Virus record (IMG/VR): IMGVR_UViG_2687453508_000006
Direction: 5' to 3' (one strand)
DNA length: 64,000 nt
From: a virus
Taxonomy: Duplodnaviria > Heunggongvirae > Uroviricota > Caudoviricetes
In this document: positions 1 through 64,000 of the stretch, in pieces
How the letters are laid out: every line of letters begins with the position of its first letter
How positions within the stretch are numbered: the first letter of the stretch is position 1
Notes under the pieces: model-generated
Told to the model about the DNA's origin: nothing
The model's database searches: none
What the model saw: only the letters and a program-made list of their open reading frames with translations
Translations under genes and position numbers: made by a program

Positions 1-266
1 AAATCATTCAGCGTCCCCGGTTGAGAATCTTCATACACGGTGATGGTCCCGGCATGTGACGGCGGGAACCCTTCCACCAACAGAATAACGCTGTACTGAC
101 CGTACTCAACGTCCATGCTGTAACGACCGGCTTCATCCGGATTTTCAGAGGCCACCGTGTTCACCACCACCGTGGCGCTGTTACGTCTGGCTTTCAGTTG
201 AATGGTGCAGTTCTCTACCGGTTTTCCTGTGCCGTCTTTCAGTACACCTGAAATCTTTACTGCCAT
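1..266 (-). CDS. stf: side tail fibre protein (lambda Stf-like), N-terminal 88 codons only; gene runs off the left edge
   Basis: Minus-strand ATG at 264-266; translation MAVKISGVLKDGTGKPVENCTIQLKARRNS... matches the N-terminus of lambda-type Stf; ORF open to window edge. Confidence 0.8.
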   Translation of the reverse strand, partial: MAVKISGVLKDGTGKPVENCTIQLKARRNSATVVVNTVASENPDEAGRYSMDVEYGQYSVILLVEGFPPSHAGTITVYEDSQPGTLND

Positions 267-330
267 ATTCACCCCACAAAAAAGCCCGCCTGAACCGGCG
301 GGCTGTCATAACACTGTGTTACCTGGCTAA

Positions 331-930
331 TCAGAACTTATAACCGACACCCACGATGAAACCGTCAGTGCGCCAGTCGCCACTGCCGGAGCCTTCATAA
401 GCAATATCAATGGCCACGGATTCGGTCGGGTTAAACTGCACGCCAGCCCCCCACGCCAGAGACGTGTTGCTGTGGCGACCGTCATCACTTCCGGTCAGCA
501 CATCGTGCGTTTTCCCCTTGTTGTCAGTTACGCGAAGATAATCCCCGGAGAAAGTCGACACACGGCTGTAAGCCACACCCGCCATCGCATACGCGCTGAA
601 CCATTCATTCACGCGCACAGACGGCCCCGCCATTACGCTGAACCAGCGGTTACGCACGGAATCTTCATGCCAGCGGGTATCGCTGTAACGGGTAAGCTGG
701 CGATTCTTGTCTCCTGCATAGCTGAATGACGTCACCAGCCCCAGCGTGTCCGTAAATTCATAACGGTATTTCACGTTAATCCCGTTAAGATTATCGCTAC
801 CGGGAGCGCTCGTCCGGGCATGAAGATACCCCGCGCTCAGCGTGGCCTGCTGCTCAGACGCCCATGCAGGCGCGCCGGATACGGCCAGACAGATGGCTGC
901 GGACAAAATGGCGGCATAAAGTTTACGCAT
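331..930 (-). CDS. lom: Lom/Ail-family outer membrane beta-barrel protein
   Basis: 199-aa ORF with signal peptide [24 protein letters not shown] and C-terminal ...IVGVGYKF; lambda lom position between J and stf. Confidence 0.85.
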
Positions 931-951
931 AATTACCTCTCGCTTTTCTGC

Positions 952-978
952 AATAAAAAAGGCGCCATTTCTGGCGCC
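952..978 (-). terminator. rho-independent terminator between J and lom
   Basis: Hairpin GGCGCCAGAAATGGCGCC followed by T-run on minus strand (plus-strand A-run 952-960). Confidence 0.45.
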
Positions 979-997
979 CGTATATGGGTTATAAAAT

Positions 998-3900
998 TCA
1001 GCTGATACTGATGCCTGCGGTGGCTTTCTTCATCACCACAACCAGCAAATCGCTGATACTTGCTGTGGGATACCAGTTATTCACCAGCCATGCTGACACC
1101 GAAAACTCCAGCGTCATGTGACCGTGACCGGCAGGCATATCAATAACGCCACTGTAAATCAGCGTATTATCCAGCGCGGTACGGTTATAAATTTCAGCAC
1201 CGTTTTTCCGCACTATCAGACGGCATGAGGAGTAAATATCAGTATGCTCTCTCTCTCATGTTTAGCGCCGCTGAATGCCACCGCCGGAATAACAATCTGC
1301 CGGTCAAACGGCTGATCGTCATAAACCCTGACGGTAATGGTCCCTGATGGCCACCGTTCCGGTGCACGGGAGTCCCGGGGGAAAGCTTTGCCCACTGTTT
1401 TAACGAGATCGCCTTCAATCTGGTTCGCGGACAGTTTTCCCAGAACCCGACAGTTCTCGTTAATCGTGACGTTGTTGAGCGTCCCGGAGTTCGCATTCAC
1501 ACTGCCACTGATATCCGCATTTTTAGCGGTCAGCTTTCCGTCTGATGTCAGGGAAAATGCCGGAGGATTGCCGCCACTGGTAATGGTGGGAGCCGTCAGA
1601 TATTTCAGGAACACTTCATTCATAAATATCTGATCGCCCTGACCAACAAACATCGGCTTTGTGTTGCCATTCGCAGGATTAATCATCGCAATCCTGTCTG
1701 CCGCCAGCAGCACCTGACTCTGCATTCCTGCTGGCGTATTCTCAATACCGGCACCGATACCCGCAATATAAAGGCGTCCGTCCTGCATCTGCTGCAGTTT
1801 CACGGCCCACATGCTGTTCAGGTTATTATTTGTATCAACCTGAACTTTCTGTATCTGCTGGATTGCCGCACTCTGATTTTCCAGTTTTTTATTGACGGTC
1901 TGCGTGATTTCATTGCTGACATTCGTAATGGACGTCCTGATTTCAGCCAGGTCCGGCGCAAGCTGACCGTTATCAATCTGCGTCCACAGCTCCTGGGCCA
2001 GATGTGTTTTCCCGATTTCTCCTTTGAAAAAATCCAGGTAACCTTCCGCATCATCGCTCGCCCGACCGACAGCCTCCACGAATGCCGATTTGCCAACAGT
2101 ATTCACACTGCGGATATAAAAATAATAATCATGGCCCGGTTTGATATTGATACTGGCAGCTATCCAGTACAGCGCCGAGCCAAGATAGCGGGCTGCGGTT
2201 TCAACCTGCCTGATATCCGCAATCCGCTTTTCCGAGAACCAGAACTCAAACTGTACCGTCGGGTCATAAACGGCAAGATGCGGCGTGGCGGTTATCTGAA
2301 AATAGCCCGGCGTCAGCTCAATCCGCGACGGTGCTGCCGGTGCGGCAATCCGGAAGGTGGTGGTGGCAGGTTCACCCTGCTGGCCATAGCTGTTTATCGC
2401 CCGCACCGTCAGGGTGTATTCCCCGAGCGGCAGGCCGCTGAAACGGTGCTCCGTGTCTGCGGTGATGGCGGTGGTCACCAGTCTGGCATCCGTTCCCTTA
2501 CCACTGGTCAGGCGCAGACTGAAGCGCACGCCCTTCACCACCCGCGGCGTGTCCCATTTAGCCTGCGCCAGATACTGGCCGTCAGCTGCACTCACCTCCA
2601 CCGTCAGGTGCTGTACTGCCGGTGGGATGACGCTGTTCAGGGAACCTGACTGCGGCTCAAAGCGGGCACCGTTATCCACGATGGCTTCTTTTTCCGGTAC
2701 GTGCTGCACCGCCGTGATGGCAAAGGTGCCGTCCGTGTTTTCCCGGACGGAGACACAGCGGAACAGGCGACGGCACAGTGACGGCAGGGAGAGTCCCCAC
2801 ACCCCGTATGTCTCCACACCATCAGGCAGGGTACTGACCTGTATCCGGTCCGGCGCGGGGTGTGCGGTGATGTCCACACTCACCGGCTTACCGCTGCCGT
2901 TAATCAGGTTCACCGTGGCGGCACCGGTCTCCGGCAGTGTCACCTCACGGTCCAGCGTCAGGGTGCGGCTGGCGGCATCGATGGACAGGACACGTCCGCC
3001 GGTCATGGTCCCGGCATAGTCGTTATCACAGATTTCAATAATGTCACCGGGTGTGTGACGCAGCCCCTGTGACCCAAGCGTGAAATCCACCGTCTGCGTT
3101 TCCAGCAGTCCGGTCTTTATCACCCACAGCCCGGCACGGTGGGCCTGACCGCGACTGGTGCAGCCGAACGCATCCATCTTCAGCAGGTTGCGTCCGTAGC
3201 GCAGTATGGCTTCCGGGTCTTCCACCAGTTCCGTGGAGGTCTGCCAGCCGTTCTGCGGGTCGGTGTAATTCACCTCCACCGCCGTGTGGCGGTCCTTCAG
3301 GGCGCTGAAGCTGTAGCGAAACCCCACGCCGTTATCATCCACCACCACATCACTGCTGGTGTAGGCCACACCACATCTGACGGACGGTCCTGCACAAACG
3401 TCAGCGTCTGCCCGTTCCATACCGGCATACAGCGCATCGCCGAGCAGAAATCACTGAGAACGTCCCACGCCTTACGCTGTTGTGACAGGTACGCATTGAA
3501 AGTCATCCGCGGCTCTGTGCCCCCGAAACCATCCGGGACCGTCTGGTCGCAGTACTGCGCAATGGCATACAGCGCCCACTTGTCCACATCCGCCGCCCCC
3601 AGGCGTTTTCCCATTCCGTAGCGCGGGTGGGTCAGCATGTCCCACAGGCACCAGGCAGGGTTGTTGCTGTATGCCGGTTTCAGGCTGCCGTCCCAGATGC
3701 CGCTGTACGTGCGTTTTTCCGGGTCATAGTTTGACGGTACCTGGATGATGCGACCGCGGATATGGTAGTTCACCGTCATCTGCTGACCGCCAAACTGCTC
3801 CGCATCCACCTGCAGCCCCACAATCGCCGTGTTCGGGTAGCACTGTTTCACATCGATGATTTCGGTGTATGACGACCAGAGCGTCTTATTCTGCAGCTGG

Positions 3901-4472
3901 TCCGAGGTGCTGTCCGCTGTCTCCCGGACCATCCGGATGTTAAAGGGCCGCTCAGGCAGATTATCCAGAATCACCGACGCCAGAAACTGCGAGGTGGTCT
4001 TGCCGTTAATGGTGACATCCTTTTCCGTCACCCAGTTACCGTTACGCTGCAACTGAATCAGCAGTCGGACAGAAGAGTGATTACGGTCGCCCTTTGAGGT
4101 GGTCTCCAACAGTGACTGCACCCCGAAGGTGACCCGCAGGCGGTCAATGTTCGCGGACGTAATGGTGCGCGTCACCGGTTTTGCCTTCGTCACTTCCACG
4201 CCCAGTCCGGTTTCAGCTCCGGAGGACTCAAAGCCTTCCGGTGGTGTCTGCTCCTGCTCCCCGGCACGCCAGACCGCGGTCACACCGTGTATCACGGGAT
4301 TGCCGTCCGTGTCCGTCAGTGGGGTTTTGTTCACCAGAATACTCTGCAGTCCCTTCACCGGACCTTCTATCGGTCCCTCACCAATCGCATCAATCACACT
4401 CATCATCTGCGTGGATTTGAGATTATCCTTCGCCTCACGAGGCGTGTGTGCCTTACCGCCACCTTTTCCCAT
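998..4472 (-). pseudogene. J: tail tip host-specificity protein J, disrupted by at least two frameshifts
   Basis: Start MGKGGGKAHTPREAKDNLKST at 4472; lambda-J-like sequence continues in three different frames (3297-4472, 1216-3420, 998-1213); shifts near 3350-3370 and 1216-1290. Confidence 0.8.
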
Positions 4473-4577
4473 ACAGCCTTCCCCTGAATAAATTAACCGC
4501 CACTTGCCATTCCGTACAGAAGTCGGATATCCTTCGCCCGAAAAGCATGAAACACATTTCTGCCATGCTAAAGAAAA

Positions 4578-4610
4578 CCCCGGTATCAGCAGATACCGGG
4601 GTTTTCTTTC
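4578..4610. terminator. bidirectional hairpin terminator in the I-J intergenic insert
   Basis: Perfect 10-bp stem CCCCGGTATC/GATACCGGGG with 4-nt loop flanked by A-run and T-run. Confidence 0.4.
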
Positions 4611-4710
4611 ATGCCCACCGATAATCCTGTTGGTTAAAACCGGTAATGGCATAAAAATTCTGAATATCTTCACATTTTCACACACTGACTGTGGCGCTTA
4701 TAATTTCGCT

Positions 4711-4808
4711 GCGTTAGTGTTTTTTTGCCCGAGTAACAAAAACAACTCCTTAACATTGATCTTCATTTGTCTGTCCCCGCAGCTCCGCGATCACTGCGGG
4801 ATTTTTTT
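4711..4808 (+). ncRNA. candidate small RNA (moron) between tail genes I and J
   Basis: Sigma70-like promoter TTCACA(4677-4682)-16 bp-TATAAT(4699-4704); terminator CCCGCAG..CTGCGGG + T8 at 4776-4808; no ORF; CA-rich core AACAAAAACAAC. Confidence 0.3.
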
Positions 4809-4813
4809 ATGTT

Positions 4814-5494
4814 TTATCCCTGTCGCCCGACAACCACGACCGTTCCGCCCCCGCCTTCATCACGGGTGCTGATGTCCTGGGATATACGGCGGGAGCCAAC
4901 CAGCATTTCCCCGTAAGGCACCGGCATCGGGTTCCCCTGGGCAATCATGTTATCCAGCGAGGAAAAGTACGTGTTCTGTCTGCCGTTATCCGTTGCGCGG
5001 TAATCCGGTGTTTTTGCCTTCGGGGCCAGCATCTGGGCCACACCGCCCAGAATCATGCTGGCTCCAAGTGAAAACAGCATCGTGGTGGCAGAAAAACCAC
5101 CGGCTGCCAGGGCTGAACCCCATAACGCCATTGATGCCCCGGCAGTGAAGAAAGAGCCCACGATGGCTGCCGCCCCCAGCACAATCTGCAGTCCACCCTT
5201 TCCGGCCCCGGCCAGTCGCGGCACAATATGGATGACCGTTCCCTCACCCAGCTGTTCGTGAAGACGGGCGTACACCGCCTCCGGTGCCGTGTCATAACCG
5301 GCAATACGTATCTGGTACCAGCCTTCGTTCATCTGACGGCGAAAGCCCGGCACCTGTAACGACAGCGCCCGGATGGCTTCCGCTGCCGTGTTCACATACA
5401 GGCTGAGGCGGCGGCCAAATCGTTGTAAATCCCCGTGAAGGCAGATACGTGCCAGTGGCGGTGACGCCAGGCTGAATGCGTTCGTCGTTGCCAT
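4814..5494 (-). CDS. I: tail assembly protein I
   Basis: 226 aa, MATTNAFSLASPPLARICLHGDLQRFGRR... resembles lambda gpI; RBS AGAGG upstream. Confidence 0.85.
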   Translation of the reverse strand: MATTNAFSLASPPLARICLHGDLQRFGRRLSLYVNTAAEAIRALSLQVPGFRRQMNEGWYQIRIAGYDTAPEAVYARLHEQLGEGTVIHIVPRLAGAGKGGLQIVLGAAAIVGSFFTAGASMALWGSALAAGGFSATTMLFSLGASMILGGVAQMLAPKAKTPDYRATDNGRQNTYFSSLDNMIAQGNPMPVPYGEMLVGSRRISQDISTRDEGGGGTVVVVGRQG

Positions 5495-6135
5495 TTTTCG
5501 GAATACCTCTCCCGTTTACTCAGTTGTTCAGGCAGATGGTGAAGCAGTTCACCGTTGCCGCAGTATATGGCGGCATGATTGGCCACCGATGCGCCAAAGC
5601 AGCACAGCAGGATATCGCCAGGCTGTGCGGAAGGCAGGGAAATCCTGTAAAAACCAGTCGCCTCCATATTGTCCAGGTACAGGTTCTGACCATTGCGCCA
5701 CCAGTCATCCTCACGCTCAAAATCCGGCATATCAGTCCCCGCCAGATGATAAGCATCCCGGAACAGCGTGTAACAGTCCGTCACCCCGTGCTCAAAGCGC
5801 CGTCCTGTCAGATGTGGCACACAGCGGAATTTGTGAATGTCACCCCGGCAGACCAGCCACCAGGGCAGTGCGCTTTTTATCTGCAGCCGCCGGTCAGCCT
5901 CGCTCAGCCAGGGCAGCCCACCGGGATGACTGTGGACCAGTGCCACAATCTCCCCCTGCATCTCTGCCCGCAGCCAGTCTTCCGGTGCGATACGAAAATA
6001 CGCCTCCGGCTCTGCAGAAATATTCACACAAGGGATATACCACTCCCCCTCCGGCGTGCTTATCACGAAGCCGCACGACTCCGCAGGCGCACACCGCCGG
6101 GCATGCGCCAGAATCGCTGATTCAGTCTGTGTCAT
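5392..6135 (-). CDS. K: tail assembly protein K (NlpC/P60-like)
   Basis: Start MTQTESAILAHARRCAPAESCGFV at 6135; lambda gpK-like; the ORF-track start at 6396 is an upstream extension. Confidence 0.8.
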   Translation of the reverse strand: MTQTESAILAHARRCAPAESCGFVISTPEGEWYIPCVNISAEPEAYFRIAPEDWLRAEMQGEIVALVHSHPGGLPWLSEADRRLQIKSALPWWLVCRGDIHKFRCVPHLTGRRFEHGVTDCYTLFRDAYHLAGTDMPDFEREDDWWRNGQNLYLDNMEATGFYRISLPSAQPGDILLCCFGASVANHAAIYCGNGELLHHLPEQLSKRERYSEKWQRRTHSAWRHRHWHVSAFTGIYNDLAAASACM

Positions 6136-6145
6136 AAACCGGGAT

Positions 6146-6844
6146 TTACTGCGAAAGTTTATTAATGGAAAGGAAACCGCCAAAATTAGCCACCATGCTG
6201 CGCATCTCACACCCGCGCATGCACTTGCTGCATCTGTCCTTACGGATATCCGTGGTGGGGTTGTCGAACTCATCCGCCACTGCCCCGCCCGTGTAACCAC
6301 ACTCATCAGAGCGGTAGGTCCACATACAGGTATTCGCCAGCATAATGCGACCGGGAAACAGCGCTCCGTCCGTCTCCGTCGGTGTTGCCAGCACAAACGA
6401 GGCTGTCATGGCCGTCAGCTCTGACATCTGCTCCACCACCCAGCGGTCTCTCAGCTCCTGCTCCGGGTCCGCTTCCGGATTGCCCGCCACAAAATTCACC
6501 GCATCCAGAAAACGGGCATACACCCGGCGGCGGACCACCGTGGCACCCACCAGGCTCTGCAAATCCTCCGCCATCCCGGTGACAAGACCGAACAGATTGG
6601 ACACCGTCAGCGACGGGCGGGCACTGCTGCCCTTCCCGTTCATCTCAAAGCCACTGCCGTCAATCGGGTATACCTGATATTGCCGCCCCTGCCAGGTGAC
6701 CGCCTCCCCTTTTTCATTCAGCTCATTACAGAAAAAATACCGCTCACCGCCCTGCACCGTCAGGTCGATTTCCCAGAGCACCACCCGCGGTGACTGCTCT
6801 GACTTAACCGACTCGTTCAGGCTTTCTTCATGAATATTCTGCAT
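6146..6844 (-). CDS. L: minor tail protein L
   Basis: Start MQNIHEESLNE... overlapping M stop (ATGA); C-terminus ...NFGGFLSINKLSQ as in lambda gpL. Confidence 0.85.
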   Translation of the reverse strand: MQNIHEESLNESVKSEQSPRVVLWEIDLTVQGGERYFFCNELNEKGEAVTWQGRQYQVYPIDGSGFEMNGKGSSARPSLTVSNLFGLVTGMAEDLQSLVGATVVRRRVYARFLDAVNFVAGNPEADPEQELRDRWVVEQMSELTAMTASFVLATPTETDGALFPGRIMLANTCMWTYRSDECGYTGGAVADEFDNPTTDIRKDRCSKCMRGCEMRSMVANFGGFLSINKLSQ

Positions 6845-7185
6845 CAGTTCACCACCTGCTCTATCGTGCAACTGAAATCACTGTACCGGGCATTATCCGT
6901 GACACTCCACTCACGGCACACAACCCTCACCGTCCGGTTATGTTTCGGCGGTCGCCACAAAAAGGCACGGTAACCACCATGCCAGGATAAAAATTCATCC
7001 AGCCAGCGCCGGGTTGACTCATCCGTCACCCGGAACACCGCCTGAAACGTCTTCAGTTGAGGATTCAGCCCTGTGGGGCGGCGCTGTTCATAACCGTCAC
7101 CAAACCGCACCCTCACCACCGACGGCTTCTCACTCACCTGCATCCCTTCACGCGGGACCAGATGCAGCGTTTTTATCTCAGCCAC
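6844..7185 (-). CDS. M: minor tail protein M
   Basis: 113 aa, lambda gpM-like, between H and L. Confidence 0.85.
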   Translation of the reverse strand: MAEIKTLHLVPREGMQVSEKPSVVRVRFGDGYEQRRPTGLNPQLKTFQAVFRVTDESTRRWLDEFLSWHGGYRAFLWRPPKHNRTVRVVCREWSVTDNARYSDFSCTIEQVVN

Positions 7186-10100
7186 TCAGCATTCCTCCGT
7201 CACGTCGCATGGACAGCATCACCGCCTGCACCCGCTGGTCAATCAGCTGCACAAGACTGCCTGCCGCCTCCGGCCCTATCTGTCCGTTAGCCCCGTCATT
7301 CTGAATGGCAATGTGGTAGACCGGGGAATACACCAGACCAGCACTGCCGTTCATACTGCCCACGGCGCGTACGCCCAGCGAGCCATCCGCCGCCCGGGTC
7401 AGGGGCATAATAGCTTCAGGTCCGGCTTCCCCCATCAGCCCGGCCCCTTTTGCAAACGCAAAGTACGTGGGCGTGTCCACAATGCTGTTGCTGTACGCGC
7501 TCAGGTTTGCCGAGGTATACACGCCGCCTTTTGCATTGGCCACCGCTCCGCCCAGCCAGTCACCAATGCTGCCGAGAAATCCTCCCGCACCGGACATACC
7601 GTTTGCCGCCGTCTTAATTCCGTTGACAATCGCGGCATTCATAAGAACTTTTGATATTTCCTGCAGTACGGATGAGGCCCAGCTGCGCCATTCCACTTTA
7701 TTTCCGTTCAGCATCTCCGTGATGTTATTCACCATCCCTGAGATACCCTCCGTCGCCAGCTGTGCTGCCTGTGAGGCGTAATCGGACGCATTATCCACCC
7801 AGTTACTGAATCCCTCCTGCAGCCCTTTCTGCCAGTCCGCACGCTGCACATCCGATTCGGCATAAAAGACTGCCTGGTCCTTAAGGCGTTCGCTCAGATA
7901 CTGCGCGTTCTGTGCCAGCGCCTGTCTGTAAAAATCCTCACTGATATCCCCGGTCTGATACTGAGACTGAAGGTCCGCATCCTTCTGGCGGAAGCTGTCG
8001 CGGATCTGCTGCAACTCCCGCATGCGTTCCCTGGCTCGTTCCCCCTGCCCGTACCCCAGCAGTTCAGATTCATTTGATGCACGCGCAGCCACATTATCAT
8101 TCTTCAGGGTCTCTTCCCGGTACCGCAACTGCTCCCGGATTTTTTGCTGGTCAATCAGGGCCGCATTGCGCAGCAGTTCCTGCTTCTGTATCTCCGACAG
8201 GGTTTTCAGTTCACCCAGCGCTGTCTGGTACTTCAGCTTCGCCAGCTCCGTGTTCTGACCGGCCAGTGCCAGTTGCTCTTTCTGCTGCTTCAGCAGCCGG
8301 GAAAAACTGTCTTCCGCTTTTTCCGTCTCTGATTTTCCACCCCGGGATTTGGGTTTATTCACCTCGTTATTGCGCCAGGCTTCCAGGGCATTACTGATAT
8401 AACGTTGTCTCGCCTCCTGATACGGATCCCCCACAAAACCGAGGTCATCCGCCGCATACCCCAGTCGGACGCGCTCTTTTTCTTCCCCTTTCAGTCTGGA
8501 CAGGGCCAGCTCACGCTCTGTTTTTGTCAGGGCACTCTGCTGTTTATCATCCAGAGTGGCCTGTGGCAGCCGTAACGGCACATTCACCAGTCCCTGCCGC
8601 TGCTGAAGCAGTTCATTCCCCAGCCCCAGCAGACGGTTGAATTCCGTATACTGACCGTTCATAACCAGCATGGACTGGTACACCTTATTCTGCTCTGCCG
8701 CCTGCTGACGAATTAACGCCACACGACGGTCTTCCAGCCCGGCAAGCACATCCTGAATGGACTGCGCTTTTTCCTGCATCTGTGCCAGACGGGACTGCTC
8801 AACGGCAAGCTGCTCTGTTGCCTGAGCAAGCCCTTCCGTTACGGTCTTCACCGATGTCAGATGGTTTATCATGAATCCGTCACCGGTCGTCCAGCCCGGG
8901 TTCGCCAGAACATACTGATATCCTGCGATTTTTTCCTGCAGGGATTTCACCCGACTGGCCTGTTCATCAATCAGCCGGTTCTGCTCTGTCAGCGCCGCCC
9001 GTGTTCGTCCTTCATTATCTGAGGCTTCAGGCAAAGACATTGACGGCGTTTTATGCGCGATTTCATCTATCGTCAGTGCATACTGGCGCGCAGACTCCCT
9101 GGCCTGCTCCTGATTCTGGTACAGCGTGTACCATGCTGCAGCCCCCAGCATCACCAGTCCGGGTACGCCACCAACCAGCCCCAGCGCACCGCTCATCAGA
9201 CGTGAGCCCACCGCCGTTGTACTGTTCAGCGCATTCTGGGCGGCGCTTCTGGCAGCAATATTTCTGTTCAGGCGTTCCTGTGTGGCCGCCAGACGGGCCT
9301 CTGCAGCAATCTGCATCTCCGTCCCGCGGGCTGCCGCCACGGCCTGCTGAGCACGGTACACGGCTGCCCTTGCCCGCGCCGTGGCAATCTGCGTTCCCCT
9401 GAACTGTGCTTCCGCCAGTGCAACTTCATTACGTGCAGCCGTCACAAGTCCTGCCGTGGCAGACATCGCTCCGGAGGCCATATTGCCAAAGTACCGGGCA
9501 ACCCCGACGGCAACCAGCGCGCCCACGGCTGTTGCCACATTATCAATCTGTCCGGCAACACCGTTCAGCATGCCGGAGAGCGTTTTTGTCACCCCGCTGG
9601 CCTCATTCGCACCGCCCACCCAGGCCATAAAGGCGTTTTCCACCTTTGTGATACTACTGGAAACCGTTTCCGGCATGGCCGCATATTCATCACGTAATAT
9701 CCCCAGCTGGCTGATTAACGCGGGGACCACTTTATCCGCTGTCAGTTTTCCGTCATCCGCCATTGCCTTCAGATCTTTACGGGCCACGCCCATACCCGCA
9801 GCCAGTGCACGTACGATCCGGTCACCACTTTCATTGACCGAATTAAACTCCTCACCACGCAATACACCCTGCGCCAGCGCCTGACTGAACTGGGTGATCA
9901 CCGAGCCCGCCTCTGCCGTACTGGCACCGGAGATTTTCAGCCCTGTCGAAATGGCCTCCGTCACCTTCAGCACATCATCAGCACTGTAACCATATTCACG
10001 CATCGAGGCAGCCGAACGGGCAAACAGGGCCGCATTATCCGAAAATGCGGTGCCTGTCCGCTGGCTGATATCCATCAGCACTTTCTGTGATGACGCAAAT

Positions 10101-10420
10101 TCATCGGATGACTGTGATGCCTGTTTCAGACGGGCATTCACGGAGCTCCATTCATCCGCCAGCGAAATCAGGTGTCCGGTGGCAAAGGCACCGGCAAACG
10201 CACCGGTCATTCCGACAGCCGAAGCGCGGATTTCCGTCAACTGGCTGTGCAGCTCAGCCAGAGCCCGGCGCTGCTCCCTGGCTGCCGCAGCAGCCTGACG
10301 TCCGCCATTCTGCAGGGTCCGGTAATATTCACTGCCCATACGGGACGCCCGCTGGATCTCCGACTGGAATGACTGTGAATTTGCCGAAATTTTGATAATC
10401 AGTTCACGTAACGTCGCCAT
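7178..10420 (-). CDS. H: tail tape measure protein H
   Basis: 1080-aa intact ORF, coiled-coil-rich, C-terminal NDGANGQIGPEAA motif as in lambda gpH; RBS GGAGAAAGG. Confidence 0.9.
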   Translation of the reverse strand: MATLRELIIKISANSQSFQSEIQRASRMGSEYYRTLQNGGRQAAAAAREQRRALAELHSQLTEIRASAVGMTGAFAGAFATGHLISLADEWSSVNARLKQASQSSDEFASSQKVLMDISQRTGTAFSDNAALFARSAASMREYGYSADDVLKVTEAISTGLKISGASTAEAGSVITQFSQALAQGVLRGEEFNSVNESGDRIVRALAAGMGVARKDLKAMADDGKLTADKVVPALISQLGILRDEYAAMPETVSSSITKVENAFMAWVGGANEASGVTKTLSGMLNGVAGQIDNVATAVGALVAVGVARYFGNMASGAMSATAGLVTAARNEVALAEAQFRGTQIATARARAAVYRAQQAVAAARGTEMQIAAEARLAATQERLNRNIAARSAAQNALNSTTAVGSRLMSGALGLVGGVPGLVMLGAAAWYTLYQNQEQARESARQYALTIDEIAHKTPSMSLPEASDNEGRTRAALTEQNRLIDEQASRVKSLQEKIAGYQYVLANPGWTTGDGFMINHLTSVKTVTEGLAQATEQLAVEQSRLAQMQEKAQSIQDVLAGLEDRRVALIRQQAAEQNKVYQSMLVMNGQYTEFNRLLGLGNELLQQRQGLVNVPLRLPQATLDDKQQSALTKTERELALSRLKGEEKERVRLGYAADDLGFVGDPYQEARQRYISNALEAWRNNEVNKPKSRGGKSETEKAEDSFSRLLKQQKEQLALAGQNTELAKLKYQTALGELKTLSEIQKQELLRNAALIDQQKIREQLRYREETLKNDNVAARASNESELLGYGQGERARERMRELQQIRDSFRQKDADLQSQYQTGDISEDFYRQALAQNAQYLSERLKDQAVFYAESDVQRADWQKGLQEGFSNWVDNASDYASQAAQLATEGISGMVNNITEMLNGNKVEWRSWASSVLQEISKVLMNAAIVNGIKTAANGMSGAGGFLGSIGDWLGGAVANAKGGVYTSANLSAYSNSIVDTPTYFAFAKGAGLMGEAGPEAIMPLTRAADGSLGVRAVGSMNGSAGLVYSPVYHIAIQNDGANGQIGPEAAGSLVQLIDQRVQAVMLSMRRDGGMLSG

Positions 10421-10467
10421 TCACCTTTCTCCGGGCGTAAAAAAACCGCCTCAGCGGTTCTCATCAT

Positions 10468-11147
10468 TCATGACTGTGCTGCAAGGCTCAGCGCGTCTTC
10501 CAGCGCCGCAAACGGATCCACCTCCGGCTTATCCTCATCCTCGCCCCAGCAGAGCATGGCGTCCTTCAGTGCAACATTCATCCCCTGTGCCCCGAAAACC
10601 GCTTTCACGATCTGTGCATTACGGATATCCCCGCGCTCATCACCCAGCGGGGATATCCTGTCGAACTCCATCCACATCATCGCCTCGCTCGCACTCAGGC
10701 TGTGGCGCAGTTCGGATAAGGTGCGCCCCAGACGGAGCGCAAGTCGCATCAGAAAGCGAATTTCCGGGCGGGCTACTTTTTTCTGGCCGACTCTGCATCA
10801 GCGATCAGTTCCAGTGCCTGACGCAGCAACCGGGCATGTACCGGACCATAGACGGCCAGCACCTGCTCACGGTCGTCCGGAGTGAACACCCGCTGCAGGT
10901 CCGTATCACACAGGACATCGCAGAACAGCGTCACATCCGCTTCCAGGTTACGGCGGGTTTTCGCCACCACCGACAGGGTATCGTCATCCTCTCCATCACC
11001 ATTGAGCACTTCCTGCCACAGATACCAGGCCTCTGCCGAAGGCTCCCGCAGCACCACGCTGACATTACCCCATTCCGGCACCTTCACCGTTTTATGACGA
11101 AACCCTGACAGTCTGGCCAGCGCCAGCGTTTTCAGATCCTTTTTCAT
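10468..11147 (-). CDS. tail assembly chaperone G-T fusion made by programmed -1 ribosomal frameshift
   Basis: Heptamer A AAA AAG (minus strand, plus 10777-10783) at end of G; -1 frame reads KKVARPEIRFLMRLALR... into the T ORF 10468-10749. Confidence 0.6.
10773..11147 (-). CDS. G: tail assembly chaperone G
   Basis: Start MKKDLKTLALARLSGF at 11147; ends ...ESARKK with slippery A_AAA_AAG immediately before the stop. Confidence 0.75.
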   Translation of the reverse strand: MKKDLKTLALARLSGFRHKTVKVPEWGNVSVVLREPSAEAWYLWQEVLNGDGEDDDTLSVVAKTRRNLEADVTLFCDVLCDTDLQRVFTPDDREQVLAVYGPVHARLLRQALELIADAESARKK

Positions 11148-11161
11148 GATGACCCATCCCC

Positions 11162-11878
11162 TTATCCGGCGGCTGCGCTCACTGTCACGGTGCATTCAAC
11201 AGACGTCACACTCTGTGCTTTCTCTGCCGAATCGGTCACCACACAGGTATATTTCCCCGCATCAGCGGACTGCGCACCTGGCTTACTGAAGGTGTCTGTC
11301 GTCTGCCCGTCAACCGGCTGACCATCCTTCTTCCAGGCGTATTTATACGGCGGCGTTCCCCCGTTGGCACTGACTGACATTGTCAGCAGCGCACCGGTAT
11401 TCACGGTAAGTGTCTTATCCAGATTTTTCACAAACGCCAGCGGTACCACAAAGGACACCGGTTTGCCTTTCAGACGCAGTGAGAACGTTGCAGCCACCAC
11501 GCCGTTGGTACCGGATGACCAGGTGTGCTGGCGCACTTCCGCCAGGAACTTAAAGCCCTTACCGGACGGAAACAGCACCTTAAACGCATACAACGCGTCA
11601 TTGTCATAGGCATCACGCAGGGCGTTCTGGGCCTGATTCAGATAAAAATTGCCCGACATGGAAATCTCAGACGACGCCCCCAGACCATTGATGTTCTCCT
11701 GCTCTGTGGAGCAGAGCGTGGTCACATCAATATCCTGTTTCTGACCGGCGGTGAACTGGACTTCCTTGATGGTGCAGTCCAGGCGCAGATATTCCGCCTT
11801 ATCCATAGTTTCAGCAGTCGCCGGGGCAGATGAAATCATCACCTGCGTCAGCTGTGAGCGTTCATACAAAGCAGACAT
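11162..11878 (-). CDS. V: major tail protein V with C-terminal Ig-like domain
   Basis: Start MSALYERSQLTQ at 11878 with AGGAGG RBS; C-terminal Big_2-like segment ...GKYTCVVTDSAEKAQSVTSVECTVTV. Confidence 0.8.
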   Translation of the reverse strand: MSALYERSQLTQVMISSAPATAETMDKAEYLRLDCTIKEVQFTAGQKQDIDVTTLCSTEQENINGLGASSEISMSGNFYLNQAQNALRDAYDNDALYAFKVLFPSGKGFKFLAEVRQHTWSSGTNGVVAATFSLRLKGKPVSFVVPLAFVKNLDKTLTVNTGALLTMSVSANGGTPPYKYAWKKDGQPVDGQTTDTFSKPGAQSADAGKYTCVVTDSAEKAQSVTSVECTVTVSAAAG

Positions 11879-11946
11879 TCTGCCTCCTGATAATAAAAAA
11901 ACCCGCACGCGGCGGGGTATGGGTTTTGTAGAAAAAAAAGAAAAAG

Positions 11947-12291
11947 TCACACCGTGACCTGAAACTCCAGGGTTGCACGGTAACAGCGGTTTTCCGGAAT
12001 ATAGTCCTGCATTTCACTGACGGATCCCGGGGCCAGCAGCATTATGGCTTCACGGGCGTCCTGACGTATCTGACGCGCCTGCGTCACAGTCCCGGCATAA
12101 ACGTCTATCTGCACCGACACTGAGGACTCCGCCTGCCCGCCCATCACGTCCGCAGACACCGATGAAATCAGGCTGAAAACCACCCACGGAAGCGCCACCG
12201 ACGGCCTGCCATCCAGCAGGGGGACCACATACGGGTACACCTGCCCGCCGGCAAGATGCGCCAGATAAGGATACAAATCCGCCTCCGTCAT
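11947..12291 (-). CDS. putative tail terminator/completion protein (lambda U functional analogue)
   Basis: 114 aa, position between gp10-like protein and V. Confidence 0.45.
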   Translation of the reverse strand: MTEADLYPYLAHLAGGQVYPYVVPLLDGRPSVALPWVVFSLISSVSADVMGGQAESSVSVQIDVYAGTVTQARQIRQDAREAIMLLAPGSVSEMQDYIPENRCYRATLEFQVTV

Positions 12292-12734
12292 CGTCTCAGT
12301 ACCTCATCAATGGCCCGGTTCATCCGCGCAATCGCCACCTGAGCTGCCTGTTCACTGCGCACATCAAACGCCGGGCGCACAAACGGGTGCGGTGGCATAT
12401 TCACGGTCCCCATTTCCACAAACCGCCAGTAGAAAGCATTGCGCGGGTTATCCGCCTTCATGGTGTTATCGCTGTTACCGGTGTCCGGATTAACACCACG
12501 GATATGGACACCGGATTCCATCCCGCCATCGCGGGAGCGCCGGGAAAGGACCACCACATTGCGGCGCAGTTTTCCCCTGCGTACCGGTGCCCGTGACACC
12601 ACTTCTTCTTTCAGCACATTCGCACCCGCACGGGTTGCCTCACGCAGCACCCGGTTATTTTCCGCACCACTCAGAAGCTGCAAATCGCGGCTGATGTCCT
12701 CCAGCCCCGAAAAATCCAGCAGGGTTTCGATCAT
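12288..12734 (-). CDS. HK97 gp10-family tail-component protein
   Basis: 148 aa, MIETLLDFSGLEDISRDLQLL...; position in connector module. Confidence 0.65.
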   Translation of the reverse strand: MIETLLDFSGLEDISRDLQLLSGAENNRVLREATRAGANVLKEEVVSRAPVRRGKLRRNVVVLSRRSRDGGMESGVHIRGVNPDTGNSDNTMKADNPRNAFYWRFVEMGTVNMPPHPFVRPAFDVRSEQAAQVAIARMNRAIDEVLRR

Positions 12735-13081
12735 TTTTCCCCTCCCAGCCGACAGAGAATTTCCAGACGCCCGCCGGTCACATCCGGCACGGGCAGCCCG
12801 ACAACGTTCAGGATCCGGTCACGCCATGGACCACTCAGCACATGAAGTCGTGACGCTGCCGTGATTTCCCGGCCGGACTGACCGCGCACCCAGATGCGGA
12901 TTTCCGCCTGCGCCATTTCCGCACCGGACTGCATCCGCTCCCGGCTGCTCCTGCCACGGATATCCGCATGAATTTTCCCGCATGACACCCATTCTTCCGT
13001 CATTTCTCCGGCAGCATTACGGGTTAACACCGGGTTCAGAACACTTATCATCTGTGTCAGACGACCTGCAGATATTGCCAT
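12731..13081 (-). CDS. phage head-tail adaptor (head closure) protein
   Basis: 116 aa; connector-module position; overlapping start/stop with neighbours. Confidence 0.6.
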   Translation of the reverse strand: MAISAGRLTQMISVLNPVLTRNAAGEMTEEWVSCGKIHADIRGRSSRERMQSGAEMAQAEIRIWVRGQSGREITAASRLHVLSGPWRDRILNVVGLPVPDVTGGRLEILCRLGGEK

Positions 13082-13090
13082 TCCCCCTCC

Positions 13091-13417
13091 TCATAACACC
13101 GTCGGACAACGCAAATCGTAAATCAGCACGGACACAGAAAACGGCAGTTCCCCCTGCACGAGGTCTTCCCGCTCAGCAAGATCCGGATTCCGGTACAGCA
13201 TCCCGGTCAGTCGCATGGCAGCCCCCTTCATCCGGGTTAATGCCTCGCCCGGGATCAGCTCACCGTCCTCACGAATCACCTTATCCCGGCTGCCCTGAAT
13301 GTAGGCCAGCAGCACGGCGGTAGCCTGACGAACCTTGTCCATCAGCATGTCATCATCCGCGTCATGGTCGACACGCAGATGTGCCTTGATCTCTTCCAGT
13401 GTCAGTAATGCCGTCAT
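13091..13417 (-). CDS. gp6-like head-tail connector protein
   Basis: 108 aa, MTALLTLEEIKAHLRVDHDADDDMLMDKVRQATAV... Confidence 0.6.
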   Translation of the reverse strand: MTALLTLEEIKAHLRVDHDADDDMLMDKVRQATAVLLAYIQGSRDKVIREDGELIPGEALTRMKGAAMRLTGMLYRNPDLAEREDLVQGELPFSVSVLIYDLRCPTVL

Positions 13418-14637
13418 TTTCCGCCTCCTGCATCCCGTCCACGTTTGGCAGCCAGGGTCCAGCCTGATGAATGAGCTTCTCCGGGTTTATCACCGGTCAT
13501 ACTGTTGCAGTGCCACAGCGAGCCCCCCCACGTCACCGTATCACCGGGGTGGTAGGTTTCACCGGCTCTGAACACACCGCGGTAGAGCATCACCGGCAGG
13601 GAAAATGTTTTTTCCGTACGCTGGCCACTGCTCTGCCGGACCACCACAGTGAACGACCGTTCGCCGGTCATGCTGACGTCAATATCGGCCACCCCGTCAA
13701 CCAGGCATTCCCATCCCCGCATCCCGTGCGTTTTTTCATACGCCCGCCAGAGTCCGCCCTGGTGTGTGGCATACGTGCCCCGGGGAAAGGATTTTTGATC
13801 GTCAATGGCGGGGATTATTTCCAGTGCCGTGGCATCACGCCCGTCCTGCGGAGCCGGCAGGGCTCTCACCGCATCCAGAACAGCCTTCTGCAGAACATCG
13901 GGATCATAGTCACGACCATCACGCGGAACAGGAATATGGCTTACCGCCTCTTTCACCATCTGTTCAAGCATCGGACGCACATCATCGGGGGTAATACTTT
14001 TGCCGTCCGCCGGTACCGGAATATTCGCAACCGCATCATTCACCGCCTGCTTCAGTACTTCCGGATCATAATCACGACCGTCACGCGGAGCAGGGATATG
14101 GCTTACAGCCTCTTTCACCATCTGCTCAAGCATCGGACGCACATCATCGGGGGTGATACTTTTGCCGTCCGCCGGTACCGGAATATTCGCAACCGCATCA
14201 TTCACCGCCTGCTTCAGTACTTCCGGATCATAATCACGACCGTCACGCGGAGCAGGGATATGGCTTACAGCCTCTTTCACCATCTGCTCAAGCATCGGAC
14301 GCACATCATCGGGGGTGATACTTTTGCCGTCCGCCGGTACCGGAATATTCGCAACCGCATCATTCACCGCCTGCTGCAGTACATCCGGATCATAATCACG
14401 ACCATCACGCGGTACCGGAATGGTCCCCACAGCGTCATCCACCATCGCCTGCAGAACCGGATGTACCTCATCCACCGTCACATGCTTCTGTAATACCGCC
14501 GACAGGGAAGCCAGTTTCTCTTCAAACGCTTGTGCCTGCGCGGCCATCTTCCCCTCAAATGTGCGCTGTAAATCCGCCAGCACCGTGGAGAATTCTTCGC
14601 CCAGTGCACGAATAATGGACAGTTCCCGTTCCGTCAT
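13414..14637 (-). CDS. head-module protein with three tandem 54-aa repeats (function unknown)
   Basis: 407 aa; repeat unit ...PRDGRDYDPEVLKQAVNDAVANIPVPADGKSITPDDVRPMLEQMVKEAVSHI... x3 plus a partial fourth. Confidence 0.6.
   Translation of the reverse strand: MTERELSIIRALGEEFSTVLADLQRTFEGKMAAQAQAFEEKLASLSAVLQKHVTVDEVHPVLQAMVDDAVGTIPVPRDGRDYDPDVLQQAVNDAVANIPVPADGKSITPDDVRPMLEQMVKEAVSHIPAPRDGRDYDPEVLKQAVNDAVANIPVPADGKSITPDDVRPMLEQMVKEAVSHIPAPRDGRDYDPEVLKQAVNDAVANIPVPADGKSITPDDVRPMLEQMVKEAVSHIPVPRDGRDYDPDVLQKAVLDAVRALPAPQDGRDATALEIIPAIDDQKSFPRGTYATHQGGLWRAYEKTHGMRGWECLVDGVADIDVSMTGERSFTVVVRQSSGQRTEKTFSLPVMLYRGVFRAGETYHPGDTVTWGGSLWHCNSMTGDKPGEAHSSGWTLAAKRGRDAGGGK
13936..14421. repeat. intragenic in-frame tandem repeat, 3 x 162 bp
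   Basis: Exact 162-bp periodicity (e.g. ccggatcata at 14061 and 14223). Confidence 0.7.
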
Positions 14638-15998
14638 TTTCTCAGTATCCCCCTGAACATCGCTTTCACTGCATCATGCTCTGTTTCACTGATTGCCTTA
14701 TTACCGTCAGATGCGCCGTCAGGCAGTTGTGCTGAAACTGTTTTCCCGGCAGACGCGAACGGATCCTCACGGGCATCACGACGGGACAGCGCCTCCAGAC
14801 TGTAGTTCTGCTGCTGAAGATACAGTGCATCACCGCCGGCCAGGGGCGGCAGGTTCTCCCGTTTACGGGCCTCATTGGGCGTGAGAAGCGTATTTTTCAC
14901 CGCATCCCCCAGCGTTTTCATGCGCCGCTCACTGTCCATTCTCAGCAGCGTGGTGACATCAAATTCTGTACTCTCGTTTTCCCCCGTTTCCAGCGCCTCA
15001 TCCAGTAACAGTTCAATGGACTCAATCAGCGTCTGCAGACACTGGGAATAATACTGCTGCTCCAGCGCCTCCACGTTGTCACTGGAAGGCGGGTGGCCAA
15101 CGCCAATCTTGTAGGCCGGGACACGGAACACCGAACAGACAATTTCAGCCGTCATTTTCAGTTGTTCCACCGTCTGCGCATCCACCGGTGAAAACGTCGT
15201 GGGGCTGTATTTTGCCCCGTTGCTCAGTATGGCCGTCTTCCCGGCATTTTCGCCCGTATATCCGCTGTCCCAGTTCCCCTTCAGTTTTTTCGCGTTTTCT
15301 TCCGTAATACTGCCGGGGACCTCAATCACGCCTGATGGTCGCCCGCCATTTCTGAAAAAATACGTCGAATTTGCCTGAATATGATGCCCCTGCATGGCGG
15401 CCAGTCCTGCGGCATACACCGGCGGCAGCCCCACAAGCGGATGAAAAAAACAGTTAAAACGGTCGTGGATCACCTCCCGGGCAGGCACCGTCACCGACTC
15501 TGTGATCCCACAGTTCCGGTCCGGCGTGATGCGGTAGAACACCTCGCCGTCATCCGCCACCAGAGGTTCAACCCGGTTCCAGTCCAGAATACGCAGTTCT
15601 TTGATCTGCCCCCGGGGGGTGCGGATTTTCAGCACCACCGTATTGCCGTGACGCAATTTGGAATTCAGCCACAGTTCAAAAAACTGGATGCGATTCTGCT
15701 GCGCATTAGGACGACGACAGAGACGGGCAGTATCTCCCTGCCGCTTTTCCCGGCGTATTCCCTGTACATCAGTCTGCATCAGGCGAAGCCGCATTTTGGC
15801 AATATCCTGGGATATCAGCGAAATGCATGAAAACACCGCGTGAAAGGACAAAACGGTTTCCGGATCGGCTTTCACCCCCTGCTGCCAGGCACCGGCAAAA
15901 GGCTCAGCCACCGCCTGAAACAGGGACCGCCAGCCCACTTCTCTTACGTCACGTCCTGATTTCTGGTTTTTTCGGGTTCGCCGCAAAAGGTTCCACAT
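14634..15998 (-). CDS. portal protein (HK97 family)
   Basis: 454 aa, portal-like central region ...FRNGGRPSGVIEVPG...EIVCSVFRVPAYKIG... Confidence 0.7.
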   Translation of the reverse strand: MWNLLRRTRKNQKSGRDVREVGWRSLFQAVAEPFAGAWQQGVKADPETVLSFHAVFSCISLISQDIAKMRLRLMQTDVQGIRREKRQGDTARLCRRPNAQQNRIQFFELWLNSKLRHGNTVVLKIRTPRGQIKELRILDWNRVEPLVADDGEVFYRITPDRNCGITESVTVPAREVIHDRFNCFFHPLVGLPPVYAAGLAAMQGHHIQANSTYFFRNGGRPSGVIEVPGSITEENAKKLKGNWDSGYTGENAGKTAILSNGAKYSPTTFSPVDAQTVEQLKMTAEIVCSVFRVPAYKIGVGHPPSSDNVEALEQQYYSQCLQTLIESIELLLDEALETGENESTEFDVTTLLRMDSERRMKTLGDAVKNTLLTPNEARKRENLPPLAGGDALYLQQQNYSLEALSRRDAREDPFASAGKTVSAQLPDGASDGNKAISETEHDAVKAMFRGILRK

Positions 15999-16209
15999 TC
16001 GCCATGCTCCGCATCACGTTTCTTTTTCTGACCTGCCGGACGTCGCGCTGTGATGTACTCCGCCTTCCCCAGGCGAACCAGCACCTCCGCACACGGCTGT
16101 GCCACATCACGGATATCCCCGGCCCGGGCATCATGCGTGCCCTGCAGATATCGGATCTTTGCCATAACCTGTTACGGGAGGCGCACGCCTCCCGTCCTCC
16201 TTATCAGAC

Positions 16210-18147
16210 TCAGCCGCCGGACGCACTGCCGTAGTTCACTCCGGTGATCACCGCCACCGCCGCAGTACGGCGACGACGCCAGTTGATCCAGCGCTCCGCA
16301 CGGATGGCCACGCTGCCTGTCTGGAACATGGAAACCAGCTCCACCGGGGACGGCGTGGTACTGTCGCCGCCCGGCTCAGACTGCATTTCCAGTGATGCCT
16401 CGCGGGACATATCCACTGCCACGCCGCCGTCATCCGCCAGATAAATATCCGGGGCATTCACCAGCACCAGCTGGTCACCCACGTACTGGGAGACAATCAC
16501 CGGCAGCCCCTGGAAGGAGCCACCCAGCAGGGTCATGTCCGGGTATTCCTTCTGACCCAGCGCATTTTTACGCATGGACAGTGCCAGGGCATTGGTGCTG
16601 GACATCAGCCAGACCGCACCGGTGGGCTGCAGGTTTGCTGCCACAAACTGTCCAAACGCAGCCTCGGCATCCGCATCCGGGTTACCGGTTGATGCCGTGC
16701 CCTTCACATCATGGGTGATGGACGCCGGGGAGACATCTGCCACTGCGGCTTTTTTCGGGTCCACAAAGTCTGTATCCAGACGCGCCACCACCGCTTCCGC
16801 CAGCGCATTACGGACCAGTGCATCAGCAGCCGGACTGGAAAAACGGATCAATTCTTCCGTCAGTACCGCAATGGCCGACACCTTCGCATGACTGAAGGTG
16901 ATGGATTCAAAATCAAACTTCGTCAGGGGTTTTGCCTTACCCTCACCCACCCAGCCGGCAGCACCGCCGGACACCTGGGCGTGCACACGGATATTGAATG
17001 GCACCTGACGAAGTGCAGGGATCCCGCCCTGACCAAATCGCCCGATAATGGTCTGCGGACGCAGGTAATCAATAAAGTCCTGTGCGTATTCCTGATATTC
17101 AGACAGGCTGCCTGCCCACTGCGGATCCGTGGTGGTCCCCGCGCCCACTGCCGATTTCAGGACATGATGCAGACGACTGTCATCCGGATACTGACGACGG
17201 GCCACTTCCAGGGCTTCAGATCGGACGCCTTTAGCCGCAGCCAGCGATTTGGCAAAGCGGGCGAAGCCAATCCCCTTATCCAGTTTCTGCTCCACACGGA
17301 TCACCGGCGCAGAAGCCACCGCGGCCACATTCCCGTTACCGGCCTGTTTCACCGGCTGCGCCGTGGCGGCCTTACCGGCTTCCAGTTCACGCAGGCGCTT
17401 CAGGTGCGCATCCACCTGACGGATTTCCGCTGCGGTGTTGTCGTAATGCTCTTCCTCCTCCACATCCAGCGTGCGCCCTTCCTCTGCGGCTTTGGTCATG
17501 ACCTCCTCAAGGGAGGCTGCCAGCGCTGCACGCTTGTTTTCAAAACTTTTAATCTGTTCGCCAATATTCATTATGGTCTTTTCCTTATGAAAAACGGTTG
17601 TTGACTGTGCCGCAGCGCCGGCAGAAGATGCGATTTTCACCACCGGTTTCCGGTTGCCGGACGCGGCAGAAAACGGGCGGTCGTAAGATTTAATGGTCCG
17701 GATGGTGCATTCCGCATTCGCGGGCACGGTGACGGCAGACACCTCCATCAGTTCCCAGCGCAGAAAATGCAGTCCGCCTCCGTCCAGAAAGGTGTATTCA
17801 TGGGGACGGAAGCCCACGGACAGCCCCCTGACCAGCCCGGTCTTAATGGCCGCCCAGACCTCATCCAGCCGGGCAGCCAGTTGCGACGGCATATCCGGTA
17901 CGGGCTTCACCAGTGTTGCCGTGATTTCCAGCCCTTCGCTGACCCGGCGCACCGTACACTGCCCCACCGGGCGGGAATGGTCATGCTGCCAGAGAAACGG
18001 GATCGCACTGCCAAACTCCGCGCCCTCCGGCTCCAGGATGTCACCATCCCGATCCGGAGAAGGCGTTGACGCAATCCCGGTGATCACCCGTTCATCCTCA
18101 CTGAAGGATTTCACCGTCAGCAGGGAACAGGCCCGTTTAAGAGTCAC
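16210..18147 (-). CDS. prohead protease - major capsid protein fusion (HK97-type)
   Basis: 645 aa; N-terminal HK97 prohead-protease-like region (…FLWQHDHSRPVGQ…), C-terminal HK97-fold capsid-like region. Confidence 0.75.
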   Translation of the reverse strand: MTLKRACSLLTVKSFSEDERVITGIASTPSPDRDGDILEPEGAEFGSAIPFLWQHDHSRPVGQCTVRRVSEGLEITATLVKPVPDMPSQLAARLDEVWAAIKTGLVRGLSVGFRPHEYTFLDGGGLHFLRWELMEVSAVTVPANAECTIRTIKSYDRPFSAASGNRKPVVKIASSAGAAAQSTTVFHKEKTIMNIGEQIKSFENKRAALAASLEEVMTKAAEEGRTLDVEEEEHYDNTAAEIRQVDAHLKRLRELEAGKAATAQPVKQAGNGNVAAVASAPVIRVEQKLDKGIGFARFAKSLAAAKGVRSEALEVARRQYPDDSRLHHVLKSAVGAGTTTDPQWAGSLSEYQEYAQDFIDYLRPQTIIGRFGQGGIPALRQVPFNIRVHAQVSGGAAGWVGEGKAKPLTKFDFESITFSHAKVSAIAVLTEELIRFSSPAADALVRNALAEAVVARLDTDFVDPKKAAVADVSPASITHDVKGTASTGNPDADAEAAFGQFVAANLQPTGAVWLMSSTNALALSMRKNALGQKEYPDMTLLGGSFQGLPVIVSQYVGDQLVLVNAPDIYLADDGGVAVDMSREASLEMQSEPGGDSTTPSPVELVSMFQTGSVAIRAERWINWRRRRTAAVAVITGVNYGSASGG

Positions 18148-18210
18148 ATCAGCCTCCTGAAAATAAAAAAACCGCCGCAGCGGTTCATGATGGTTACAGT
18201 GTGAACAGGG

Positions 18211-19872
18211 TTATATGAAAAAAACCGCATATTCTTTCTTTTTCGGTTCCGGGTTAAGGGACATCAGGGAGACCGCATTGAACAGCGCCATCAGCGGGTC
18301 AATTTTTCCCCGTCCACTGGCCTGTTTGGTGATAAGAATGGCGTTACCTTTAGGCTCCACCCGGGCATTGCCGACACACCAGGCCATCAGGGGCTGGTCA
18401 CCATGCACCAGCACCCCTTCAGCCAGTTTGCGCTCGGTGGTTTTAATGGCCCCGCCCAGTTTCCAGCCCTGGCTTATCCCCACCACAATTCCGTCGGGGA
18501 TCCCGGCTTCCGCCAGTGAATCCAGAATCTGCCCCACCCCTGACGGGTCAATACCGATATGGTCCAGTAACTCAGCCTCATGAATGCGACGCACATATTC
18601 CGCCACTTCCGCCGTGTCATCCCCGACACGCCGGACAATGGTCATATCTCCACAGGCAACAAGATCCTGAAACCGGGACGCCTCGCTCTTCCGTCGGACC
18701 ACCGCGGTTTCATGCGCCCAGGCATGGCCCCAGCCCAGCCATTCGCGGGTTTCCCTGTCACGGCCAATCACGTACATTCCCAGCAGATCATCCAGGCCCC
18801 CGCCGTCAATCCCCACCGTCACCACATCAGCGCGCTGCAGGATATCGTCCAGGCTGACGCGCCTGCCCTGCTGCTCCCAGAAATCCGCACCCGCCCAGCG
18901 GTCAGAACGCAGGGCAAGACCAATTTCCACATTGGCATGTTTTGACATGAAGCCACGAAATGCTTCCTCACCAGCCTCCCGGGCTTTACGGTACTCCCGG
19001 TACAGAAAAGCCTCATCCACCGAATAACCGAGATTCGGGTTAACCATGGCGAGGTTTTCCATCAGCAGGTGAGCCCCGCTTTCCACCATTTCAGGAGGAT
19101 GCTCAAAAATCACCGGCAGAAAGTGCGGATCATGAATTTTGCCGTCACGGACATCCCGGGCGTACTGCAGTTTCTGTCTGAACACCCCGGCTGGCGGCTC
19201 ATTCGACTGGGTGGTCGTATACACCACAAACCCTTCCGGGCGGGAGGCAAGGCCGCCTATGGCTTCACGTAACATGTCCTCCGCTTTGTACTGCTTGCCA
19301 AATAACCACAGTTCATCAATCAGCGTCCCCACGGACTTGATACCGGATACCGTATTCGGATCGGCAGCCACCACCTTCAGGGTGGTGTCCGTCACCCTGT
19401 GGGTGATGGTCCGGATATGTGTCTGCACCTGACAGAGGTCATCCAGATCATCGTCCCGTCGTACCATATCCCTGGCAGGGTTGAAGGCGTTAGCCGCCAC
19501 CTCCACGGTCGGGGCCAGAATGGTGTAGCCCGCCGCCTGCCGCCAGTTCAGTAACAGCGCCGTCATCATGATCCCGGCAGCCAGCGTGGACTTGCTGTTT
19601 TTCTTGGGGATAAGGATAAAAACTTCCTTGATATGGCGTACACCGGTCTGCGCATCGTAGGAGCCAAACAGGGCCGCCACCAGGTCAAACACCCACTGTG
19701 CGCAGGACTCCCCGAACGTCGGGCTGCCCGGTGCATCCACAATCCGCAGTTGTTTAAAAATCGCCAGGGCATGTGCGGCCTGCTCCGGATAAATCGGAGC
19801 CGGAATAATCGACAGCCCCTTTTTCAGGCGCTCTGCCCAGTCCGGGCAGGCCGTGCTCCACACAGGTATCAT
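18211..19872 (-). CDS. terminase large subunit
   Basis: 553 aa, Walker-A-like ILIPKKNSKS, terminase ATPase/nuclease architecture; overlaps TerS stop. Confidence 0.85.
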   Translation of the reverse strand: MIPVWSTACPDWAERLKKGLSIIPAPIYPEQAAHALAIFKQLRIVDAPGSPTFGESCAQWVFDLVAALFGSYDAQTGVRHIKEVFILIPKKNSKSTLAAGIMMTALLLNWRQAAGYTILAPTVEVAANAFNPARDMVRRDDDLDDLCQVQTHIRTITHRVTDTTLKVVAADPNTVSGIKSVGTLIDELWLFGKQYKAEDMLREAIGGLASRPEGFVVYTTTQSNEPPAGVFRQKLQYARDVRDGKIHDPHFLPVIFEHPPEMVESGAHLLMENLAMVNPNLGYSVDEAFLYREYRKAREAGEEAFRGFMSKHANVEIGLALRSDRWAGADFWEQQGRRVSLDDILQRADVVTVGIDGGGLDDLLGMYVIGRDRETREWLGWGHAWAHETAVVRRKSEASRFQDLVACGDMTIVRRVGDDTAEVAEYVRRIHEAELLDHIGIDPSGVGQILDSLAEAGIPDGIVVGISQGWKLGGAIKTTERKLAEGVLVHGDQPLMAWCVGNARVEPKGNAILITKQASGRGKIDPLMALFNAVSLMSLNPEPKKKEYAVFFI

Positions 19873-20432
19873 CCGTTGCCCTCATTATCATTATTCACCA
19901 CCAGGCGGGGTGGTGGTGGCACCGCAAAACGGTTAGCCGCTTTTTTCGCCGCGTCACCTTTTGCCGATTTTTTACCGGCATCCCCTTTTTTGTGGTGCGT
20001 GAACTGCGCCAGCTTATAAGCCGCATCCAGCGCCAGCCTGGGGTCGGTATTAATGTTCTCCACCAGAAGACGCCCCATCGCTTTCACCGGATCGGGAAGA
20101 CCGTCCTCCATATACTCAATACCAGGAGATATCACCACGGGCGGTGGCATCTCCGGATTTGTTTCGTCCGGCTGTGGTATTGCAGCCGCCTCACGGCGAC
20201 GGGGTTTATCCTCCGGCTCTGATTTTTTCTGCCGATAAACAGGAACCTCATCCACCTCCACCGTCTCGCACTGTTTACGGGCTATAAACGCAAGCACCTC
20301 CGGATCTTTTGCCAGCTGCGAGCCTTTAACCCTGGCTGTCTTCGCCGAATAACCGGCGGCAAGGGCTGACGCTGTTTTGTTTTTCCCGGACATGAGCGCC
20401 AGCGCAAATTTTCGTTTTTGCGTTGTCAGCAC
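19869..20432 (-). CDS. terminase small subunit
   Basis: 187 aa, N-terminal HTH-like MLTTQKRKFALALMSGKNKTASALAAGYS, basic/Pro-rich C-terminus. Confidence 0.7.
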   Translation of the reverse strand: MLTTQKRKFALALMSGKNKTASALAAGYSAKTARVKGSQLAKDPEVLAFIARKQCETVEVDEVPVYRQKKSEPEDKPRRREAAAIPQPDETNPEMPPPVVISPGIEYMEDGLPDPVKAMGRLLVENINTDPRLALDAAYKLAQFTHHKKGDAGKKSAKGDAAKKAANRFAVPPPPRLVVNNDNEGNG

Positions 20433-20503
20433 AGCCTCCTCCCGGGTCCAGAACGCACTCAGCCGGGTATGGTTCAGCCCATTTTTCCCGGCGTCTCATG
20501 CCG

Positions 20504-20629
20504 CAAATGTTAACTGCTGCCTGGTTAACATTTGCTGAAAAAGCCTGTTAACATTTTTTCCGCACAACAAACTGAATAATAAAGATAAAAACCGCAAAAA
20601 TGCCCGGGCAGCCAGTTAACATGTTAACT
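20504..20629. other. cos/terminase-recognition-like region with GTTAACAT palindromes
   Basis: Inverted repeat CAAATGTTAAC/GTTAACATTTG (20504-20534), CTGTTAACATTTT, and perfect 16-bp palindrome AGTTAACATGTTAACT (20614-20629) between HNH and terS. Confidence 0.4.
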
Positions 20630-20720
20630 GCCCTGAAACGGGAATTTTTTCTCTGCGTGAGAGGGGGCGCGGTGTCCAGGGCGATCGTTTTTTTCGCCGG
20701 ATGATCCCCCCCGGGTCTGG

Positions 20721-21086
20721 TCACAGGCCAGTGATTCCGTCGGCCCTGAGCGTGCCATCAGGAAGCTCAGGCAACGTCGGATCAGGCATACCACTCGCCG
20801 CTTCACTCGCTGACTTCTGGCGATGGCATTCAGTACAGAGGGTCCAGAGGTTCGTCTCCTCATTACCACCACCGAACTGAAGTGCAATGCGGTGATCGAG
20901 TTCACTGTCACAAAGGTCAACCACGCGTCTACAGAGACAACAGTGTCCGGCATCCCTCCGCCAGATACGACGTTTGAGGGAAACCCGGGCACTGCCACTG
21001 ACACGACGCTGTTCCCCCCTCAGGACATTTATCCGCCGGGTGTTCAGAGTTTTGATTCTGCCCGGTAACGTACGAAGCACAGCCAT
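20721..21086 (-). CDS. HNH homing-type endonuclease (terminase-associated)
   Basis: 121 aa, Cys pairs and DHRIALQFGG...NLWTLCTECH HNH motif. Confidence 0.8.
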   Translation of the reverse strand: MAVLRTLPGRIKTLNTRRINVLRGEQRRVSGSARVSLKRRIWRRDAGHCCLCRRVVDLCDSELDHRIALQFGGGNEETNLWTLCTECHRQKSASEAASGMPDPTLPELPDGTLRADGITGL

Positions 21087-21127
21087 GTAAAATCCTCGCC
21101 ATATAGCTTGTCACCAGAGGAAAGAAA

Positions 21128-21355
21128 ATGTCATCGAAAAACCGGCCCCGCAGAACAACAACCCGCAACATCCGATTTCCAAACCAGATGATTGAACAAA
21201 TTAACATCGCTCTTGACCAGAAAGGTTCAGAAAATTTTTCTGCGTGGGTCATTGAATCTTGCCGCCGGGAGCTGGCAGCAGACATAAAATATGCCCGTCA
21301 GTTGACTATAAAAAAGAATGATACACAGTATGCTCTGCGATGGCTGTTCATATAA
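21128..21355 (+). CDS. ylcI: YlcI/YnfO-family small protein (DUF3950-like)
   Basis: 75 aa MSSKNRPRRTTTRNIRFPNQMIEQINIALDQKGSENFSAWVIE...; plus-strand gene inside late region. Confidence 0.65.
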   Translation: MSSKNRPRRTTTRNIRFPNQMIEQINIALDQKGSENFSAWVIESCRRELAADIKYARQLTIKKNDTQYALRWLFI

Positions 21356-21718
21356 CTATTTCTTTATATTGCTGAATTTATAAAAACTCACAGACATTAG
21401 CTGTATTAATTCCGAATTGAAATAATCAGCCATATAGAATAAAAATAAAGCATAACAATAATAATCTTCTACCCAATCAGTACATTACTGCTGTGACTCC
21501 AACACGGCAGTTTTTTTATTGAACAGATTCCAGTTTCTTCCACCATCGCACCGGACGGGCGACCATGAGGGGAGAACGCCGCGCTCCGTTTACGCGGTAA
21601 ACCCCGGTGTGTATCGTTTTTTGATTATCCCCGCACACTCTCGCAGAGGAGTCTCCCTGTCGGGCTGCGGTCTCTGTTAATGCAGGAATACGGCGACGAT
21701 ACGGCGCATCAGCAAAAC

Positions 21719-22187
21719 TTAGTTCAGGCACTGAGTGCGGATATAGTCCTGTGCCCCTTCCAGCTGCTTCTGCATTGTCATCAACCGTTCTCTGAGGATG
21801 AAATAATCCCGTTCAGCGGTGTCTGCCAGTCGGGGGCCGGTTGCATTATCCACGCCGGAGGTGCCGGTGGCTTCACGCACGGTACCGGAGCAGGTGGCGT
21901 TGATCCGCAGGCGCTTACGACCAGCGGCAACATCAGCACGCAGAGTTTCATTTTCAGCTCTCGCATCGGCTAACTCCCTCGAGTATTTTGCATCGAGCGC
22001 CAGCAACATCACGCTGGCGCACCTGCATGTCAGTAATGGTGGCATTCGCCTGTTCCAGCTCTCTGGCTTTTTTATCGCGCTGCGCTTTGTAGGTGAGCGC
22101 GTTGTCACGGTAATGGTTTGTTGCCAGCCACAGCGCACCATAGCCAACCGCCAGGACAATAATCACCACACACAGAACACGGTTCAT
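21719..22187 (-). pseudogene. Rz: i-spanin Rz, frameshifted in this copy
   Basis: N-terminal ORF 21954-22187 and C-terminal ORF 21719-22159 in different frames; extra C near 22000 relative to intact copy at 38864-39331. Confidence 0.7.
21781..21966 (-). CDS. Rz1: o-spanin lipoprotein Rz1 embedded in Rz
   Basis: 61 aa, lipobox LVVSAC then Pro-rich region, +1 frame inside Rz. Confidence 0.6.
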   Translation of the reverse strand: MRELKMKLCVLMLPLVVSACGSTPPAPVPCVKPPAPPAWIMQPAPDWQTPLNGIISSSENG

Positions 22188-22194
22188 CTCTCTT

Positions 22195-22329
22195 TCACCC
22201 CACCAGTCCCGATAACGTCAGGACTCGCCAGGCGGTGGAAAAGAAAATGGCAACCAGCATGACTAAAAATGAAATGCCGACAAGTACACAGAGGCTCTTC
22301 ACCAGCGTTATGAGTTTATCTGATATCAT
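22195..22329 (-). CDS. small hydrophobic ORF (44 aa) immediately upstream of Rz
   Basis: [44 protein letters not shown]; ends 7 nt before Rz start. Confidence 0.25.
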   Translation of the reverse strand: MISDKLITLVKSLCVLVGISFLVMLVAIFFSTAWRVLTLSGLVG

Positions 22330-22511
22330 TAGCCACCCCATCAATCCGCCTTTGTTATTTTCCCTTTGCCTGTATCAGCCAGGACAAAATCAATCAGCAT
22401 ATTCGCTTCATTTACCAGCGTACGGATTTTTGATACATGCGCGGCTTTAACCTGTTTCCACTCATTCAGCCCGGTAGCAAACACACTGGCAATGTTTTTA
22501 TCCGTTTCATG

Positions 22512-22904
22512 TCAGCACAAAGCCTGGTTGAGTTCTTCCATCACGCTCATTTTACGGGGATTAACGACAAAACCCTTCGTCCAGTACTCGTAAAGAACAT
22601 CGTCGCACTCTTCCTGATACCGGATGACCTTATCGCGGATTTCGGGTTTTACTTTGTTGGGATTAATGGTTTGTAGCCAGCCGGCAAGTTTTCGAAGTGG
22701 CATGGACACCATATTGCGTTGTTTCCCATCCTCAGCAACCATAACGATTTCCGTTATAGTTGACGCAAAACGCTGTCTTAACTTAGCCAACTGTGATTGC
22801 CAGGCCAGCCCCATCCCCGCAACGACAGGTTTCATGGGAACGTATGGTTTTTGGTTAACTACATAAAGAGAGTTGCCGTGAAACGGCACGGCCATCATAT
22901 TCAT
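22512..22904 (-). pseudogene. antirepressor-like protein (P22_AR N-domain-like), truncated in this copy
   Basis: 130-aa ORF vs 189 aa at 39485-40054; 6-bp deletion near 22850 and frameshift near 22515. Confidence 0.5.
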
Positions 22905-23172
22905 CGGTTATTTCCTTTTAGTGATGAACCTTGTCTCACAGGAATCCAGCCCACAGAAAGGCACCGACAGCCAAACCGGTATCCTCAAGGGTCATCCTGA
23001 AAGGTTCTGTGTTGTGAGATGCGCGTGAGATGCGCAGAAATGACAAAGGCATCATTACGGTGCCTGAGTTAAACAACTGCTTTGACTTTATTCACTTACA
23101 TTTTGCCAATTTGCAGGATTTCGTGTTATCCGTCCATGTAAGCAAACCTCATTTTTCAGCAAAATATTCTGC

Positions 23173-23706
23173 TTATCTGTCGATTCCCCAGCACGCCAGC
23201 GCGCTCTCCTGGTCACGACGGGATACCTGACCGTAACAGTTATTTGAGCGAATACGGCAGTCCCTGCCACCGTCCTTAATCCACCAGCGAATCGCTTCGC
23301 AGGCACCTTTTCGATCTCCTGCATTAATCCGTCTGTAAAACGTCGACGGGAAACACTTACCGGGGCCAATGTTGTACGGACAGAATGACGCGATCCCCGC
23401 TTTCTGGGGTTCGGTCAGCGGCACTCTGATGTTTTTCTCCACCCATGCCAGCGCCTTATCACGCTCAATGGCGTTAACCCGGTCGCATTTTTCCTTCGAC
23501 AGCTTCATGCCAGGAATAACAGGCTTACCATCCCCCCGGGTGGCTCCACGGCAGATGGTCCAGATACCCGCACCATCACGGTATGCTGTGGTGTGGTTAC
23601 CTTCCTTTTCATCCAGAAACTGGTCGAGGATTTCAGGCGCAGACGCCCCTGCACCAATCAGCGCCAGAACGGCAGCCGACAGGCCGTATCTGATTTTTGC
23701 GTTCAT
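23173..23706 (-). CDS. R: SAR endolysin (phage lysozyme, GH24-like)
   Basis: 177 aa, N-terminal signal-anchor-release segment LSAAVLALIGAGASA then lysozyme core. Confidence 0.85.
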   Translation of the reverse strand: MNAKIRYGLSAAVLALIGAGASAPEILDQFLDEKEGNHTTAYRDGAGIWTICRGATRGDGKPVIPGMKLSKEKCDRVNAIERDKALAWVEKNIRVPLTEPQKAGIASFCPYNIGPGKCFPSTFYRRINAGDRKGACEAIRWWIKDGGRDCRIRSNNCYGQVSRRDQESALACWGIDR

Positions 23707-23769
23707 GGATATTTATCAGGGTTTATCGATTTCAAATCCCTGGATATGTTAAGTCTTCAGGCCAGCGGT

Positions 23770-24166
23770 CTCTCAGCTCCTGCTCCGGGTCCGCTTCCGG
23801 ATTGCCCGCCACAAAATTCACCGCATCCAGAAAACGGGCATACACCCGGCGGCGGACCACCGTGGCCCCCACCAGGCTCTGCAGGTCCTCCGCCATCCCG
23901 GTGACCAGACCGAACAGATTGGACACCGTCAGCGACGGGCGGGCACTGCTGCCCTTCCCGTTCATCTCAAAGCCACTGCCGTCAATCGGGTATACCTGAT
24001 ATTGCCGCCCCTGCCAGGTGACCGCCTCCCCTTTTTCATTCAGCTCATTACAGAAAAAATACCGCTCACCGCCCTGCACCGTCAGGTCGATTTCCCAGAG
24101 CACCACCCGCGGTGACTGCTCTGACTTAACCGACTCGTTCAGGCTTTCTTCATGAATATTCTGCAT
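23770..24166 (-). pseudogene. L: L gene 5' fragment, 3'-truncated at the duplication junction
   Basis: ORF 23732-24193 = L N-terminal ~133 aa fused after ...ELRDRW to 20 codons from the R-upstream region. Confidence 0.7.
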
Positions 24167-24507
24167 CAGTTCACCACCTGCTCTATCGTGCAACTGAAAT
24201 CACTGTACCGGGCGTTATCCGTGACGCTCCACTCCCGGCACACACCCCTCACCGTCCGGTTATGTTTCGGCGGTCGCCACAAAAAGGCACGGTAACCACC
24301 ATGCCAGGATAAAAATTCATCCAGCCAGCGCCGGGTTGACTCATCCGTCACCCGGAACACCGCCTGAAACGTCTTCAGTTGAGGATTCAGCCCTGTGGGG
24401 CGGCGCTGTTCATAACCGTCACCAAACCGCACCCTCACCACCGACGGCTTCTCACTCACCTGCATCCCTTCACGCGGGACCAGATGCAGCGTTTTTATCT
24501 CAGCCAC
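24166..24507 (-). CDS. M: minor tail protein M (copy 2)
   Basis: 113 aa, one substitution vs 6844-7185. Confidence 0.8.
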   Translation of the reverse strand: MAEIKTLHLVPREGMQVSEKPSVVRVRFGDGYEQRRPTGLNPQLKTFQAVFRVTDESTRRWLDEFLSWHGGYRAFLWRPPKHNRTVRGVCREWSVTDNARYSDFSCTIEQVVN

Positions 24508-27500
24508 TCAGCATTCCTCCGTCACGTCGCATGGACAGCATCACCGCCTGCACCCGCTGGTCAATCAGCTGCACAAGACTGCCTGCCGCCTCCGGCCCTA
24601 TCTGTCCGTTAGCCCCGTCATTCTGAATGGCGATGTGGTAGACCGGGGAATACACCAGACCAGCACTGCCGTTCATACTGCCCACGGCGCGTACGCCCAG
24701 CGAGCCATCCGCCGCCCGGGTCAGGGGCATAATAGCTTCAGGTCCGGCTTCCCCATCAGCCCGGCCCCTTTTGCAAACGCAAAGTACGTGGGCGTGTCCA
24801 CAATGCTGTTGCTGTACGCGCTCAGGTTTGCCGAGGTATACACGCCGCCTTTTGCATTGGCCACCGCTCCGCCCAGCCAGTCACCAATGCTGCCGAGAAA
24901 TCCTCCCGCACCGGACATACCGTTTGCCGCCGTCTTAATTCCGTTGACAATCGCGGCATTCATAAGAACTTTTGATATTTCCTGCAGTACGGATGAGGCC
25001 CAGCTGCGCCATTCCACTTTATTTCCGTTCAGCATCTCCGTGATGTTATTCACCATCCCTGAGATACCCTCCGTCGCCAGCTGTGCTGCCTGTGAGGCGT
25101 AATCGGACGCATTATCCACCCAGTTACTGAATCCCTCCTGCAGCCCTTTCTGCCAGTCCGCACGCTGCACATCCGATTCGGCATAAAAGACTGCCTGGTC
25201 CTTAAGGCGTTCGCTCAGATACTGCGCGTTCTGTGCCAGAGCCCTTCTGTAAAAATCCTCACTGATATCCCCGGTCTGATACTGAGACTGAAGGTCCGCA
25301 TCCTTCTGGCGGAAGCTCGCGGATCTGCTGCAACTCCCGCATGCGTTCTCTGGCTCGCTCCCCCTGCCCGTACCCCAGCAGTTCAGCATCATTCGACGCA
25401 CGCGCAGCCGCATTCTCATTCTTCAGGGTCTCTTCCCGGGATCGCAACTGTTCCCGGATTTTTTGCTGGTCAATCAGGGCCGCATTGCGCAGCAGTTCCT
25501 GCTTCTGTATCTCCGTCAGGGTTTTCAGTTCACCCAGCGCTGTCTGGTACTTCAGCTTCGCCAGCTCTGTATTCTGACCGGCCAGTGCCAGTTGCTCTTT
25601 CTGCTGCTTCAGCAGCCGGGAAAAACTGTCTTCCGCTTTTTCCGTCTCTGATTTTCCACCCCGGGATTTGGGTTTATTCGCCTCGTTATTGCGCCAGGCT
25701 TCCAGGGCATTACTGATATAACGTTGTCTCGCCTCCTGATACGGATCCCCCACAAAACCGAGGTCATCCGCCGCATACCCCAGTCGGACACGCTCTTTTT
25801 CTTCCCCTTTCAGTCTGGACAGGGCCAGCTCACGCTCTGTTTTTGTCAGGGCACTCTGCTGTTTATCATCCAGAGTGGCCTGTGGCAGCCGTAACGGCAC
25901 ATTCACCAGTCCCTGCCGCTGCTGAAGCAGTTCATTCCCAGCCCCAGCAGACGGTTGAATTCCGTATGCTGACCGTTCATAACCAGCATGGACTGGTACA
26001 CCTTATTCTGCTCTGCCGCCTGCTGACGAATTAACGCCACACGACGGTCTTCCAGCCCGGCAAGCACATCCTGAATGGACTGCGCTTTTTCCTGCAGTTT
26101 TGCACCCGACTGGCCTGTTCATCATCTGAGCCGCCTGCCTGGTTCTGCTCTGTCAGCGCCGCCCGTGTTCGTCCTTCATTATCTGAGGCTTCAGGCAAAG
26201 ACATTGACGGCGTTTTATGCGCGATTTCATCTATCGTCAGTGCATACTGGCGCGCAGACTCCCTGGCCTGCTCCTGATTCTGGTACAGCGTGTACCATGC
26301 TGCAGCCCCCAGCATCACCAGTCCGGGTACGCCACCAACCAGCCCCAGCGCACCGCTCATCAGACGTGAGCCCACCGCCGTTGTACTGTTCAGCGCATTC
26401 TGGGCGGCGCTTCTGGCAGCAATATTTCTGTTCAGGCGTTCCTGTGTGGCCGCCAGACGGGCCTCTGCAGCAATCTGCATCTCCGTCCCGCGGGCTGCCG
26501 CCACGGCCTGCTGAGCACGGTACACGGCTGCCCTTGCCCGCGCCGTGGCAATCTGCGTTCCCCTGAACTGTGCTTCCGCCAGTGCAACTTCATTACGTGC
26601 AGCCGTCACAAGTCCTGCCGTGGCAGACATCGCTCCGGAGGCCATATTGCCAAAGTACCGGGCAACCCCGACGGCAACCAGCGCGCCCACGGCTGTTGCC
26701 ACATTATCAATCTGTCCGGCAACACCGTTCAGCATGCCGGAGAGCGTTTTTGTCACCCCGCTGGCCTCATTCGCACCGCCCACCCAGGCCATAAAGGCGT
26801 TTTCCACCTTTGTGATACTACTGGAAACCGTTTCCGGCATGGCCGCATATTCATCACGTAATATCCCCAGCTGGCTGATTAACGCGGGGACCACTTTATC
26901 CGCTGTCAGTTTTCCGTCATCCGCCATTGCCTTCAGATCTTTACGGGCCACGCCCATACCCGCAGCCAGTGCACGTACGATCCGGTCACCACTTTCATTG
27001 ACCGAATTAAATTCCTCACCGCGCAACACACCCTGTGCCAGCGCCTGGCTGAACTGGGTGATCACCGAACCCGCCTCAGCCGTACTGGCACCGGAGATTT
27101 TCAGCCCCGTGAAATGGCCTCCGTCACCTTCAGTACATCATCAGCACTGTAACCATATTCACGCATCGAGGCAGCCGAACGGGCAAACAGGGCCGCATTA
27201 TCCGAAAATGCGGTGCCTGTCCGCTGGCTGATATCCATCAGCACTTTCTGTGATGACGCAAATTCATCGGATGACTGTGATGCCTGTTTCAGACGGGCAT
27301 TCACGGCTCCACTCATCCGCCAGTGAAATCAGGTGTCCGGTGGCAAAGGCACCGGCAAATGCGCCAGCCATTCCGACAGCAGAACCGCGAATTTCCGTCA
27401 ACTGGCTGTTCAGTTCAGCCAGGGCACGTCGCTGCTCCCGGGCTGCCGCAGCGGCCTGACGCCCGCCATTCTGCAGGGTCCGGTAATATTCACTGCCCAT

Positions 27501-27581
27501 ACGGGACGCCCGCTGGATCTCCGACTGGAATGACTGTGAATTTGCCGAAATTTTGATAATCAGTTCACGTAACGTCGCCAT
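24500..27581 (-). pseudogene. H: tape measure protein H, multiply frameshifted (copy 2)
   Basis: Six ORF fragments (24500-24730, 24721-25419, 25259-25906, 26031-27065, 27101-27316, 27264-27581); ~161 bp shorter than copy 1. Confidence 0.8.
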
Positions 27582-27632
27582 TCACCTTTCTCCGGGCAAA
27601 AAAAACCTGCCACAGCAGGTTTTCATCATTAT

Positions 27633-28309
27633 TTATGACATTGCTGCAAGGCTCAGCGCGTCTTCCAGCGCCGCAAACGGATCCACCTCCGGCTTATCCT
27701 CATCCTCGCCCCAGCAGAGCATGGCGTCCTTCAGTGCAACATTCATCCCCTGTGCCCCGAAAACCGCTTTCACGATCTGTGCATTACGGATATCCCCGCG
27801 CTCATCACCCAGCGGGGATACCCTGTCGAACTCCATCCACATCATCGCCTCGCTCGCACTCAGGCTGTGGCGCAGTTCGGATAAGGTGCGCCCCAGACGG
27901 AGCGCAAGTCGCATCAGAAAGCGAATTTCCGGGCGGGCTACTTTTTTCTGGCCGACTCTGCATCAGCGATCAGTTCCAGTGCCTGACGCAGCAACCGGGC
28001 ATGTACGGACCATAGACGGCCAGCACCTGCTCACGGTCGTCCGGAGTGAACACCCGCTGCAGGTCCGTATCACACAGGATCGCAGAACAGCGTCACATCC
28101 GCTTCCAGGTTACGGCGGGTTTTCGCCACCACCGACAGGGTATCGTCATCCTCTCCATCACCATTGAGCACTTCCTGCCACAGATACCAGGCCTCTGCCG
28201 AAGGCTCCCGCAGCACCACGCTGACATTTCTCCATTCCGGCACCTTCACCGTTTTATGACGAAACCCCGACAGTCTGGCCAGCGCCAGTGTTTTCAGATC
28301 TTTTTCCAT
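27633..28309 (-). pseudogene. tail assembly chaperone G/T region, G disrupted (copy 2)
   Basis: T ORF 27633-27914 intact; G reduced to a 79-aa fragment 28070-28309. Confidence 0.55.
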
Positions 28310-28381
28310 AAGCCCATCCCCCGCACCATTTTACTGTCACGCATCAACAGAGTAATGCTCTGCGGCTGTTCTCTGAATCCG

Positions 28382-29023
28382 TTACCACGCAGGTATAAGC
28401 CCCCTTATCACGGACTGCGCACCTGGCTTACTGAAAGTGTCAGTAGTCTGTCCCTCAACCGGCTGACCATCCTTCTTCCAGGCGTATTTATACGGCGGCG
28501 TTCCCCCGTTGGCACTGACTGACATTGTCAGCAGCGCACCGGTATTCACGGTAAGTGTCTTATCCAGATTTTTCACAAACGCCAGCGGTACCACAAAGGA
28601 CACCGGTTTGCCTTTCAGACGCAGTGAGAACGTTGCAGCCACCACGCCGTTGGTACCGGATGACCAGGTGTGCTGGCGCACTTCCGCCAGGAACTTAAAG
28701 CCCTTACCGGACGGAAACAGCACCTTAAACGCATACAACGCGTCATTGTCATAGGCATCACGCAGGGCGTTCTGGGCCTGATTCAGATAAAAATTGCCCG
28801 ACATGGAAATCTCAGACGACGCCCCCAGACCATTGATGTTCTCCTGCTCTGTGGAGCAGAGCGTGGTCACATCAATATCCTGTTTCTGACCGGCGGTGAA
28901 CTGGACTTCCTTGATGGTGCAGTCCAGGCGCAGATATTCCGCCTTATCCATAGTTTCAGCAGTCGCCGGGGCAGATGAAATCATCACCTGCGTCAGCTGT
29001 GAGCGTTCATACAAAGCAGACAT
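28382..29023 (-). pseudogene. V: major tail protein V with frameshifted C-terminus (copy 2)
   Basis: Same N-terminus as 11162-11878 but ends ...FSKPGAQSVIRGLIPAW; Ig-like tail lost. Confidence 0.55.
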
Positions 29024-29091
29024 TCTGCCTCCTGATAATAAAAAAACCCGCACGCGGCGGGGTATGGGTTTTGTAGAAAAAAAAGAAAAAG

Positions 29092-29435
29092 TCACACCGT
29101 GACCTGAAACTCCAGGGTTGCACGGTAACAGCGGTTTTCCGGAATATAGTCCTGCATTTCACTGACGGATCCCGGGGCCAGCAGCATTATGGCTTCACGG
29201 GCGTCTGACGTATCTGACGCGCCTGCGTCACAGTCCCGGCATAAACGTCTATCTGCACCGACACTGAGGACTCCGCCTGCCCGCCCATCACGTCCGCAGA
29301 CACCGATGAAATCAGGCTGAAAACCACCCACGGAAGCGCCACCGACGGCCTGCCATCCAGCAGGGGGACCACATACGGGTACACCTGCCCGCCGGCAAGA
29401 TGCGCCAGATAAGGATACAAATCCGCCTCCGTCAT
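29092..29435 (-). pseudogene. tail terminator-like gene, frameshifted (copy 2)
   Basis: Split into ORFs 29187-29435 and 29092-29331. Confidence 0.45.
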
Positions 29436-29878
29436 CGTCTCAGTACCTCATCAATGGCCCGGTTCATCCGCGCAATCGCCACCTGAGCTGCCTGTTCACT
29501 GCGCACATCAAACGCCGGGCGCACAAACGGGTGCGGTGGCATATTCACGGTCCCCATTTCCACAAACCGCCAGTAGAAAGCATTGCGCGGGTTATCCGCC
29601 TTCATGGTGTTATCGCTGTTACCGGTGTCCGGATTAACACCACGGATATGGACACCGGATTCCATCCCGCCATCGCGGGAGCGCCGGGAAAGGACCACCA
29701 CATTGCGGCGCAGTTTTCCCCTGCGTACCGGTGCCCGTGACACCACTTCTTCTTTCAGCACATTCGCACCCGCACGGGTTGCCTCACGCAGCACCCGGTT
29801 ATTTTCCGCACCACTCAGAAGCTGCAAATCGCGGCTGATGTCCTCCAGCCCCGAAAAATCCAGCAGGGTTTCGATCAT
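29432..29878 (-). CDS. HK97 gp10-family tail-component protein (copy 2)
   Basis: Identical protein to 12288-12734. Confidence 0.65.
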   Translation of the reverse strand: MIETLLDFSGLEDISRDLQLLSGAENNRVLREATRAGANVLKEEVVSRAPVRRGKLRRNVVVLSRRSRDGGMESGVHIRGVNPDTGNSDNTMKADNPRNAFYWRFVEMGTVNMPPHPFVRPAFDVRSEQAAQVAIARMNRAIDEVLRR

Positions 29879-30226
29879 TTTTCCCCTCCCAGCCGACAGA
29901 GAATTTCCAGACGCCCGCCGGTCACATCCGGCACGGGCAGCCCGACAACGTTCAGGATCCGGTCACGCCATGGACCACTCAGCACATGAAGTCGTGACGC
30001 TGCCGTGATTTCCCGGCCGGACTGACCGCGCACCCAGATGCGGATTTCCGCCTGCGCCATTTCCGCACCGGACTGCATCCGCTCCCGGCTGCTCCTGCCA
30101 CGGATATCCGCATGAATTTTCCCGCATGACACCCATTCTTCCGTCATTTCTCCCGGCAGCATTACGGGTTAACACCGGGTTCAGAACACTTATCATCTGT
30201 GTCAGACGACCTGCAGATATTGCCAT
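29875..30226 (-). pseudogene. head-tail adaptor gene, frameshifted (copy 2)
   Basis: Split into ORFs 29963-30226 and 29875-30162. Confidence 0.5.
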
Positions 30227-30235
30227 TCCCCCTCC

Positions 30236-30562
30236 TCATAACACCGTCGGACAACGCAAATCGTAAATCAGCACGGACACAGAAAACGGCAGTTCCCCCT
30301 GCACGAGGTCTTCCCGCTCAGCAAGATCCGGATTCCGGTACAGCATCCCGGTCAGTCGCATGGCAGCCCCCTTCATCCGGGTTAATGCCTCGCCCGGGAT
30401 CAGCTCACCGTCCTCACGAATCACCTTATCCCGGCTGCCCTGAATGTAGGCCAGCAGCACGGCGGTAGCCTGACGAACCTTGTCCATCAGCATGTCATCA
30501 TCCGCGTCATGGTCGACACGCAGATGTGCCTTGATCTCTTCCAGTGTCAGTAATGCCGTCAT
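30236..30562 (-). CDS. gp6-like head-tail connector protein (copy 2)
   Basis: Identical to 13091-13417. Confidence 0.6.
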   Translation of the reverse strand: MTALLTLEEIKAHLRVDHDADDDMLMDKVRQATAVLLAYIQGSRDKVIREDGELIPGEALTRMKGAAMRLTGMLYRNPDLAEREDLVQGELPFSVSVLIYDLRCPTVL

Positions 30563-31782
30563 TTTCCGCCTCCTGCATCCCGTCCACGTTTGGCAGCCAG
30601 GGTCCAGCCTGATGAATGAGCTTCTCCGGGTTTATCACCGGTCATACTGTTGCAGTGCCACAGCGAGCCCCCCCACGTCACCGTATCACCGGGGTGGTAG
30701 GTTTCACCGGCTCTGAACACACCGCGGTAGAGCATCACCGGCAGGGAAAATGTTTTTTCCGTACGCTGGCCACTGCTCTGCCGGACCACCACAGTGAACG
30801 ACCGTTCGCCGGTCATGCTGACGTCAATATCGGCCACCCCGTCAACCAGGCATTCCCATCCCCGCATCCCGTGCGTTTTTTCATACGCCCGCCAGAGTCC
30901 GCCCTGGTGTGTGGCATACGTGCCCCGGGGAAAGGATTTTTGATCGTCAATGGCGGGGATTATTTCCAGTGCCGTGGCATCACGCCCGTCCTGCGGAGCC
31001 GGCAGGGCTCTCACCGCATCCAGAACAGCCTTCTGCAGAACATCGGGATCATAGTCACGACCATCACGCGGAACAGGAATATGGCTTACCGCCTCTTTCA
31101 CCATCTGTTCAAGCATCGGACGCACATCATCGGGGGTAATACTTTTGCCGTCCGCCGGTACCGGAATATTCGCAACCGCATCATTCACCGCCTGCTTCAG
31201 TACTTCCGGATCATAATCACGACCGTCACGCGGAGCAGGGATATGGCTTACAGCCTCTTTCACCATCTGCTCAAGCATCGGACGCACATCATCGGGGGTG
31301 ATACTTTTGCCGTCCGCCGGTACCGGAATATTCGCAACCGCATCATTCACCGCCTGCTTCAGTACTTCCGGATCATAATCACGACCGTCACGCGGAGCAG
31401 GGATATGGCTTACAGCCTCTTTCACCATCTGCTCAAGCATCGGACGCACATCATCGGGGGTGATACTTTTGCCGTCCGCCGGTACCGGAATATTCGCAAC
31501 CGCATCATTCACCGCCTGCTGCAGTACATCCGGATCATAATCACGACCATCACGCGGTACCGGAATGGTCCCCACAGCGTCATCCACCATCGCCTGCAGA
31601 ACCGGATGTACCTCATCCACCGTCACATGCTTCTGTAATACCGCCGACAGGGAAGCCAGTTTCTCTTCAAACGCTTGTGCCTGCGCGGCCATCTTCCCCT
31701 CAAATGTGCGCTGTAAATCCGCCAGCACCGTGGAGAATTCTTCGCCCAGTGCACGAATAATGGACAGTTCCCGTTCCGTCAT
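30559..31782 (-). CDS. 54-aa-repeat head-module protein (copy 2)
   Basis: Identical to 13414-14637. Confidence 0.6.
   Translation of the reverse strand: MTERELSIIRALGEEFSTVLADLQRTFEGKMAAQAQAFEEKLASLSAVLQKHVTVDEVHPVLQAMVDDAVGTIPVPRDGRDYDPDVLQQAVNDAVANIPVPADGKSITPDDVRPMLEQMVKEAVSHIPAPRDGRDYDPEVLKQAVNDAVANIPVPADGKSITPDDVRPMLEQMVKEAVSHIPAPRDGRDYDPEVLKQAVNDAVANIPVPADGKSITPDDVRPMLEQMVKEAVSHIPVPRDGRDYDPDVLQKAVLDAVRALPAPQDGRDATALEIIPAIDDQKSFPRGTYATHQGGLWRAYEKTHGMRGWECLVDGVADIDVSMTGERSFTVVVRQSSGQRTEKTFSLPVMLYRGVFRAGETYHPGDTVTWGGSLWHCNSMTGDKPGEAHSSGWTLAAKRGRDAGGGK
31081..31566. repeat. intragenic tandem repeat 3 x 162 bp (copy 2)
   Basis: Same as 13936-14421 at offset 17145. Confidence 0.7.
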
Positions 31783-33143
31783 TTTCTCAGTATCCCCCTG
31801 AACATCGCTTTCACTGCATCATGCTCTGTTTCACTGATTGCCTTATTACCGTCAGATGCGCCGTCAGGCAGTTGTGCTGAAACTGTTTTCCCGGCAGACG
31901 CGAACGGATCCTCACGGGCATCACGACGGGACAGCGCCTCCAGACTGTAGTTCTGCTGCTGAAGATACAGTGCATCACCGCCGGCCAGGGGCGGCAGGTT
32001 CTCCCGTTTACGGGCCTCATTGGGCGTGAGAAGCGTATTTTTCACCGCATCCCCCAGCGTTTTCATGCGCCGCTCACTGTCCATTCTCAGCAGCGTGGTG
32101 ACATCAAATTCTGTACTCTCGTTTTCCCCCGTTTCCAGCGCCTCATCCAGTAACAGTTCAATGGACTCAATCAGCGTCTGCAGACACTGGGAATAATACT
32201 GCTGCTCCAGCGCCTCCACGTTGTCACTGGAAGGCGGGTGGCCAACGCCAATCTTGTAGGCCGGGACACGGAACACCGAACAGACAATTTCAGCCGTCAT
32301 TTTCAGTTGTTCCACCGTCTGCGCATCCACCGGTGAAAACGTCGTGGGGCTGTATTTTGCCCCGTTGCTCAGTATGGCCGTCTTCCCGGCATTTTCGCCC
32401 GTATATCCGCTGTCCCAGTTCCCCTTCAGTTTTTTCGCGTTTTCTTCCGTAATACTGCCGGGGACCTCAATCACGCCTGATGGTCGCCCGCCATTTCTGA
32501 AAAAATACGTCGAATTTGCCTGAATATGATGCCCCTGCATGGCGGCCAGTCCTGCGGCATACACCGGCGGCAGCCCCACAAGCGGATGAAAAAAACAGTT
32601 AAAACGGTCGTGGATCACCTCCCGGGCAGGCACCGTCACCGACTCTGTGATCCCACAGTTCCGGTCCGGCGTGATGCGGTAGAACACCTCGCCGTCATCC
32701 GCCACCAGAGGTTCAACCCGGTTCCAGTCCAGAATACGCAGTTCTTTGATCTGCCCCCGGGGGGTGCGGATTTTCAGCACCACCGTATTGCCGTGACGCA
32801 ATTTGGAATTCAGCCACAGTTCAAAAAACTGGATGCGATTCTGCTGCGCATTAGGACGACGACAGAGACGGGCAGTATCTCCCTGCCGCTTTTCCCGGCG
32901 TATTCCCTGTACATCAGTCTGCATCAGGCGAAGCCGCATTTTGGCAATATCCTGGGATATCAGCGAAATGCATGAAAACACCGCGTGAAAGGACAAAACG
33001 GTTTCCGGATCGGCTTTCACCCCCTGCTGCCAGGCACCGGCAAAAGGCTCAGCCACCGCCTGAAACAGGGACCGCCAGCCCACTTCTCTTACGTCACGTC
33101 CTGATTTCTGGTTTTTTCGGGTTCGCCGCAAAAGGTTCCACAT
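31779..33143 (-). CDS. portal protein (copy 2)
   Basis: Identical to 14634-15998. Confidence 0.7.
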   Translation of the reverse strand: MWNLLRRTRKNQKSGRDVREVGWRSLFQAVAEPFAGAWQQGVKADPETVLSFHAVFSCISLISQDIAKMRLRLMQTDVQGIRREKRQGDTARLCRRPNAQQNRIQFFELWLNSKLRHGNTVVLKIRTPRGQIKELRILDWNRVEPLVADDGEVFYRITPDRNCGITESVTVPAREVIHDRFNCFFHPLVGLPPVYAAGLAAMQGHHIQANSTYFFRNGGRPSGVIEVPGSITEENAKKLKGNWDSGYTGENAGKTAILSNGAKYSPTTFSPVDAQTVEQLKMTAEIVCSVFRVPAYKIGVGHPPSSDNVEALEQQYYSQCLQTLIESIELLLDEALETGENESTEFDVTTLLRMDSERRMKTLGDAVKNTLLTPNEARKRENLPPLAGGDALYLQQQNYSLEALSRRDAREDPFASAGKTVSAQLPDGASDGNKAISETEHDAVKAMFRGILRK

Positions 33144-33354
33144 TCGCCATGCTCCGCATCACGTTTCTTTTTCTGACCTGCCGGACGTCGCGCTGTGATG
33201 TACTCCGCCTTCCCCAGGCGAACCAGCACCTCCGCACACGGCTGTGCCACATCACGGATATCCCCGGCCCGGGCATCATGCGTGCCCTGCAGATATCGGA
33301 TCTTTGCCATAACCTGTTACGGGAGGCGCACGCCTCCCGTCCTCCTTATCAGAC

Positions 33355-35292
33355 TCAGCCGCCGGACGCACTGCCGTAGTTCACTCCGGTGATCACCGCC
33401 ACCGCCGCAGTACGGCGACGACGCCAGTTGATCCAGCGCTCCGCACGGATGGCCACGCTGCCTGTCTGGAACATGGAAACCAGCTCCACCGGGGACGGCG
33501 TGGTACTGTCGCCGCCCGGCTCAGACTGCATTTCCAGTGATGCCTCGCGGGACATATCCACTGCCACGCCGCCGTCATCCGCCAGATAAATATCCGGGGC
33601 ATTCACCAGCACCAGCTGGTCACCCACGTACTGGGAGACAATCACCGGCAGCCCCTGGAAGGAGCCACCCAGCAGGGTCATGTCCGGGTATTCCTTCTGA
33701 CCCAGCGCATTTTTACGCATGGACAGTGCCAGGGCATTGGTGCTGGACATCAGCCAGACCGCACCGGTGGGCTGCAGGTTTGCTGCCACAAACTGTCCAA
33801 ACGCAGCCTCGGCATCCGCATCCGGGTTACCGGTTGATGCCGTGCCCTTCACATCATGGGTGATGGACGCCGGGGAGACATCTGCCACTGCGGCTTTTTT
33901 CGGGTCCACAAAGTCTGTATCCAGACGCGCCACCACCGCTTCCGCCAGCGCATTACGGACCAGTGCATCAGCAGCCGGACTGGAAAAACGGATCAATTCT
34001 TCCGTCAGTACCGCAATGGCCGACACCTTCGCATGACTGAAGGTGATGGATTCAAAATCAAACTTCGTCAGGGGTTTTGCCTTACCCTCACCCACCCAGC
34101 CGGCAGCACCGCCGGACACCTGGGCGTGCACACGGATATTGAATGGCACCTGACGAAGTGCAGGGATCCCGCCCTGACCAAATCGCCCGATAATGGTCTG
34201 CGGACGCAGGTAATCAATAAAGTCCTGTGCGTATTCCTGATATTCAGACAGGCTGCCTGCCCACTGCGGATCCGTGGTGGTCCCCGCGCCCACTGCCGAT
34301 TTCAGGACATGATGCAGACGACTGTCATCCGGATACTGACGACGGGCCACTTCCAGGGCTTCAGATCGGACGCCTTTAGCCGCAGCCAGCGATTTGGCAA
34401 AGCGGGCGAAGCCAATCCCCTTATCCAGTTTCTGCTCCACACGGATCACCGGCGCAGAAGCCACCGCGGCCACATTCCCGTTACCGGCCTGTTTCACCGG
34501 CTGCGCCGTGGCGGCCTTACCGGCTTCCAGTTCACGCAGGCGCTTCAGGTGCGCATCCACCTGACGGATTTCCGCTGCGGTGTTGTCGTAATGCTCTTCC
34601 TCCTCCACATCCAGCGTGCGCCCTTCCTCTGCGGCTTTGGTCATGACCTCCTCAAGGGAGGCTGCCAGCGCTGCACGCTTGTTTTCAAAACTTTTAATCT
34701 GTTCGCCAATATTCATTATGGTCTTTTCCTTATGAAAAACGGTTGTTGACTGTGCCGCAGCGCCGGCAGAAGATGCGATTTTCACCACCGGTTTCCGGTT
34801 GCCGGACGCGGCAGAAAACGGGCGGTCGTAAGATTTAATGGTCCGGATGGTGCATTCCGCATTCGCGGGCACGGTGACGGCAGACACCTCCATCAGTTCC
34901 CAGCGCAGAAAATGCAGTCCGCCTCCGTCCAGAAAGGTGTATTCATGGGGACGGAAGCCCACGGACAGCCCCCTGACCAGCCCGGTCTTAATGGCCGCCC
35001 AGACCTCATCCAGCCGGGCAGCCAGTTGCGACGGCATATCCGGTACGGGCTTCACCAGTGTTGCCGTGATTTCCAGCCCTTCGCTGACCCGGCGCACCGT
35101 ACACTGCCCCACCGGGCGGGAATGGTCATGCTGCCAGAGAAACGGGATCGCACTGCCAAACTCCGCGCCCTCCGGCTCCAGGATGTCACCATCCCGATCC
35201 GGAGAAGGCGTTGACGCAATCCCGGTGATCACCCGTTCATCCTCACTGAAGGATTTCACCGTCAGCAGGGAACAGGCCCGTTTAAGAGTCAC
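33355..35292 (-). CDS. prohead protease - major capsid fusion (copy 2)
   Basis: Identical to 16210-18147. Confidence 0.75.
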   Translation of the reverse strand: MTLKRACSLLTVKSFSEDERVITGIASTPSPDRDGDILEPEGAEFGSAIPFLWQHDHSRPVGQCTVRRVSEGLEITATLVKPVPDMPSQLAARLDEVWAAIKTGLVRGLSVGFRPHEYTFLDGGGLHFLRWELMEVSAVTVPANAECTIRTIKSYDRPFSAASGNRKPVVKIASSAGAAAQSTTVFHKEKTIMNIGEQIKSFENKRAALAASLEEVMTKAAEEGRTLDVEEEEHYDNTAAEIRQVDAHLKRLRELEAGKAATAQPVKQAGNGNVAAVASAPVIRVEQKLDKGIGFARFAKSLAAAKGVRSEALEVARRQYPDDSRLHHVLKSAVGAGTTTDPQWAGSLSEYQEYAQDFIDYLRPQTIIGRFGQGGIPALRQVPFNIRVHAQVSGGAAGWVGEGKAKPLTKFDFESITFSHAKVSAIAVLTEELIRFSSPAADALVRNALAEAVVARLDTDFVDPKKAAVADVSPASITHDVKGTASTGNPDADAEAAFGQFVAANLQPTGAVWLMSSTNALALSMRKNALGQKEYPDMTLLGGSFQGLPVIVSQYVGDQLVLVNAPDIYLADDGGVAVDMSREASLEMQSEPGGDSTTPSPVELVSMFQTGSVAIRAERWINWRRRRTAAVAVITGVNYGSASGG

Positions 35293-35355
35293 ATCAGCCT
35301 CCTGAAAATAAAAAAACCGCCGCAGCGGTTCATGATGGTTACAGTGTGAACAGGG

Positions 35356-37017
35356 TTATATGAAAAAAACCGCATATTCTTTCTTTTTCGGTTCCGGGTT
35401 AAGGGACATCAGGGAGACCGCATTGAACAGCGCCATCAGCGGGTCAATTTTTCCCCGTCCACTGGCCTGTTTGGTGATAAGAATGGCGTTACCTTTAGGC
35501 TCCACCCGGGCATTGCCGACACACCAGGCCATCAGGGGCTGGTCACCATGCACCAGCACCCCTTCAGCCAGTTTGCGCTCGGTGGTTTTAATGGCCCCGC
35601 CCAGTTTCCAGCCCTGGCTTATCCCCACCACAATTCCGTCGGGGATCCCGGCTTCCGCCAGTGAATCCAGAATCTGCCCCACCCCTGACGGGTCAATACC
35701 GATATGGTCCAGTAACTCAGCCTCATGAATGCGACGCACATATTCCGCCACTTCCGCCGTGTCATCCCCGACACGCCGGACAATGGTCATATCTCCACAG
35801 GCAACAAGATCCTGAAACCGGGACGCCTCGCTCTTCCGTCGGACCACCGCGGTTTCATGCGCCCAGGCATGGCCCCAGCCCAGCCATTCGCGGGTTTCCC
35901 TGTCACGGCCAATCACGTACATTCCCAGCAGATCATCCAGGCCCCCGCCGTCAATCCCCACCGTCACCACATCAGCGCGCTGCAGGATATCGTCCAGGCT
36001 GACGCGCCTGCCCTGCTGCTCCCAGAAATCCGCACCCGCCCAGCGGTCAGAACGCAGGGCAAGACCAATTTCCACATTGGCATGTTTTGACATGAAGCCA
36101 CGAAATGCTTCCTCACCAGCCTCCCGGGCTTTACGGTACTCCCGGTACAGAAAAGCCTCATCCACCGAATAACCGAGATTCGGGTTAACCATGGCGAGGT
36201 TTTCCATCAGCAGGTGAGCCCCGCTTTCCACCATTTCAGGAGGATGCTCAAAAATCACCGGCAGAAAGTGCGGATCATGAATTTTGCCGTCACGGACATC
36301 CCGGGCGTACTGCAGTTTCTGTCTGAACACCCCGGCTGGCGGCTCATTCGACTGGGTGGTCGTATACACCACAAACCCTTCCGGGCGGGAGGCAAGGCCG
36401 CCTATGGCTTCACGTAACATGTCCTCCGCTTTGTACTGCTTGCCAAATAACCACAGTTCATCAATCAGCGTCCCCACGGACTTGATACCGGATACCGTAT
36501 TCGGATCGGCAGCCACCACCTTCAGGGTGGTGTCCGTCACCCTGTGGGTGATGGTCCGGATATGTGTCTGCACCTGACAGAGGTCATCCAGATCATCGTC
36601 CCGTCGTACCATATCCCTGGCAGGGTTGAAGGCGTTAGCCGCCACCTCCACGGTCGGGGCCAGAATGGTGTAGCCCGCCGCCTGCCGCCAGTTCAGTAAC
36701 AGCGCCGTCATCATGATCCCGGCAGCCAGCGTGGACTTGCTGTTTTTCTTGGGGATAAGGATAAAAACTTCCTTGATATGGCGTACACCGGTCTGCGCAT
36801 CGTAGGAGCCAAACAGGGCCGCCACCAGGTCAAACACCCACTGTGCGCAGGACTCCCCGAACGTCGGGCTGCCCGGTGCATCCACAATCCGCAGTTGTTT
36901 AAAAATCGCCAGGGCATGTGCGGCCTGCTCCGGATAAATCGGAGCCGGAATAATCGACAGCCCCTTTTTCAGGCGCTCTGCCCAGTCCGGGCAGGCCGTG
37001 CTCCACACAGGTATCAT
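35356..37017 (-). CDS. terminase large subunit (copy 2)
   Basis: Identical to 18211-19872. Confidence 0.85.
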   Translation of the reverse strand: MIPVWSTACPDWAERLKKGLSIIPAPIYPEQAAHALAIFKQLRIVDAPGSPTFGESCAQWVFDLVAALFGSYDAQTGVRHIKEVFILIPKKNSKSTLAAGIMMTALLLNWRQAAGYTILAPTVEVAANAFNPARDMVRRDDDLDDLCQVQTHIRTITHRVTDTTLKVVAADPNTVSGIKSVGTLIDELWLFGKQYKAEDMLREAIGGLASRPEGFVVYTTTQSNEPPAGVFRQKLQYARDVRDGKIHDPHFLPVIFEHPPEMVESGAHLLMENLAMVNPNLGYSVDEAFLYREYRKAREAGEEAFRGFMSKHANVEIGLALRSDRWAGADFWEQQGRRVSLDDILQRADVVTVGIDGGGLDDLLGMYVIGRDRETREWLGWGHAWAHETAVVRRKSEASRFQDLVACGDMTIVRRVGDDTAEVAEYVRRIHEAELLDHIGIDPSGVGQILDSLAEAGIPDGIVVGISQGWKLGGAIKTTERKLAEGVLVHGDQPLMAWCVGNARVEPKGNAILITKQASGRGKIDPLMALFNAVSLMSLNPEPKKKEYAVFFI

Positions 37018-37577
37018 CCGTTGCCCTCATTATCATTATTCACCACCAGGCGGGGTGGTGGTGGCACCGCAAAACGGTTAGCCGCTTTTTTCGCCGCGTC
37101 ACCTTTTGCCGATTTTTTACCGGCATCCCCTTTTTTGTGGTGCGTGAACTGCGCCAGCTTATAAGCCGCATCCAGCGCCAGCCTGGGGTCGGTATTAATG
37201 TTCTCCACCAGAAGACGCCCCATCGCTTTCACCGGATCGGGAAGACCGTCCTCCATATACTCAATACCAGGAGATATCACCACGGGCGGTGGCATCTCCG
37301 GATTTGTTTCGTCCGGCTGTGGTATTGCAGCCGCCTCACGGCGACGGGGTTTATCCTCCGGCTCTGATTTTTTCTGCCGATAAACAGGAACCTCATCCAC
37401 CTCCACCGTCTCGCACTGTTTACGGGCTATAAACGCAAGCACCTCCGGATCTTTTGCCAGCTGCGAGCCTTTAACCCTGGCTGTCTTCGCCGAATAACCG
37501 GCGGCAAGGGCTGACGCTGTTTTGTTTTTCCCGGACATGAGCGCCAGCGCAAATTTTCGTTTTTGCGTTGTCAGCAC
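37014..37577 (-). CDS. terminase small subunit (copy 2)
   Basis: Identical to 19869-20432. Confidence 0.7.
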   Translation of the reverse strand: MLTTQKRKFALALMSGKNKTASALAAGYSAKTARVKGSQLAKDPEVLAFIARKQCETVEVDEVPVYRQKKSEPEDKPRRREAAAIPQPDETNPEMPPPVVISPGIEYMEDGLPDPVKAMGRLLVENINTDPRLALDAAYKLAQFTHHKKGDAGKKSAKGDAAKKAANRFAVPPPPRLVVNNDNEGNG

Positions 37578-37648
37578 AGCCTCCTCCCGGGTCCAGAACG
37601 CACTCAGCCGGGTATGGTTCAGCCCATTTTTCCCGGCGTCTCATGCCG

Positions 37649-37774
37649 CAAATGTTAACTGCTGCCTGGTTAACATTTGCTGAAAAAGCCTGTTAACATT
37701 TTTTCCGCACAACAAACTGAATAATAAAGATAAAAACCGCAAAAATGCCCGGGCAGCCAGTTAACATGTTAACT
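37649..37774. other. cos-like GTTAACAT palindrome cluster (copy 2)
   Basis: Same motifs as 20504-20629. Confidence 0.4.
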
Positions 37775-37866
37775 GCCCTGAAACGGGAATTTTTTCTCTG
37801 CGTGAGAGGGGGCGCGGTGTCCAGGGCGATCGTTTTTTTTCGCCGGATGATCCCCCCCGGGTCTGG

Positions 37867-38232
37867 TCACAGGCCAGTGATTCCGTCGGCCCTGAGCGTG
37901 CCATCAGGAAGCTCAGGCAACGTCGGATCAGGCATACCACTCGCCGCTTCACTCGCTGACTTCTGGCGATGGCATTCAGTACAGAGGGTCCAGAGGTTCG
38001 TCTCCTCATTACCACCACCGAACTGAAGTGCAATGCGGTGATCGAGTTCACTGTCACAAAGGTCAACCACGCGTCTACAGAGACAACAGTGTCCGGCATC
38101 CCTCCGCCAGATACGACGTTTGAGGGAAACCCGGGCACTGCCACTGACACGACGCTGTTCCCCCCTCAGGACATTTATCCGCCGGGTGTTCAGAGTTTTG
38201 ATTCTGCCCGGTAACGTACGAAGCACAGCCAT
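37867..38232 (-). CDS. HNH endonuclease (copy 2)
   Basis: Identical to 20721-21086. Confidence 0.8.
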   Translation of the reverse strand: MAVLRTLPGRIKTLNTRRINVLRGEQRRVSGSARVSLKRRIWRRDAGHCCLCRRVVDLCDSELDHRIALQFGGGNEETNLWTLCTECHRQKSASEAASGMPDPTLPELPDGTLRADGITGL

Positions 38233-38273
38233 GTAAAATCCTCGCCATATAGCTTGTCACCAGAGGAAAGAAA

Positions 38274-38501
38274 ATGTCATCGAAAAACCGGCCCCGCAGA
38301 ACAACAACCCGCAACATCCGATTTCCAAACCAGATGATTGAACAAATTAACATCGCTCTTGACCAGAAAGGTTCAGAAAATTTTTCTGCGTGGGTCATTG
38401 AATCTTGCCGCCGGGAGCTGGCAGCAGACATAAAATATGCCCGTCAGTTGACTATAAAAAAGAATGATACACAGTATGCTCTGCGATGGCTGTTCATATA
38501 A
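38274..38501 (+). CDS. ylcI: YlcI/YnfO-family protein (copy 2)
   Basis: Identical to 21128-21355. Confidence 0.65.
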   Translation: MSSKNRPRRTTTRNIRFPNQMIEQINIALDQKGSENFSAWVIESCRRELAADIKYARQLTIKKNDTQYALRWLFI

Positions 38502-38863
38502 CTATTTCTTTATATTGCTGAATTTATAAAAACTCACAGACATTAGCTGTATTAATTCCGAATTGAAATAATCAGCCATATAGAATAAAAATAAAGCATA
38601 ACAATAATAATCTTCTACCCAATCAGTACATTACTGCTGTGACTCCAACACGGCAGTTTTTTTATTGAACAGATTCCAGTTTCTTCCACCATCGCACCGG
38701 ACGGGCGACCATGAGGGGAGAACGCCGCGCTCCGTTTACGCGGTAAACCCCGGTGTGTATCGTTTTTGATTATCCCCGCACACTCTCGCAGAGGAGTCTC
38801 CCTGTCGGGCTGCGGTCTCTGTTAATGCAGGAATACGGCGACGATACGGCGCATCAGCAAAAC

Positions 38864-39331
38864 TTAGTTCAGGCACTGAGTGCGGATATAGTCCTGTGCC
38901 CCTTCCAGCTGCTTCTGCATTGTCATCAACCGTTCTCTGAGGATGAAATAATCCCGTTCAGCGGTGTCTGCCAGTCGGGGGCCGGTTGCATTATCCACGC
39001 CGGAGGTGCCGGTGGCTTCACGCACGGTACCGGAGCAGGTGGCGTTGATCCGCAGGCGCTTACGACCAGCGGCAACATCAGCACGCAGAGTTTCATTTTC
39101 AGCTCTCGCATCGGCTAACTCCCTCGAGTATTTTGCATCGAGCGCAGCAACATCACGCTGGCGCACCTGCATGTCAGTAATGGTGGCATTCGCCTGTTCC
39201 AGCTCTCTGGCTTTTTTATCGCGCTGCGCTTTGTAGGTGAGCGCGTTGTCACGGTAATGGTTTGTTGCCAGCCACAGCGCACCATAGCCAACCGCCAGGA
39301 CAATAATCACCACACACAGAACACGGTTCAT
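38864..39331 (-). CDS. Rz: i-spanin Rz (intact copy)
   Basis: 155 aa, N-terminal TM helix [22 protein letters not shown] then coiled-coil periplasmic domain. Confidence 0.8.
38926..39111 (-). CDS. Rz1: o-spanin Rz1 embedded in Rz
   Basis: 61-aa lipoprotein ORF in +1 frame within Rz. Confidence 0.65.
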
Positions 39332-39484
39332 CTCTCTTTCACCCCACCAGTCCCGATAACGTCAGGACTCGCCAGGCGGTGGAAAAGAAAATGGCAACCA
39401 GCATGACTAAAAATGAAATGCCGACAAGTACACAGAGGCTCTTCACCAGCGTTATGAGTTTATCTGATATCATTAGCCACCCCA

Positions 39485-40054
39485 TCAATCCGCCTTTGTT
39501 ATTTTCCCTTTGCCTGTATCAGCCAGGACAAAATCAATCAGCATATTCGCTTCATTTACCAGCGTACGGATTTTTGATACATGCGCGGCTTTAACCTGTT
39601 TCCACTCATTCAGCCCGGTAGCAAACACACTGGCAATGTTTTTATCCCGTTTCATGTCAGCACAAGCCTGGTTGAGTTCTTCCATCACGCTCATTTTACG
39701 GGGATTAACGACAAAACCCTTCGTCCAGTACTCGTAAAGAACATCGTCGCACTCTTCCTGATACCGGATGACCTTATCGCGGATTTCGGGTTTTACTTTG
39801 TTGGGATTAATGGTTTGTAGCCAGCCGGCAAGTTTTCGAAGTGGCATGGACACCATATTGCGTTGTTTCCCATCCTCAGCAACCATAACGATTTCCGTTA
39901 TAGTTGACGCAAAACGCTGTCTTAACTTAGCCAACTGTGATTGCCAGGCCAGCCCCATCCCCGCAACGACAGGTTTCATGGGAACGTATGGTTCGCCATT
40001 ATGGTTAACTACATAAAGAGAGTTGCCGTGAAACGGCACGGCCATCATATTCAT
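39485..40054 (-). CDS. antirepressor-like protein (P22_AR N-domain-like), intact copy
   Basis: 189 aa MNMMAVPFHGNSLYVVNHNGEPYVPMKPVVAGMGLAW...; sits between R and Rz as in some Stx-type phages. Confidence 0.5.
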   Translation of the reverse strand: MNMMAVPFHGNSLYVVNHNGEPYVPMKPVVAGMGLAWQSQLAKLRQRFASTITEIVMVAEDGKQRNMVSMPLRKLAGWLQTINPNKVKPEIRDKVIRYQEECDDVLYEYWTKGFVVNPRKMSVMEELNQACADMKRDKNIASVFATGLNEWKQVKAAHVSKIRTLVNEANMLIDFVLADTGKGKITKAD

Positions 40055-40324
40055 CGGTTATTTCCTTTTAGTGATGAACCTTGTCTCACAGGAATCCAGC
40101 CCACAGAAAGGCACCGACAGCCAAACCGGTATCCTCAAGGGTCATCCTGAAAGGTTCTGTGTTGTGAGATGCGCGTGAGATGCGCAGAAATGACAAAGGC
40201 ATCATTACGGTGCCTGAGTGTTAAACAACTGCTTTGACTTTATTCACTTACATTTTGCCAATTTGCAGGATTTCGTGTTATCCGTCCATGTAAGCAAACC
40301 TCATTTTTCAGCAAAATATTCTGC

Positions 40325-40858
40325 TTATCTGTCGATTCCCCAGCACGCCAGCGCGCTCTCCTGGTCACGACGGGATACCTGACCGTAACAGTTATTTGAG
40401 CGAATACGGCAGTCCCTGCCACCGTCCTTAATCCACCAGCGAATCGCTTCGCAGGCACCTTTTCGATCTCCTGCATTAATCCGTCTGTAAAACGTCGACG
40501 GGAAACACTTACCGGGGCCAATGTTGTACGGACAGAATGACGCGATCCCCGCTTTCTGGGGTTCGGTCAGCGGCACTCTGATGTTTTTCTCCACCCATGC
40601 CAGCGCCTTATCACGCTCAATGGCGTTAACCCGGTCGCATTTTTCCTTCGACAGCTTCATGCCAGGAATAACAGGCTTACCATCCCCCCGGGTGGCTCCA
40701 CGGCAGATGGTCCAGATACCCGCACCATCACGGTATGCTGTGGTGTGGTTACCTTCCTTTTCATCCAGAAACTGGTCGAGGATTTCAGGCGCAGACGCCC
40801 CTGCACCAATCAGCGCCAGAACGGCAGCCGACAGGCCGTATCTGATTTTTGCGTTCAT
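40325..40858 (-). CDS. R: SAR endolysin (copy 2)
   Basis: Identical to 23173-23706. Confidence 0.85.
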   Translation of the reverse strand: MNAKIRYGLSAAVLALIGAGASAPEILDQFLDEKEGNHTTAYRDGAGIWTICRGATRGDGKPVIPGMKLSKEKCDRVNAIERDKALAWVEKNIRVPLTEPQKAGIASFCPYNIGPGKCFPSTFYRRINAGDRKGACEAIRWWIKDGGRDCRIRSNNCYGQVSRRDQESALACWGIDR

Positions 40859-40908
40859 GGATATTTATCAGGGTTTATCGATTTCAAATCCCTGGATATG
40901 TTAAGTCT

Positions 40909-41253
40909 TCAGGCCAGCGGTGGAGTCTTCAGAGAACCCGTAATTATTCCCGGTAGTTTTCCTCTGTAGGTTATCAACACATCCTGCGCCTCTAAAATTA
41001 CGGGACGCTTTTCCGGTAACGGACCATCCCCTTCACATAACCCGGCAGCAACATCCATGAAAAACTGCTTCGCCTGCTTTTTCGCCTCAGCTTCGTAAAA
41101 CTCCAGCGTGGCACCTTCAGTACGGTCAAGACTAATCGCCACATGTGGCAACAACAACGACGGATGCCCGCCAATTTCAAGTGCCACAGTAACAGCAATC
41201 TTATCCGGGTAATTATTTATCTCTTTAACAACCAGTTCGTATTTTTTCTTCAT
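40909..41253 (-). CDS. hypothetical soluble protein inserted between holin S and endolysin R
   Basis: 114-aa ORF MKKKYELVVKEINNYPDKIAVTVALEIGG...; no TM segment; right duplication junction (40914-40921) lies in its last codons. Confidence 0.45.
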   Translation of the reverse strand: MKKKYELVVKEINNYPDKIAVTVALEIGGHPSLLLPHVAISLDRTEGATLEFYEAEAKKQAKQFFMDVAAGLCEGDGPLPEKRPVILEAQDVLITYRGKLPGIITGSLKTPPLA

Positions 41254-41257
41254 CGCT

Positions 41258-41473
41258 TTAGTCTCCCCGCGCCGTCTTACGGCGGTCCTCCCTGATTTTG
41301 AAATACAGGTTAGTCAGATACGTCAGCAGGCCAAACAGCAGACTCCCCAGTACACCTATTGCCACCCACTGGGACGGAGAGACTTTGTCCAGCAGTTGCA
41401 GTAACCAGTATCCCGTCCCTACCGCTGACGTGGTGTATGACACACCTGTTGTGATTTTTTCCATCTGGTACAT
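41258..41473 (-). CDS. S: class II holin (phage-21 S-type pinholin) with dual start motif
   Basis: [71 protein letters not shown]; two in-frame ATGs at 41473 and 41464; paired with a SAR endolysin. Confidence 0.8.
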
Positions 41474-41622
41474 ACCCCGTCTCCCGTTATCCGGAAGCTG
41501 ACAACAATAAAAAAGCCACCAGTTAACTACTGATGGCTCTGATAACTCATGCAGGCGTCTCAGACGACCCACTGACACTACCGGTGAGTTTAACGATACC
41601 TTCCATTTGACTGGCTCACTTT

Positions 41623-43476
41623 TTATGATGATGCCGGTGCATTTATCTCCAGCACCAGACTTTCTATCTCAACGCCATACGCTGCATTTTTTGTAACATC
41701 CGTCAGCGTCAGCGCATTCAGTCCCAGTGTCAGACTGTCTTTTATAACCTGGAATGCCGGGCCAGCCACTCCATTCAGTTTCGGAGTAACCGTGGCACTG
41801 CCGGCGGTGAACACCAGCTCCAGCGTCTGCCAGTCGTTACCGTAATCGCCGAACTCCCCCAGCTTCGTGTTTCCGGCTTTCCTGTGATGCATCAGATTCA
41901 CTCTGCCGTCAGTGGTCTGAGTGAAGTACGACATCAGGAACGGATTACCGGTACCCGTCATCGCCACACCATCAGGAACGGGAGCATCCGTATACAGATA
42001 AATCCCCAGCCCGAACTGATTGTTGGTCAGTGCGCCTGACAGGCGGAACTTACAGTTCAGTCTGCCGCCCTGTGTCAGCAGGGTAATTGCGTCATCCACC
42101 GGATGCGTCAGGGACCAGGTTTTATTGCTCTGCCTGGTGATCTTAAATACACCATCTGACAACTGAATTCCGCCATCCTTAATGCTCCAGCCCTGCGCAG
42201 CAGCCTCTCCGGCTGCCGGCAGCAGGGAGATTGTGCGAACGGACGTATCTGCAGACGGACCCGATGGCGTGTTGCCGCCGGGCGAGGGTTTGATTTCCGG
42301 TGCCTTACCACTGATGAAGGCGGAGGTGCGCCCGGCTGCGTTCAGAATAGCGGTTGCCAGACGATCCGGAATAATGCTCCTGCGCGCCCATGAACTGAAA
42401 TGTGTCGGGCGGTTTGATGATACCTGGTTTCCATTCGTTCTCGATGCCGCACCGTAATATCCTGATGCCGGAATATCCGGATCTTCTGCCGGCGCGTTAG
42501 TGGCGGTATTGACGCCGTTACCGTCTGTCATGAAGGGCACAAAATAAACGCCCTCACTCTCCCTGTTTTTATACCCGCCGTACACGGTGTCGTATTGGGT
42601 AGCGTATGTATTTTTCCAGTAATACGTCGTGTCACCACAAATCCACGGCACATCTGCAGCGCTGCCACCATGGCACTGCGCGTTAAACACGGAGAGGTCA
42701 GCACGAAACTGTGTCAGCATGGCTGTAAACAGCGCAGGTTGCTGTGCGTGGGTGGCGGCGCTCATGTCAAACTCACCCTGCATCCAGCAGACGGCCAGCA
42801 GAACGTTTTTGGGATTTTTCTGCAATGCCGCTTTTGTGCGGGAAATCAGATCCTGATATAACGGCTTGCCCACCCCCCAGCGTGCCGAATCCTGACTGGC
42901 CCCCGTGGACTCGCTGAATGTCCCCTCCGCGCCCTGGGTAAATGCCGAACCACCACGACAGCATGGTACCAGCAGGATCCCCGCGTTATTCGGGATATAC
43001 GGGAGCAGTTTTTTGGCAATATGTAAACCCTGGCCGACACAGCCGTACTGCCCTTTGCTCAGGTCAGCCCTCGGATGATTCAGCGTACTCATATCCTGCA
43101 CATCATGCAGACAGTGGTCAGCCGGAATAATATCGTTATATCTGCAGGCAGCCCCGCCCGGCGTCACTGTACTGCGGCGCGCCAGCTGTTTAATGCGCGG
43201 ATCCGGAGCATCGTATGAATCCGGCAGCGGAAGCCCTTCACCGTAAGCCATGGCATTGGACTGCCCGGCCAGTACGATGACGTAGTACCAATCCGGCTCA
43301 GATGAAGGGCCGACCTGTGGCTCTCCTTCAATAGCCACCGCCTGCATCAGTGTGTACGGCGTAATGGCAACCGGTCCGCCGTATGGCTGCCAGCCCTCTT
43401 TCAGTTTGTGTGTCAGCTTTTCCGCAAGGTCTGACGGCGACGCCGCCCTGACAACATCATAATGTTTAAATGTCAT
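41623..43476 (-). CDS. nanS: prophage sialate O-acetylesterase NanS-p (DUF1737 + SASA-like esterase)
   Basis: 617 aa, N-terminus [37 protein letters not shown] typical of NanS-p upstream of S in Stx-type phages. Confidence 0.8.
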
Positions 43477-43628
43477 TATTCCTCCCGGCCGGGATAGTGT
43501 ATTAAATCAGATATGGAGTGGGCTGGCTGTAGTCCGGAAGCCTGAATGACACTCGGGGACTACAGCCCAAGAAATGAAAAAAGGCCACGCAGTTGCGCAG
43601 CCTGATAAACCCTGGTTAAAATCCACAC

Positions 43629-43690
43629 GATAACAACACAACAATATCAGTATCTCATGCTATTGCCCGAACCCATTCGGGCATTTTTTA
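43629..43690 (+). ncRNA. candidate small RNA convergent to the moron transcript
   Basis: Putative promoter TTGCGC(43593)-18 bp-TAAAAT(43617-43622); CA-rich ACAACACAACAA; plus-specific terminator GCCCGAA-ccca-TTCGGGC + ATTTTTTA (43665-43690); no plus-strand ORF. Confidence 0.25.
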
Positions 43691-43693
43691 CCC

Positions 43694-43719
43694 ATAAAAA
43701 AGCCCCTCCGGAGAGGGGC
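43694..43719 (-). terminator. rho-independent terminator ending the terB-moron transcript
   Basis: GC-rich hairpin GCCCCTC-cgga-GAGGGGC followed by T-run on minus strand. Confidence 0.5.
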
Positions 43720-43886
43720 ATGTTTGCATGCACATTCTTTTTCTTGCATGGTGCCGGGTGCCTCCCGGTGAATTCAGTATCAGCACCTGAATCCGCGATT
43801 ATCCCATATACCTGGTTGCTGATCGCCCCTCCGCACAGGGGGATTCACCATGCAGAAGTGTTTTTAATAAACAGCAAACAAAAAAA

Positions 43887-44054
43887 TCAAGCATTATGCA
43901 GGCTGTTTCTTTTTATCACCGGCCACAGCAATACCACAATGCCGCAGACCAGCACCCCATCCGCCAGCACCGACATGATTCTGCTGGTGAAATCCACCAT
44001 CACCACCAGAAACAGCAGGAGTGCAGCCACAGCCAGGCGCAGTTTTACCGTCAC
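43887..44054 (-). CDS. small two-TM membrane protein, possibly coupled to the TerB-like gene
   Basis: 55-codon ORF; GTG start overlaps terB-like stop (GTGA); hydrophobic LRLAVAALLLFLVVMV and VLADGVLVCGIVVLLWPVI. Confidence 0.3.
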   Translation of the reverse strand: MTVKLRLAVAALLLFLVVMVDFTSRIMSVLADGVLVCGIVVLLWPVIKRNSLHNA

Positions 44055-44482
44055 AGGTGATTCTCCAGACGAAGACCCAGAACACCGGCAATCTCTTCCA
44101 GCACCTTGCGCTCTTCCGGCTCAATTTCGCCGTCTGCCTCCGCAATGGCCACCGCCACATCCAGCACATCTTCCGCTTCACGCGTATCGTGTTTCACATC
44201 CTCAATCTCGCGTAACGCGGCACGACGACCAATTTTAAAATTGGTATCCAGCTGACCGATAATAGTTGCGCTAATCGCATTAATTTCCGAGGTAAACGCA
44301 GACAACGCAGGCTGATTACGTAAGACCTGTTCGATCTTCGCTTTCTCGGATGCCTCGCATTCACCATCTGCATAGGCCACCAGGTATGCAGCGTTAATCA
44401 CCGCCTGTGCCAGATCGCGTTTCTCAAACTTTTTAATTTCCGCTGCCGCTCTGCGGGTTTTCTTTTTGAAGATTCCAAACAT
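44051..44482 (-). CDS. TerB-like (tellurite-resistance TerB family) protein, moron at the stx-equivalent position
   Basis: Start MFGIFKKKTRRAAAEIKKFEKRDLAQAVINAAYLVAYADGECEASEKAKIEQVL at 44482; acidic C-terminal repeat; RBS AAAGGAAC. Confidence 0.5.
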   Translation of the reverse strand: MFGIFKKKTRRAAAEIKKFEKRDLAQAVINAAYLVAYADGECEASEKAKIEQVLRNQPALSAFTSEINAISATIIGQLDTNFKIGRRAALREIEDVKHDTREAEDVLDVAVAIAEADGEIEPEERKVLEEIAGVLGLRLENHL

Positions 44483-44612
44483 CGTGACGTTCCTTTGGGT
44501 GGGTGAGCCAACGCCCGGGAGCGATCTGCCCACAGAGAAAGTCACACTGACCACTCCGTAAGCTCACCCCCGAAAGGCTCTGTGGTTGATATGCGCCGGG
44601 CGTGGCGCAGAT

Positions 44613-44638
44613 ACAAAAAAGGCCCGCCGAAGCGAGCC
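44613..44638 (-). terminator. possible terminator after tRNA-Arg
   Basis: Imperfect hairpin GGCTCG-cttcgg-CGGGCC followed by TTTTTTG on minus strand. Confidence 0.35.
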
Positions 44639-44651
44639 TGGAAAATAAGTG

Positions 44652-44728
44652 TGGCGCGTTGTAGTGGAGTCGAACCACTGACCGATTGCTTAGAAGGCAA
44701 TTGCTCTGTCCGGCTGAGCTAACAACGC
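44652..44728 (-). tRNA. tRNA-Arg (anticodon UCU)
   Basis: 77-nt cloverleaf GCGTTGTTAGCTCAGCCGGACAGAGCAATTGCCTTCTAAGCAATCGGTCAGTGGTTCGACTCCACTACAACGCGCCA; anticodon loop CTTCTAA; encoded CCA. Confidence 0.85.
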
Positions 44729-44828
44729 AGAATACCGATAATGGACCGCCATCGGGGACCCGCCCCCGCACCAACAACCCTGTTATGGTGTCGTCTGCTC
44801 TTCCTGATAAGCTAATGGCGGTTTGTGA

Positions 44829-44904
44829 TGGTGGCCCTTGCTGGATTTGAACCAGCGACCTGGCGATTATGAGTCGCTCGCTCTCACCACTGAGCTAAAG
44901 GGCC
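44829..44904 (-). tRNA. tRNA with CAU anticodon, ileX/ileZ-like (Ile2; Met not excluded)
   Basis: 76-nt GGCCCTTTAGCTCAGTGGTGAGAGCGAGCGACTCATAATCGCCAGGTCGCTGGTTCAAATCCAGCAAGGGCCACCA; anticodon loop CTCATAA. Confidence 0.85.
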
Positions 44905-44942
44905 GGGAGCAGAATAATAACGGTCCGTAATTAATTCCGCAA

Positions 44943-44965
44943 TAAAAAACCCGCTCAATGGCGGG
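44943..44965 (-). terminator. tR'-like terminator downstream of the Q-like gene
   Basis: Hairpin CCCGC-cattga-GCGGG followed by T6 on minus strand, ~80 nt after the stop at 45044. Confidence 0.5.
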
Positions 44966-45043
44966 TTCTGGTAAAGTTCATGCGTTTGGTTCGCCTCGCG
45001 ATACAGCTTTGCGAAGCTTACCGGAATTGAAGCAGTTTTTACG

Positions 45044-45598
45044 TCAAAAAGCAATAACTTTTTTCTCTATACCAAAAGCCATAACCATTGGTTTGTACAA
45101 AATAAATTCTGCCACCTTTAGCCAATGCTCAATGCGTCTTTCACAGGTTCTTAAACTCCATTCCGGATGTGCATCATTCAGCAGTTCAGCCATTTTGCGC
45201 TTAGTCATCCCCCGCCCCACATAACGCTGACTCAGAACATTGAGCAGCCCGGGATAACCTGCCAGTACTTCACCAATAACCCTGTCGATTATTAACGCCT
45301 CTGAATCGGTACAATGCACCAGCCAGCTTTTTTGCTTGCCGTTGATCATATCCCGCAAAAAAGCCTCAAGTTTAGGTTTGTCCAGACCTGCTTTTTTCAT
45401 CCTCCGGAGCGCCTCGTTAATTGCCGTTTTTGTCAGCTTTTTAGAGGTCAGCAACTGGTTGAACATATTTCCCGTCTTACCGCCGCCAATATACGACCAG
45501 CGCCCCCACATACGTAGTTTCCCCTGAATCCAGACACTTTCCAGCGTGGTGAGACGAAGGTGCTCTCCGCTTTTTCCTGTGTTCGTTGGGTAAATCAT
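45044..45598 (-). CDS. putative late-gene antiterminator (Q-like)
   Basis: 184 aa from MIYPTNTGKSG...; last nin-type gene before terminator, tRNAs and lysis cassette; start overlaps ybcO stop; family not recognised with certainty. Confidence 0.45.
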   Translation of the reverse strand: MIYPTNTGKSGEHLRLTTLESVWIQGKLRMWGRWSYIGGGKTGNMFNQLLTSKKLTKTAINEALRRMKKAGLDKPKLEAFLRDMINGKQKSWLVHCTDSEALIIDRVIGEVLAGYPGLLNVLSQRYVGRGMTKRKMAELLNDAHPEWSLRTCERRIEHWLKVAEFILYKPMVMAFGIEKKVIAF

Positions 45599-45885
45599 AA
45601 ATAACCGTCCTTTCTCCAGATCTCTTGTGTGCGAAAAACACCTTCTGCATGCATCAGGCGCAATTCTTCTTTGGTGTAATCGCTGGTTTTTACTCTCCCG
45701 TCGATTAAATCGTGGCATGAGTTACAGGCAATCGCTGCCTGCATATCGTGTGGCTTTATCGCTGTTCCGCACGTTCCCGCCAGCCTGTAATGCGCCAGCA
45801 CAGAGGTTTCGGGATTGTGATTGCAGTAGCCAGGGATTCTGATCTGGCATATCTGGCCTTTAGCCGCTTTACGTAAATTCACCAT
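45595..45885 (-). CDS. ybcO: YbcO-like protein (DUF1364, Cys-rich putative nuclease)
   Basis: 96 aa MVNLRKAAKGQICQIRIPGYCNHNPETSVLAHYRLAGTCGTAIKPHDMQAAIACNSCHD... Confidence 0.7.
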   Translation of the reverse strand: MVNLRKAAKGQICQIRIPGYCNHNPETSVLAHYRLAGTCGTAIKPHDMQAAIACNSCHDLIDGRVKTSDYTKEELRLMHAEGVFRTQEIWRKDGYL

Positions 45886-46484
45886 TACGCAAACTCCAGT
45901 AGTTGTGCGGCCACATTTTCAACTTCCTCCTGAGAGGAGAATTTACGGAACAGAATCCAGTTCCACAGCACATTCAGTACAGATTTATAAACCTGCTGAA
46001 ACTCGACTTCGTCCATATTCGCAAAAGCGATGGATTTTGCCCGACGCCCACGGCTACCGTCCGGATAAATATGCTCGGTGTAAAATCCGGCCTGAATGGT
46101 TACCCACTCGCGGAAAGCCTCAAACGACTTTAGCAACGCCGTATCCCGGGTTCTACGAGTCGCAACGGTGTTAAGGTATTGCTCTGCGGCATCACTCAGG
46201 GCTGGCGTGTGTTCCCGACCAACTGATTCGCACAGGTAATCAACGAAACCAGACAGCAGTTCTCGTTCGCGAGGCGTGATCGCCCCACCGACCGGAGTCC
46301 AGTAATCGAATCCCAGTTGCAGGAGTTTGAAAAAACGCTTGTGGAATGCGTAGTTACGCACACGCTTAAAATCTGCGTGTATCCACTCACCTATTTTGAT
46401 TTGATGCAGAAAATCGCAACTCTCCGGCGTCGCCGGGAGAAGTAAACCAGAAGAAGTTTGTTTGACCAGTTGTATATGCGCCAT
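45885..46484 (-). CDS. nin-region protein (DUF1367-like)
   Basis: 199-aa ORF upstream of ybcO-like gene, typical nin-region position. Confidence 0.5.
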   Translation of the reverse strand: MAHIQLVKQTSSGLLLPATPESCDFLHQIKIGEWIHADFKRVRNYAFHKRFFKLLQLGFDYWTPVGGAITPRERELLSGFVDYLCESVGREHTPALSDAAEQYLNTVATRRTRDTALLKSFEAFREWVTIQAGFYTEHIYPDGSRGRRAKSIAFANMDEVEFQQVYKSVLNVLWNWILFRKFSSQEEVENVAAQLLEFA

Positions 46485-46903
46485 TTCTCAATCTCTCGAT
46501 GGCGCAGTGCAGCAGATGCCAGTTGTTCAAGCTAGCACGCAAATTGTAAACCAGAATGCCAGGAAAAAACAAAACCCGCCGAAGCTGGTTGTGTGCGGTT
46601 GCGTTGAAGTCTCCTAGCCAAAGAGTAGCGGTGACCACTCCCCGCCGATAATCTTAGTTGTTTAATTTCGTAAGCTAACTAGGCTAAAAGCTCTCTGTTG
46701 TCTGCCTGTTGTACAATTAACAAAATGAACAACGAACTAGATATACCAACGCCAGAATGGTGCAACAAATCCCAAACAACACAGCAATGCAACAATAACA
46801 TATGTTATTTTCCTCTCACGGGATTCAGTCCTGAATTCTCATAAAGCTAATCTTTTTTTAAAAACATACTGTTAGATCACATGCACTTTCTTTCTTAACA
46901 TCG

Positions 46904-46931
46904 TTGACTTCGCATGCGAAGCGTTTAAAAT
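46904..46931 (+). promoter_or_regulatory. promoter of the GHKL operon with palindromic operator-like site in the spacer
   Basis: TTGACT(46904-46909)-16 bp-TAAAAT(46926-46931); perfect 14-bp palindrome CTTCGCATGCGAAG at 46908-46921; RBS AGAGAG before ATG 46984. Confidence 0.4.
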
Positions 46932-46983
46932 CAACAATTTGCACTTAAGGTATTTATTTTCCCAAACACATAGAGAGTAAATT

Positions 46984-48375
46984 ATGACTGAGAACACGAC
47001 TCCAACAGCAGACTTTAGTCCTAGTAAAAGATTTTTTGTAAGTATGCTAACTCGAGATATCGACTTAAACGATGCCATACTTGATCTGCTTGATAACTGC
47101 GTCGATGGGGCTTTACGTACAATAAAAGACACAAAAAAAACTTCAAAACCATATGAAGGATTTTATGCGAAACTTACGATTAATAAAGATGTCTTTATTA
47201 TAGAAGACAATTGCGGAGGTATCCCTAAAAGCTTCCGAGAATATGCTTTTAAAATGGGACGACCCCATCAAAAAGAAGAAGAAAATGAAGGCACCGTTGG
47301 CGTCTATGGTATTGGTATGAAAAGAGCCATTTTTAAAATGGGTAGAGATTGCTCAATACAATCGAATAATCCCGATGGCGCATTCACTGTAGATATAACA
47401 CCTGATTGGATCGATGGTGATGGTTGGAAAATACCGATGCACGAGAGTGACTATGATAACAAAAATCCAACAGGCACAACTATAGAGATAAAAAAACTCC
47501 ATTCTAATGTGGCACAAAAATTTAATGAGAGCACATATCTTACTGATCTCTTTTTACAGATAAAACACTCATTGTCATTTATTATTCAAAAAGGATTTAA
47601 AATAGAATTAAATGGAGTTGTTGTTGAACATAATCCGATTAACATCATAACTGATCATTCTAAAATAGAACCATACATATATAAAGCTAAAATAGACGAT
47701 GTTGATATCGATTTAGTTGTTGGCTTCTATAAAAATTTAGAAGATGACAATGATGATGTTTTAGAAAAAAGGAGTTCTGATGATGCTGGATGGACTGTCA
47801 TTTGCAATGACCGCGTTGTTCTATATTGTGATAAGACACATCTCACAGGTTGGGGCTTTGCTAATGTACCAAGGTTTCATACCCAATTTATAGCAATTTC
47901 TGGGGTTGTTCGCTTTACCAGTAAAAACCCAGAAAAATTACCAATAACAACAACGAAACGAGGTGTCGATCTTAGTTCTACATTGTACAATGATGTACGA
48001 AATAAAATGATTGAAGGGATGATGCATTTTATTCGATTCACCAATCAGTGGAAAGGTGAGCATCTTGAAGAAGGGAAAAAATTACTTAAGTCAGCTCAGT
48101 CACATGAAGCTCAATCTTTATTTGAAATTACCCCACAATCAACTCCAGAAGATAAAAAAAATAACTGGTCCAACCCTAATAGAAACAAAAATGAGTGGCG
48201 ATATACACCTAAGCTGCCTACCCCAGTAAAAAAAAGCTCTACTGTACGAATAATCTTCACCAGAGAGAAAGAAGATGTTAAAATTTTATCTAAATATTTC
48301 TTTGGACATGAAGATGCTAGCGCTTCTGATGTGGGGATGCAATGCTTTGATACGGTGATTGAAGAGGTGAAGTGA
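46984..48375 (+). CDS. GHKL/Bergerat-fold ATPase (MutL/MORC/histidine-kinase-like) with ~330-aa uncharacterised C-terminal region
   Basis: 463 aa; N-box LDLLDNCVDGA (res 33-42), G1 box IEDNCGGIP (73-81), G2 box GVYGIGMKRA (106-115); AT-rich codon usage. Confidence 0.8.
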   Translation: MTENTTPTADFSPSKRFFVSMLTRDIDLNDAILDLLDNCVDGALRTIKDTKKTSKPYEGFYAKLTINKDVFIIEDNCGGIPKSFREYAFKMGRPHQKEEENEGTVGVYGIGMKRAIFKMGRDCSIQSNNPDGAFTVDITPDWIDGDGWKIPMHESDYDNKNPTGTTIEIKKLHSNVAQKFNESTYLTDLFLQIKHSLSFIIQKGFKIELNGVVVEHNPINIITDHSKIEPYIYKAKIDDVDIDLVVGFYKNLEDDNDDVLEKRSSDDAGWTVICNDRVVLYCDKTHLTGWGFANVPRFHTQFIAISGVVRFTSKNPEKLPITTTKRGVDLSSTLYNDVRNKMIEGMMHFIRFTNQWKGEHLEEGKKLLKSAQSHEAQSLFEITPQSTPEDKKNNWSNPNRNKNEWRYTPKLPTPVKKSSTVRIIFTREKEDVKILSKYFFGHEDASASDVGMQCFDTVIEEVK

Positions 48376-49364
48376 TGTCTGGACAATACATTCCCTATCA
48401 CTTAAGGCATAATAAGTCTATTGATAGAGAGATTTTTCTCGAAAGCCTAAACCTCTTAAGCAAAAGACTAAATATTCAAGAATATACATATATAGGTTTT
48501 GGTGGTCCGATGCTTGAAGATTTTAGAATCATGCATAATCGTATCGCTCTTTCTGATATGATTTCTCTCGAAGAACAAGAGTCTACTCACATCAGACAAA
48601 AATATAATTTGCCTTATAATTGTATTGATTGTAAGCTAATATCAGCTCATGACTTTATTCTTGATTATAGTTTTTCTAAACCATCAATAACATGGTTAGA
48701 CTATGCCTCCCCGAAAAAAATACAAACGGATCTAGATGATATACACTTACTAAGTACTAAAGTAAGCTCTTTTGATATTTTGAAGGTCACCTTCCCCATA
48801 AATCCTAGTTCTTATTACCAACGTAGAGTTGGAGAAAGTTTAGATATTTTTAAAGAAGCTTTTATTAATTCATTAAAATCATTGCTTGGGAAAAAGTATC
48901 TTGATTTTAATCTTCAGATATCAAATGCAGATCTTTCAGATCGTAAGATTAAAGCTCTTTTAATACGAATTATTACAAACGCTTTTAGATCAGCAATAGA
49001 ACGTGGTCTTTCAGGACGTAAGGATAAGATTCAGTATTACCCATTATCCTTAAATCAATATAATGATGGCAGTCATACCATGTTGACAATATCAGGTTTT
49101 TTCTCCTCAGAACAAGAATATATAGAGTTATCTAAGGCATGCGACCTTTCTAACTGGCAATTTTATTCAACAAATTGGGAAGACGTGCAAGAAATAGCAA
49201 TACCAACACTAACAATTAAAGAAAAGATAAATTTAGATAGTAAACTGCCTGATAAAGAAGCATATCAGGCAGCCGCTGAAGAGTTCTCTTTAAACGAAAA
49301 TGAACGGGATAACTATTATAAATACTATAGGTTATACCCTAACTTCCAAAGAATTATGGTTTAA
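48375..49364 (+). CDS. uncharacterised partner protein, translationally coupled to the GHKL ATPase
   Basis: ATG overlaps upstream TGA (TGATG); 329-aa acidic protein MSGQYIPYHLRHNKSIDREIF...; no family recognised by eye. Confidence 0.65.
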   Translation: MSGQYIPYHLRHNKSIDREIFLESLNLLSKRLNIQEYTYIGFGGPMLEDFRIMHNRIALSDMISLEEQESTHIRQKYNLPYNCIDCKLISAHDFILDYSFSKPSITWLDYASPKKIQTDLDDIHLLSTKVSSFDILKVTFPINPSSYYQRRVGESLDIFKEAFINSLKSLLGKKYLDFNLQISNADLSDRKIKALLIRIITNAFRSAIERGLSGRKDKIQYYPLSLNQYNDGSHTMLTISGFFSSEQEYIELSKACDLSNWQFYSTNWEDVQEIAIPTLTIKEKINLDSKLPDKEAYQAAAEEFSLNENERDNYYKYYRLYPNFQRIMV

Positions 49365-50483
49365 ATATTCGGGCTGTACTCTTTTATTTAATAAATTGTA
49401 CAGCCCCTTTAATATATATTCAGCAACTATTGGTGACACGCTATTTCCTATTTGTCTGAAACTATGCCATTTAGTTACATGAAAGCGAAACCAATCAGGG
49501 AAGCCTTGTAATCTAGCAGCTTCTCTTGGTGTAATCACTCTTGGATGATAAGGGTGGATCGGCCTGACGGCTTGAAAGCTTCCTTTATCTCTAGCGGTTC
49601 CCGCCCTTAAAGTCGGGCAAAAACCATTTGGATCTAATCTTGTAGATCTTGAAATTTTATCAGTTTCCCCAAAAGATAAGGAAGCATAACGCTCTTGGAC
49701 GATTTTGCTATGTAATGTTCCGGTACATCCAGATATGATATTATTTTTTAACTTAGCGATCGATTCTGTATCACCAACATTCCGAGGGATCTGCCCCCAT
49801 AATTTTTCATAAAATCCCCCTTTTCGATCTTTTTTAATTGTTCGCCAACTCTCAGAGTCTGATTGCCAATTGGCATCGATAATATCTGGTAATCCATACA
49901 AAGCATCTTTTACAGTAACCGGATCAATCATTTTAGGCATAAATACTTCATCTGAAATATCAAGCTTCAATGATTTTTTTACACCGATAAAAAAATATCT
50001 AGTTCGAATAGTTGGAGCACCATAATCAGATGCTTTTACCTTGATGGGATCAAGAATATCATAATCACCGCTAACCAAATTAAATGCTTTATTTCTAATG
50101 CCAGAATATTTCTCTTGCATAATACCTGGAACATTTTCTGCCAAAAAGAATAATGGCTGTAATTCTGATACTAAACGGTAGAAATGCATGTAAAGCTGAT
50201 TCCTGCTATCATCAGGATTCCCCTTGCCTATTGAACTAAATCCTTGGCACGGAGGACCGCCAATAATACCATCTATGGGCATATCGTTTTTAAAAAAACC
50301 CTTAATTATTTCTGCATTTAGTAAAGAAACATCTTCTTGGACGTGCAAACTTCTTGGAAAATTAATTGCGTGAGTATTAATAGCATGTTGATCAATTTCA
50401 ACTGCCATTTTAACATCAAATCCAGCACGTGCAGCACCAAGACTTAGACCTCCAACGCCAGAAAACAAATCTATTACATTCAT
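49332..50483 (-). CDS. DNA (cytosine-5)-methyltransferase (Dcm family)
   Basis: 383 aa; motif I DLFSGVGG, motif IV GGPPCQGFS, motif VI ENV, motif X QIGNSV; convergent with and overlapping the partner gene 3' end by 33 bp. Confidence 0.9.
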   Translation of the reverse strand: MNVIDLFSGVGGLSLGAARAGFDVKMAVEIDQHAINTHAINFPRSLHVQEDVSLLNAEIIKGFFKNDMPIDGIIGGPPCQGFSSIGKGNPDDSRNQLYMHFYRLVSELQPLFFLAENVPGIMQEKYSGIRNKAFNLVSGDYDILDPIKVKASDYGAPTIRTRYFFIGVKKSLKLDISDEVFMPKMIDPVTVKDALYGLPDIIDANWQSDSESWRTIKKDRKGGFYEKLWGQIPRNVGDTESIAKLKNNIISGCTGTLHSKIVQERYASLSFGETDKISRSTRLDPNGFCPTLRAGTARDKGSFQAVRPIHPYHPRVITPREAARLQGFPDWFRFHVTKWHSFRQIGNSVSPIVAEYILKGLYNLLNKRVQPEYLNHNSLEVRV

Positions 50484-50744
50484 ATAGTTGCAACGTCTCT
50501 TATTAGTTTCTATGTATTATAACACAACTGTTCTTGATGTTTTAACCCCATAAGATAACCTCATAAAGGCTATCCCTTGAAAATACCGGATCGCATAAAT
50601 TTAATCTTTCAAAACTACTTGTCTATTAATCGAGCAATTTAAGGTTGTTTTAGTCATGTCGATACCGACATAGTTAACTAAACCCATTTCATCGTCCAAC
50701 AAATGGGGGTAATACACTTTGATTTATAGTCGGGTGGGTTTTTC

Positions 50745-50780
50745 TCTATCTGCCTTTGGTGTTCATGCCCAAGGCAGATA
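50745..50780. repeat. perfect 11-bp inverted repeat hairpin at the right edge of the low-GC island
   Basis: CTATCTGCCTT-(14 nt)-AAGGCAGATAG; no flanking U-run. Confidence 0.4.
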
Positions 50781-50834
50781 GCCTCAAGCACCCGCAGCAA
50801 TTCTACTTAACTATCCTTTTCCCGCAAATCGTTT

Positions 50835-50918
50835 TTATCCCCAGCGGCAAATCGAATACACAACCAGCGCCACCGCCATCGCAATTCCTACCGTTGTGAA
50901 TGCTTCAGGCCAGGTCAT
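50835..50918 (-). CDS. possible 27-aa hydrophobic peptide coupled to upstream gene
   Basis: MTWPEAFTTVGIAMAVALVVYSICRWG; ATG overlaps stop of 50915-51400 gene (ATGA). Confidence 0.2.
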   Translation of the reverse strand: MTWPEAFTTVGIAMAVALVVYSICRWG

Positions 50919-51400
50919 CGTGAAACATCCTCCACGCTTATAAGTCCGCTTCGCTCCAGGTAGTCCATCACTTTATCCGGCAATTTGCAGCCCGGTTTCG
51001 CTTTCTTCAGTTGACTAACCAATTGTTTAACCAGCATTGTCAATTCGCGAACTTGTTTCCCGGGCTCCCCTTTGCCCTGAAGCAGGGCAGCGCGGCAAGC
51101 GTTCCATCCCTCAGCATATGTTTCAGTTACACCATCGAGATGGCATGTAAGCAAATCCATTTCTTCCGGCACTACGGGCGCTGGAAAAACGGCATAGGGT
51201 GGCGTCCATTTTGGCGCTTTATCTCCAGCCGAACGCTGCTACCAGTCATCCGGTTTGTATTCATAAAAATCACCAACTGGCTCTGCTTCCAGCGATGCCA
51301 GCGCAATCCGTGCCAGTTCCATTTGTTCACCACGGGTAAGCCCGTTTTCAACCGGATTTTTAATGAACAATTCAATACGTTCTTTGGTAATAGTGGTCAT
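50915..51400 (-). pseudogene. phage early-region gene interrupted by in-frame amber codon
   Basis: ATG at 51400 (MTTITKERIELFIKNP...YKPDDW) then TAG at 51239-51241, then same frame continues through ...EEMDLLTCHLDGVTETYAEGW... to 50915. Confidence 0.45.
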
Positions 51401-51410
51401 GTGTTACTCC

Positions 51411-51674
51411 TTAACCCGCAGTGCTTTCAACTGATGAGGGGAACAAAATCTTTTCATCAAACCCTGCATTCATATCATGAACAGCAACACACCAATCCAT
51501 CGACGAACGATTATCAAGAGCCTCCATGATTTCATCCATGCGGCGTAGGTCATACAGGTAAATGCTTTTATCGCCAATGGTGTAAAAGCCAATTTTTTTC
51601 GGTGATGGACAGCGATCAAGAACTTCCTGTAATTCGTTCAACCATGCCCGTTCTTTTTTTGTCAAAGTTGCCAT
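51411..51674 (-). CDS. hypothetical phage protein
   Basis: Start MATLTKKERAWLNELQEVLDRCPSPKK...; ORF-track start at 51764 is an extension. Confidence 0.4.
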   Translation of the reverse strand: MATLTKKERAWLNELQEVLDRCPSPKKIGFYTIGDKSIYLYDLRRMDEIMEALDNRSSMDWCVAVHDMNAGFDEKILFPSSVESTAG

Positions 51675-51925
51675 ATCAGTTTTCCTTATACGGATTAATT
51701 TTATTGTGCAGTGTGTTGAATGACGCCCATACCACGTCGTTATACAATTCAATAACTGGCTCAATTATTTTTCCGATTATCCAGACTAGGATTAACGGGG
51801 ATATCGGTATCATCAACACGATAAACAGAATGAGAAACAGAAATTCTGTTGTTCTACTCTTTCGCGGATATTTTTTCTAAATAATGTGACCATTCATTAC
51901 CGCCCTTTCGGGCGGCCTCCTGACA

Positions 51926-52138
51926 TTAATCGTTGTGATAACTCATAGCTTCATTTGCAGCATCAACTGGATCAACCTCCCTCCAGCAATAATTTGGGTC
52001 GGCTCCTTCAGGCGTCCACGGTTCTAATTCATTTTTTGCCGCATTCTCATCGCCAGTAATTTTAAAAATCTGCTCAGAGAATTTTCTTGCCCACTCGTTA
52101 TATTTTTCCGCATTAATGGCTTTCTGTGTATTTAACAT
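51926..52138 (-). CDS. hypothetical phage protein
   Basis: 70-aa ORF with upstream RBS-like sequence. Confidence 0.35.
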   Translation of the reverse strand: MLNTQKAINAEKYNEWARKFSEQIFKITGDENAAKNELEPWTPEGADPNYCWREVDPVDAANEAMSYHND

Positions 52139-52243
52139 AAATATACCTCCAGTTAAGGATTAAATTTTATTTACAGTGCTGAACTTAATTATTCAGATTT
52201 GGATTATGCTTTCTCTTCACGAAGTTCCGATTGTTAATTTGGC

Positions 52244-52666
52244 TCACAACAGCACCTTCTGAAAATTACCCTGATAGAAAGCCAGTACACGCTGCATAGC
52301 TTCGCTCTTCCGGCACTCGCTACAGATTATGTTCAGACGCCTGTCGTAGCGGCGTATTTCTCCGTCTGGTAATGACCAGATAAGATCCGGATCAACCACA
52401 ACCGGTTTCTTCACCTTTGCCCTTGATAGTTTTTTGCGGGCGTTTTGCCAGTCTTTACGCGCCTGCTCAGACGGGAATAATCCGTAGCCTGAATTGTAAA
52501 CATCACCACTGGCGACCAGTTCTCTGGCGAGAGTGCTTATGTAATACCTTGATGCACCGGTTTTAGCCTCCAGAGCCCGTAACGTCTCGCGACCGCTCAG
52601 ACGTACAAGTTCAACAACCTGCCCTTTAATTTTTTCCCGCTCTTCTGGTGTAAATACTTTTGCCAT
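52244..52666 (-). CDS. hypothetical phage protein
   Basis: Start MAKVFTPEEREKIKGQVVELVRLSGRETLRALEAKTGASRYYISTLARELV...; possible HTH-like segment. Confidence 0.4.
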   Translation of the reverse strand: MAKVFTPEEREKIKGQVVELVRLSGRETLRALEAKTGASRYYISTLARELVASGDVYNSGYGLFPSEQARKDWQNARKKLSRAKVKKPVVVDPDLIWSLPDGEIRRYDRRLNIICSECRKSEAMQRVLAFYQGNFQKVLL

Positions 52667-52681
52667 AGGTGCCTCCGGCAA

Positions 52682-53443
52682 TCACTTTTCCGACACAATA
52701 CGACTGGAGGAATCGAAAATCTGTCGAACAATATCCCGGTGCTTGTTCAGCTCCCGCAGCGCGGCGCAGACTCGCTCCCACTTCTGGACATGATTTTTCG
52801 CCCGACGCAGTTCGCGGTTTGCCATATGCAGCGATGGTAAAACCAGGTCATCCGCTCGCGTTTCAGTAAACGATGGCAGCGACTGCACAATGTCCGCCAC
52901 CGTTTCTGTTTTAATATCTTCCTGTGTTGCAGCCTCCTGTACTGGTAACGCAACACCTGTGGGCTGAGGAAAGGCCTTACCATCAGTTTCCGCTACCGAT
53001 GCTGCTTTCGGCTCTGCTGGTAAATTATCGCCCGGTATGCAGTAACGAAATTTACCGTTCTGGTTTACGCGAATCAGGCGTCCTTTGCTGATAGCCATTG
53101 CCAGCGTTGAAGCTACTTTGCGTGATGTGGTACCGAACAATGTAGCCAACTCATCCGCCGTTTGTGGGCCACGTTGTTCAATCGTCGCGGTTAAATCGCA
53201 CTCTGAGATTTTCGCTACTGTTGCCATGGTGGTTTCTTCCGGCAGCTCTGCCGGCGCTGGCTGTTCCTGCTGAACGTTGTTATCAGCCACGCGCCAGGTG
53301 TATACGCTTTTATCAACGAAGCCAGCCTTTTTCAGTTCCCACAGCTCGTTCAGCACTTCTTCTCGACTGATATCAAGTCGCGTAGCCAGTTCTACCGACG
53401 TGGCTTTTCCCATCGCTTTCAGTGCGTCAAAAACGGTCTCCAT
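52682..53443 (-). CDS. hypothetical phage protein with two winged-helix-like repeats
   Basis: Start [44 protein letters not shown]; second similar segment [30 protein letters not shown]. Confidence 0.45.
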
Positions 53444-53465
53444 TAAAATTTCCTCCCGGTAAAAA

Positions 53466-54212
53466 TTACTTCTCAATACCTGGCTGACCAACATTCGGGC
53501 GCCAGCTCTCCCAGTTAAAATTCACCCAGCGCCCGCCGTTCATGGTCATGCGATCCATAATCCGCTCGCCGAGCAATGTTTTCATGGCCTCATAGTTCAG
53601 GTTTGTCAGCATCCCCACGCTGCGCATTGACGCTGTCCGGCGATCAACAATCTGGTGCAGTACCACCTGCTCGTTTTTCGTCTCGCGCTGAATACCAATT
53701 TCATCAAGAACCAGCAGATCAACTTCGCACAGTTCCCGCAAAAATTTTTCGCCTGACTGCCCGTCGTCATAGCTGGCGTGCAGGGCGCTCATAACATCAG
53801 CCACGGTAACCACAATCACTGTCTGGCCATCTTTCAGCAGGCGATTCCCGATAGCCGCCGCCAGATGGTTTTTTCCGGTACCAGGTTTTCCGCTGAACGC
53901 GAAATTTGTGCATCCGGTAACCAGTTCGTCAGCGATAGATTTCGCCTGACTCAACGCGTATCGCTGGCCGTCGTTCTGCACCTGGTAATTCGCAAACGAG
54001 CATTTGCGGTGCAACGGCTGTATGCCGGAGCGATTCAGGATTTTTTCCACCCGCAACTGACGATTCTGACGGTTGATCTCCTCACAACGTTTCTGGCCTT
54101 CTGCAAGTTGCCACTCGCGCCACTCCGCCACCGTCCTGAATGGCGCGGTTACATGTGGCGGGGCCAGTCTGCGGATACGTTCCAGAACGCCGCCTGTCGC
54201 AATATTTTTCAT
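53466..54212 (-). CDS. ydaV: DnaC-like helicase loader / replication protein (IstB-type AAA+ ATPase)
   Basis: 248 aa; Walker [16 protein letters not shown], Walker B LLVLDEIG. Confidence 0.8.
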
Positions 54213-54218
54213 GGTCTG

Positions 54219-55007
54219 TTACCCCCTGAAGCCTGGCGGGATCGCACTGTCCGGAAACGAGACGGTGTTAATCTGTCGGAGCAACGTCTCTGGCCGAACA
54301 CCTTTCGGCGCGAACAAGCCCTGGTATTCATTGGCGATGCTGTGTCGAATCACCTGCTCAGGTGAAAAACCCTGCTGGCGGAATTTTTCCAGCTCCCGTA
54401 TCGCCCCGTTAGCGCCCTGCTCCGTTCGAATCGGTTTTCGCAATGCCTGCCTGAACTGAACCCACTCATGCCAGAGTGTTTCCGGCAACCAGTCAGGCAG
54501 CTCGATAGCCTCCGGTTCGAATTTTTTAGACGCTCGTTTTTGGCGAGGGGGATTTAGGGGGAGATAAGTATTTATATCTTCCTCTTTCTCTTCCTCTGGT
54601 AACGCTTTTTGATCCGTTTTTGTAACGCTGGCAGCGTTACCTTTTCGTTTCAGTTCTCGTATTTTTGTTACTCTCTCGTTTGTAACCGCCCGTTTTTTAG
54701 AGCTTTTCCCGTTATGGCGCTCAAAGTTAGGAAGCGACAACACACCATTAGTTTCGACCAGCCATCCAACCTGAATTAACGCATCAGCAAAACCAGCCAT
54801 AAAAGTGATGCGATCTATTGCACTTTTTGTAACGCCGCGAGCGTTACACTCTGCGTTACCGTCTATCATTTGTTGATCCGCCCATGCCCAGAAGCGAATG
54901 ACTTTCCCTAATGCGGCATCTGGATCAATATTCAGAATCTCAGCAAGCCTGAATATTTCCGGCTTATCCGGCGTAATAACTTCGAGCTTTATCCAGTTTG
55001 AAGCCAT
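54219..55007 (-). CDS. ydaU: replication initiation protein (YdaU-like)
   Basis: 262 aa MASNWIKLEVITPDKPEIFRLAEILNID...; upstream of DnaC-like gene as in Rac. Confidence 0.55.
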   Translation of the reverse strand: MASNWIKLEVITPDKPEIFRLAEILNIDPDAALGKVIRFWAWADQQMIDGNAECNARGVTKSAIDRITFMAGFADALIQVGWLVETNGVLSLPNFERHNGKSSKKRAVTNERVTKIRELKRKGNAASVTKTDQKALPEEEKEEDINTYLPLNPPRQKRASKKFEPEAIELPDWLPETLWHEWVQFRQALRKPIRTEQGANGAIRELEKFRQQGFSPEQVIRHSIANEYQGLFAPKGVRPETLLRQINTVSFPDSAIPPGFRG

Positions 55008-55084
55008 TTGTTTTCACCTTGTAACGCTCGCAGCGTTACATTTAACTGATACCGAACAAAACAGTTCGGTACGATTAATTTCAA

Positions 55085-55507
55085 TCAATGCACTACGACA
55101 GAATCGCTAGGAGAACCGCCGCCGCTGAAATGTGCTTTACGGTAAACGGCCTGGACTGCATCATCATGCGCATCAATTGCCGTACTCAGTGCATCCTGTG
55201 CCGCCAGTAATGCACGGCGTTCCAGGGTATCGAAGATGCAGAGTCGGTGACGCAGCTCGCGAGGAAGAATTGCCAGAACCGCAGGGATCAGTTTCTGAAT
55301 TTTTTCCCTTTGCGCATTCGTTTCACCTTTCAACCAACGATGATAGATATTCTGCTGATTGTTCCAGTCCTTGCCTGGTACCAGGGGCAATTCGCCGCCC
55401 CCCTGGCGCAGATATTCTTCAGTAATTGCGTTAGCGACCCACGCCTGCCCTTTTTCGGCTGCCAGGGCTAACAACACTGATTCGATGTGCTCATGCTTGA
55501 TTTTCAT
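55085..55507 (-). CDS. ydaT: YdaT-like early regulator
   Basis: 140 aa MKIKHEHIESVLLALAAEKGQAWVANAITEEYLRQGGGELPL... Confidence 0.65.
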   Translation of the reverse strand: MKIKHEHIESVLLALAAEKGQAWVANAITEEYLRQGGGELPLVPGKDWNNQQNIYHRWLKGETNAQREKIQKLIPAVLAILPRELRHRLCIFDTLERRALLAAQDALSTAIDAHDDAVQAVYRKAHFSGGGSPSDSVVVH

Positions 55508-55758
55508 GAATCAACTCCCATCAGCTTTTTCGTAGTAGTTTTATTTCTGCCAATAGTTAAAATTGCATCGGCAGAAAATAATCCGTTTGATGCATGAGCG
55601 ATTTTTTCAGCGTAATTTGTTTCGCCGGTATATTCTGTGCGAGGCAATTTACCGTTATCCATCCATTTGTAGATTGCTCTTTGGCTGACACCACAAACGT
55701 CGGCCACAACAGAAACGCGAACAGTTTTGATTACATCTTCAAGTGTTTTCTGGTTCAT
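55504..55758 (-). CDS. ydaS: Cro-like HTH regulator YdaS
   Basis: Start MNQKTLEDVIKTVRVSVVADVCGVSQRAIYKWMDNGKLP at 55758; divergent from racR. Confidence 0.65.
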   Translation of the reverse strand: MNQKTLEDVIKTVRVSVVADVCGVSQRAIYKWMDNGKLPRTEYTGETNYAEKIAHASNGLFSADAILTIGRNKTTTKKLMGVDS

Positions 55759-55837
55759 ATCACCCTCACAATGTGAACTTTGAGTACATGCTATAACAGA
55801 ACTGACAGTACATTCAAGAGCGAATATCATTGAACTT
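55759..55837. promoter_or_regulatory. divergent racR/ydaS control region with repeat elements
   Basis: 80-bp intergenic with near-palindrome TCACAATGTGA and direct repeats AGTACAT x2. Confidence 0.4.
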
Positions 55838-56257
55838 ATGGTTCATGAAGATAAAGCGCGTAAAGAGTTCGCCAGTAGGCTTGCGCTAGCCTGTGAAAAC
55901 GCTGGTTATGAACAACATGGAAGGCAGGCAGAAATTGCCCGTCGAATGAAATTAACACCAAAAGCGGTTAGCAAATGGTTTAATGGTGAAACAATTCCTC
56001 GCCGAGAGAAATTAAGGGAATTAGCAACACTCATTGGAACAACACCAACCTATCTTTTGGGAGAGGATACAGAAGAAAGTGGACAGATACGTTTCTATCA
56101 GGAGTTAAATCCAAGACAAAAAATCATCATTGACCTTCTGGACGAGCTCCCTGACAGTGAGACAGATGAACTTTTAAAAACTCTTGAGGAGAAAAAACAG
56201 AAGTACAATGCAATTTACGAAGAGTTAGCACGAAAGAAAAAACAAAAAGCCTCTTAA
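55838..56257 (+). CDS. racR: prophage repressor RacR-like (XRE-type HTH)
   Basis: 139 aa MVHEDKARKEFASRLALACENAGYEQHGRQAEIARRMKLTPKAVSKWFNGE... Confidence 0.7.
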   Translation: MVHEDKARKEFASRLALACENAGYEQHGRQAEIARRMKLTPKAVSKWFNGETIPRREKLRELATLIGTTPTYLLGEDTEESGQIRFYQELNPRQKIIIDLLDELPDSETDELLKTLEEKKQKYNAIYEELARKKKQKAS

Positions 56258-56544
56258 ACCAGCATAAATCCGGTAGCGTCCCCCTCCGGGTTTGTGCTTC
56301 ACTTTATCCCGTCTCATTTTTTTATACATAAAATGTACTTAAAGTACTTTACAATGATGAACACAAAGTACATTATATACCTACCAACCCACCCCGCCCC
56401 ACAGAACGCCGGGCAATACTTCGAGTTACCAGGCAGTGGTCAGGGGTTAAGTAGCCAGCCCGAGGCGTATGAACATGACGGCGGGATTCAAATTTTGCAG
56501 TGCAGCAGTTAGTTCCGCCACCCGGCGTTAAGGGGATAGATAAG

Positions 56545-56679
56545 ATGGTGCATTACGAAGTAGTTCAGTATTTGATGGATTGTTGCGGTATCACTTACAA
56601 CCAGGCTGTGCAGGCTTTACGCAGCAACGACTGGGATCTCTGGCAGGCAGAAGTCGCTATACGTAGCAACAAGATGTGA
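56545..56679 (+). CDS. small Rac-type early protein (44 aa)
   Basis: MVHYEVVQYLMDCCGITYNQAVQALRSNDWDLWQAEVAIRSNKM. Confidence 0.35.
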   Translation: MVHYEVVQYLMDCCGITYNQAVQALRSNDWDLWQAEVAIRSNKM

Positions 56680-56689
56680 GATTCGCAAA

Positions 56690-56845
56690 ATGCAAAAAAT
56701 CGACCTCGGCAACAACGAATCCCTGGTGTGCGGCGTGTTCCCCAACCAGGATGGAACGTTCACTGCCATGACGTATACCAAAAGCAAAACATTTAAAACC
56801 GAAACTGGTGCGCGCCGATGGTTGGAGAAGCACACAGTAAGCTAA
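56690..56845 (+). CDS. small Rac-type early protein (51 aa)
   Basis: MQKIDLGNNESLVCGVFPNQDGTFTAMTYTKSKTFKTETGARRWLEKHTVS. Confidence 0.35.
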   Translation: MQKIDLGNNESLVCGVFPNQDGTFTAMTYTKSKTFKTETGARRWLEKHTVS

Positions 56846-57330
56846 CGATTAAAACGTCTACTCCTGCTGTTCCAGAATAACTTCATAAAATGGGAGTATT
56901 TTTCGGTGACGAGATAATAAGAACAGTTTGCGCTATCACTCTGATGTTGAATGATGCCCTTCCGTTCTAATTTTTTCATAACCGGGTTACGGCAAGGAGA
57001 AGTGATAATAAGATTTCCTGTTTTAAGGAAATCTTTAAATACAGCGATTTCTTTCTCAGATAAACGAAGCAATACTCGTTGCTCTGGTAGTAATGAATAA
57101 TGCTTTTGAATATGTGCTCGCAATCTTGAGAAGGAAATGGCGACCACGAAAGAAAAGGCAAAAACGATAATCTGAAAGAGCCAAGGTATTTCAGTATAAG
57201 CATTGAATGCGACAGTAAACTCTTTCGGTATCAGCCAGAGAGTGAGACCAAAAATGATAATCGTATACATAAGTCTTTCGAGTGGCTCGTTAGCAAAAAG
57301 TTTCAACAATGGAGTAAATACATCCAACAT
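56842..57330 (-). CDS. sieB: superinfection exclusion protein B
   Basis: Start MLDVFTPLLKLFANEPLERLMYTIIIFGLTLWLIPKEF... at 57330; two TM helices. Confidence 0.8.
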   Translation of the reverse strand: MLDVFTPLLKLFANEPLERLMYTIIIFGLTLWLIPKEFTVAFNAYTEIPWLFQIIVFAFSFVVAISFSRLRAHIQKHYSLLPEQRVLLRLSEKEIAVFKDFLKTGNLIITSPCRNPVMKKLERKGIIQHQSDSANCSYYLVTEKYSHFMKLFWNSRSRRFNR

Positions 57331-57771
57331 ATCAATAACTCTCAACTGTAAGGGTATTGAAATGTTAACACAAGCTCTCGCTGTAGGGGTATAGCCGAGA
57401 CCACCGAAGCCCGGAGGTGGTGAAATAAAACCGGGCACAACACGAAGGCGCATTTCCGATATCCATAAAGAGTCGGTCTTGTCTGTTAAATTTAAATGGT
57501 GGGAGTGCGCCTCCGGTTGTAAATAACGACATTGCTGTGTGTAGTCCTGGCGGCATCAGTTTTTTTCTTGAAGTTCGGCTGATGTCCGCCCTTTTTAAAG
57601 TGAATTTTGTGATGCGGTGAATGCGGCTAAGCGCACGTGGCACAGTTAAAAGTCATGTTAGTCCTTATTGGTTTGGGTGGGAAAGCCGACTGTAATTGTT
57701 AACTGGTTGCAGTCACCTGGAGGCACCAGGCACCGCATCAACAAAGTTCATTTGTAAAAATGGAGATAATT

Positions 57772-57993
57772 ATGATTGCACATCACTTCGGAACTGATGA
57801 AATACCACGTCAGTGTGTGACTCCTGGCGATTATGTTCTTCATGAAGGCCGGACATATATTGCCTCGGCAAACAATATTAAAAAGCGAAAACTATATATT
57901 CGTAACCTGACCACAAAAACATGCATTACTGACCGCATGATTAAAGTCTTCCTCGGTCGTGATGGTTTACCTGTAAAGGCGGAGTCATGGTGA
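57772..57993 (+). CDS. kilR: KilR-type cell-division inhibitor
   Basis: [73 protein letters not shown]; alternative start 57760. Confidence 0.75.
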
Positions 57994-58163
57994 TGACTAA
58001 GAAAATAAAATGTGCTTACCACCTTTGCAAAAAAGACGTTGAAGAAAGCAAAGCTATTGAAAGAATGCTTCACTTCATGCACGGGATTTTATCAAAAGAC
58101 GAACCGAGAAAATATTGCAGTGAAGCTTGTGCCGAAAAAGACCAGATGGCACATGAACTTTAA
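57993..58163 (+). CDS. ydaE: small Cys-rich (zinc-binding) protein YdaE-like
   Basis: 56 aa [56 protein letters not shown]; start overlaps kilR stop. Confidence 0.6.
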   Translation: MTKKIKCAYHLCKKDVEESKAIERMLHFMHGILSKDEPRKYCSEACAEKDQMAHEL

Positions 58164-58237
58164 TTAATTGACTATTCGAAACTGAATTTATGCCAGAAAT
58201 GGCAGGTATTCGCTCAACCTTAATTAAGGAGAAAAAC

Positions 58238-58513
58238 ATGATTACCAATTATGAAGCCACTGTTGTAACTACCGATGACATTGTTCACGAGGTGAATCTG
58301 GAAGGAAAGCGCATTGGCTACGTAATTAAAACAGAAAATAAAGAAACCCCATTCACTGTGGTTGATATCGATGGTCCATCAGGCAACGTAAAAACACTTG
58401 ATGAAGGTGTCAAAAAAATGTGCCTGGTGCATATCGGAAAGAATCTGCCCACAGAAAAAAAAGCCGAATTTCTGGCAACTCTAATTGCAATGAAATTAAA
58501 AGGTGAAATCTGA
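58238..58513 (+). CDS. racC: RacC-like protein
   Basis: 91 aa from MITNYEATVVTTDDIVHEVNLEGKRIGYVIK...; immediately upstream of recE. Confidence 0.6.
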   Translation: MITNYEATVVTTDDIVHEVNLEGKRIGYVIKTENKETPFTVVDIDGPSGNVKTLDEGVKKMCLVHIGKNLPTEKKAEFLATLIAMKLKGEI

Positions 58514-58614
58514 AAGAAATAGCCTGCGTATGGCGCAGGCTATGAACAGTGTGTATCCGGCAAGATCATTCACTGAACAAAACGAATTTTAATCTGAGTT
58601 GAGGTTAAAAAACA

Positions 58615-61215
58615 ATGAGCACAAAACCACTCTTCCTGTTACGGAAAGCGAAAAAATCATCCGGTGAACCTGACGTCGTCCTGTGGGCAAGCAACGATTT
58701 TGAATCGACCTGTGCCACTCTGGACTACCTGATCGTTAAGTCAGGTAAAAAACTGAGCAGCTATTTTAAAGCTGTTGCCACGAATTTTCCTGTCGTTAAT
58801 GACCTGCCCGCTGAAGGTGAGATCGATTTTACCTGGAGTGAACGCTATCAACTCAGCAAAGACTCCATGACATGGGAACTAAAACCGGGAGCAGCACCAG
58901 ACAACGCTCACTATCAAGGCAATACCAACGTCAACGGCGAAGACATGACTGAGATTGAGGAGAATATGCTACTCCCAATTTCTGGCCAGGAACTGCCCAT
59001 TCGTTGGCTTGCTCAACACGGCAGCGAAAAACCGGTAACGCACGTTTCACGCGACGGACTCCAGGCATTACACATTGCTCGGGCTGAAGAACTACCGGCT
59101 GTTACTGCCCTGGCTGTTTCCCACAAAACCAGCCTGCTCGACCCGCTGGAAATTCGCGAACTCCACAAACTGGTTCGTGACACTGACAAAGTTTTCCCTA
59201 ATCCTGGTAATTCAAACCTGGGACTGATAACTGCTTTTTTCGAAGCATACCTGAACGCTGACTACACCGATCGAGGACTGCTGACAAAAGAGTGGATGAA
59301 GGGTAATCGTGTTTCACACATCACTCGCACGGCTTCCGGTGCTAATGCTGGCGGCGGAAACCTCACCGATCGCGGCGAAGGTTTCGTACACGATCTGACG
59401 TCACTGGCGCGCGACGTAGCCACTGGCGTACTGGCCCGTTCAATGGATCTGGACATCTATAACCTTCATCCGGCACACGCTAAACGCATTGAGGAAATTA
59501 TCGCTGAAAATAAACCGCCCTTTTCTGTTTTCCGCGACAAATTCATCACCATGCCTGGCGGGCTGGATTATTCCCGCGCCATCGTGGTTGCGTCCGTAAA
59601 AGAAGCACCAATTGGGATCGAGGTCATCCCCGCGCACGTCACTGAATATCTGAACAAAGTACTGACTGAAACCGATCATGCCAACCCTGATCCGGAAATC
59701 GTGGATATTGCCTGCGGTCGCTCCTCTGCCCCGATGCCGCAGCGAGTAACAGAAGAAGGAAAACAGGATGATGAAGAAAAACCGCAACCATCTGGAACAA
59801 CGGCAGTTGAACAGGGAGAGGCTGAAACAATGGAACCGGACGCAACTGAACATCATCAGGACACGCAGCCGCTGGATGCTCAGTCACAGGTAAATTCTGT
59901 TGATGCGAAATATCAGGAACTGCGGGCAGAACTCCATGAAGCCCGGAAAAACATTCCATCAAAAAATCCTGTCGATGCCGATAAATTGCTTGCTGCATCA
60001 CGTGGTGAATTTGTTGACGGAATTAGCGACCCGAACGATCCGAAATGGGTAAAGGGGATCCAGACTCGCGATTGTGTGTACCAGAACCAGCCAGAAACGG
60101 AAAAAACCAGCCCGGATATGAATCAACCTGAGCCAGTAGTGCAACAGGAACCGGAAATAGCCTGCAATGCCTGCGGCCAGACTGGCGGGGATAACTGCCC
60201 TGACTGTGGTGCGGTGATGGGCGACGCAACATACCAGGAAACATTCGATGAAGAGAGTCAGGTTGAAGCTAAGGAAAATGATCCGGAGGAAATGGAAGGC
60301 GCTGAACATCCGCACAATGAGAATGCTGGCAGCGATCCGCATCGCGATTGCAGTGATGAAACTGGCGAAGTCGCAGATCCCGTAATCGTAGAAGACATAG
60401 AGCCAGGTATTTATTACGGAATTTCGAATGAGAATTACCACGCGGGTCCCGGTGTCAGTAAGTCTCAGCTCGATGACATTGCTGATACTCCGGCACTGTA
60501 TTTGTGGCGTAAAAATGCCCCCGTGGACACCACAAAGACAAAAACGCTCGATTTAGGAACCGCTTTCCACTGCCGGGTACTTGAGCCGGAAGAATTCAGT
60601 AACCGCTTTATCGTAGCACCTGAATTTAACCGCCGGACAAACTCCGGAAAAGAAGAAGAGAAAGCGTTTCTGAGGGAATGCGCAAGCACAGGAAAAACGG
60701 TTATCACTGCCGAAGAAGGCCGGAAAATTGAACTCATGTATCAGAGCGTTATGGCTTTGCCGCTGGGGCAATGGCTTGTTGAAAGCGCCGGACACGCTGA
60801 ATCATCAATTTACTGGGAAGATCCTGAAACAGCAATTTTGTGTCGGTGCCGTCCGGACAAAATTATCCCTGAATTTCACTGGATCATGGACGTGAAAACT
60901 ACGGCGGATATTCAACGATTCAAAACCGCTTATTACGACTACCGCTATCACGTTCAGGATGCATTCTACAGTGACGGTTATGAAGCACAGTTTGGAGTGC
61001 AGCCAACTTTCGTTTTTCTGGTTGCCAGCACAACTATTGAATGCGGACGTTATCCGGTTGAAATTTTCATGATGGGCGAAGAAGCAAAACTGGCAGGTCA
61101 GCTGGAATATCACCGCAATCTGCGAACCCTGGCTGACTGCCTCAATACCGATGAATGGCCAGCTATTAAGACGTTATCACTGCCCCGCTGGGCTAAGGAA
61201 TATGCAAATGACTAA
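58615..61215 (+). CDS. recE: exodeoxyribonuclease VIII RecE
   Basis: 866 aa; acidic N-terminal region and C-terminal exonuclease domain (...[38 protein letters not shown]...). Confidence 0.9.
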
Positions 61216-62017
61216 GCAACCACCAATCGCAAAAGCCGATCTGCAAAAAACTCAGGGAAACCGTGCACCAGCAGCAATTAAAAATAACGACGTGATTAGT
61301 TTTATTAACCAGCCATCAATGAAAGAGCAACTGGCAGCAGCTCTTCCACGCCATATGACGGCTGAACGTATGATCCGTATCGCCACCACAGAAATTCGTA
61401 AAGTTCCGGCGTTAGGAAACTGTGACACTATGAGTTTTGTCAGTGCAATCGTACAGTGTTCACAGCTCGGACTTGAGCCCGGTAGCGCCCTCGGTCATGC
61501 ATATTTACTGCCTTTTGGTAATAAAAACGAAAAGAGCGGTAAAAAAAACGTTCAGCTAATCATTGGCTATCGAGGCATGATTGATCTGGCTCGCCGTTCA
61601 GGTCAAATCGCCAGCTTGTCAGCCCGTGTTGTCCGTGAAGGTGACGAGTTTAATTTCGAATTTGGCCTTGATGAAAAGTTAATACACCGCCCAGGAGAAA
61701 ACGAAGATGCCCCTGTTACCCACGTCTATGCTGTCGCAAGACTGAAAGACGGAGGTACTCAGTTTGAAGTTATGACGCGCAAACAGATTGAGCTGGTGCG
61801 CAGCCAGAGTAAAGCTGGTAATAACGGGCCGTGGGTAACTCACTGGGAAGAAATGGCAAAGAAAACGGCTATTCGTCGCCTGTTCAAATATCTGCCCGTA
61901 TCAATTGAGATCCAGCGTGCAGTATCAATGGATGAAAAGGAACCACTGACAATCGATCCTGCAGATTCCTCTGTATTAACCGGGGAATACAGTGTAATCG
62001 ATAATTCAGAGGAATAA
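61208..62017 (+). CDS. recT: recombinase / single-strand annealing protein RecT
   Basis: Start [32 protein letters not shown]... overlapping recE stop; 269 aa. Confidence 0.9.
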
Positions 62018-62072
62018 TTCAGCCTGGCGGTGTAATGCACCGCCAACTTGAAATATTTTTATGAGAAAAATT

Positions 62073-62222
62073 ATGAGATATGACAATGTTAAACCATGTC
62101 CATTTTGTGGTTGTCCATCAGTAACGGTGAAAGCCATTTCAGGATATTACCGAGCGAAGTGTAACGGATGCGAATCCCGAACCGGTTATGGTGGAAGTGA
62201 AAAAGAAGCACTCGAACGATGA
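62073..62222 (+). CDS. ralR: restriction-alleviation protein RalR/Lar-like, apparently shortened by a TGA
   Basis: MRYDNVKPCPFCGCPSVTVKAISGYYRAKCNGCESRTGYGGSEKEALER then TGA at 62220-62222; frame continues NKRTTGNNNGGVHV to TAA overlapping ydaC start. Confidence 0.5.
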   Translation: MRYDNVKPCPFCGCPSVTVKAISGYYRAKCNGCESRTGYGGSEKEALER

Positions 62223-62259
62223 AATAAACGAACCACTGGAAATAATAATGGAGGTGTTC

Positions 62260-62448
62260 ATGTATAAAATTACCGCCACTATTGAAAAGGAAGGTGGCAC
62301 TCCTACTAACTGGACAAGATATTCAAAATCTAAACTAACGAAATCAGAATGCGAAAAAATGCTCTCAGGTAAAAAAGAAGCAGGCGTTTCCAGAGAGCAG
62401 AAAGTAAAACTGATAAATTTTAATTGCGAGAAACTTCAGTCCTCGTGA
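62260..62448 (+). CDS. ydaC: YdaC-like small protein
   Basis: 62 aa MYKITATIEKEGGTPTNWTRYSKSKLTKSECEKMLSGKKEAG... Confidence 0.5.
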   Translation: MYKITATIEKEGGTPTNWTRYSKSKLTKSECEKMLSGKKEAGVSREQKVKLINFNCEKLQSS

Positions 62449-62547
62449 ATTGCATTGTATTCAAATTAAAACTTCATAGCTGATTATTAATAATCAACAT
62501 CGGGCGTCAATTTAAGTCTAACATTGGCGCCTGCCAGAGGTGATGCG

Positions 62548-62763
62548 ATGGCACAAGTAATCTTTAATGAAGAGTGGATGGTTGAATACGGCCTGATGCT
62601 TCGCACTGGTCTGGGGGCCAGACAAATTGAAGCATACCGCCAGAACTGTTGGGTGGAAGGCTTCCACTTCAAACGAGTATCTCCTTTAGGGAAGCCAGAC
62701 AGTAAGCGAGGGATTATCTGGTATAACTATCCAAAGATAAATCAGTTTATCAAAGACTCATGA
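62548..62763 (+). CDS. xis: excisionase-like protein
   Basis: Start [48 protein letters not shown]...; directly upstream of integrase. Confidence 0.55.
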
Positions 62764-62764
62764 T

Positions 62765-64000
62765 ATGTCTAAATTACCAACAGGTGTCGAGATTCGAGGT
62801 AAATACATTCGCATCTGGTTCATGTTTCGAGGAAAACGATGTCGGGAAACATTGAAAGGCTGGGAGGTTACTAACAGTAACATTAAAAAAGCCGGGAATT
62901 TAAGAGCGTTGATAGTTCATGAAATCAATTCCGGTGAGTTTGAGTATTTAAGACGTTTTCCCCAGTCCAGCACTGGGGCAAAAATGGTGACAACGAGGGT
63001 CATAAAAACGTTCGGGGAGCTTTGTGATATCTGGACAAAAATTAAAGAAACAGAGTTAACAACAAACACAATGAAGAAAACGAAATCACAATTAAAAACA
63101 CTCAGGATAATAATTTGTGAGAGTACTCCGATATCGCATATTCGTTATAGCGATATCTTAAACTACCGGAATGAACTGCTGCATGGAGAAACGCTTTACC
63201 TGGATAATCCAAGATCCAACAAAAAAGGAAGAACCGTGCGCACAGTTGATAACTATATCGCCCTGCTCTGTTCGTTGTTACGTTTTGCGTATCAGTCGGG
63301 ATTTATATCAACCAAACCATTTGAAGGAGTAAAGAAATTACAGAGAAACAGAATAAAGCCTGACCCGTTATCTAAAACAGAATTCAATGCATTAATGGAA
63401 AGTGAAAAAGGACAGAGCCAGAACTTGTGGAAATTTGCCGTATACTCCGGGCTTCGTCACGGGGAACTGGCTGCTCTGGCGTGGGAGGATGTGGATTTCG
63501 AGAAGGGAGTTGTGAATGTCAGAAGAAACCTGACGATACTGGATATGTTCGGTCCCCCAAAAACAAATGCGGGGATCCGGACGGTAACACTACTGCAGCC
63601 TGCTCTTGAAGCACTGAAGGAGCAATACAAACTGACCGGGCATCATCGCAAAAGCGAAATCACCTTTTATCATCGGGAGTACGGCAGAACCGAAAAGCAA
63701 AAACTGCATTTTGTTTTCATGCCCAGGGTGTGTAACGGAAAACAAAAACCTTATTACTCGGTAAGCAGTTTGGGGGCAAGGTGGAATGCAGCAGTAAAAC
63801 GTGCTGGTATTCGCCGCCGTAATCCGTACCATACGCGGCATACTTTTGCCTGCTGGCTGTTGACGGCAGGAGCGAACCCGGCATTTATAGCCAGCCAAAT
63901 GGGGCATGAAACTGCGCAGATGGTGTATGAAATTTACGGTATGTGGATTGATGACATGAACGACGAACAGGTAGCCATGTTGAATGCGCGGTTATCATAG
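62765..64000 (+). CDS. intR: tyrosine integrase (lambda/Rac IntR type)
   Basis: 411-aa ORF ending in TAG at 63998-64000; C-terminal catalytic region with ...HTRHTFACWLLTAGANPAFIASQMGHETAQMVYEIYGMWIDD... (catalytic Tyr context). Confidence 0.9.
   Translation: MSKLPTGVEIRGKYIRIWFMFRGKRCRETLKGWEVTNSNIKKAGNLRALIVHEINSGEFEYLRRFPQSSTGAKMVTTRVIKTFGELCDIWTKIKETELTTNTMKKTKSQLKTLRIIICESTPISHIRYSDILNYRNELLHGETLYLDNPRSNKKGRTVRTVDNYIALLCSLLRFAYQSGFISTKPFEGVKKLQRNRIKPDPLSKTEFNALMESEKGQSQNLWKFAVYSGLRHGELAALAWEDVDFEKGVVNVRRNLTILDMFGPPKTNAGIRTVTLLQPALEALKEQYKLTGHHRKSEITFYHREYGRTEKQKLHFVFMPRVCNGKQKPYYSVSSLGARWNAAVKRAGIRRRNPYHTRHTFACWLLTAGANPAFIASQMGHETAQMVYEIYGMWIDDMNDEQVAMLNARLS

Follow-up and report, generated by a model that had tools for sequence, protein, structure and literature searches.

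An antisense promoter–terminator unit between prophage tail genes I and J matches the small RNA gene pasB

Introduction

PasB (pathogenicity-associated sRNA B) is an already known small RNA, described experimentally in 2021 and phylogenetically in 2026. In the enteropathogenic strain E2348/69 (EPEC O127:H6) it was reported as an 83-nt RNA of prophage PP6 (NC_011601.1, 1466343..1466261, minus strand; Northern probe AATCCCGCAGTGATCGCGGAGCT, Table S6 of Pearl Mizrahi et al., Sci Adv 2021, PMC8550237), with a Northern band that agrees with the 83-nt size from RNA-seq coverage, a U-tract of 7 and Hfq-dependent stability (RNA-seq log2 fold changes of −6.8 and −2.4 in Δhfq). The same study found more PasB under a 'non-activating' condition (overnight static LB) than under an 'activating' one (exponential DMEM) and, by RIL-seq, 37 unique partners (30 in coding sequences or 5′ UTRs, 4 in 3′ UTRs or intergenic regions, and 0 sRNAs), with PasB as RNA2, that is, in the sRNA position, in 0.99-1.0 of chimeric fragments. 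No target motif for PasB was reported from the authors' MEME analysis (PMC8550237), and we found no validated target in the published PasB literature, that study included. An allele named 'PasB-2' differs at nt 27, the passage that describes it not naming the new base (Zhu, Shabalina & Storz, bioRxiv 2026).

Other prophage RNAs and gene units invite comparison. EcOnc22, EcOnc23 and EcOnc24 are Hfq-CRAC sRNAs of Sakai prophages Sp15, Sp14 and Sp11, respectively (Tree et al., Mol Cell 2014, PMC4104026), and EcOnc22 was detected as a ~85-nt Northern band and loses stability in Δhfq (PMC4104026). The anti-sRNAs AgvB and AsxR (RF02702 and RF02703) resemble PasB in being prophage-encoded and Hfq-binding and in ending at an intrinsic terminator, and resemble the PasB family in having a 3′ part that is conserved and a 5′ body that varies; they differ in their length of 51-60 nt, their conserved ~42-nt 3′ domain, their place beside the PR′ moron site in sRNA dyads, and their mode of action, in which a 5′ end that mimics an sRNA target acts on sRNAs. 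Lambdoid protein-coding morons (Juhala et al. 2000, as cited in PMC4104026) are extra units with their own promoter and terminator between two late-operon genes.

Here we analyse a 64,000-nt stretch of a Caudoviricetes genome (IMG/VR record IMGVR_UViG_2687453508_000006; hereafter, the window), in which a reading of the sequence alone had proposed a free-standing sRNA gene between tail genes I and J.

Results

The window's prophage is of the lambdoid Sakai Sp12/PPompW type, with positions 483-8813 being 100% identical to Sakai prophage Sp12. The tail genes around the unit are on the minus strand:

4814-5395, minus strand: tail assembly gene I (Sakai ECs_2236, mapped via the 100% identical Sakai locus)
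3297-4472, minus strand: 5′ part of host-specificity gene J, disrupted here (Sakai annotates J as ECs_2235, 2234 and 2233)

With the I stop codon ending at 4814 and J starting at 4472, the spacer (4473-4813) is 341 bp long, compared with 60 bp in lambda and 240 bp in E2348/69, in agreement with the ~340-bp insert that had been claimed between the two genes. The unit lies within this spacer on the plus strand, antisense to the tail genes, and its RNA would end 5 nt from the I stop codon. J itself is broken at 1216-4472 (minus strand), where two ORFs (3297..4685 and 1216..3420) overlap in different frames and Sakai has three coding sequences; the prophage is therefore probably defective, though pasB is intact.

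The unit and its surroundings within the spacer comprise the following features:

4726-4808, plus strand: PasB sRNA, literature extent of 83 nt, with A at nt 27 (82/83 identical to NC_011601.1 1466343..1466261)
4711-4808, plus strand: primary transcript predicted from the promoter, ~98 nt (presumed TSS 6-9 nt after the −10, at G 4711 or G 4713)
4677-4704, plus strand: sigma-70 promoter (−35 TTCACA at 4677-4682, 16-nt spacer, −10 TATAAT at 4699-4704)
4776-4808, plus strand: Rho-independent terminator (stem CCCGCAG/CUGCGGG at 4776-4782/4794-4800, 11-nt loop, A, then U7 at 4802-4808)
4656-4677, no strand assigned: 22-bp block AATTCTGAATATCTTCACATTT with dyad TCTGA-N6-TCACA, near-invariant across copies, a candidate site for a CRP/FNR-family activator
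4570-4609, no strand assigned: 18-bp perfect hairpin with A-run and T-run flanks (stem 4570-4587/4592-4609), a bidirectional intrinsic terminator between the pasB promoter and J

From ~4660 to the I stop codon, that is, from promoter through terminator, the window equals E2348/69 save for nt 27 (position 4752), which is the sole difference within PasB (A in the window, C in E2348/69), and the published Northern probe is the exact reverse complement of 4779-4801. E2348/69 has PasB in the syntenic place, antisense to the tail assembly gene and gpJ that flank it; promoter, terminator, position and orientation are identical in the two, whereas upstream of the promoter the window has a different spacer allele, the longer of the two (341 versus 240 bp), with another terminator hairpin. 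Judged by sequence and synteny, the promoter–terminator unit is the O157 copy of the already published PasB. Expression, size, Hfq dependence and mRNA partners have been shown by others for an allele that differs by 1 nt; expression in the O157 strain is what we infer. The sequence-only reading was thus right to call a free-standing sRNA gene, in that the near-identical PasB gives a Northern band, is lost in Δhfq and takes the sRNA side of RIL-seq chimeras (PMC8550237), and the transcript string that it quoted (GUUUUUUUGCCCGAGUAACAAAAACAACUCC) is present at 4719-4749. No Rfam 15 family was found for the region at the gathering threshold or at E ≤ 10 (sub-threshold terminator look-alikes only), and RefSeq has no annotation at the pasB spacer in ~1600 genomes (queried with 331 of the 341 spacer bases). 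The multicopy prophage sRNA HnrS (EcOnc10-12) was considered as an identity and rejected, its locus being different.

The promoter (TTCACA-16-TATAAT) fits 11 of 12 consensus positions in a promoter scan, as expected from the strong plus-strand promoter that had been called by eye, and is 100% identical in E2348/69, where PasB RNA is expressed; its start, placed earlier at 4669, moves to 4677, where the −35 hexamer with the 16-nt spacer begins, 4669 being a second TTCACA upstream. The region 4000-5400 contains three promoter-like matches, compared with 0.6 ± 0.7 in shuffles. Across all alleles the −10 is kept as TATAAT, AATAAT or TATCAT and the −35 is variable. A sigma-54 promoter and the use of the upstream TTCACA as a −35 were ruled out on spacing or sequence. 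Relative to the literature extent, the 98-nt form has an extra 15 nt at its 5′ side, including a U7 run (4720-4726) that RNA folding predicts to be able to pair with the A-rich tract downstream. The published coverage-based 5′ end maps to 4726, which is 22 nt after the −10 and ~15 nt beyond the sigma-70 start; at such a distance from the −10, either the coverage-based end would be imprecise or the RNA processed, and a search by eye found no convincing promoter that would start an RNA at 4726.

Upstream of the −35, the 22-bp block holds the only sequence in the 64 kb that comes within one mismatch of TGTGA-N6-TCACA. Its dyad fits 9 of the 10 positions of the CRP core, with flanks that also match. 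Among 13 copies of four sequence types, variation is confined to two N6 positions and one base of the 5′ flank, and the distance from dyad to −10 is fixed. With a TSS 7 nt after the −10, the dyad centre falls at −44.5, 3 bp off the canonical class II position of −41.5. From this pattern we hypothesize that the block is a binding site for an activator of the CRP/FNR family. The greater abundance of PasB in static overnight LB cultures, compared with exponential growth in DMEM, would be consistent with CRP/FNR-type or stationary-phase control, and the conserved dyad offers a testable idea for this difference.

At the other end of the unit, an intrinsic terminator was predicted on the plus strand only (terminator scan) and its stem was confirmed by RNA folding; all alleles share its 3′ stem arm and its T-run unchanged. 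The stem had been read correctly from the sequence, and the tail reported with it as T8 is an A followed by T7. The unit is thus bounded by a promoter of its own and a Rho-independent terminator, whose U-tract is 7. The separate bidirectional hairpin noted earlier is likewise present, with arms that lie at 4570-4587 and 4592-4609 rather than within 4578-4610, predicted folding energies of −29.3 kcal/mol (z = −8.6) on the plus strand and −30.2 kcal/mol (z = −7.3) on the minus strand, and a U-run on both strands. At the corresponding place, the short spacer allele (E2348/69, Sp11/14/15) has a different hairpin (CAGGCACC..GGTGCCTG followed by TTGTTTTT), which is a terminator in the tail-gene direction only. 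Both unrelated I–J spacer alleles thus hold a strong tail-direction terminator between the pasB promoter and the J start (seen also at ~1437-1470 of locus L005 and ~1010-1045 of locus L002).

The comparison with Sakai extends the family. Because the EcOnc coordinates (Table S2 of PMC4104026) refer to an older Sakai record, an offset was calibrated on AgvB1 (+137..146 nt); it holds against NC_002695.2 at 1.94 Mb, and EcOnc06/STnc100 at 3.49 Mb is consistent with it. With the offset applied, the EcOnc22-24 peaks (three of three) fall inside PasB-like transcripts; without it, they seem to lie on the upstream hairpin. All three sRNAs are in the I–J spacers of Sp15, Sp14 and Sp11, on the strand antisense to the tail genes, and these spacers carry a 75-78% identical copy of the pasB unit. 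EcOnc22-24 share with the window's PasB the I–J spacer, the antisense orientation, the upstream block, the −10, the AUCUUC core and the terminator, and have, relative to it, deletions of 6 nt and 1 nt and several changes within the seed. The window's pasB corresponds to the Sp12 copy, which is absent from the 63 Hfq-bound Sakai sRNAs listed in PMC4104026. By these shared sequence features, PasB (EPEC) and EcOnc22-24 (EHEC) are one locus family, so that two separate literatures can be joined; the link is not drawn in Pearl Mizrahi et al. 2021, in Zhu et al. 2026 or in a 2021 review.

The unit is also common: a sensitive search with the 161-bp unit found it in 1,808 of 5,426 complete E. coli genomes (about a third, close variants included), at 5,511 places (median 2 per genome, up to 10), and 147 phage records carry it, mostly Stx-converting phages and 'PPompW' prophages. 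An alignment of 11 unit copies yielded four sequence types, in which the −10 region, the U-run, the A-rich tract and the UCC and AUCUUC cores are invariant, and the −35 hexamer and most of the RNA body vary. The region upstream of the promoter occurs as two unrelated alleles that are freely combined with the RNA types (for example, the ST131 copy has the long upstream allele and a type-2 RNA body), and the locus is therefore mosaic.

Two further elements of the RNA bear on its function:

4747-4771, plus strand: putative seed, PasB nt 22-46, UCCUUAACAUUGAUCUUCAUUUGUC (from RIL-seq target helices; allele SNP at 4752, nt 27)
4735-4746, plus strand: CA/A-rich tract AAC AAA AAC AAC (AACAAAAACAAC), PasB nt 10-21 (four A-R-N triplets; candidate Hfq distal-face contact)

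For 11 PasB partners, windows given by the RNA1 read coordinates in RIL-seq Table S3 were searched for ungapped Watson–Crick/GU helices with PasB nt 1-52, with mononucleotide shuffles as the null, a weaker null than dinucleotide shuffles; this approach was used instead of whole-window duplex prediction, which gave unrealistically long, loop-ridden duplexes. All 11 best helices fall within PasB nt 22-50, and a random helix would do so 65% of the time, so that 11 of 11 has P ~0.009. The summed helix score was 247, versus 204 ± 9 for shuffled targets (z = 4.8; 0 of 300 shuffles reached the score), and most single helices were not individually significant against shuffles. The strongest examples include napF (16 bp, −10 to +5, over the Shine–Dalgarno (SD) sequence and the GUG start; P ≤ 0.002), yijD (11 bp over the SD; P = 0.02) and tolC (11 bp across the AUG; P = 0.03); the caiF helix lies at codons 2-4, those of gshA and trmJ fall on SD regions, and the 11-bp rpoS helix is inside the coding region. 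Among the eight windows that contain a start codon, six pair within −17..+11 of it. The seed is thus complementary to experimentally linked mRNA partners, mostly over RBSs and start codons, and these RIL-seq targets suggest that nt 22-46 serve as an anti-RBS seed; independently, and on grounds of conservation, Zhu et al. (bioRxiv 2026) proposed a seed immediately before the terminator. The AUCUUC core of the seed (nt 34-39) is invariant across alleles, and the seed is unpaired in the centroid fold; overall, the RNA shows no more structure than shuffled sequences do (z ~−0.9). Within the window itself, 10-nt seed complements occur once (51406-51415, minus strand), with ~3 expected by chance as an estimate.

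The single EPEC/O157 difference falls inside this seed. A27 leaves napF with a helix of 12 bp in place of 16 bp, and yijD and caiF lose their best helices; with nt 27 inside the seed and helices shortened by the A allele, the EPEC target list may not transfer to O157, and the SNP predicts strain-specific target sets.

Discussion

We consider it highly probable that pasB with A27 is an autonomous 'RNA moron', placed antisense between I and J, whose RNA pairs in an Hfq-dependent manner with the RBS and start regions of host mRNAs. In the proposed mechanism, the sigma-70 promoter would be active in the lysogen and yield an RNA of ~83-98 nt ending in the Rho-independent hairpin and U7. Hfq would most likely bind the U-tail, and probably also the (A-R-N)4 tract, and would present the unstructured nt ~22-46, rich in anti-Shine–Dalgarno and anti-start-codon sequence (CUCCUU, AUCUUCAU), to mRNAs. 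The seed would then pair over the RBS or first codons of host and accessory genes (napF, yijD, tolC, caiF, gshA and trmJ) and at a site inside rpoS, with translational repression and/or decay of the targets as the expected result, the direction of regulation being presumed. Given helices over RBSs and starts and an unpaired seed, the simplest mechanism would be the canonical one of Hfq-assisted pairing that occludes the RBS.

The alternative that survives best is suggested by the position of the gene. As pasB is transcribed against the direction of the late tail operon, its RNA has perfect complementarity to the I–J spacer of the late polycistronic mRNA, and its main job could be in cis: to modulate I/J expression or mRNA processing in lytic growth, or to be silenced by late transcription, with trans targets secondary. 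The I–J position and orientation are kept in every allele despite divergence of the RNA body to ~73% identity, the PasB 3′ end abuts the I stop codon, and a tail-direction terminator always accompanies the unit, all of which speaks for this account. However, PasB is made in lysogens, in which the late genes are silent; it has 30 partners in coding sequences or 5′ UTRs on Hfq; pasB is intact in this prophage, in which J is broken; and the complementary stretch, which ends >230 nt upstream of where J starts, covers no RBS. PasB could have a cis-antisense effect on the late I–J mRNA, but that this should be its main role appears unlikely.

The second alternative is the one raised by the sequence-only reading, that the CA-rich tract mimics the target of GcvB or another sRNA with a GU-rich seed and titrates it, as AgvB does. 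The AACAAC of the tract can form 6-7 contiguous bp with GcvB R1, and a prophage anti-sRNA, AgvB, is present in the same window. Against this, the best PasB helix over the whole of GcvB is equalled by 36% of shuffled PasB sequences, whereas the 14-bp helix of the window's AgvB, the positive control, is equalled by 0.7% of shuffles; the pairing check that had been suggested thus leaves PasB no better than chance. In RIL-seq, none of the 37 PasB partners is an sRNA (PMC8550237), and for GcvB the tabulated count of sRNA partners is 1, with gcvB::sroC seen in Table S3 (PMC8550237). Nor did an Rfam search recover AgvB or AsxR at the unit, either at the gathering threshold or at E ≤ 10, the window's AgvB match being at 43628-43689. 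PasB differs from these anti-sRNAs in length (83-98 nt), in locus (the tail operon) and in its 3′ domain, and lacks both their extended GcvB complementarity and, in RIL-seq, any sRNA partner. With a GcvB helix at shuffle level and zero sRNA partners, the sponge reading is not supported, and we regard it as very improbable. The tract itself is kept as A-rich in all alleles though its sequence differs, and none of the 11 target windows has its helix in it, the best pairings being downstream (nt 22-50). A-R-N is described as an Hfq-binding motif by Tree et al. (PMC4104026), and the tract, by its composition, is probably an Hfq contact.

Least credible of all is a small-protein gene (a 28-aa minus-strand peptide or a 122-aa plus-strand TTG ORF) or the decayed remnant of a former coding gene: open frames do exist at 4670..4756 (minus strand), 4504..4872 (plus strand) and 4767..4916 (plus strand), but none is conserved across the unit among the compared alleles, the minus-strand ORF (4756..4670) becoming ATG-TGA in E2348/69, the plus-strand frame being closed in the Sp15, ST131 and PhiR5_1 alleles, and allele indels not being multiples of three. 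The earlier view that the unit holds no credible ORF therefore stands, since the window's open frame is closed in other alleles, and the degenerate coding fragment that would have spoken against an sRNA gene finds no frame conserved across alleles.

Returning to the reading of pasB as an RNA moron, its likeness to protein-coding morons lies in being an extra unit with its own promoter and terminator between two late-operon genes and, like them, missing from lambda; it differs in that its product is a non-coding RNA and in that it is oriented against the operon. More tentatively, and with rather less than even confidence, we propose that a single modular family of 'antisense RNA morons' in the I–J spacer of lambdoid and Stx phages may include both PasB and EcOnc22-24 as alleles; in this family, the dyad and terminator would be frozen and the anti-RBS seed would diversify by mutation and recombination; the sRNA of each prophage might then be differently targeted, respond to nutrients or oxygen via a CRP/FNR-type factor and perhaps also act in cis on the late tail mRNA.

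The main value of these results is correct labelling, as pasB is missing from RefSeq annotation and Rfam 15. Beyond the published work, they add the PasB/EcOnc22-24 link and the observations on seed, promoter and alleles.

Several minor observations concern the rest of the window. A genuine anti-GcvB sRNA, AgvB, lies ~39 kb from pasB (43628-43689, plus strand; 96.5 bits), back to back with an STnc100-type sRNA (43690-43882, minus strand; 145.8 bits), and this pair is the convergent sRNA dyad of Tree et al. (PMC4104026). Two identical short units (~21453-21518 and ~38599-38664, both plus strand) end in CUGCUGUGACUCCAACACGGCAG followed by U7 and have no Rfam match; the first maps to the Sakai EcOnc10 locus, a match to HnrS by locus. 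EcOnc10 has been renamed HnrS, a 66-nt RNA that represses hha (PLoS Pathog 2026, PMC13502914). The lysis-gene block occurs twice at 99% identity (21282-23769 and 38428-41467), and a second set of tail genes (L/M/H region) starts from ~23762, with positions 5958-8296 of the Sakai Sp12 locus (L001) recurring at 23762-26096; the window therefore covers lambdoid prophages that are in tandem or recombined, and loses its collinearity with Sakai Sp12 past ~23.7 kb. Two prophage tRNA genes (44655-44728 and 44832-44904, minus strand) and a RalA antitoxin sRNA of a Rac-type ralR/ralA locus (62266-62444, minus strand; 225 bits) were also found.

Follow-up and report, generated by a model that had tools for sequence, protein, structure and literature searches.

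A 17.2-kb direct repeat in a lambdoid prophage of E. coli O157:H7, probably an artefact of assembly

The stretch of 64,000 nucleotides analysed in this study, to which we refer as the window, represents a lambdoid prophage of E. coli O157:H7 whose left end is of the Sakai Sp12 type and whose right end is of the Sp10 type. Its late region is found twice in direct orientation, and the second of these copies most likely does not exist in the real chromosome. Judging from the sequence, an assembler has probably passed twice through an unresolved repeat, in a process seeded by a chimeric or rare molecule. An initial annotation of the same DNA had described the repeat as a microhomology-mediated duplication and had named an assembly artefact as the scenario that would contradict this view, which has now become the more likely reading.

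The repeat and its junction

The two copies of the unit of about 17.2 kb are arranged head to tail (copy A, 6440-23769; copy B, 23762-40921). As the initial annotation had claimed, they are direct and collinear, with 6440-8801 aligning to 23762-26121 at 98.2% identity and 8884-23769 to 26045-40921 at 99.0%. The GC-rich 8-mer CCAGCGGT is indeed located at all three boundaries (6440, 23762 and 40914), and the described head-to-tail join is evident from the correspondence of the sequence left of 23762 with that left of 40914, and of the sequence right of 23769 with that right of 6447. The junction retains one copy of the 8-mer, which is present at both parental sites. In a blunt join, a microhomology of at least 8 bp would occur by chance with a probability of about 1-2e-4; it is thus statistically real and implies that the join was guided by homology. 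This homology is restricted to the 8 bp, with unrelated sequences on either side, which distinguishes the junction from a breakpoint of homologous recombination. Between the copies, the R-upstream spacer of copy A directly abuts L of copy B, without early genes or att.

The gene content bears out the reported doubling of the packaging genes, since each copy contains an intact TerS and an intact TerL, and the chimeric truncated L ORF that had been noted at 23732-24193 is present. Its product L' would comprise 144 aa when starting at the native ATG at 24166 and 153 aa from a TTG at 24193, with neither form finding a match among 15 billion proteins. Two conceivable sources of the junction were rejected. 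The natural truncation of L in Sp9 has its breakpoint about 50 nt upstream and is joined to a different sequence, and a concatemer or cos-related origin is disfavoured by the gene order, according to which a unit extending from R to the middle of L without the early region would not correspond to any normal intermediate of replication or packaging.

Table 1. Features of the window, with coordinates and strand.
Feature	Position	Strand	Content
Unique left flank	1-6439	-	Lom, split J, I, K, C-terminal part of L; Sakai Sp12-type tail end
Lom; split J; I; K	331-930; about 998-4685; 4814-5395; 5392-6135	-	In left flank
Copy A, repeated unit	6440-23769	-	L (from its interior) through R-upstream spacer
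Copy A, tail and head genes		-	L, M, tape measure H (7178-10420), T, G, V, head-tail connectors, portal region, capsid (16210-18147)
Copy A, packaging genes		-	TerL (18211-19872), TerS (19869-20432)
Copy A, lysis side		-	HNH, Rz, antirepressor, endolysin R (23173-23706), R-upstream spacer
Clean part of copy A	6440-20686		Adjoins unique left flank; 0 private differences
A-side error arm at junction	20687-23067		8 private events
Junction 8-mer CCAGCGGT	23762-23769		R-upstream spacer joined to interior of L
Chimeric truncated L' ORF	23732-24166	-	L N-terminus plus 11 new residues
Copy B, tail module	23770-28570	-	L', M', fragmented tape measure, T', truncated G', V'; blended, non-haplotypic
B-side error arm at junction	24750-30152		About 23 private events, mostly 1-2 bp deletions
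Clean part of copy B	30153-40921	-	Connector, portal region, capsid (33355-35292), TerL (35356-37017), TerS (37014-37577)
Copy B, lysis side		-	HNH, Rz (38864-39331), antirepressor (39485-40054), R (40325-40858)
Natural CCAGCGGT upstream of R	40914-40921		Followed by normal YdfR-holin sequence, as in all reference prophages
Unique right flank	40922-64000	-	Sakai Sp10-type; YdfR, holin, SASA esterase (41623-43476), TerB
tRNA-Arg and tRNA-Ile2	44652-44904		In right flank
Remainder of right flank		-	Antiterminator region, methyltransferases, replication and immunity genes, recE, recT, integrase

Relatives of the prophage

A close relative of the window resides in the genome of the E. coli O157:H7 strain Wll001 (NZ_CP064167.1, 372482-422256), where a prophage with an Sp12-type left and an Sp10-type right end, which originates from an Sp10-Sp12 inversion, shows the same gene order, and where the reciprocal hybrid prophage is found as well. 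Both flanks of the window are 100% identical to Wll001 and copy A aligns with 0 substitutions and 9 gaps, while a splice of positions 1-20600 and 37746-64000 matches over 36,776 nt with 0 mismatches and 1 gap. In contrast to the window, which contains both the duplicated unit and the junction, Wll001 carries the unit from L to R once and lacks the connection between the R-upstream sequence and L. The same ends are found in Sakai (NC_002695.2), where Sp12 and Sp10 match the left and right of the window at 100% and share its module and gene order. The left flank shows 100.000% identity over 6439 nt to Sp12, as it does to Wll001, and the right flank shows 100.000% identity to Sp10 over 19,087 nt and over 58609-64000. 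Sister copies of the same HK97-like late module, which is present four times per genome with a mutual identity of 94-100%, are contained in Sp6, Sp9 and the Stx1 prophage YYZ-2008. Unlike the window, the Sakai prophages and YYZ-2008 harbour the module once, in the order S-YdfR-R ... H-M-L-K-I-J, and without the junction. In Wll001, the module copies of Sp6 and Sp9 contain many calls annotated as 'frameshifted', thus identifying the module as one that is known to cause difficulties when genomes of this lineage are assembled. EDL933, considered as the source on account of its old CP-933O assembly, was rejected, as its Sp10 equivalent contains a different lysis module and reaches only 97.8%.

None of 5,426 complete E. 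coli genomes, in which every match ends at 23769, contains the junction, nor do any of 50,697 phage records, and it was likewise not retrieved when GTDB representatives, IMG/VR and JGI metagenomes were scanned for its exact sequence. The comparison with sibling genomes, which had been suggested as a check, has thus confined the duplicated geometry to the window, with Wll001 providing the exact single-copy form and the junction occurring in no other genome searched.

Sequence defects next to the junction

Between the two copies there are 25 indels and 118 substitutions, with 117 of the latter located in the first 5 kb, a divergence that had been missed in the initial annotation. From 28571 onward, a single substitution is left between the copies (22851/40001), which is found beside a 6-bp deletion private to copy A. 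Frameshifts have broken many genes in copy B, and some in copy A as well. All 31 differences that are private to the window sequence fall within 20687-30152, on both sides of the junction, a clustering that would have a probability of about 1e-24 if the events were uniformly distributed, and the remaining 54.5 kb of the window is 100% identical to reference genomes. Nearly all of these differences are indels of 1-2 bp, mostly deletions and mostly changes in the length of homopolymers; about 27 private indels were counted, and private substitutions away from indels are essentially nil. Paralogs from finished genomes, in comparison, contain private substitutions and 0-1 private gap columns. On the A-side, the events comprise 1-bp indels, the 6-bp deletion with its substitution and a 2-bp deletion, leaving Rz and the antirepressor broken, and in the private columns copy A is unlike copy B and all 7 paralogs. 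On the B-side, the tape measure is left in fragments, and G, V, gp17 and the head-closure gene are disrupted. The resulting Rz fragment of 77 aa is on record as WP_149017362.1, with no indexed contig, and the 8 other broken ORFs, besides the junction protein, have no record in the protein collection searched.

The respective other copy provides a matched control for either arm. Among the 5,426 complete genomes, the lysis segment of copy A finds a best match of 99.5%, whereas the same segment of copy B (37746-40452) is identical at 100.0% to many genomes. Conversely, the tail of copy A shows 100.000% identity to Wll001 and Sakai Sp12, whereas that of copy B reaches at most 98.1-98.3%, with 98.1% as its best match in the same set of genomes. 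The coverage by exact 200-mers of reference prophages amounts to 0.63 in the A-side arm, 0.43 in the tail module of copy B and 1.0 elsewhere, and the clean part of copy B is identical to Wll001 and Sakai Sp10. The errors are located 0.7-6.4 kb from the junction, and no error is seen in the parts that are most distant from any anchor. At the level of sequence, the arms touching the junction are the only part of the window that is of low quality.

A second pronounced feature concerns the tail module of copy B, which between 23762 and 28570 is a blend, composed site by site from the majority state of the four resident module copies. At 411 of the 488 columns that vary among the four copies of Wll001, copy B contains the allele shared by three of them, at sites with a two-to-two tie it mostly contains the Sp12-type allele, and 96 of its 118 substitutions are alleles of other resident prophages. 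To describe this tail as a mosaic of the four Wll001 copies requires at least 32 haplotype switches, at least two of which are located within 140 bp of the junction, and thus no single DNA molecule has such a sequence. If many reads had covered a real junction, the adjoining consensus would be a real haplotype, which is not the case here. Copy B was also considered as another resident prophage; Sp6, Sp9, Sp10, Sp12 and YYZ-2008 share the module, with a tail identity of at most 98.3%, and in a comparison covering every Sakai lambdoid prophage, Sp4, Sp11, Sp14 and Sp15 were found to contain other head-tail modules.

Origin of the repeat

The anatomy of the repeat, the position of the errors, the blended tail, the single-copy form in Wll001 and the lack of the junction elsewhere are shown by the sequences, and from these we infer how the DNA was sequenced and assembled and where the junction molecule came from. 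In the reading that we favour, the true locus would be a lambdoid prophage that contains the unit once and that, like the one of Wll001, combines a tail end of the Sp12 type with an early end of the Sp10 type. With four near-identical copies of the module, reads residing wholly inside it could not be placed by the assembler, and in one or a few molecules the spacer upstream of R may have become connected with the interior of L by way of the 8-bp microhomology. Such molecules could either be template-switch chimeras generated in vitro or rare recombinants formed in vivo, for example in spontaneously induced phage DNA, and the join would have led the assembly path through the unit twice. Genuine reads containing unique flanking sequence would polish the outer ends of both copies, and the inner arms, at the right end of copy A and the left end of copy B, would receive no uniquely placed reads, as a consequence of which they would keep draft-quality indels and the tail module would become a majority consensus of four paralogs.

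Over-expanded and unpolished repeats are both artefacts of assembly, and the window resembles them in a junction that is found in a single assembly (0 of 5,426 genomes) next to a close relative, Wll001, with a single copy, in indels that are confined to the arms next to the join, where unique reads cannot anchor, and in an orphan arm with the sequence of a paralog consensus. The junction itself is unusual in this respect, as typical false joins are either located inside long repeats or blunt, whereas here an 8-bp microhomology connects unrelated sequences. Since this exceeds the expectation for a blunt join, a physical junction molecule guided by homology has probably existed.

The same junction is exactly what a clonal duplication in vivo would yield, and a genuine 17.2-kb tandem duplication in the isolate, generated either by RecA-independent illegitimate recombination at 8 bp or by template switching during replication, is thus an explanation to be weighed, although we regard it as unlikely. 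The errors and the blended tail would in this case merely reflect a poor consensus inside a true repeat. Illegitimate recombination at short homologies, which is also a route to the formation of lambda-bio-type transducing phages, leads to the same head-to-tail join at an 8-mer common to both parental sites. Such an event would account for the exact geometry with its one 8-mer, for a microhomology far beyond chance and for the lone substitution separating the copies from 28571 on, and the bias towards Sp12-type alleles at tie sites would likewise be consistent with the presence of two Sp12-type copies in one genome. E. coli and Salmonella are well known to undergo spontaneous tandem duplication with short homologies at the junction, and since such duplications are strain-specific and unstable, the absence of a young duplication from other genomes is expected as well. 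However, of the features of a tandem duplication, the window displays the head-to-tail join and the short retained homology but not the near-identity of the copies, which upon illegitimate recombination are initially identical, unlike the junction-proximal 5 kb observed here. Moreover, reads spanning a genuine junction would be uniquely placeable, so that the best consensus would be expected within a few kb, where instead the errors are found. The mosaic already starts 100-140 bp from the junction, which is impossible for a single molecule, and the errors would require a separate explanation besides the duplication. The originally proposed microhomology-mediated duplication is consequently supported in its geometry and in a homology beyond chance, but is at odds with copies that are not identical as predicted for a clean recent event, with the non-natural haplotype in the tail of copy B and with a low quality found in the arms at the junction alone. 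It is thus doubtful that the repeat is real and clonal with a merely unpolished interior, in which case the strain would contain a defective prophage of about 72 kb with a doubled cos-terminase-head-tail-lysis block and two cos sites 17.2 kb apart.

Large rearrangements of O157:H7 genomes include inversions and duplications of 140-220 kb (Fitzgerald et al., 2021, PMC8743559). They concern the same organism and the same repeated family of prophages, and the hybrid in the window is itself the product of such an inversion. These events, however, proceed by homologous recombination across kilobases, in contrast to the 8 bp of homology inside one prophage described here, and the duplications (140 and 220 kb) are inverted and inserted in the Stx2c prophage, whereas the repeat of the window is direct. 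In the literature, we found no report of a microhomology duplication within a prophage of O157:H7.

Recombination between prophages is frequent in O157:H7 (PMC8743559, PMC2669165), and together with the prevalence of alleles from other resident prophages among the substitutions of copy B (96 of 118) this could point to a real duplication of older age, whose copy B was reshaped by gene conversion from Sp6-, Sp9- or Sp10-type prophages and decayed by frameshifts. We consider such a history very improbable, as it would require at least 32 ends of conversion tracts in 4.8 kb, as the about 27 private indels with hardly any substitutions are the reverse of a natural mutation spectrum, and as the presumed decay also affects the junction end of copy A and nothing else in 64 kb. 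Moreover, homologous recombination would quickly remove an unselected direct repeat of 17 kb in which 12 kb are devoid of substitutions. Finally, we give hardly any credence to a fusion of the late regions of two prophages once in tandem, by a deletion from upstream of the first R to the middle of the second L, although Sakai Sp12 shows collinearity with 1-23769 and Sakai Sp10 with 23762-64000, Sp9 contains an independent natural truncation of L, and the tandem of Sp11 and Sp12 and deletions between tandem prophages are known (PMC7430833, citing PMC3592242), since the Sp12-left/Sp10-right prophage of Wll001 is a single inversion-derived element accompanied by its reciprocal hybrid, with flanks 100% identical to those of the window, since an Sp12-type in tandem with an Sp10-type prophage is found in no genome, since integrase, att and early region are absent between the late regions, and since the tail of copy B is the haplotype of no real prophage.

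If the duplication was real, it would constitute a modest case of short-homology tandem duplication inside a prophage, and the gain for biology would be small for a process that is well known. If it is instead the artefact that we favour, the deposited O157:H7 sequence overstates one prophage by about 17 kb and includes a chimeric tail module as well as about 31 false frameshifts, by which prophage typing, pseudogene counts and surveys of structural variation would be misled. The restriction of errors and paralog-blended sequence to the arms touching a novel junction would then offer a usable signature for the recognition of false repeats.

Prophage identity and single-copy relative

The window is a lambdoid prophage of E. 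coli O157:H7, whose two flanks correspond to Sp12 and Sp10 of strain Sakai, prophages that are oppositely oriented and separated by about 250 kb. Both reciprocal hybrids, Sp12-left/Sp10-right (L003) and Sp10-left/Sp12-right (L014), are found in the O157:H7 strain Wll001 (NZ_CP064167.1), where they are the products of a ~285 kb Sp10-Sp12 inversion by a homologous-recombination crossover within the shared late module. Rearrangements of this type have been reported for O157:H7 (PMC8743559). Judged by its sequence, the Wll001 Sp12-left/Sp10-right prophage (372482-422256) represents the single-copy form of the window, since both window flanks are 100% identical to it and copy A carries no substitution. 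A splice of window positions 1-20600 and 37746-64000 (36,776 nt) aligns to this prophage with no mismatch and one gap and eliminates the junction together with all anomalies.

Several features of this prophage are listed in the table. The split of the tail-tip gene J is the same in the finished Sakai Sp12, which identifies it as a genuine pseudogene, unlike the frameshifts near the junction. The portal region, which may be a real two-gene arrangement or carry a programmed frameshift, is annotated by PGAP as a single 'frameshifted' gene in all genomes inspected, and as one or two genes in Sakai. The tRNA assigned as tRNA-Met (CAT) by ARAGORN is identical to a Sakai gene annotated as ileZ, a tRNA-Ile2 whose CAT anticodon, once modified with lysidine, specifies isoleucine; with the adjoining tRNA-Arg(TCT) it makes up the pair of rare-codon tRNAs usually seen in O157 lambdoid prophages.

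Coordinates of features in the window
Feature	Position	Strand	Remark
Left flank	1-6439		Lom, split J, I, K, end of L; 100.000% identical to Sakai Sp12
Right flank	40914-64000		YdfR, holin, esterase, tRNAs, early region, recET, integrase; 100.000% identical to Sakai Sp10
Copy A	6440-23769
Copy B	23762-40921
Junction	23762-23769		R-upstream spacer joined to L interior
CCAGCGGT	643, 6440, 11437, 18895; copies at 23762, 28582, 36040, 40914	+	repeat boundaries at 6440, 23762, 40914
Private events, copy A	20687-23067		8
Private events, copy B	24750-30152		~23
J	~998-4685	-	overlapping ORFs 1216-3420 and 3297-4685
Portal region	13414-15998 and 30559-33143	-	two ORFs, 454 aa and 407 aa, ATGA overlap
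Repeats in 407-aa ORF	13883-14412		3.3 tandem copies of a 162-nt (54-aa) unit
tRNA-Met (CAT)	44829-44904	-	ARAGORN assignment
tRNA-Arg(TCT)	44652-44728

Repeat geometry and junction

The two collinear direct copies described in the initial annotation were recovered by self-comparison, with 98.2% identity between 6440-8801 and 23762-26121 and 99.0% between 8884-23769 and 26045-40921, and CCAGCGGT is indeed located at all three boundaries. The proposed head-to-tail microhomology junction is borne out by the 40 nt to the left of 23762, which equal those to the left of 40914; the 40 nt to the right of 23769 equal those to the right of 6447, and the matching flanks on both sides thus define an exact head-to-tail geometry with 8 bp of microhomology. 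Microhomology of at least 8 bp is expected in about 1-2 x 10^-4 of blunt, homology-independent joins. The chimeric truncated L ORF at the junction is also present, as are the doubled packaging genes, with terminase genes intact in both copies. On the plus strand, CCAGCGGT is present eight times, or at five distinct sites if the duplication is discounted, compared with 2.1 expected from shuffles, for no obvious reason; it differs from the Chi sequence.

None of 5,426 complete E. coli genomes contains the junction, every match in them ending at 23769, and it is likewise missing from 50,697 phage records, GTDB species genomes, IMG/VR and JGI metagenome contigs; a search among 15 billion proteins found neither of the two forms of its protein. 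Only one of the ten broken ORFs unique to the window, the 77-aa Rz fragment of copy A, is on record (WP_149017362.1), which shows past RefSeq annotation of the source assembly.

Distribution of differences between the copies

The initial annotation had mentioned neither the 118 substitutions (117 within the first 5 kb) and 25 indels that separate the copies, nor the many broken genes near the junction, such as the tape measure gene, which encodes 1080 aa in copy A and is in four pieces in copy B. Differences private to the window, scored from an alignment of both copies with seven reference copies of the late module, are confined to one interval in each copy, and the other 54.5 kb are identical to reference genomes. 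Nearly all are 1-2 bp indels, mostly deletions and mostly changes in homopolymer length, whereas real paralogs in finished genomes carry private substitutions and 0-1 private gap columns. The lysis segment of copy A adjoining the junction (20600-23300) reaches at most 99.5% identity in the 5,426 complete genomes, while its matched control in copy B, adjoining the unique right flank (37746-40452), is 100.0% identical to many. Conversely, the tail module of copy A shows 100% identity to both Wll001 and Sakai Sp12, and that of copy B matches at best 98.1-98.3% anywhere. Coverage by exact 200-mers of real prophages reaches 1.0 in the tail and middle of copy A and the middle and end of copy B, compared with 0.43 in the tail of copy B and 0.63 at the end of copy A. 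Together, these observations locate the only poor sequence of the window in the two arms touching the junction. This distribution bears on the scenario of a real clonal duplication whose interior stayed unpolished, a scenario we consider rather unlikely, though the strongest of the alternatives: its junction-crossing reads would be uniquely placeable and the consensus therefore best within a few kb of the junction and worst in mid-copy, the opposite of what is seen.

Of the 118 substitutions, 96 correspond to alleles of sister prophages. When the tail of copy B was compared with all four Wll001 copies of the module at 488 variable columns, it carried the allele of three copies at 411, of two at 45, of one at 22 and of none at 10; 13 of the 22 single-copy alleles lie after 28596, where copy B becomes identical to copy A. 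A mismatch-free account would require at least 32 switches among the Wll001 copies in ~4.8 kb, at least two of them within 140 bp of the junction. The tail module of copy B is thus no natural haplotype and looks like a consensus drawn from the mixed reads of all paralogs rather than a single DNA molecule or the outcome of a duplication with a few later gene conversions. An old duplication with subsequent gene conversion and decay is very improbable given these switches and the mutation spectrum, and a fusion of two tandem prophages equally so in light of the single hybrid in Wll001 and the non-haplotypic tail.

Origin of the repeat structure

We consider the repeat structure to be probably an assembly artefact, and each testable sign of one was found. 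The duplication proposed initially exists in the sequence in the form described but most probably does not reflect the actual genome. In a single-copy genome whose assembly path ran through the unit twice, genuine flank-bearing reads would polish the left part of copy A and the right part of copy B, whereas the right end of copy A and the left end of copy B would be orphans that retain draft-type indels and hold a majority blend wherever paralogs differ. Such a double traversal matches every feature found except the microhomology, which it would not supply by itself; we thus infer a physical junction molecule that would have seeded the false path and was either a template-switch chimera formed in vitro or a rare recombinant formed in vivo, the latter perhaps derived from spontaneously induced phage DNA.

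Consensus indel errors seem to accumulate in the late module in other assemblies from the lineage too. In Wll001 Sp6 (L005) and Sp9 (L013), terminase, HNH, capsid, portal, Rz and antirepressor genes are annotated as 'frameshifted', and the late module of the two hybrid copies is mostly clean of such calls.

Short-homology illegitimate recombination resembles the junction in geometry, but the identical copies expected of it were not found. The Sp9 prophages of Sakai (L009, 28148-28773) and Wll001 (L013, 27942-28567) carry their own natural L truncation (438 nt) and have lost K and I; this is a different event, whose breakpoint lies ~50 nt upstream of the junction position and is joined to unrelated sequence, so that L has undergone at least one independent break in this region. 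Rearrangements that arise when O157 prophages recombine homologously with one another are well known, and one of them accounts for the hybrid character of the window prophage; the junction, with its homology of only 8 bp, is of another type.

Follow-up and report, generated by a model that had tools for sequence, protein, structure and literature searches.

Misassembly as the most likely source of a duplicated and partly broken module in an O157:H7 lambdoid prophage

The window, i.e. the whole stretch of 64,000 nucleotides that we analysed, holds two copies of a prophage module in which different genes are broken. Do these copies record a duplication followed by decay, or were the second copy and the damage produced when the genome was assembled?

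Two copies with different broken genes

The repeat is direct and head to tail, with a unit of 17.3 kb. Copy 1 extends over positions 6440–23761 (17,322 bp), and copy 2, which has the same gene set, over 23762–40913 (17,152 bp). The unit takes in the genes for lysis, head and tail of a lambdoid prophage of O157:H7, in which an Sp12-type tail is combined with the early region of Sakai Sp10. Its minus-strand genes are L (3′ part), M, H, T, G, V, gp17, gp10 and the head closure, connector and portal genes, followed after portal by capsid, terL, terS, HNH, Rz, ant and lysozyme. Pairwise alignment of the two copies gave 143 difference events, namely 118 substitutions and 25 indels. The offset between the copies was 17,144–17,146 over the head, terminase and HNH genes, and 17,161–17,322 over the tail genes.

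Gene status was judged against the CDSs of strain Wll001, the nearest relative, and against the ORF lists. The terS, terL, capsid, HNH and lysozyme genes were intact and identical in both copies. The portal gene (13414–15998, minus strand; twin at 30559–33143) was frameshifted identically in both, owing to 1 bp missing in a G run near 14654. The same base is missing in Wll001 and in Sakai Sp10, and this frameshift is outside the copy-specific damage. The tape measure gene H of copy 1 (7178–10420, minus strand) was intact, its long allele of 3,243 nt being 100% identical to WP_000212822.1 of Wll001. Its counterpart in copy 2 (24500–27581, minus strand) was broken into about seven minus-strand ORF fragments and carried the natural 162-bp deletion of the short allele together with private indels. 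Copy 2 also had broken G and V genes, a tail completion gene (gp17) disrupted by the loss of a C at 29204, and a head closure gene disrupted by an added C at 30152. In copy 1, the Rz/lysis gene (21719–22187, minus strand; intact twin at 38864–39331) was frameshifted by an extra C at 22000. The antirepressor N-terminal-domain gene, ant (22341–22904, minus strand; intact twin at 39485–40054), was truncated, with a 6-bp deletion, a missing C at 22501 and an added A at 22519.

The earlier note on this DNA had described two copies with differing gene damage, i.e. a fragmented and shortened H and disrupted G, V and tail/head-connection genes in copy 2, and damage to Rz and ant in copy 1; all of this was borne out. 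Its statement that the head, portal, terminase and HNH genes are identical at a constant offset holds for the identity, with the qualifications that the offset shifts slightly and that portal is frameshifted in both copies. It had further proposed that almost every function keeps one intact allele. This is correct by gene status, portal excepted, but is not supported as a sign of biological decay, since the damage tracks the join.

Damage around the join and the single-copy relative

Every copy-private deviation lay within one 9.5-kb zone (20687–30152), which straddles the join at 23762 and contains approximately 30 private indels or scrambles. All eight copy-1 deviations were in the last 18% of the unit (P ~1e-6), and all 18 copy-2 indels were in its first 38% (P ~3e-8). 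The eight private events in the left half of the zone (20687–23067), which frameshift Rz and truncate ant, were nearly all indels of 1–6 bp: gains or losses of 1 bp in short runs, a 6-bp deletion (TCGCCA) with an adjacent T>A change, and a 2-bp deletion (GT). These copy-1 errors thus comprised short-run length changes and small deletions, without paralog alleles. The right half (23762–28456) consists of tail sequence of paralog-pool type, from L′ through M, H, T and G into the beginning of V, and it held 21 of the 23 copy-2 private events, mostly deletions of 1–2 bp with a few scrambles of 5–9 bp. In the remainder of the zone (28457–30152), the own-locus haplotype was found again, with the two single-base indels in gp17 and head closure. 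As to size, 14 of the 25 indels were of 1 bp and five of 2 bp, and scrambled strings occurred in H and V. A spectrum of small indels, short-run length changes and scrambles is that of a noisy long-read consensus, as expected of an artefact.

Wll001 carries one copy of the module. Positions 1–20686 and 40900–64000 of the window, and hence 6440–20686 of copy 1, were 100% identical to Wll001, and between these flanks the window was longer by 17,146 bp. A single-copy close relative with identical flanks is what an artefact would predict. The first 14.2 kb of copy 1 showed no differences from Wll001. The same was true of the last 10.8 kb of copy 2 (30153–40921), except for a homopolymer C present in both copies (20706 in copy-1 coordinates). 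Degeneration after a duplication would scatter mutations independently of position, but no substitutions relative to Wll001 were found outside the 9.5-kb zone. The selective decay suggested by the earlier note is therefore not supported: all the damage sits in one block at the join, and the outer parts match Wll001. We must also note that the Wll001 assembly itself begins and ends within its Sp6-like prophage, and that its first ~5.5 kb contain many 1-bp indels and frameshifted genes, so noisy contig ends do occur in these repeats. Among the errors listed, none coincided between this noisy record start and copy 1.

The copy-2 tail and the O157 paralogs

Nearly all substitutions in copy 2 corresponded to alleles of Sp6/Sp9/Sp10-type O157 prophage tails, the 162-bp short-H allele included. 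We considered 107 sites at which the own-locus allele is unique among the paralogs. Copy 2 had the paralog allele at 92 of them and the own allele at five isolated sites up to 28454, and from 28457 onward it showed the own allele only. Partition-pattern analysis over all patterns of three tails, Sp12-type (own locus), Sp10-type and Sp6-type, indicated that copy 2 equals their two-out-of-three majority at ~281 of 291 variable sites (~97%). This analysis is more discriminating than an equal-weight majority vote of four paralogs, which was uninformative alone because the real Sp6 copy, fitting the majority at 97% of sites, scored as high as copy 2. The agreement is that expected of a consensus collapsed from several paralogs, with the caveat that Sp6 itself is near the majority. 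The 23 copy-2 private events were mainly deletions of 1–2 bp, together with scrambled strings, one of them a 9-bp insertion in H, and seven of the 23 sit exactly on paralog-variable columns.

The copy-2 tail haplotype was not found in 5,426 complete E. coli genomes, where the best identity for the segment was 98.1%. Its indel-free block of 699 bp reached 99.7% at best, and 99.4% among the O157 strains listed. The copy-1 tail segment, on the other hand, had a 100% match in another genome. As single donors of the copy-2 tail we tried the Sakai prophages Sp6, Sp9, Sp10 and Sp12, the Sp6-like prophage of Wll001, F8798 and strain 3384, none of which fits; Sp4 was rejected because its head and tail module differs. 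Described as a mosaic, the tail needs at least 34 segments among seven donors, with switches at single sites. Gene conversion should leave tracts identical to an existing donor, and no such donor was present in the 5,426 genomes. The earlier note had read the clustered substitutions as evidence against homopolymer error and for recombination between related prophages. Homopolymer error indeed does not explain them, and related prophages are their source, but recombination in vivo is not supported, given that no donor haplotype was found in these genomes.

The join and the competing explanations

The novel join, with an 8-bp microhomology (CCAGCGGT), lies at 23762–23769. The same 8-mer occurs at the left edge of the repeat, within gene L (6440–6447), and at the right edge, in the 3′ end of the YdfR gene (40914–40921). 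The string containing the join is TCTTCAGGCCAGCGGTCTCTCAG. At the join, the 3′ end of YdfR meets the middle part of L, two positions without homology to each other. This join was not found in the 5,426 complete E. coli genomes, the GTDB representatives, IMG/VR or the INPHARED phages. An artefact would be expected to join arbitrary ends, whereas the ends joined here share CCAGCGGT, and a random join would have a microhomology of at least 8 bp with a chance of ~1e-4. The microhomology is therefore one point against a trivial artefact. Plain end-to-end concatenation leaves it unexplained, and it points either to a real template switch at the DNA level (possibly in a single molecule, or as a library chimera) or to ends that software merged because of a very small overlap.

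Nevertheless, we consider it most likely that the duplication and the decay are artefacts and not biology, and we put at roughly 80% the probability that there is one real copy of the module, the second copy and all of the apparent decay having been created by assembly. The region belongs to the near-identical lambdoid prophage modules of O157:H7 (Sp6, Sp9, Sp10 and Sp12 types), at which breaks or overlaps of long-read contigs are typical. Two overlapping stretches of one locus would have been joined head to tail rather than merged; they may have come from opposite ends of a single circular contig or from the ends of two different contigs, or one chimeric or rare read may have bridged them. 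The 9.5 kb between 20687 and 30152 would have had little correctly placed read support. To the left of the join, small indel errors would have been retained in the consensus, breaking Rz and ant. Over the first 4.7 kb to the right, the consensus would have been pooled from reads of several paralogous prophage tails, taking the majority allele at each variable site and acquiring deletions or scrambles where reads disagreed, which would have broken H, G and V. Two stray 1-bp indels would account for gp17 and head closure. The complementarity of the damage would then arise because the bad zone runs from the last part of copy 1 into the first part of copy 2. As far as the sequence allows us to judge, the pattern is the signature of a low-depth, mixed-paralog long-read consensus, with the low-coverage step and the read-level cause of the artefact both inferred. 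Against the artefact, the majority-type haplotype could be that of a genuine, ancestral-like paralog that is unsampled.

Long-read assemblies are documented to break contigs at repeats and to leave near-identical overlaps where contig ends are of low quality (PMC4699355). As in the untrimmed or wrongly merged contig ends addressed by Hunt et al. 2015 (Circlator, PMC4699355), the copies are near-identical and head to tail, quality collapses towards the join, the break falls within a large multi-copy repeat, and the nearest relative is single-copy. Unlike those cases, an 8-bp microhomology is present, which simple concatenation does not predict, and the window lies inside its record, which for an artefact requires a later rotation or merging of the sequence. 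A collapsed-repeat consensus would resemble copy 2 in its majority allele of the paralog pool at ~97% of variable sites, its single-site reversions and its deletions where the paralogs disagree. It differs in that the effect is limited here to the first 4.7 kb of copy 2, the rest being clean own-locus sequence.

What, then, speaks for a real event? RecA-independent template switching or illegitimate recombination at CCAGCGGT might have produced a 17-kb tandem duplication in vivo, carried perhaps by only some cells of the culture or private to one isolate; its middle would have been unresolvable or unpolished, and the differences between copies would still be consensus errors. This reading, which we judge unlikely, draws on the microhomology exactly at the join, the head-to-tail order with unique flanks, and the fact that both outer parts are perfect copies of one locus. 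Microhomology-mediated (RecA-independent) tandem duplications of bacteria likewise have their copies head to tail, and a short direct repeat marks each edge and the novel join. However, the copies of a real duplication that is still young are identical and its join is well supported, whereas the join region is here the noisiest part, all 143 difference events lie near the join, and the structure is unique to this record. Were the duplication clonal, depth would be full over the join, which should thus be the best resolved region and not the worst. Moreover, copy 2 begins with paralog-pool alleles that are lacking from the corresponding, clean part of copy 1, the join is in no other genome searched, and tandem repeats of 17 kb are unstable when the host is recA+. 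Mutagenesis by break-induced replication near a real junction was rejected, as ~30 private indels in 9.5 kb would, from general knowledge, be orders of magnitude too dense. That the 17.3-kb lysis-head-tail module of this defective prophage was genuinely duplicated by template switching at the 8-bp microhomology, the tail genes of copy 2 then being overwritten from several sister prophages, appears very unlikely.

It is highly improbable, in our view, that an older real duplication diverged biologically, with copy 2 first receiving gene-conversion tracts from other O157 prophages and later accumulating frameshifts, copy 1 losing Rz and ant, and one working allele kept per function. In favour of this reading, the substitutions form clustered tracts of genuine paralog alleles, and there is one intact allele for every function except portal. 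Real prophage recombinants, however, have tracts identical to a donor and lack a cloud of private indels, whereas the copy-2 haplotype matches no donor in the genomes searched and has such a cloud. The three-way majority rule, the isolated single-site reversions, the private deletions on paralog-variable columns and the scrambled strings resembling raw long-read noise also argue against divergence in vivo, as does the density of private events at the join beside 14.2 kb of copy 1 and 10.8 kb of copy 2 with no substitutions relative to another strain. Furthermore, with portal frameshifted in both copies, selection cannot maintain complementation in the prophage. As reported by Asadulghani et al. 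2009 (PMC2669165), the Sp6/Sp9/Sp10/Sp12 group shares a common head region, arranged slightly differently from that of lambda, and recombination among O157 prophages is known. The element fits that defective prophage pool in combining an Sp10-type early region with an Sp12-type tail, and all variant alleles of copy 2 come from it. This combination also bears on whether two different prophages of one genome were joined, e.g. the Sp10-type and Sp12-type partners of a known inversion, copy 2 being a true second locus. The left flank and copy-1 tail are Sp12-type, and in Sakai coordinates the right flank corresponds to the early region of Sp10, but Wll001 and ECP17-1298 carry the Sp12-tail/Sp10-early combination as one contiguous single-copy prophage, and the join links non-homologous positions. 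A Sakai-type (pre-inversion) Sp10 as the source of copy 2 and the right flank was also rejected, its tail being only 97.2% identical to that of copy 2. We find the joining of two different prophages barely credible.

If the duplication were true, it would add a modest case of amplification at a microhomology within a prophage, and together with the overwriting of tail genes by sister prophages it would give a snapshot of the reshuffling of a "prophage pool". The main value of the locus is as a warning that false duplications, noisy at their joins, raise the number of pseudogenes counted and give rise to "decaying paralogs" that do not exist. Artefacts of this kind can be screened for without reads by the pattern seen here, which consists of perfect identity to a single-copy relative outside the join block, a majority-of-paralogs haplotype, and deletions at paralog-variable sites. 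Such artefacts can mislead studies of O157:H7 prophage evolution, where the near-identical prophages are already hard to assemble.

Repeat structure and prophage setting

The window represented a lambdoid prophage of E. coli O157:H7, in which two direct repeat copies stood head to tail, copy 1 at 6440-23761 (17,322 bp) and copy 2 at 23762-40913 (17,152 bp). The 8-mer CCAGCGGT occurred at the left edge (6440-6447), at the novel junction between the copies, hereafter the join (23762-23769), and at the right edge (40914-40921); the join thus carries an 8-bp microhomology. When the CDSs annotated in the nearest relative, the single-copy strain Wll001 (NZ_CP064167.1), were mapped onto the window, all repeat genes fell on the minus strand, with the left breakpoint within the minor tail gene L (6146-6844) and the right one in the final 13 nt of the YdfR gene (40909-41253). 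The unit comprised the 3′ part of L, M, H, T, G, V, gp17, gp10, head closure, connector, portal, capsid, terL, terS, HNH, Rz, ant and lysozyme. The offset between the copies was 17,144-17,146 over the head and terminase genes, which bears out the offset of 17145 given in an earlier note on this sequence, and 17,161-17,322 over the tail genes. The copies differed by 143 events, namely 118 substitutions and 25 indels.

Among the O157 prophages, Sp6, Sp9, Sp10 and Sp12 make up a group in which the head-formation region is arranged slightly unlike that of lambda (PMC2669165). The right flank (40900-64000) was identical to Wll001 and showed 100% identity to the early region of Sakai Sp10, and the left flank and copy-1 tail were of the Sakai Sp12 type (99.9-100%). 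This combination, which recombination between Sp10 and Sp12 would give, is contiguous in both Wll001 and ECP17-1298, with the flanks 17,146 bp nearer each other, so both strains have a single copy. The Sp10/Sp12 pair also mediates a large inversion known in O157. We also observed a low-GC island at about 46000-52000, in the early/late regulatory region (34-42% GC, compared with about 55-58% for the structural genes). Its products, assigned by identity to Wll001 and Sakai, are a DNA cytosine methyltransferase, an O-methyltransferase and an ATP-binding protein, and the island may represent cargo or a defence module.

The portal genes (minus strand, 13414-15998 and 30559-33143) were identical between the copies, as previously noted, but that account needs correction in that both are frameshifted. 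Compared with the intact Sakai Sp9 portal (2,580 nt), a G run near 14654 was one G short, and so was copy 2 at the matching position. Wll001 and Sakai Sp10 have the same frameshift, and their annotations give the gene as frameshifted or split it into two CDSs; the defect seems to have been inherited within this prophage lineage rather than arising as an error in one copy. The C-terminal half of the portal (13868-14491 and 31013-31636) contains a tandem array of about 3.8 copies of 162-bp units, 82-95% identical, corresponding to a 54-aa repeat at the protein level.

Distribution of the differences around the join

In window positions 1-23769, the first difference from Wll001 was at 20687, and we found nine small indel events and a sole substitution, a T>A next to a 6-bp deletion. 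Immediately downstream of HNH, both copies had one C more than Wll001 within a C homopolymer (20706 and 37852), which reflects either genuine variation between the strains or a homopolymer error in the assembly of one of them. All other differences in 20687-23067 belonged to copy 1 only, with copy 2 in the Wll001 state, and those in 23867-30152 belonged to copy 2 only, with copy 1 in the Wll001 state. Consequently, all private deviations (differences from Wll001 in one copy only) fell within one 9,466-bp block, 20687-30152, astride the join at 23762. None occurred in the first 14.2 kb of copy 1 or the last 10.8 kb of copy 2; under independent decay, such placement has a probability of about 1e-6 (eight copy-1 events) and about 3e-8 (18 copy-2 indels). 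The apparently complementary pattern therefore results from a bad block spanning the end of copy 1 and the start of copy 2.

The gene disruptions themselves were much as the earlier note had described them. In copy 1, Rz was broken by an additional C at 22000 and ant by the loss of 6 bp at 22848, together with -C at 22501 and +A at 22519. In copy 2, H was fragmented into about seven ORF pieces and shortened by 162 bp, and G, V, gp17 (-1) and head closure (+1) were disrupted. The copy-1 changes (-T in a T8 run, +T in a T5 run, +C, -C, +A, -TCGCCA with the adjacent T>A, and -GT in GTGT) included no paralog alleles and are ordinary consensus indel errors.

Paralog alleles in the copy-2 tail

The copy-1 tail segment had a 100% match in another genome, whereas that of copy 2 had none above 98.1% among 5,426 complete E. 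coli genomes. Nearly all copy-2 substitutions were alleles of Sp6, Sp9 or Sp10-type tails. What reads as a 162-bp "deletion" in H (8768-8929 in copy 1; junction 26085/26086 in copy 2) is the short-H allele that occurs naturally, with the direct repeat TTTTTCCTGCA at its borders. O157 prophages carry either a long H of 3,243 nt (Sp12, Sp6, F8798) or a short one of 3,081 nt (Sakai Sp10 and Sp9, the Wll001 Sp6-like prophage), which differ in the segment between the TTTTTCCTGCA repeats.

We scored 107 sites at which the own-locus (Sp12-type, as in copy 1) allele is found in none of the other paralogs. Up to 28454, copy 2 carried the paralog allele at 92 of these, the own allele at five (isolated) and something else at six; from 28457 onward it carried own-locus alleles exclusively. 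No single donor was found for this tail, which broke into at least 34 segments among seven candidate donors, with switches at single sites, and even an indel-free 699-bp block reached at most 99.7% in any genome (99.4% in the O157 strains listed). When variable sites were sorted by how the paralogs partition, copy 2 had the allele common to any two of three tails (own Sp12-type, Sp10-type and Sp6-type) at about 281/291 sites, although an equal-weight majority of four paralogs is matched by the real Sp6 copy no less well than by copy 2. In principle, a majority-type haplotype might belong to an ancestral-like paralog that has not been sampled.

Copy 2 also contained 23 private events, mostly 1-2 bp deletions, seven of them on columns where the paralogs disagree. 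Scrambled strings were seen in H (CATCAATCAG--CCGG to CATCATCTGAGCCGCCTGCCTGG) and at the G/V boundary (GCCTTATCCGCCCGCACCATTAACCG to GCCC--ATCCCCCGCACCATT-----). This pattern resembles a consensus made from shallow, noisy read coverage drawn from several paralogous loci and does not resemble gene conversion.

Assembly context and interpretation

The join was not found in complete E. coli genomes, GTDB representatives, IMG/VR contigs or phage records. In long-read assemblies, contigs are known to break at large repeats and, where their ends are of low quality, to overlap in near-identical sequence (PMC4699355). The Wll001 record itself starts and ends within its Sp6-like prophage, between lysozyme and ant, and its positions 1-5500 contain many 1-bp indels, with ant, Rz, DUF3950, HNH, terS and terL frameshifted. 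The indels in this first ~5.5 kb probably stem from a contig end left uncorrected in a public "complete" genome, and noisy contig termini thus do occur in such modules.

From the sequence pattern we infer, with a probability of roughly 0.8, that the locus is single-copy and that the second copy and the copy differences arose in assembly. At the read level, two overlapping representations of one locus, perhaps the ends of contigs or else a path spanned by a single chimeric or rare read, would have been joined head to tail and not merged. The 9.5 kb around the join would then be low-support consensus, built from own-locus reads with residual indels to its left and from reads pooled from paralogs to its right. 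The structure fits a known class of artefact, in which overlapping low-quality contig ends yield false duplications, in combination with collapsed-repeat consensus, and the join microhomology is the one tested feature that departs from the simplest form of that class.

That microhomology, with a probability of about 1e-4 at an arbitrary join, is the one feature at odds with a trivial artefact. It suggests either a real template switch, perhaps in one molecule or in a library chimera that went on to mislead the assembler, or the merging of ends over a very small overlap. Because of it, we still regard a real duplication whose internal differences are artefacts as conceivable, if unlikely. A clonal duplication, however, would give full depth over the join and make it the best-resolved region, and here it is the worst; the paralog alleles in copy 2 alone would also be left without explanation. 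True complementary decay, as the earlier note proposed, or in vivo gene conversion appears highly improbable: substitutions are absent outside the 9,466-bp block, the copy-2 haplotype has no donor among the 5,426 genomes, private indels sit on columns that vary between paralogs, and neither copy has an intact portal anyway. The "decay" of the repeat copies is no biological feature of this prophage.

Follow-up and report, generated by a model that had tools for sequence, protein, structure and literature searches.

Gene content of the locus

Two short genes on the minus strand of the window, by which we mean the whole 64,000-nucleotide stretch that was analysed, lie between a Q-type antiterminator gene with two neighbouring tRNAs on one side and an esterase gene followed by the lysis genes on the other. 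E. coli O157:H7 EDL933 and many other EHEC genomes contain the stretch at 100% identity, and both genes are annotated in them. In the direction of minus-strand transcription, the features of the locus are:

45044..45598, minus strand: Q-type late antiterminator gene (Pfam DUF1133 and Phage_antitermQ; RefSeq coordinates, the open frame running to 45718)
44950..44975, minus strand: terminator-like hairpin between the Q gene and the tRNAs, candidate tR' (fold -16 kcal/mol, z -4.1, then UUUUUUAUU)
44829..44904, minus strand: tRNA with CAU anticodon (ARAGORN, RefSeq, Rfam)
44652..44728, minus strand: tRNA-Arg (UCU) (ARAGORN; Rfam tRNA, 67 bits)
44620..44639, minus strand: terminator-like hairpin 3' of tRNA-Arg and upstream of tciA (-14.6 kcal/mol, z -3.4, then a U-run)
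44483..44619, minus strand: structured 5' leader of tciA (from folding and mosaic breakpoints)
44482..44051, minus strand: tciA-like gene for a 143-aa TerB-family protein, from ATG (ORF list; RefSeq WP_000466957.1)
44051..44054, minus strand: GTGA start/stop overlap of tciA and tciB (read directly from the letters)
44054..43887, minus strand: tciB-like gene for a 55-aa two-TM hairpin (DUF3927), from GTG (ORF list; RefSeq WP_000216636.1)
43690..43882, minus strand: STnc100-family sRNA (Rfam RF02076, 145.8 bits against a cut-off of 47, full-length)
43628..43689, plus strand: AgvB anti-GcvB sRNA (Rfam RF02702, 96.5 bits against a cut-off of 56, identical to the consensus)
43582..43603, minus strand: terminator-like hairpin before the esterase gene (-14.9 kcal/mol, z -4.3)
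41623..43476, minus strand: nanS-p-type SASA carbohydrate esterase gene, the downstream border of the slot (Pfam DUF1737, SASA and DUF6645; RefSeq)
41258..41473, minus strand: class II (P21-type) holin gene, the start of the lysis cassette (Pfam Phage_holin_2_1; RefSeq coordinates)

From its position we infer that the hairpin at 44950..44975 is a candidate tR'. The CAU tRNA is called Met by ARAGORN and Ile by RefSeq, i.e. an ileZ-like Ile2, and a lysozyme gene follows the P21-type holin.

The ATG of tciA is preceded by AAGGAA and the GTG of tciB by GGAG at a distance of 8 nt (both ribosome sites were picked out by eye), and the plus-strand letters at 44051-44054, tcac, read GTGA on the gene strand, where the GTG of tciB overlaps the TGA of tciA; the two genes are predicted to be translationally coupled. 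RefSeq annotates both coding sequences at identical coordinates, and of 80 related prophage loci in IMG/VR, 79 have kept the pair and 78 its GTGA junction. Because both ORFs have Pfam and PHROG matches, are conserved in relatives and are annotated in RefSeq, they are not chance reading frames. A longer, 167-aa form of TciA starting at GTG 44554 was rejected: homologue N-termini align at MFG, RefSeq uses the ATG, and AAGGAA precedes that ATG. Judged by their sequences, the two ORFs represent the tciA-tciB module of phage P1 as it occurs in a lambdoid prophage. The original prediction had placed a TerB-like gene at 44051-44482 and a GTGA-coupled 55-codon two-TM gene at 43887-44054, and on both counts it was right: the two minus-strand ORFs are there, the overlap can be read from the letters, and the smaller product matches DUF3927. 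The same prediction overlooked that the family is already named and annotated, as a homologue of P1 tciA/tciB, as DUF3927 in RefSeq, and in phage JLK-2012, where the homologous genes are labelled tciA/tciB.

A mosaic cargo slot

In Shigella phage 75/02 Stx, stx1AB lies between Q and a homologous esterase gene, and positions 43600-43867 of the window are 85% identical to the stxB-esterase spacer of that phage. An IMG/VR scan with the TerB alignment, which returned near-identical E. coli prophages only (97-100%) and was used for breakpoints, placed recurrent breaks in homology across the 80 related loci at 44608-44639 upstream of the pair and at 43927, 43906 and 43746 downstream. The Q-to-nanS-p slot is a mosaic cargo position, filled by stxAB in Stx phages. 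That the pair would prove to be cargo in the stxAB hotspot, between Q and the tRNAs on one side and nanS-p and S on the other, had been anticipated from the letters; the tRNAs, Q, esterase and holin were all found in place, 75/02 Stx carries its toxin genes there, and the breakpoints recur. The structured leader at 44483..44619 travels with the tciAB cassette. It folds at -73.6 kcal/mol for 178 nt (z -3.65), and its hairpin is kept in 13 leader variants with a single compensatory pair.

A moron, as Juhala et al. in 2000 are said to have used the word, is an autonomous cargo unit. Insertion between conserved phage genes at mosaic junctions, one mark of such a unit, is evident here from the breakpoints and from the presence of stx1AB in the same slot. 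The other mark would be a promoter and a terminator belonging to the unit itself, through which it could be expressed while the prophage is repressed.

Small RNAs, terminators and transcription

The STnc100-family sRNA begins 5 nt past the tciB stop. A hairpin at 43719-43702, which had been taken for the pair's own terminator, does exist, but it is the 3' hairpin/terminator of this sRNA and does not belong to the gene pair. On the plus strand, AgvB is convergent with the STnc100-family sRNA on the minus strand. Both AgvB's anti-GcvB role and the convergent sRNA pair in this slot have been published (Tree et al. 2014, PMC4104026), and AgvB is the sole element of the locus with a published function. 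An STnc100_7 entry in an EDL933 RNA-seq/Ribo-seq table (old coordinate 2145571) was considered as this copy and set aside, the correspondence between assemblies being unconfirmed; we claim no expression value from it.

A scan of the gene strand from 44620 to 44482 for sigma-70-like promoters returned none, a consensus scan of this kind being able to miss weak or activator-dependent promoters, and pR' was sought by consensus and by eye and not located. Two terminator hairpins (44975-44950 and 44639-44620) stand between Q and tciAB. Because no promoter was found and two terminator hairpins lie upstream, expression of tciAB is probably Q-dependent and late, not lysogenic.

The TerB-family protein and its small membrane partner

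TciA matches Pfam TerB (PF05099) at 60.2 bits (cut-off 24.4, E 2.9e-16) over profile positions 2-109 of 118, PHROG 632 over its full length (1-143 of 143, E 1.7e-69), and the TerB structure 2jxu_A in the PDB at E 4.4e-8, with residues 14-137 on 20-144; in this last alignment ADGECEASE falls opposite ASDGVSSEE and ADGEIEPEE opposite SDGNFDDDE. These profile searches bear out the earlier reading of the 143-aa protein as TerB-like. Its two DG-x5-E motifs are conserved among homologues, 29 of which have E46, G118 and E124 invariant and D39, G40 and D117 nearly so. The body of the protein is acidic (net -13) and its N-terminal helix carries net +7 over 22 residues, the amphipathicity of that helix being statistically weak (reached by 771 of 10,000 shuffles). 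An AF2 model (pLDDT 87.6) gives an all-helical domain of nine helices, for which Foldseek returned as top matches 2h5n (probability 1.0, TM 0.55-0.64) and 2ou3, a COG3793 tellurite-resistance protein, with weak E-values of 0.018 to 0.7. TciA is a small soluble protein with a TerB fold.

Within that fold, TciA represents a distinct subfamily. It is 42% identical to P1 TciA, and a search of NCBIfam yielded no equivalog and no usable assignment; DjlA was matched partially, in its TerB-like part (E 1e-6), at 28.6 bits against a family cut-off of 162, and we rejected membership of the DjlA family on that score. PADLOC-DB gave no significant match: the sole hit to TciA was PDC-S48 (E 0.0035, over 35 residues), and TciB had none. 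Of the known defence TerB proteins compared here, none is as close to TciA as classical TerB (2jxu).

TciB matches Pfam DUF3927 at 62.3 bits (cut-off 25, E 4.3e-17) and PHROG 1470 over its full length (1-54 of 54, E 4e-30), and it is 50% identical to P1 TciB; DUF3927 was its only Pfam match, with no holin family among the results. Aligned with homologues from P1, Pollock, Klebsiella, 434 and Erwinia phages, it shows a conserved DFTS turn and an Asp-Gly in TM2, and D21 and D32 are nearly invariant. With a charge distribution of +2 / 0 / +2 and predicted N-in/C-in topology, TciB is best described as a predicted 55-aa inner-membrane helical hairpin. The family is narrow: a profile search of 1.84 billion representative proteins recovered 119 clusters at E up to 0.001, nearly all of them stand-alone proteins of 45-65 aa that give no architectural clue. 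A true TerB-DUF3927 fusion was sought as a sign of physical interaction and none was found, the apparent fusions (P0124, P0186, P0249, P0285 and P0296) being frameshifted or chimeric gene calls.

Occurrence of the pair among phages

Among complete E. coli genomes, 758 of 5,426 (about 14%) carry the pair. For its wider diversity we sampled 15 GenBank phages with a TerB gene, and in nine of these the TerB gene is followed directly by a gene for a TciB-type hairpin. Gaps of -8 to +4 nt separate the two genes in P1, D6, Pollock, SP-076, the Klebsiella phage, ChrisDB, LIET2 and nickie. The hairpin partners in Pantoea LIET2 and Pseudomonas nickie exceed the DUF3927 cut-off; that of Erwinia ChrisDB scores 14 bits against the cut-off of 25 and was counted by its PHROG label and alignment. 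In Pseudomonas Zuri and AF a different conserved 1-TM protein takes the TciB position, and in Vibrio phage BUCT194 (N4-like) a TerC/Alx-family metal homeostasis membrane protein lies between two TerB genes. Neither gene always comes with the other: in phage 434 the same slot contains TciB but no TerB, and three of the 15 sampled phages have TerB without an obvious membrane partner.

P1-type phage-plasmids, lytic N4-like phages and jumbo phages all carry the pair, the homologues in Pollock and FSL SP-076 belonging to virulent N4-like phages. In four phage backbones that are unrelated to one another (lambdoid, P1/D6, an Erwinia jumbo phage and Pseudomonas nickie), its neighbours include tRNA genes. 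In Klebsiella phage 5 LV-2017 and in the present prophage it lies just 5' of the lysis genes in the late operon, and in P1, the N4-like phages, the jumbo phages and LIET2 it does not adjoin them. Unrelated phages, both temperate and strictly lytic, share the order of a TerB gene followed by a gene for a small membrane protein. This recurrence across the sampled phages, strictly lytic ones included, is newly seen here; the gene pair and the slot architecture were already known, and the locus itself is ordinary.

Relation to known systems

The closest counterpart is the tciA-tciB(-tciC) set of P1, which belongs to the same families (PHROG 632 and PHROG 1470), has the same order and strand with abutting or overlapping genes, and, like the present copy, adjoins phage tRNA genes. 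The present locus differs in having no tciC-like third gene (no small TM ORF follows tciB), and because tciC is missing from most other homologous loci too, it is not a core feature. The two copies also differ in their transcriptional setting: in P1 the tci genes have the C1-operator-controlled ban promoters on one side and ban itself on the other, which places them in the early operon of ban under C1 control, whereas the present copy is in the Q-dependent late region. In P1, tciA, tciB and tciC are non-essential and gave no phenotype in a CRISPRi screen. TciA peptides have been detected in P1 virion preparations (PMC9024508), and PMC4319500 traces the placeholder name tciA/tciB to the P1 annotation of 2004. 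No experiment on a TciA or TciB homologue turned up in the literature searched.

With TerB of the terZABCDE(F) cluster, TciA shares near full-length homology, alignment of both DG-x5-E motifs and the all-helical fold. It differs in standing alone, without terC, terD, terE or terZ nearby, and in having a 55-aa hairpin for a partner rather than the multi-pass TerC; no other ter gene was found near the pair, whose flanks hold the tRNAs, the Q gene, the esterase gene and the lysis genes. PMC11003894 gives terBCDE(F) as the minimal set for tellurite resistance and cites a TerB-TerC complex, and PMC4319500 and PMC7371120 cite phage inhibition and resistance to pore-forming colicins as further properties of ter clusters.

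stxAB and tciAB take the same place, with Q and the tRNAs upstream and the esterase and S downstream, but tciAB is an intracellular or membrane module and not a secreted toxin. Moreover, convergent sRNAs lie 3' of the cargo both in the Stx2 phage (EcOnc27 and AsxR) and here (STnc100-type and AgvB) (PMC4104026). DjlA has a TerB-like domain at the cytoplasmic face of the inner membrane, the location that we propose for TciA, although in DjlA a single polypeptide carries the TM helix, the TerB-like domain and a J domain. Shango SngA, Bunzi BnzA and Dionysus DinB also use a TerB domain together with membrane proteins, but these systems are host-encoded, comprise three or more genes, and include helicase, ATPase or pore-forming effectors.

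Proposed function and alternatives

We tentatively propose, as a possibility and not as an expectation, that tciAB encodes a TerB module anchored in the membrane, which works while the phage grows lytically and protects the inner membrane. TciA and TciB would form a membrane-bound complex, as their gene order suggests, with TciB as anchor or effector and TciA as a cytoplasmic ligand- or metal-sensing subunit; such an arrangement would amount to the DjlA layout (TM helix plus TerB domain) divided between two proteins and would parallel the reported TerB-TerC pairing. In this prophage the pair would belong to the Q-dependent late unit; with two terminator hairpins ahead of it and no recognisable promoter, it would, like stx2, be produced mainly after induction rather than in the quiescent lysogen. 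The likeliest task of the module would be to guard the energised inner membrane while the infected cell goes through the lytic programme, by excluding superinfecting phages or by resisting pore-forming colicins or abortive-infection pores. To our knowledge, no other phenotypes apart from tellurite resistance have been linked to TerB-containing systems. Tellurite resistance itself is almost certainly not conferred by the pair, because terC, terD and terE would also be needed.

Among the alternatives, an anti-defence decoy comes first, although we consider it unlikely. The phage TerB would mimic or titrate the TerB sensor of host membrane-surveillance immunity (the ter Phi phenotype, Shango, Bunzi, Dionysus), with TciB placing it at the membrane. 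TerB domains are components of validated defence systems, virulent phages that gain nothing from lysogenic conversion carry the pair, and the pair is non-essential in a defence-poor laboratory host, all of which would suit a decoy. Against it, similarity to PADLOC models went no further than the single 35-residue match, TciA is closer to classical TerB than to the defence proteins with which it was compared, and we know of no anti-defence protein with a TerB fold.

Somewhat less probable is a lysis-timing module, in which TciB would be a holin-like or antiholin-like hairpin and TciA its regulator. The size and predicted two-TM topology of TciB are those of class II holins, and the position just 5' of the lysis genes, here and in Klebsiella phage 5 LV-2017, fits such a role; however, the Pfam search gave TciB no holin family, the prophage has a genuine P21-type holin of its own, and the pair sits away from the lysis genes in P1, N4-like phages, jumbo phages and LIET2.

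We give a similarly low probability to metal-ion homeostasis, whereby a minimal TerB-TerC-like pair would tune ion levels for phage replication, the intramembrane Asp of TciB conducting or regulating a cation (Mn2+, Ca2+ or Zn2+) and TciA binding it through DG-x5-E. Conservation of both acidic motifs and their alignment with TerB 2jxu, the near invariance of D21 and D32 in TciB, and the TerC/Alx-family protein between two TerB genes in the Vibrio N4-like phage are consistent with this explanation, as is a contribution of terC to zinc resistance in Klebsiella stated in the title of PMC12054061. A 55-aa hairpin, however, is small for a transporter unless it is oligomeric.

The original prediction had leaned towards a self-contained moron expressed in the lysogen, and here our results depart from it. 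Expression of the pair from the prophage would make an EHEC lysogen resistant to tellurite, oxidative stress or colicins; the family name and the cargo position suggest this, as do the cassette-like boundaries (44608-44639, 43906/43927 and 43746) and the frequency of the pair in E. coli genomes. However, EHEC O157 already has a full ter island (PMC8193136), and TerB alone is insufficient for tellurite resistance, for which terBCDE(F) is the minimal set. The empty promoter scan, the two terminators upstream and the occurrence of the same pair in strictly lytic phages also count against such a moron, which we regard as very doubtful. Least probable is that a small membrane protein takes over the host by blocking its divisome while the phage grows, the third possibility that the P1 name 'tci' offers. 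Division is inhibited by other small proteins of prophages (Kil, DicB), and the P1 annotation was carried into PHROG 1470, but the argument is one from the P1 name, which derives from a ter-cluster toxicity phenotype and not from TciA or TciB, and Pfam, NCBIfam and PHROG gave no similarity to known division inhibitors.

Implications

Returning to the membrane-anchored TerB module, a role in the lytic cycle fits better than lysogenic conversion, because no promoter was found, two terminator hairpins follow Q, and homologous pairs occur in lytic phages and in the P1 ban operon. It is doubtful that the pair represents a widespread phage 'membrane guard' or counter-defence module of lytic growth whose placement beside tRNA genes marks a shared anti-immunity island; such a module would disarm abortive-infection effectors that depolarise the membrane, or host sensors built on TerB. 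If tciAB is expressed with the late genes, as stx2 is, the pair would belong to the induction programme of EHEC prophages and not to the phenotype of the lysogen, and a defined role for it would illuminate the TerB domains found in bacterial immunity systems.

Gene organization and identity

The genes tciA and tciB lie on the minus strand of the window, between the late antiterminator Q and an esterase, in the slot that holds stxAB in Stx-type phages. In transcription order the region reads:

Most upstream: Q-type antiterminator (Pfam DUF1133 and Phage_antitermQ)
44975-44950, minus: hairpin and U-run between Q and the tRNAs (fold/terminator scan)
44904-44829, minus: tRNA, CAU anticodon
44728-44652, minus: tRNA-Arg (UCU)
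44639-44620, minus: second hairpin and U-run, after tRNA-Arg (fold/terminator scan)
44483-44619, minus: 137-nt leader, followed by tciA and tciB
44482..44051, minus: tciA, 143 codons, ATG start (ORF call)
44054..43887, minus: tciB, 55 codons, GTG start, directly after tciA (ORF call)
43882..43690, minus: full-length STnc100-family sRNA (Rfam 145.8 bits, cut-off 47)
43628-43689, plus: AgvB anti-GcvB sRNA (Rfam 96.5 bits)
Downstream of tciA/tciB: nanS-p-type esterase (Pfam DUF1737, SASA and DUF6645)
Downstream of the esterase: P21-type holin, DUF1327 and lysozyme (Pfam)

Plus-strand positions 44051-44054 are tcac, GTGA on the gene strand, so the tciB start overlaps the tciA stop. By eye, a Shine-Dalgarno-like AAGGAA precedes the tciA ATG and a similar GGAG lies 8 nt 5' of the tciB GTG. 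TciA (143 aa) scores 60.2 bits against Pfam TerB (cut-off 24.4) and matches PHROG 632 'tellurite resistance' over its whole length (E 1.7e-69); TciB (55 aa) scores 62.3 bits against DUF3927 (cut-off 25) and likewise matches PHROG 1470 'TciB-like' in full (E 4e-30). Residues 14-137 of TciA align with solved Klebsiella TerB (2jxu, E 4.4e-8), and both acidic DG-x5-E motifs fall within the aligned part. From 29 homologues, AlphaFold2 gives a confident, all-helical model (pLDDT 87.6); its best PDB matches, 2h5n and 2ou3, belong to the TerB superfamily, with weak Foldseek E-values. Both ORFs are real genes. The original prediction had called the longer product TerB-like and named a check on it: Pfam, PHROG, 2jxu and the fold model confirm the family. 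It had also placed the pair correctly in this slot, with both ORFs, their overlap, Q and tRNAs upstream, and esterase and lysis genes downstream.

The N-terminal helix of TciA is strongly basic (net +7 over 22 residues, low pLDDT) and the body acidic (net -13); an amphipathic character of the helix is only suggestive. Net charges in TciB of +2 at the N-terminus, 0 in the turn and +2 at the C-terminus predict that both ends are cytoplasmic. Across its homologue alignment F22 is invariant and D21, D32 and G33 nearly so.

The pair is already known, and its locus is ordinary and annotated. A 1,051-bp stretch is 100% identical in E. coli O157:H7 EDL933 and many other EHEC chromosomes, and at least 80% of it is present in 758 of 5,426 complete E. 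coli genomes. In EDL933, RefSeq annotates exactly both coding sequences there, as 'tellurite resistance TerB family protein' (WP_000466957.1) and 'DUF3927 family protein' (WP_000216636.1). The same two genes are labelled tciA and tciB in phage JLK-2012, and identity to the phage P1 homologues is 42% for TciA and 50% for TciB. We found no experimental work on any tciA/tciB homologue in the searched literature, and papers naming phage or prophage TerB offer speculation only. P1 tciA, tciB and tciC were non-essential in a CRISPRi screen; TciA peptides have been detected in P1 virion preparations (PMC9024508).

Downstream sRNAs and mosaic boundaries

The STnc100 sRNA starts 5 nt past the tciB stop, and AgvB immediately adjoins it on the opposite strand, convergently. 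The hairpin at 43719-43702, first read as the gene pair's own terminator, is the 3' hairpin of STnc100 by Rfam. For eight prophages of Sakai, the Stx2 phage among them, Tree et al. 2014 (PMC4104026) described a slot in which PR' is followed in turn by a cargo coding sequence, convergent sRNAs and a conserved ORF, and they assigned AgvB to Sp10 and Sp17; both slot and RNA content are thus already published. A -10-like CATAAT, seen by eye in the last tciB codons (43898-43893, minus strand) just 5' of STnc100, is a candidate promoter; the sRNA may thus own a promoter within the tciB coding region.

Among 80 related IMG/VR loci, homology breaks recurrently upstream at 44608-44639 and downstream at 43927 and 43906 (both within the last tciB codons) and at 43746 (within STnc100). 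With recurrent breakpoints on both sides, the coding pair and its leader behave as a mosaic cassette.

The TciB C-terminal tail (43887-43927) is a mosaic junction in its own right, changing in relatives from ...KRNSLHNA to ...KKDMPGS-type at the DNA breaks 43906 and 43927. An IS66 element lies directly 5' of the tciA start codon in three loci (L036, L037 and L038), whose homology to the window stops at 44484; in L036 (497-2913) HTH_Tnp_1, TnpB_IS66 and DDE_Tnp_IS66 genes sit between the tRNAs and that codon. The leader (44483-44619, minus strand), running from the tRNA-Arg terminator to the tciA start, forms a long hairpin (z -3.65 versus shuffles) preserved in 13 sequence variants of related prophages, with mostly single, G-U-compatible changes and one compensatory pair.

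Elsewhere in the window, an AT-rich island (46500-50500, 31-38% GC) on the strand opposite tciA/tciB encodes an HATPase_c_3 protein (46984-48375) and a Methyltransf_35 putative O-methyltransferase (48372-49364), genes that a DNA cytosine methyltransferase adjoins in RefSeq. With no PADLOC match, the island is a candidate for an uncharacterised defence or modification cassette within the nin region. The minus strand at 62266-62444 matches RalA (225 bits, cut-off 170), the sRNA antitoxin of the type I RalR/RalA toxin-antitoxin system.

A recurrent operon across phages

We compared the window with TerB loci from 14 other phages picked across the tblastn hit list. In 9 of these 15 (the window, P1, D6, Pollock, FSL SP-076, Klebsiella 5 LV-2017, Erwinia jumbo phage ChrisDB, Pantoea LIET2 and Pseudomonas nickie), the gene right after TerB, at a gap of -8 to +4 nt, encodes a TciB-type two-TM hairpin; the partners in LIET2 and nickie exceed the DUF3927 cut-off, and that of ChrisDB, under it at 14 bits, was counted by PHROG label and alignment. 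Another conserved 1-TM protein (YGWQTERET...FVGCMV) follows TerB in Pseudomonas phages Zuri and AF (2/15), two TerB genes flank a TerC/Alx membrane protein in Vibrio BUCT194 (1/15), and TerB lacks an obvious membrane partner in Vibrio K481, PMBT3 and phiM5 (3/15). Conversely, the Q-to-esterase slot of phage 434 has TciB but no TerB.

The recurrence of TerB with a small membrane protein points, on comparative grounds, to a role at the membrane in the lytic cycle rather than in lysogenic conversion. The lytic reading is supported by the operon's presence in strictly lytic phages (Pollock and FSL SP-076 are virulent and N4-like) and by the P1 copy, which is flanked by ban and its C1-controlled promoters.

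In phage 434 (L003, 3322-4554) the TciB/DUF3927 gene lies between 247-aa and 62-aa putative membrane proteins without Pfam family. The Zuri and AF 1-TM proteins (L091 1943-2146; L008 1932-2153) likewise have no Pfam family, and the AF ORF is unannotated. The consecutive TerB, TerC/Alx-family and TerB genes of N4-like BUCT194 (L096, 1-2177) form a phage-borne partial ter cluster. Phage tRNA genes lie no more than about 1.5 kb from TerB-TciB in each of four unrelated backbones: lambdoid prophages, P1/D6, ChrisDB and nickie (window 44652-44904; loci L004 1616-3276, L006 887-3277, L009 2038-2113, L095 1711-1789 and L097 528-1233). In ChrisDB and nickie an HslV-like peptidase gene is close by as well. 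No genuine TerB-TciB fusion occurs among 119 representative clusters; apparent fusions were rejected as frameshifted or chimeric gene calls.

Expression and proposed function

The stx2 genes, in the same slot position, are transcribed from pR' under Q antitermination. A consensus scan, which weak promoters escape, detected nothing promoter-like on the gene strand from the upstream terminator to the tciA start codon, and two stable terminator-like hairpins separate Q from the pair. By analogy, tciA/tciB are most likely a late gene set silent in the lysogen, although pR' was not located here. With homologous operons in strictly lytic phages as well, the moron-style, lysogen-expressed reading is probably wrong.

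Our best reading is that TciA and TciB would form a two-protein inner-membrane module made during lytic development, TciB acting as anchor or effector and TciA as cytoplasmic TerB sensor; its task would be to keep the membrane intact or energised in the face of superinfecting phage, pore-forming colicins or abortive-infection pores. The data show the identity of the two genes, their coupling, their conservation and their context, whereas we infer complex formation, timing and function alike. Alternatively, the pair may be an anti-defence decoy, or may serve lysis timing, metal homeostasis, lysogenic conversion or division inhibition. Tellurite resistance is an unlikely role: it takes at least terBCDE(F) (PMC11003894), and no other ter gene lies near tciA/tciB. 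The remaining interest of the locus is how widespread the tciA/tciB module is.
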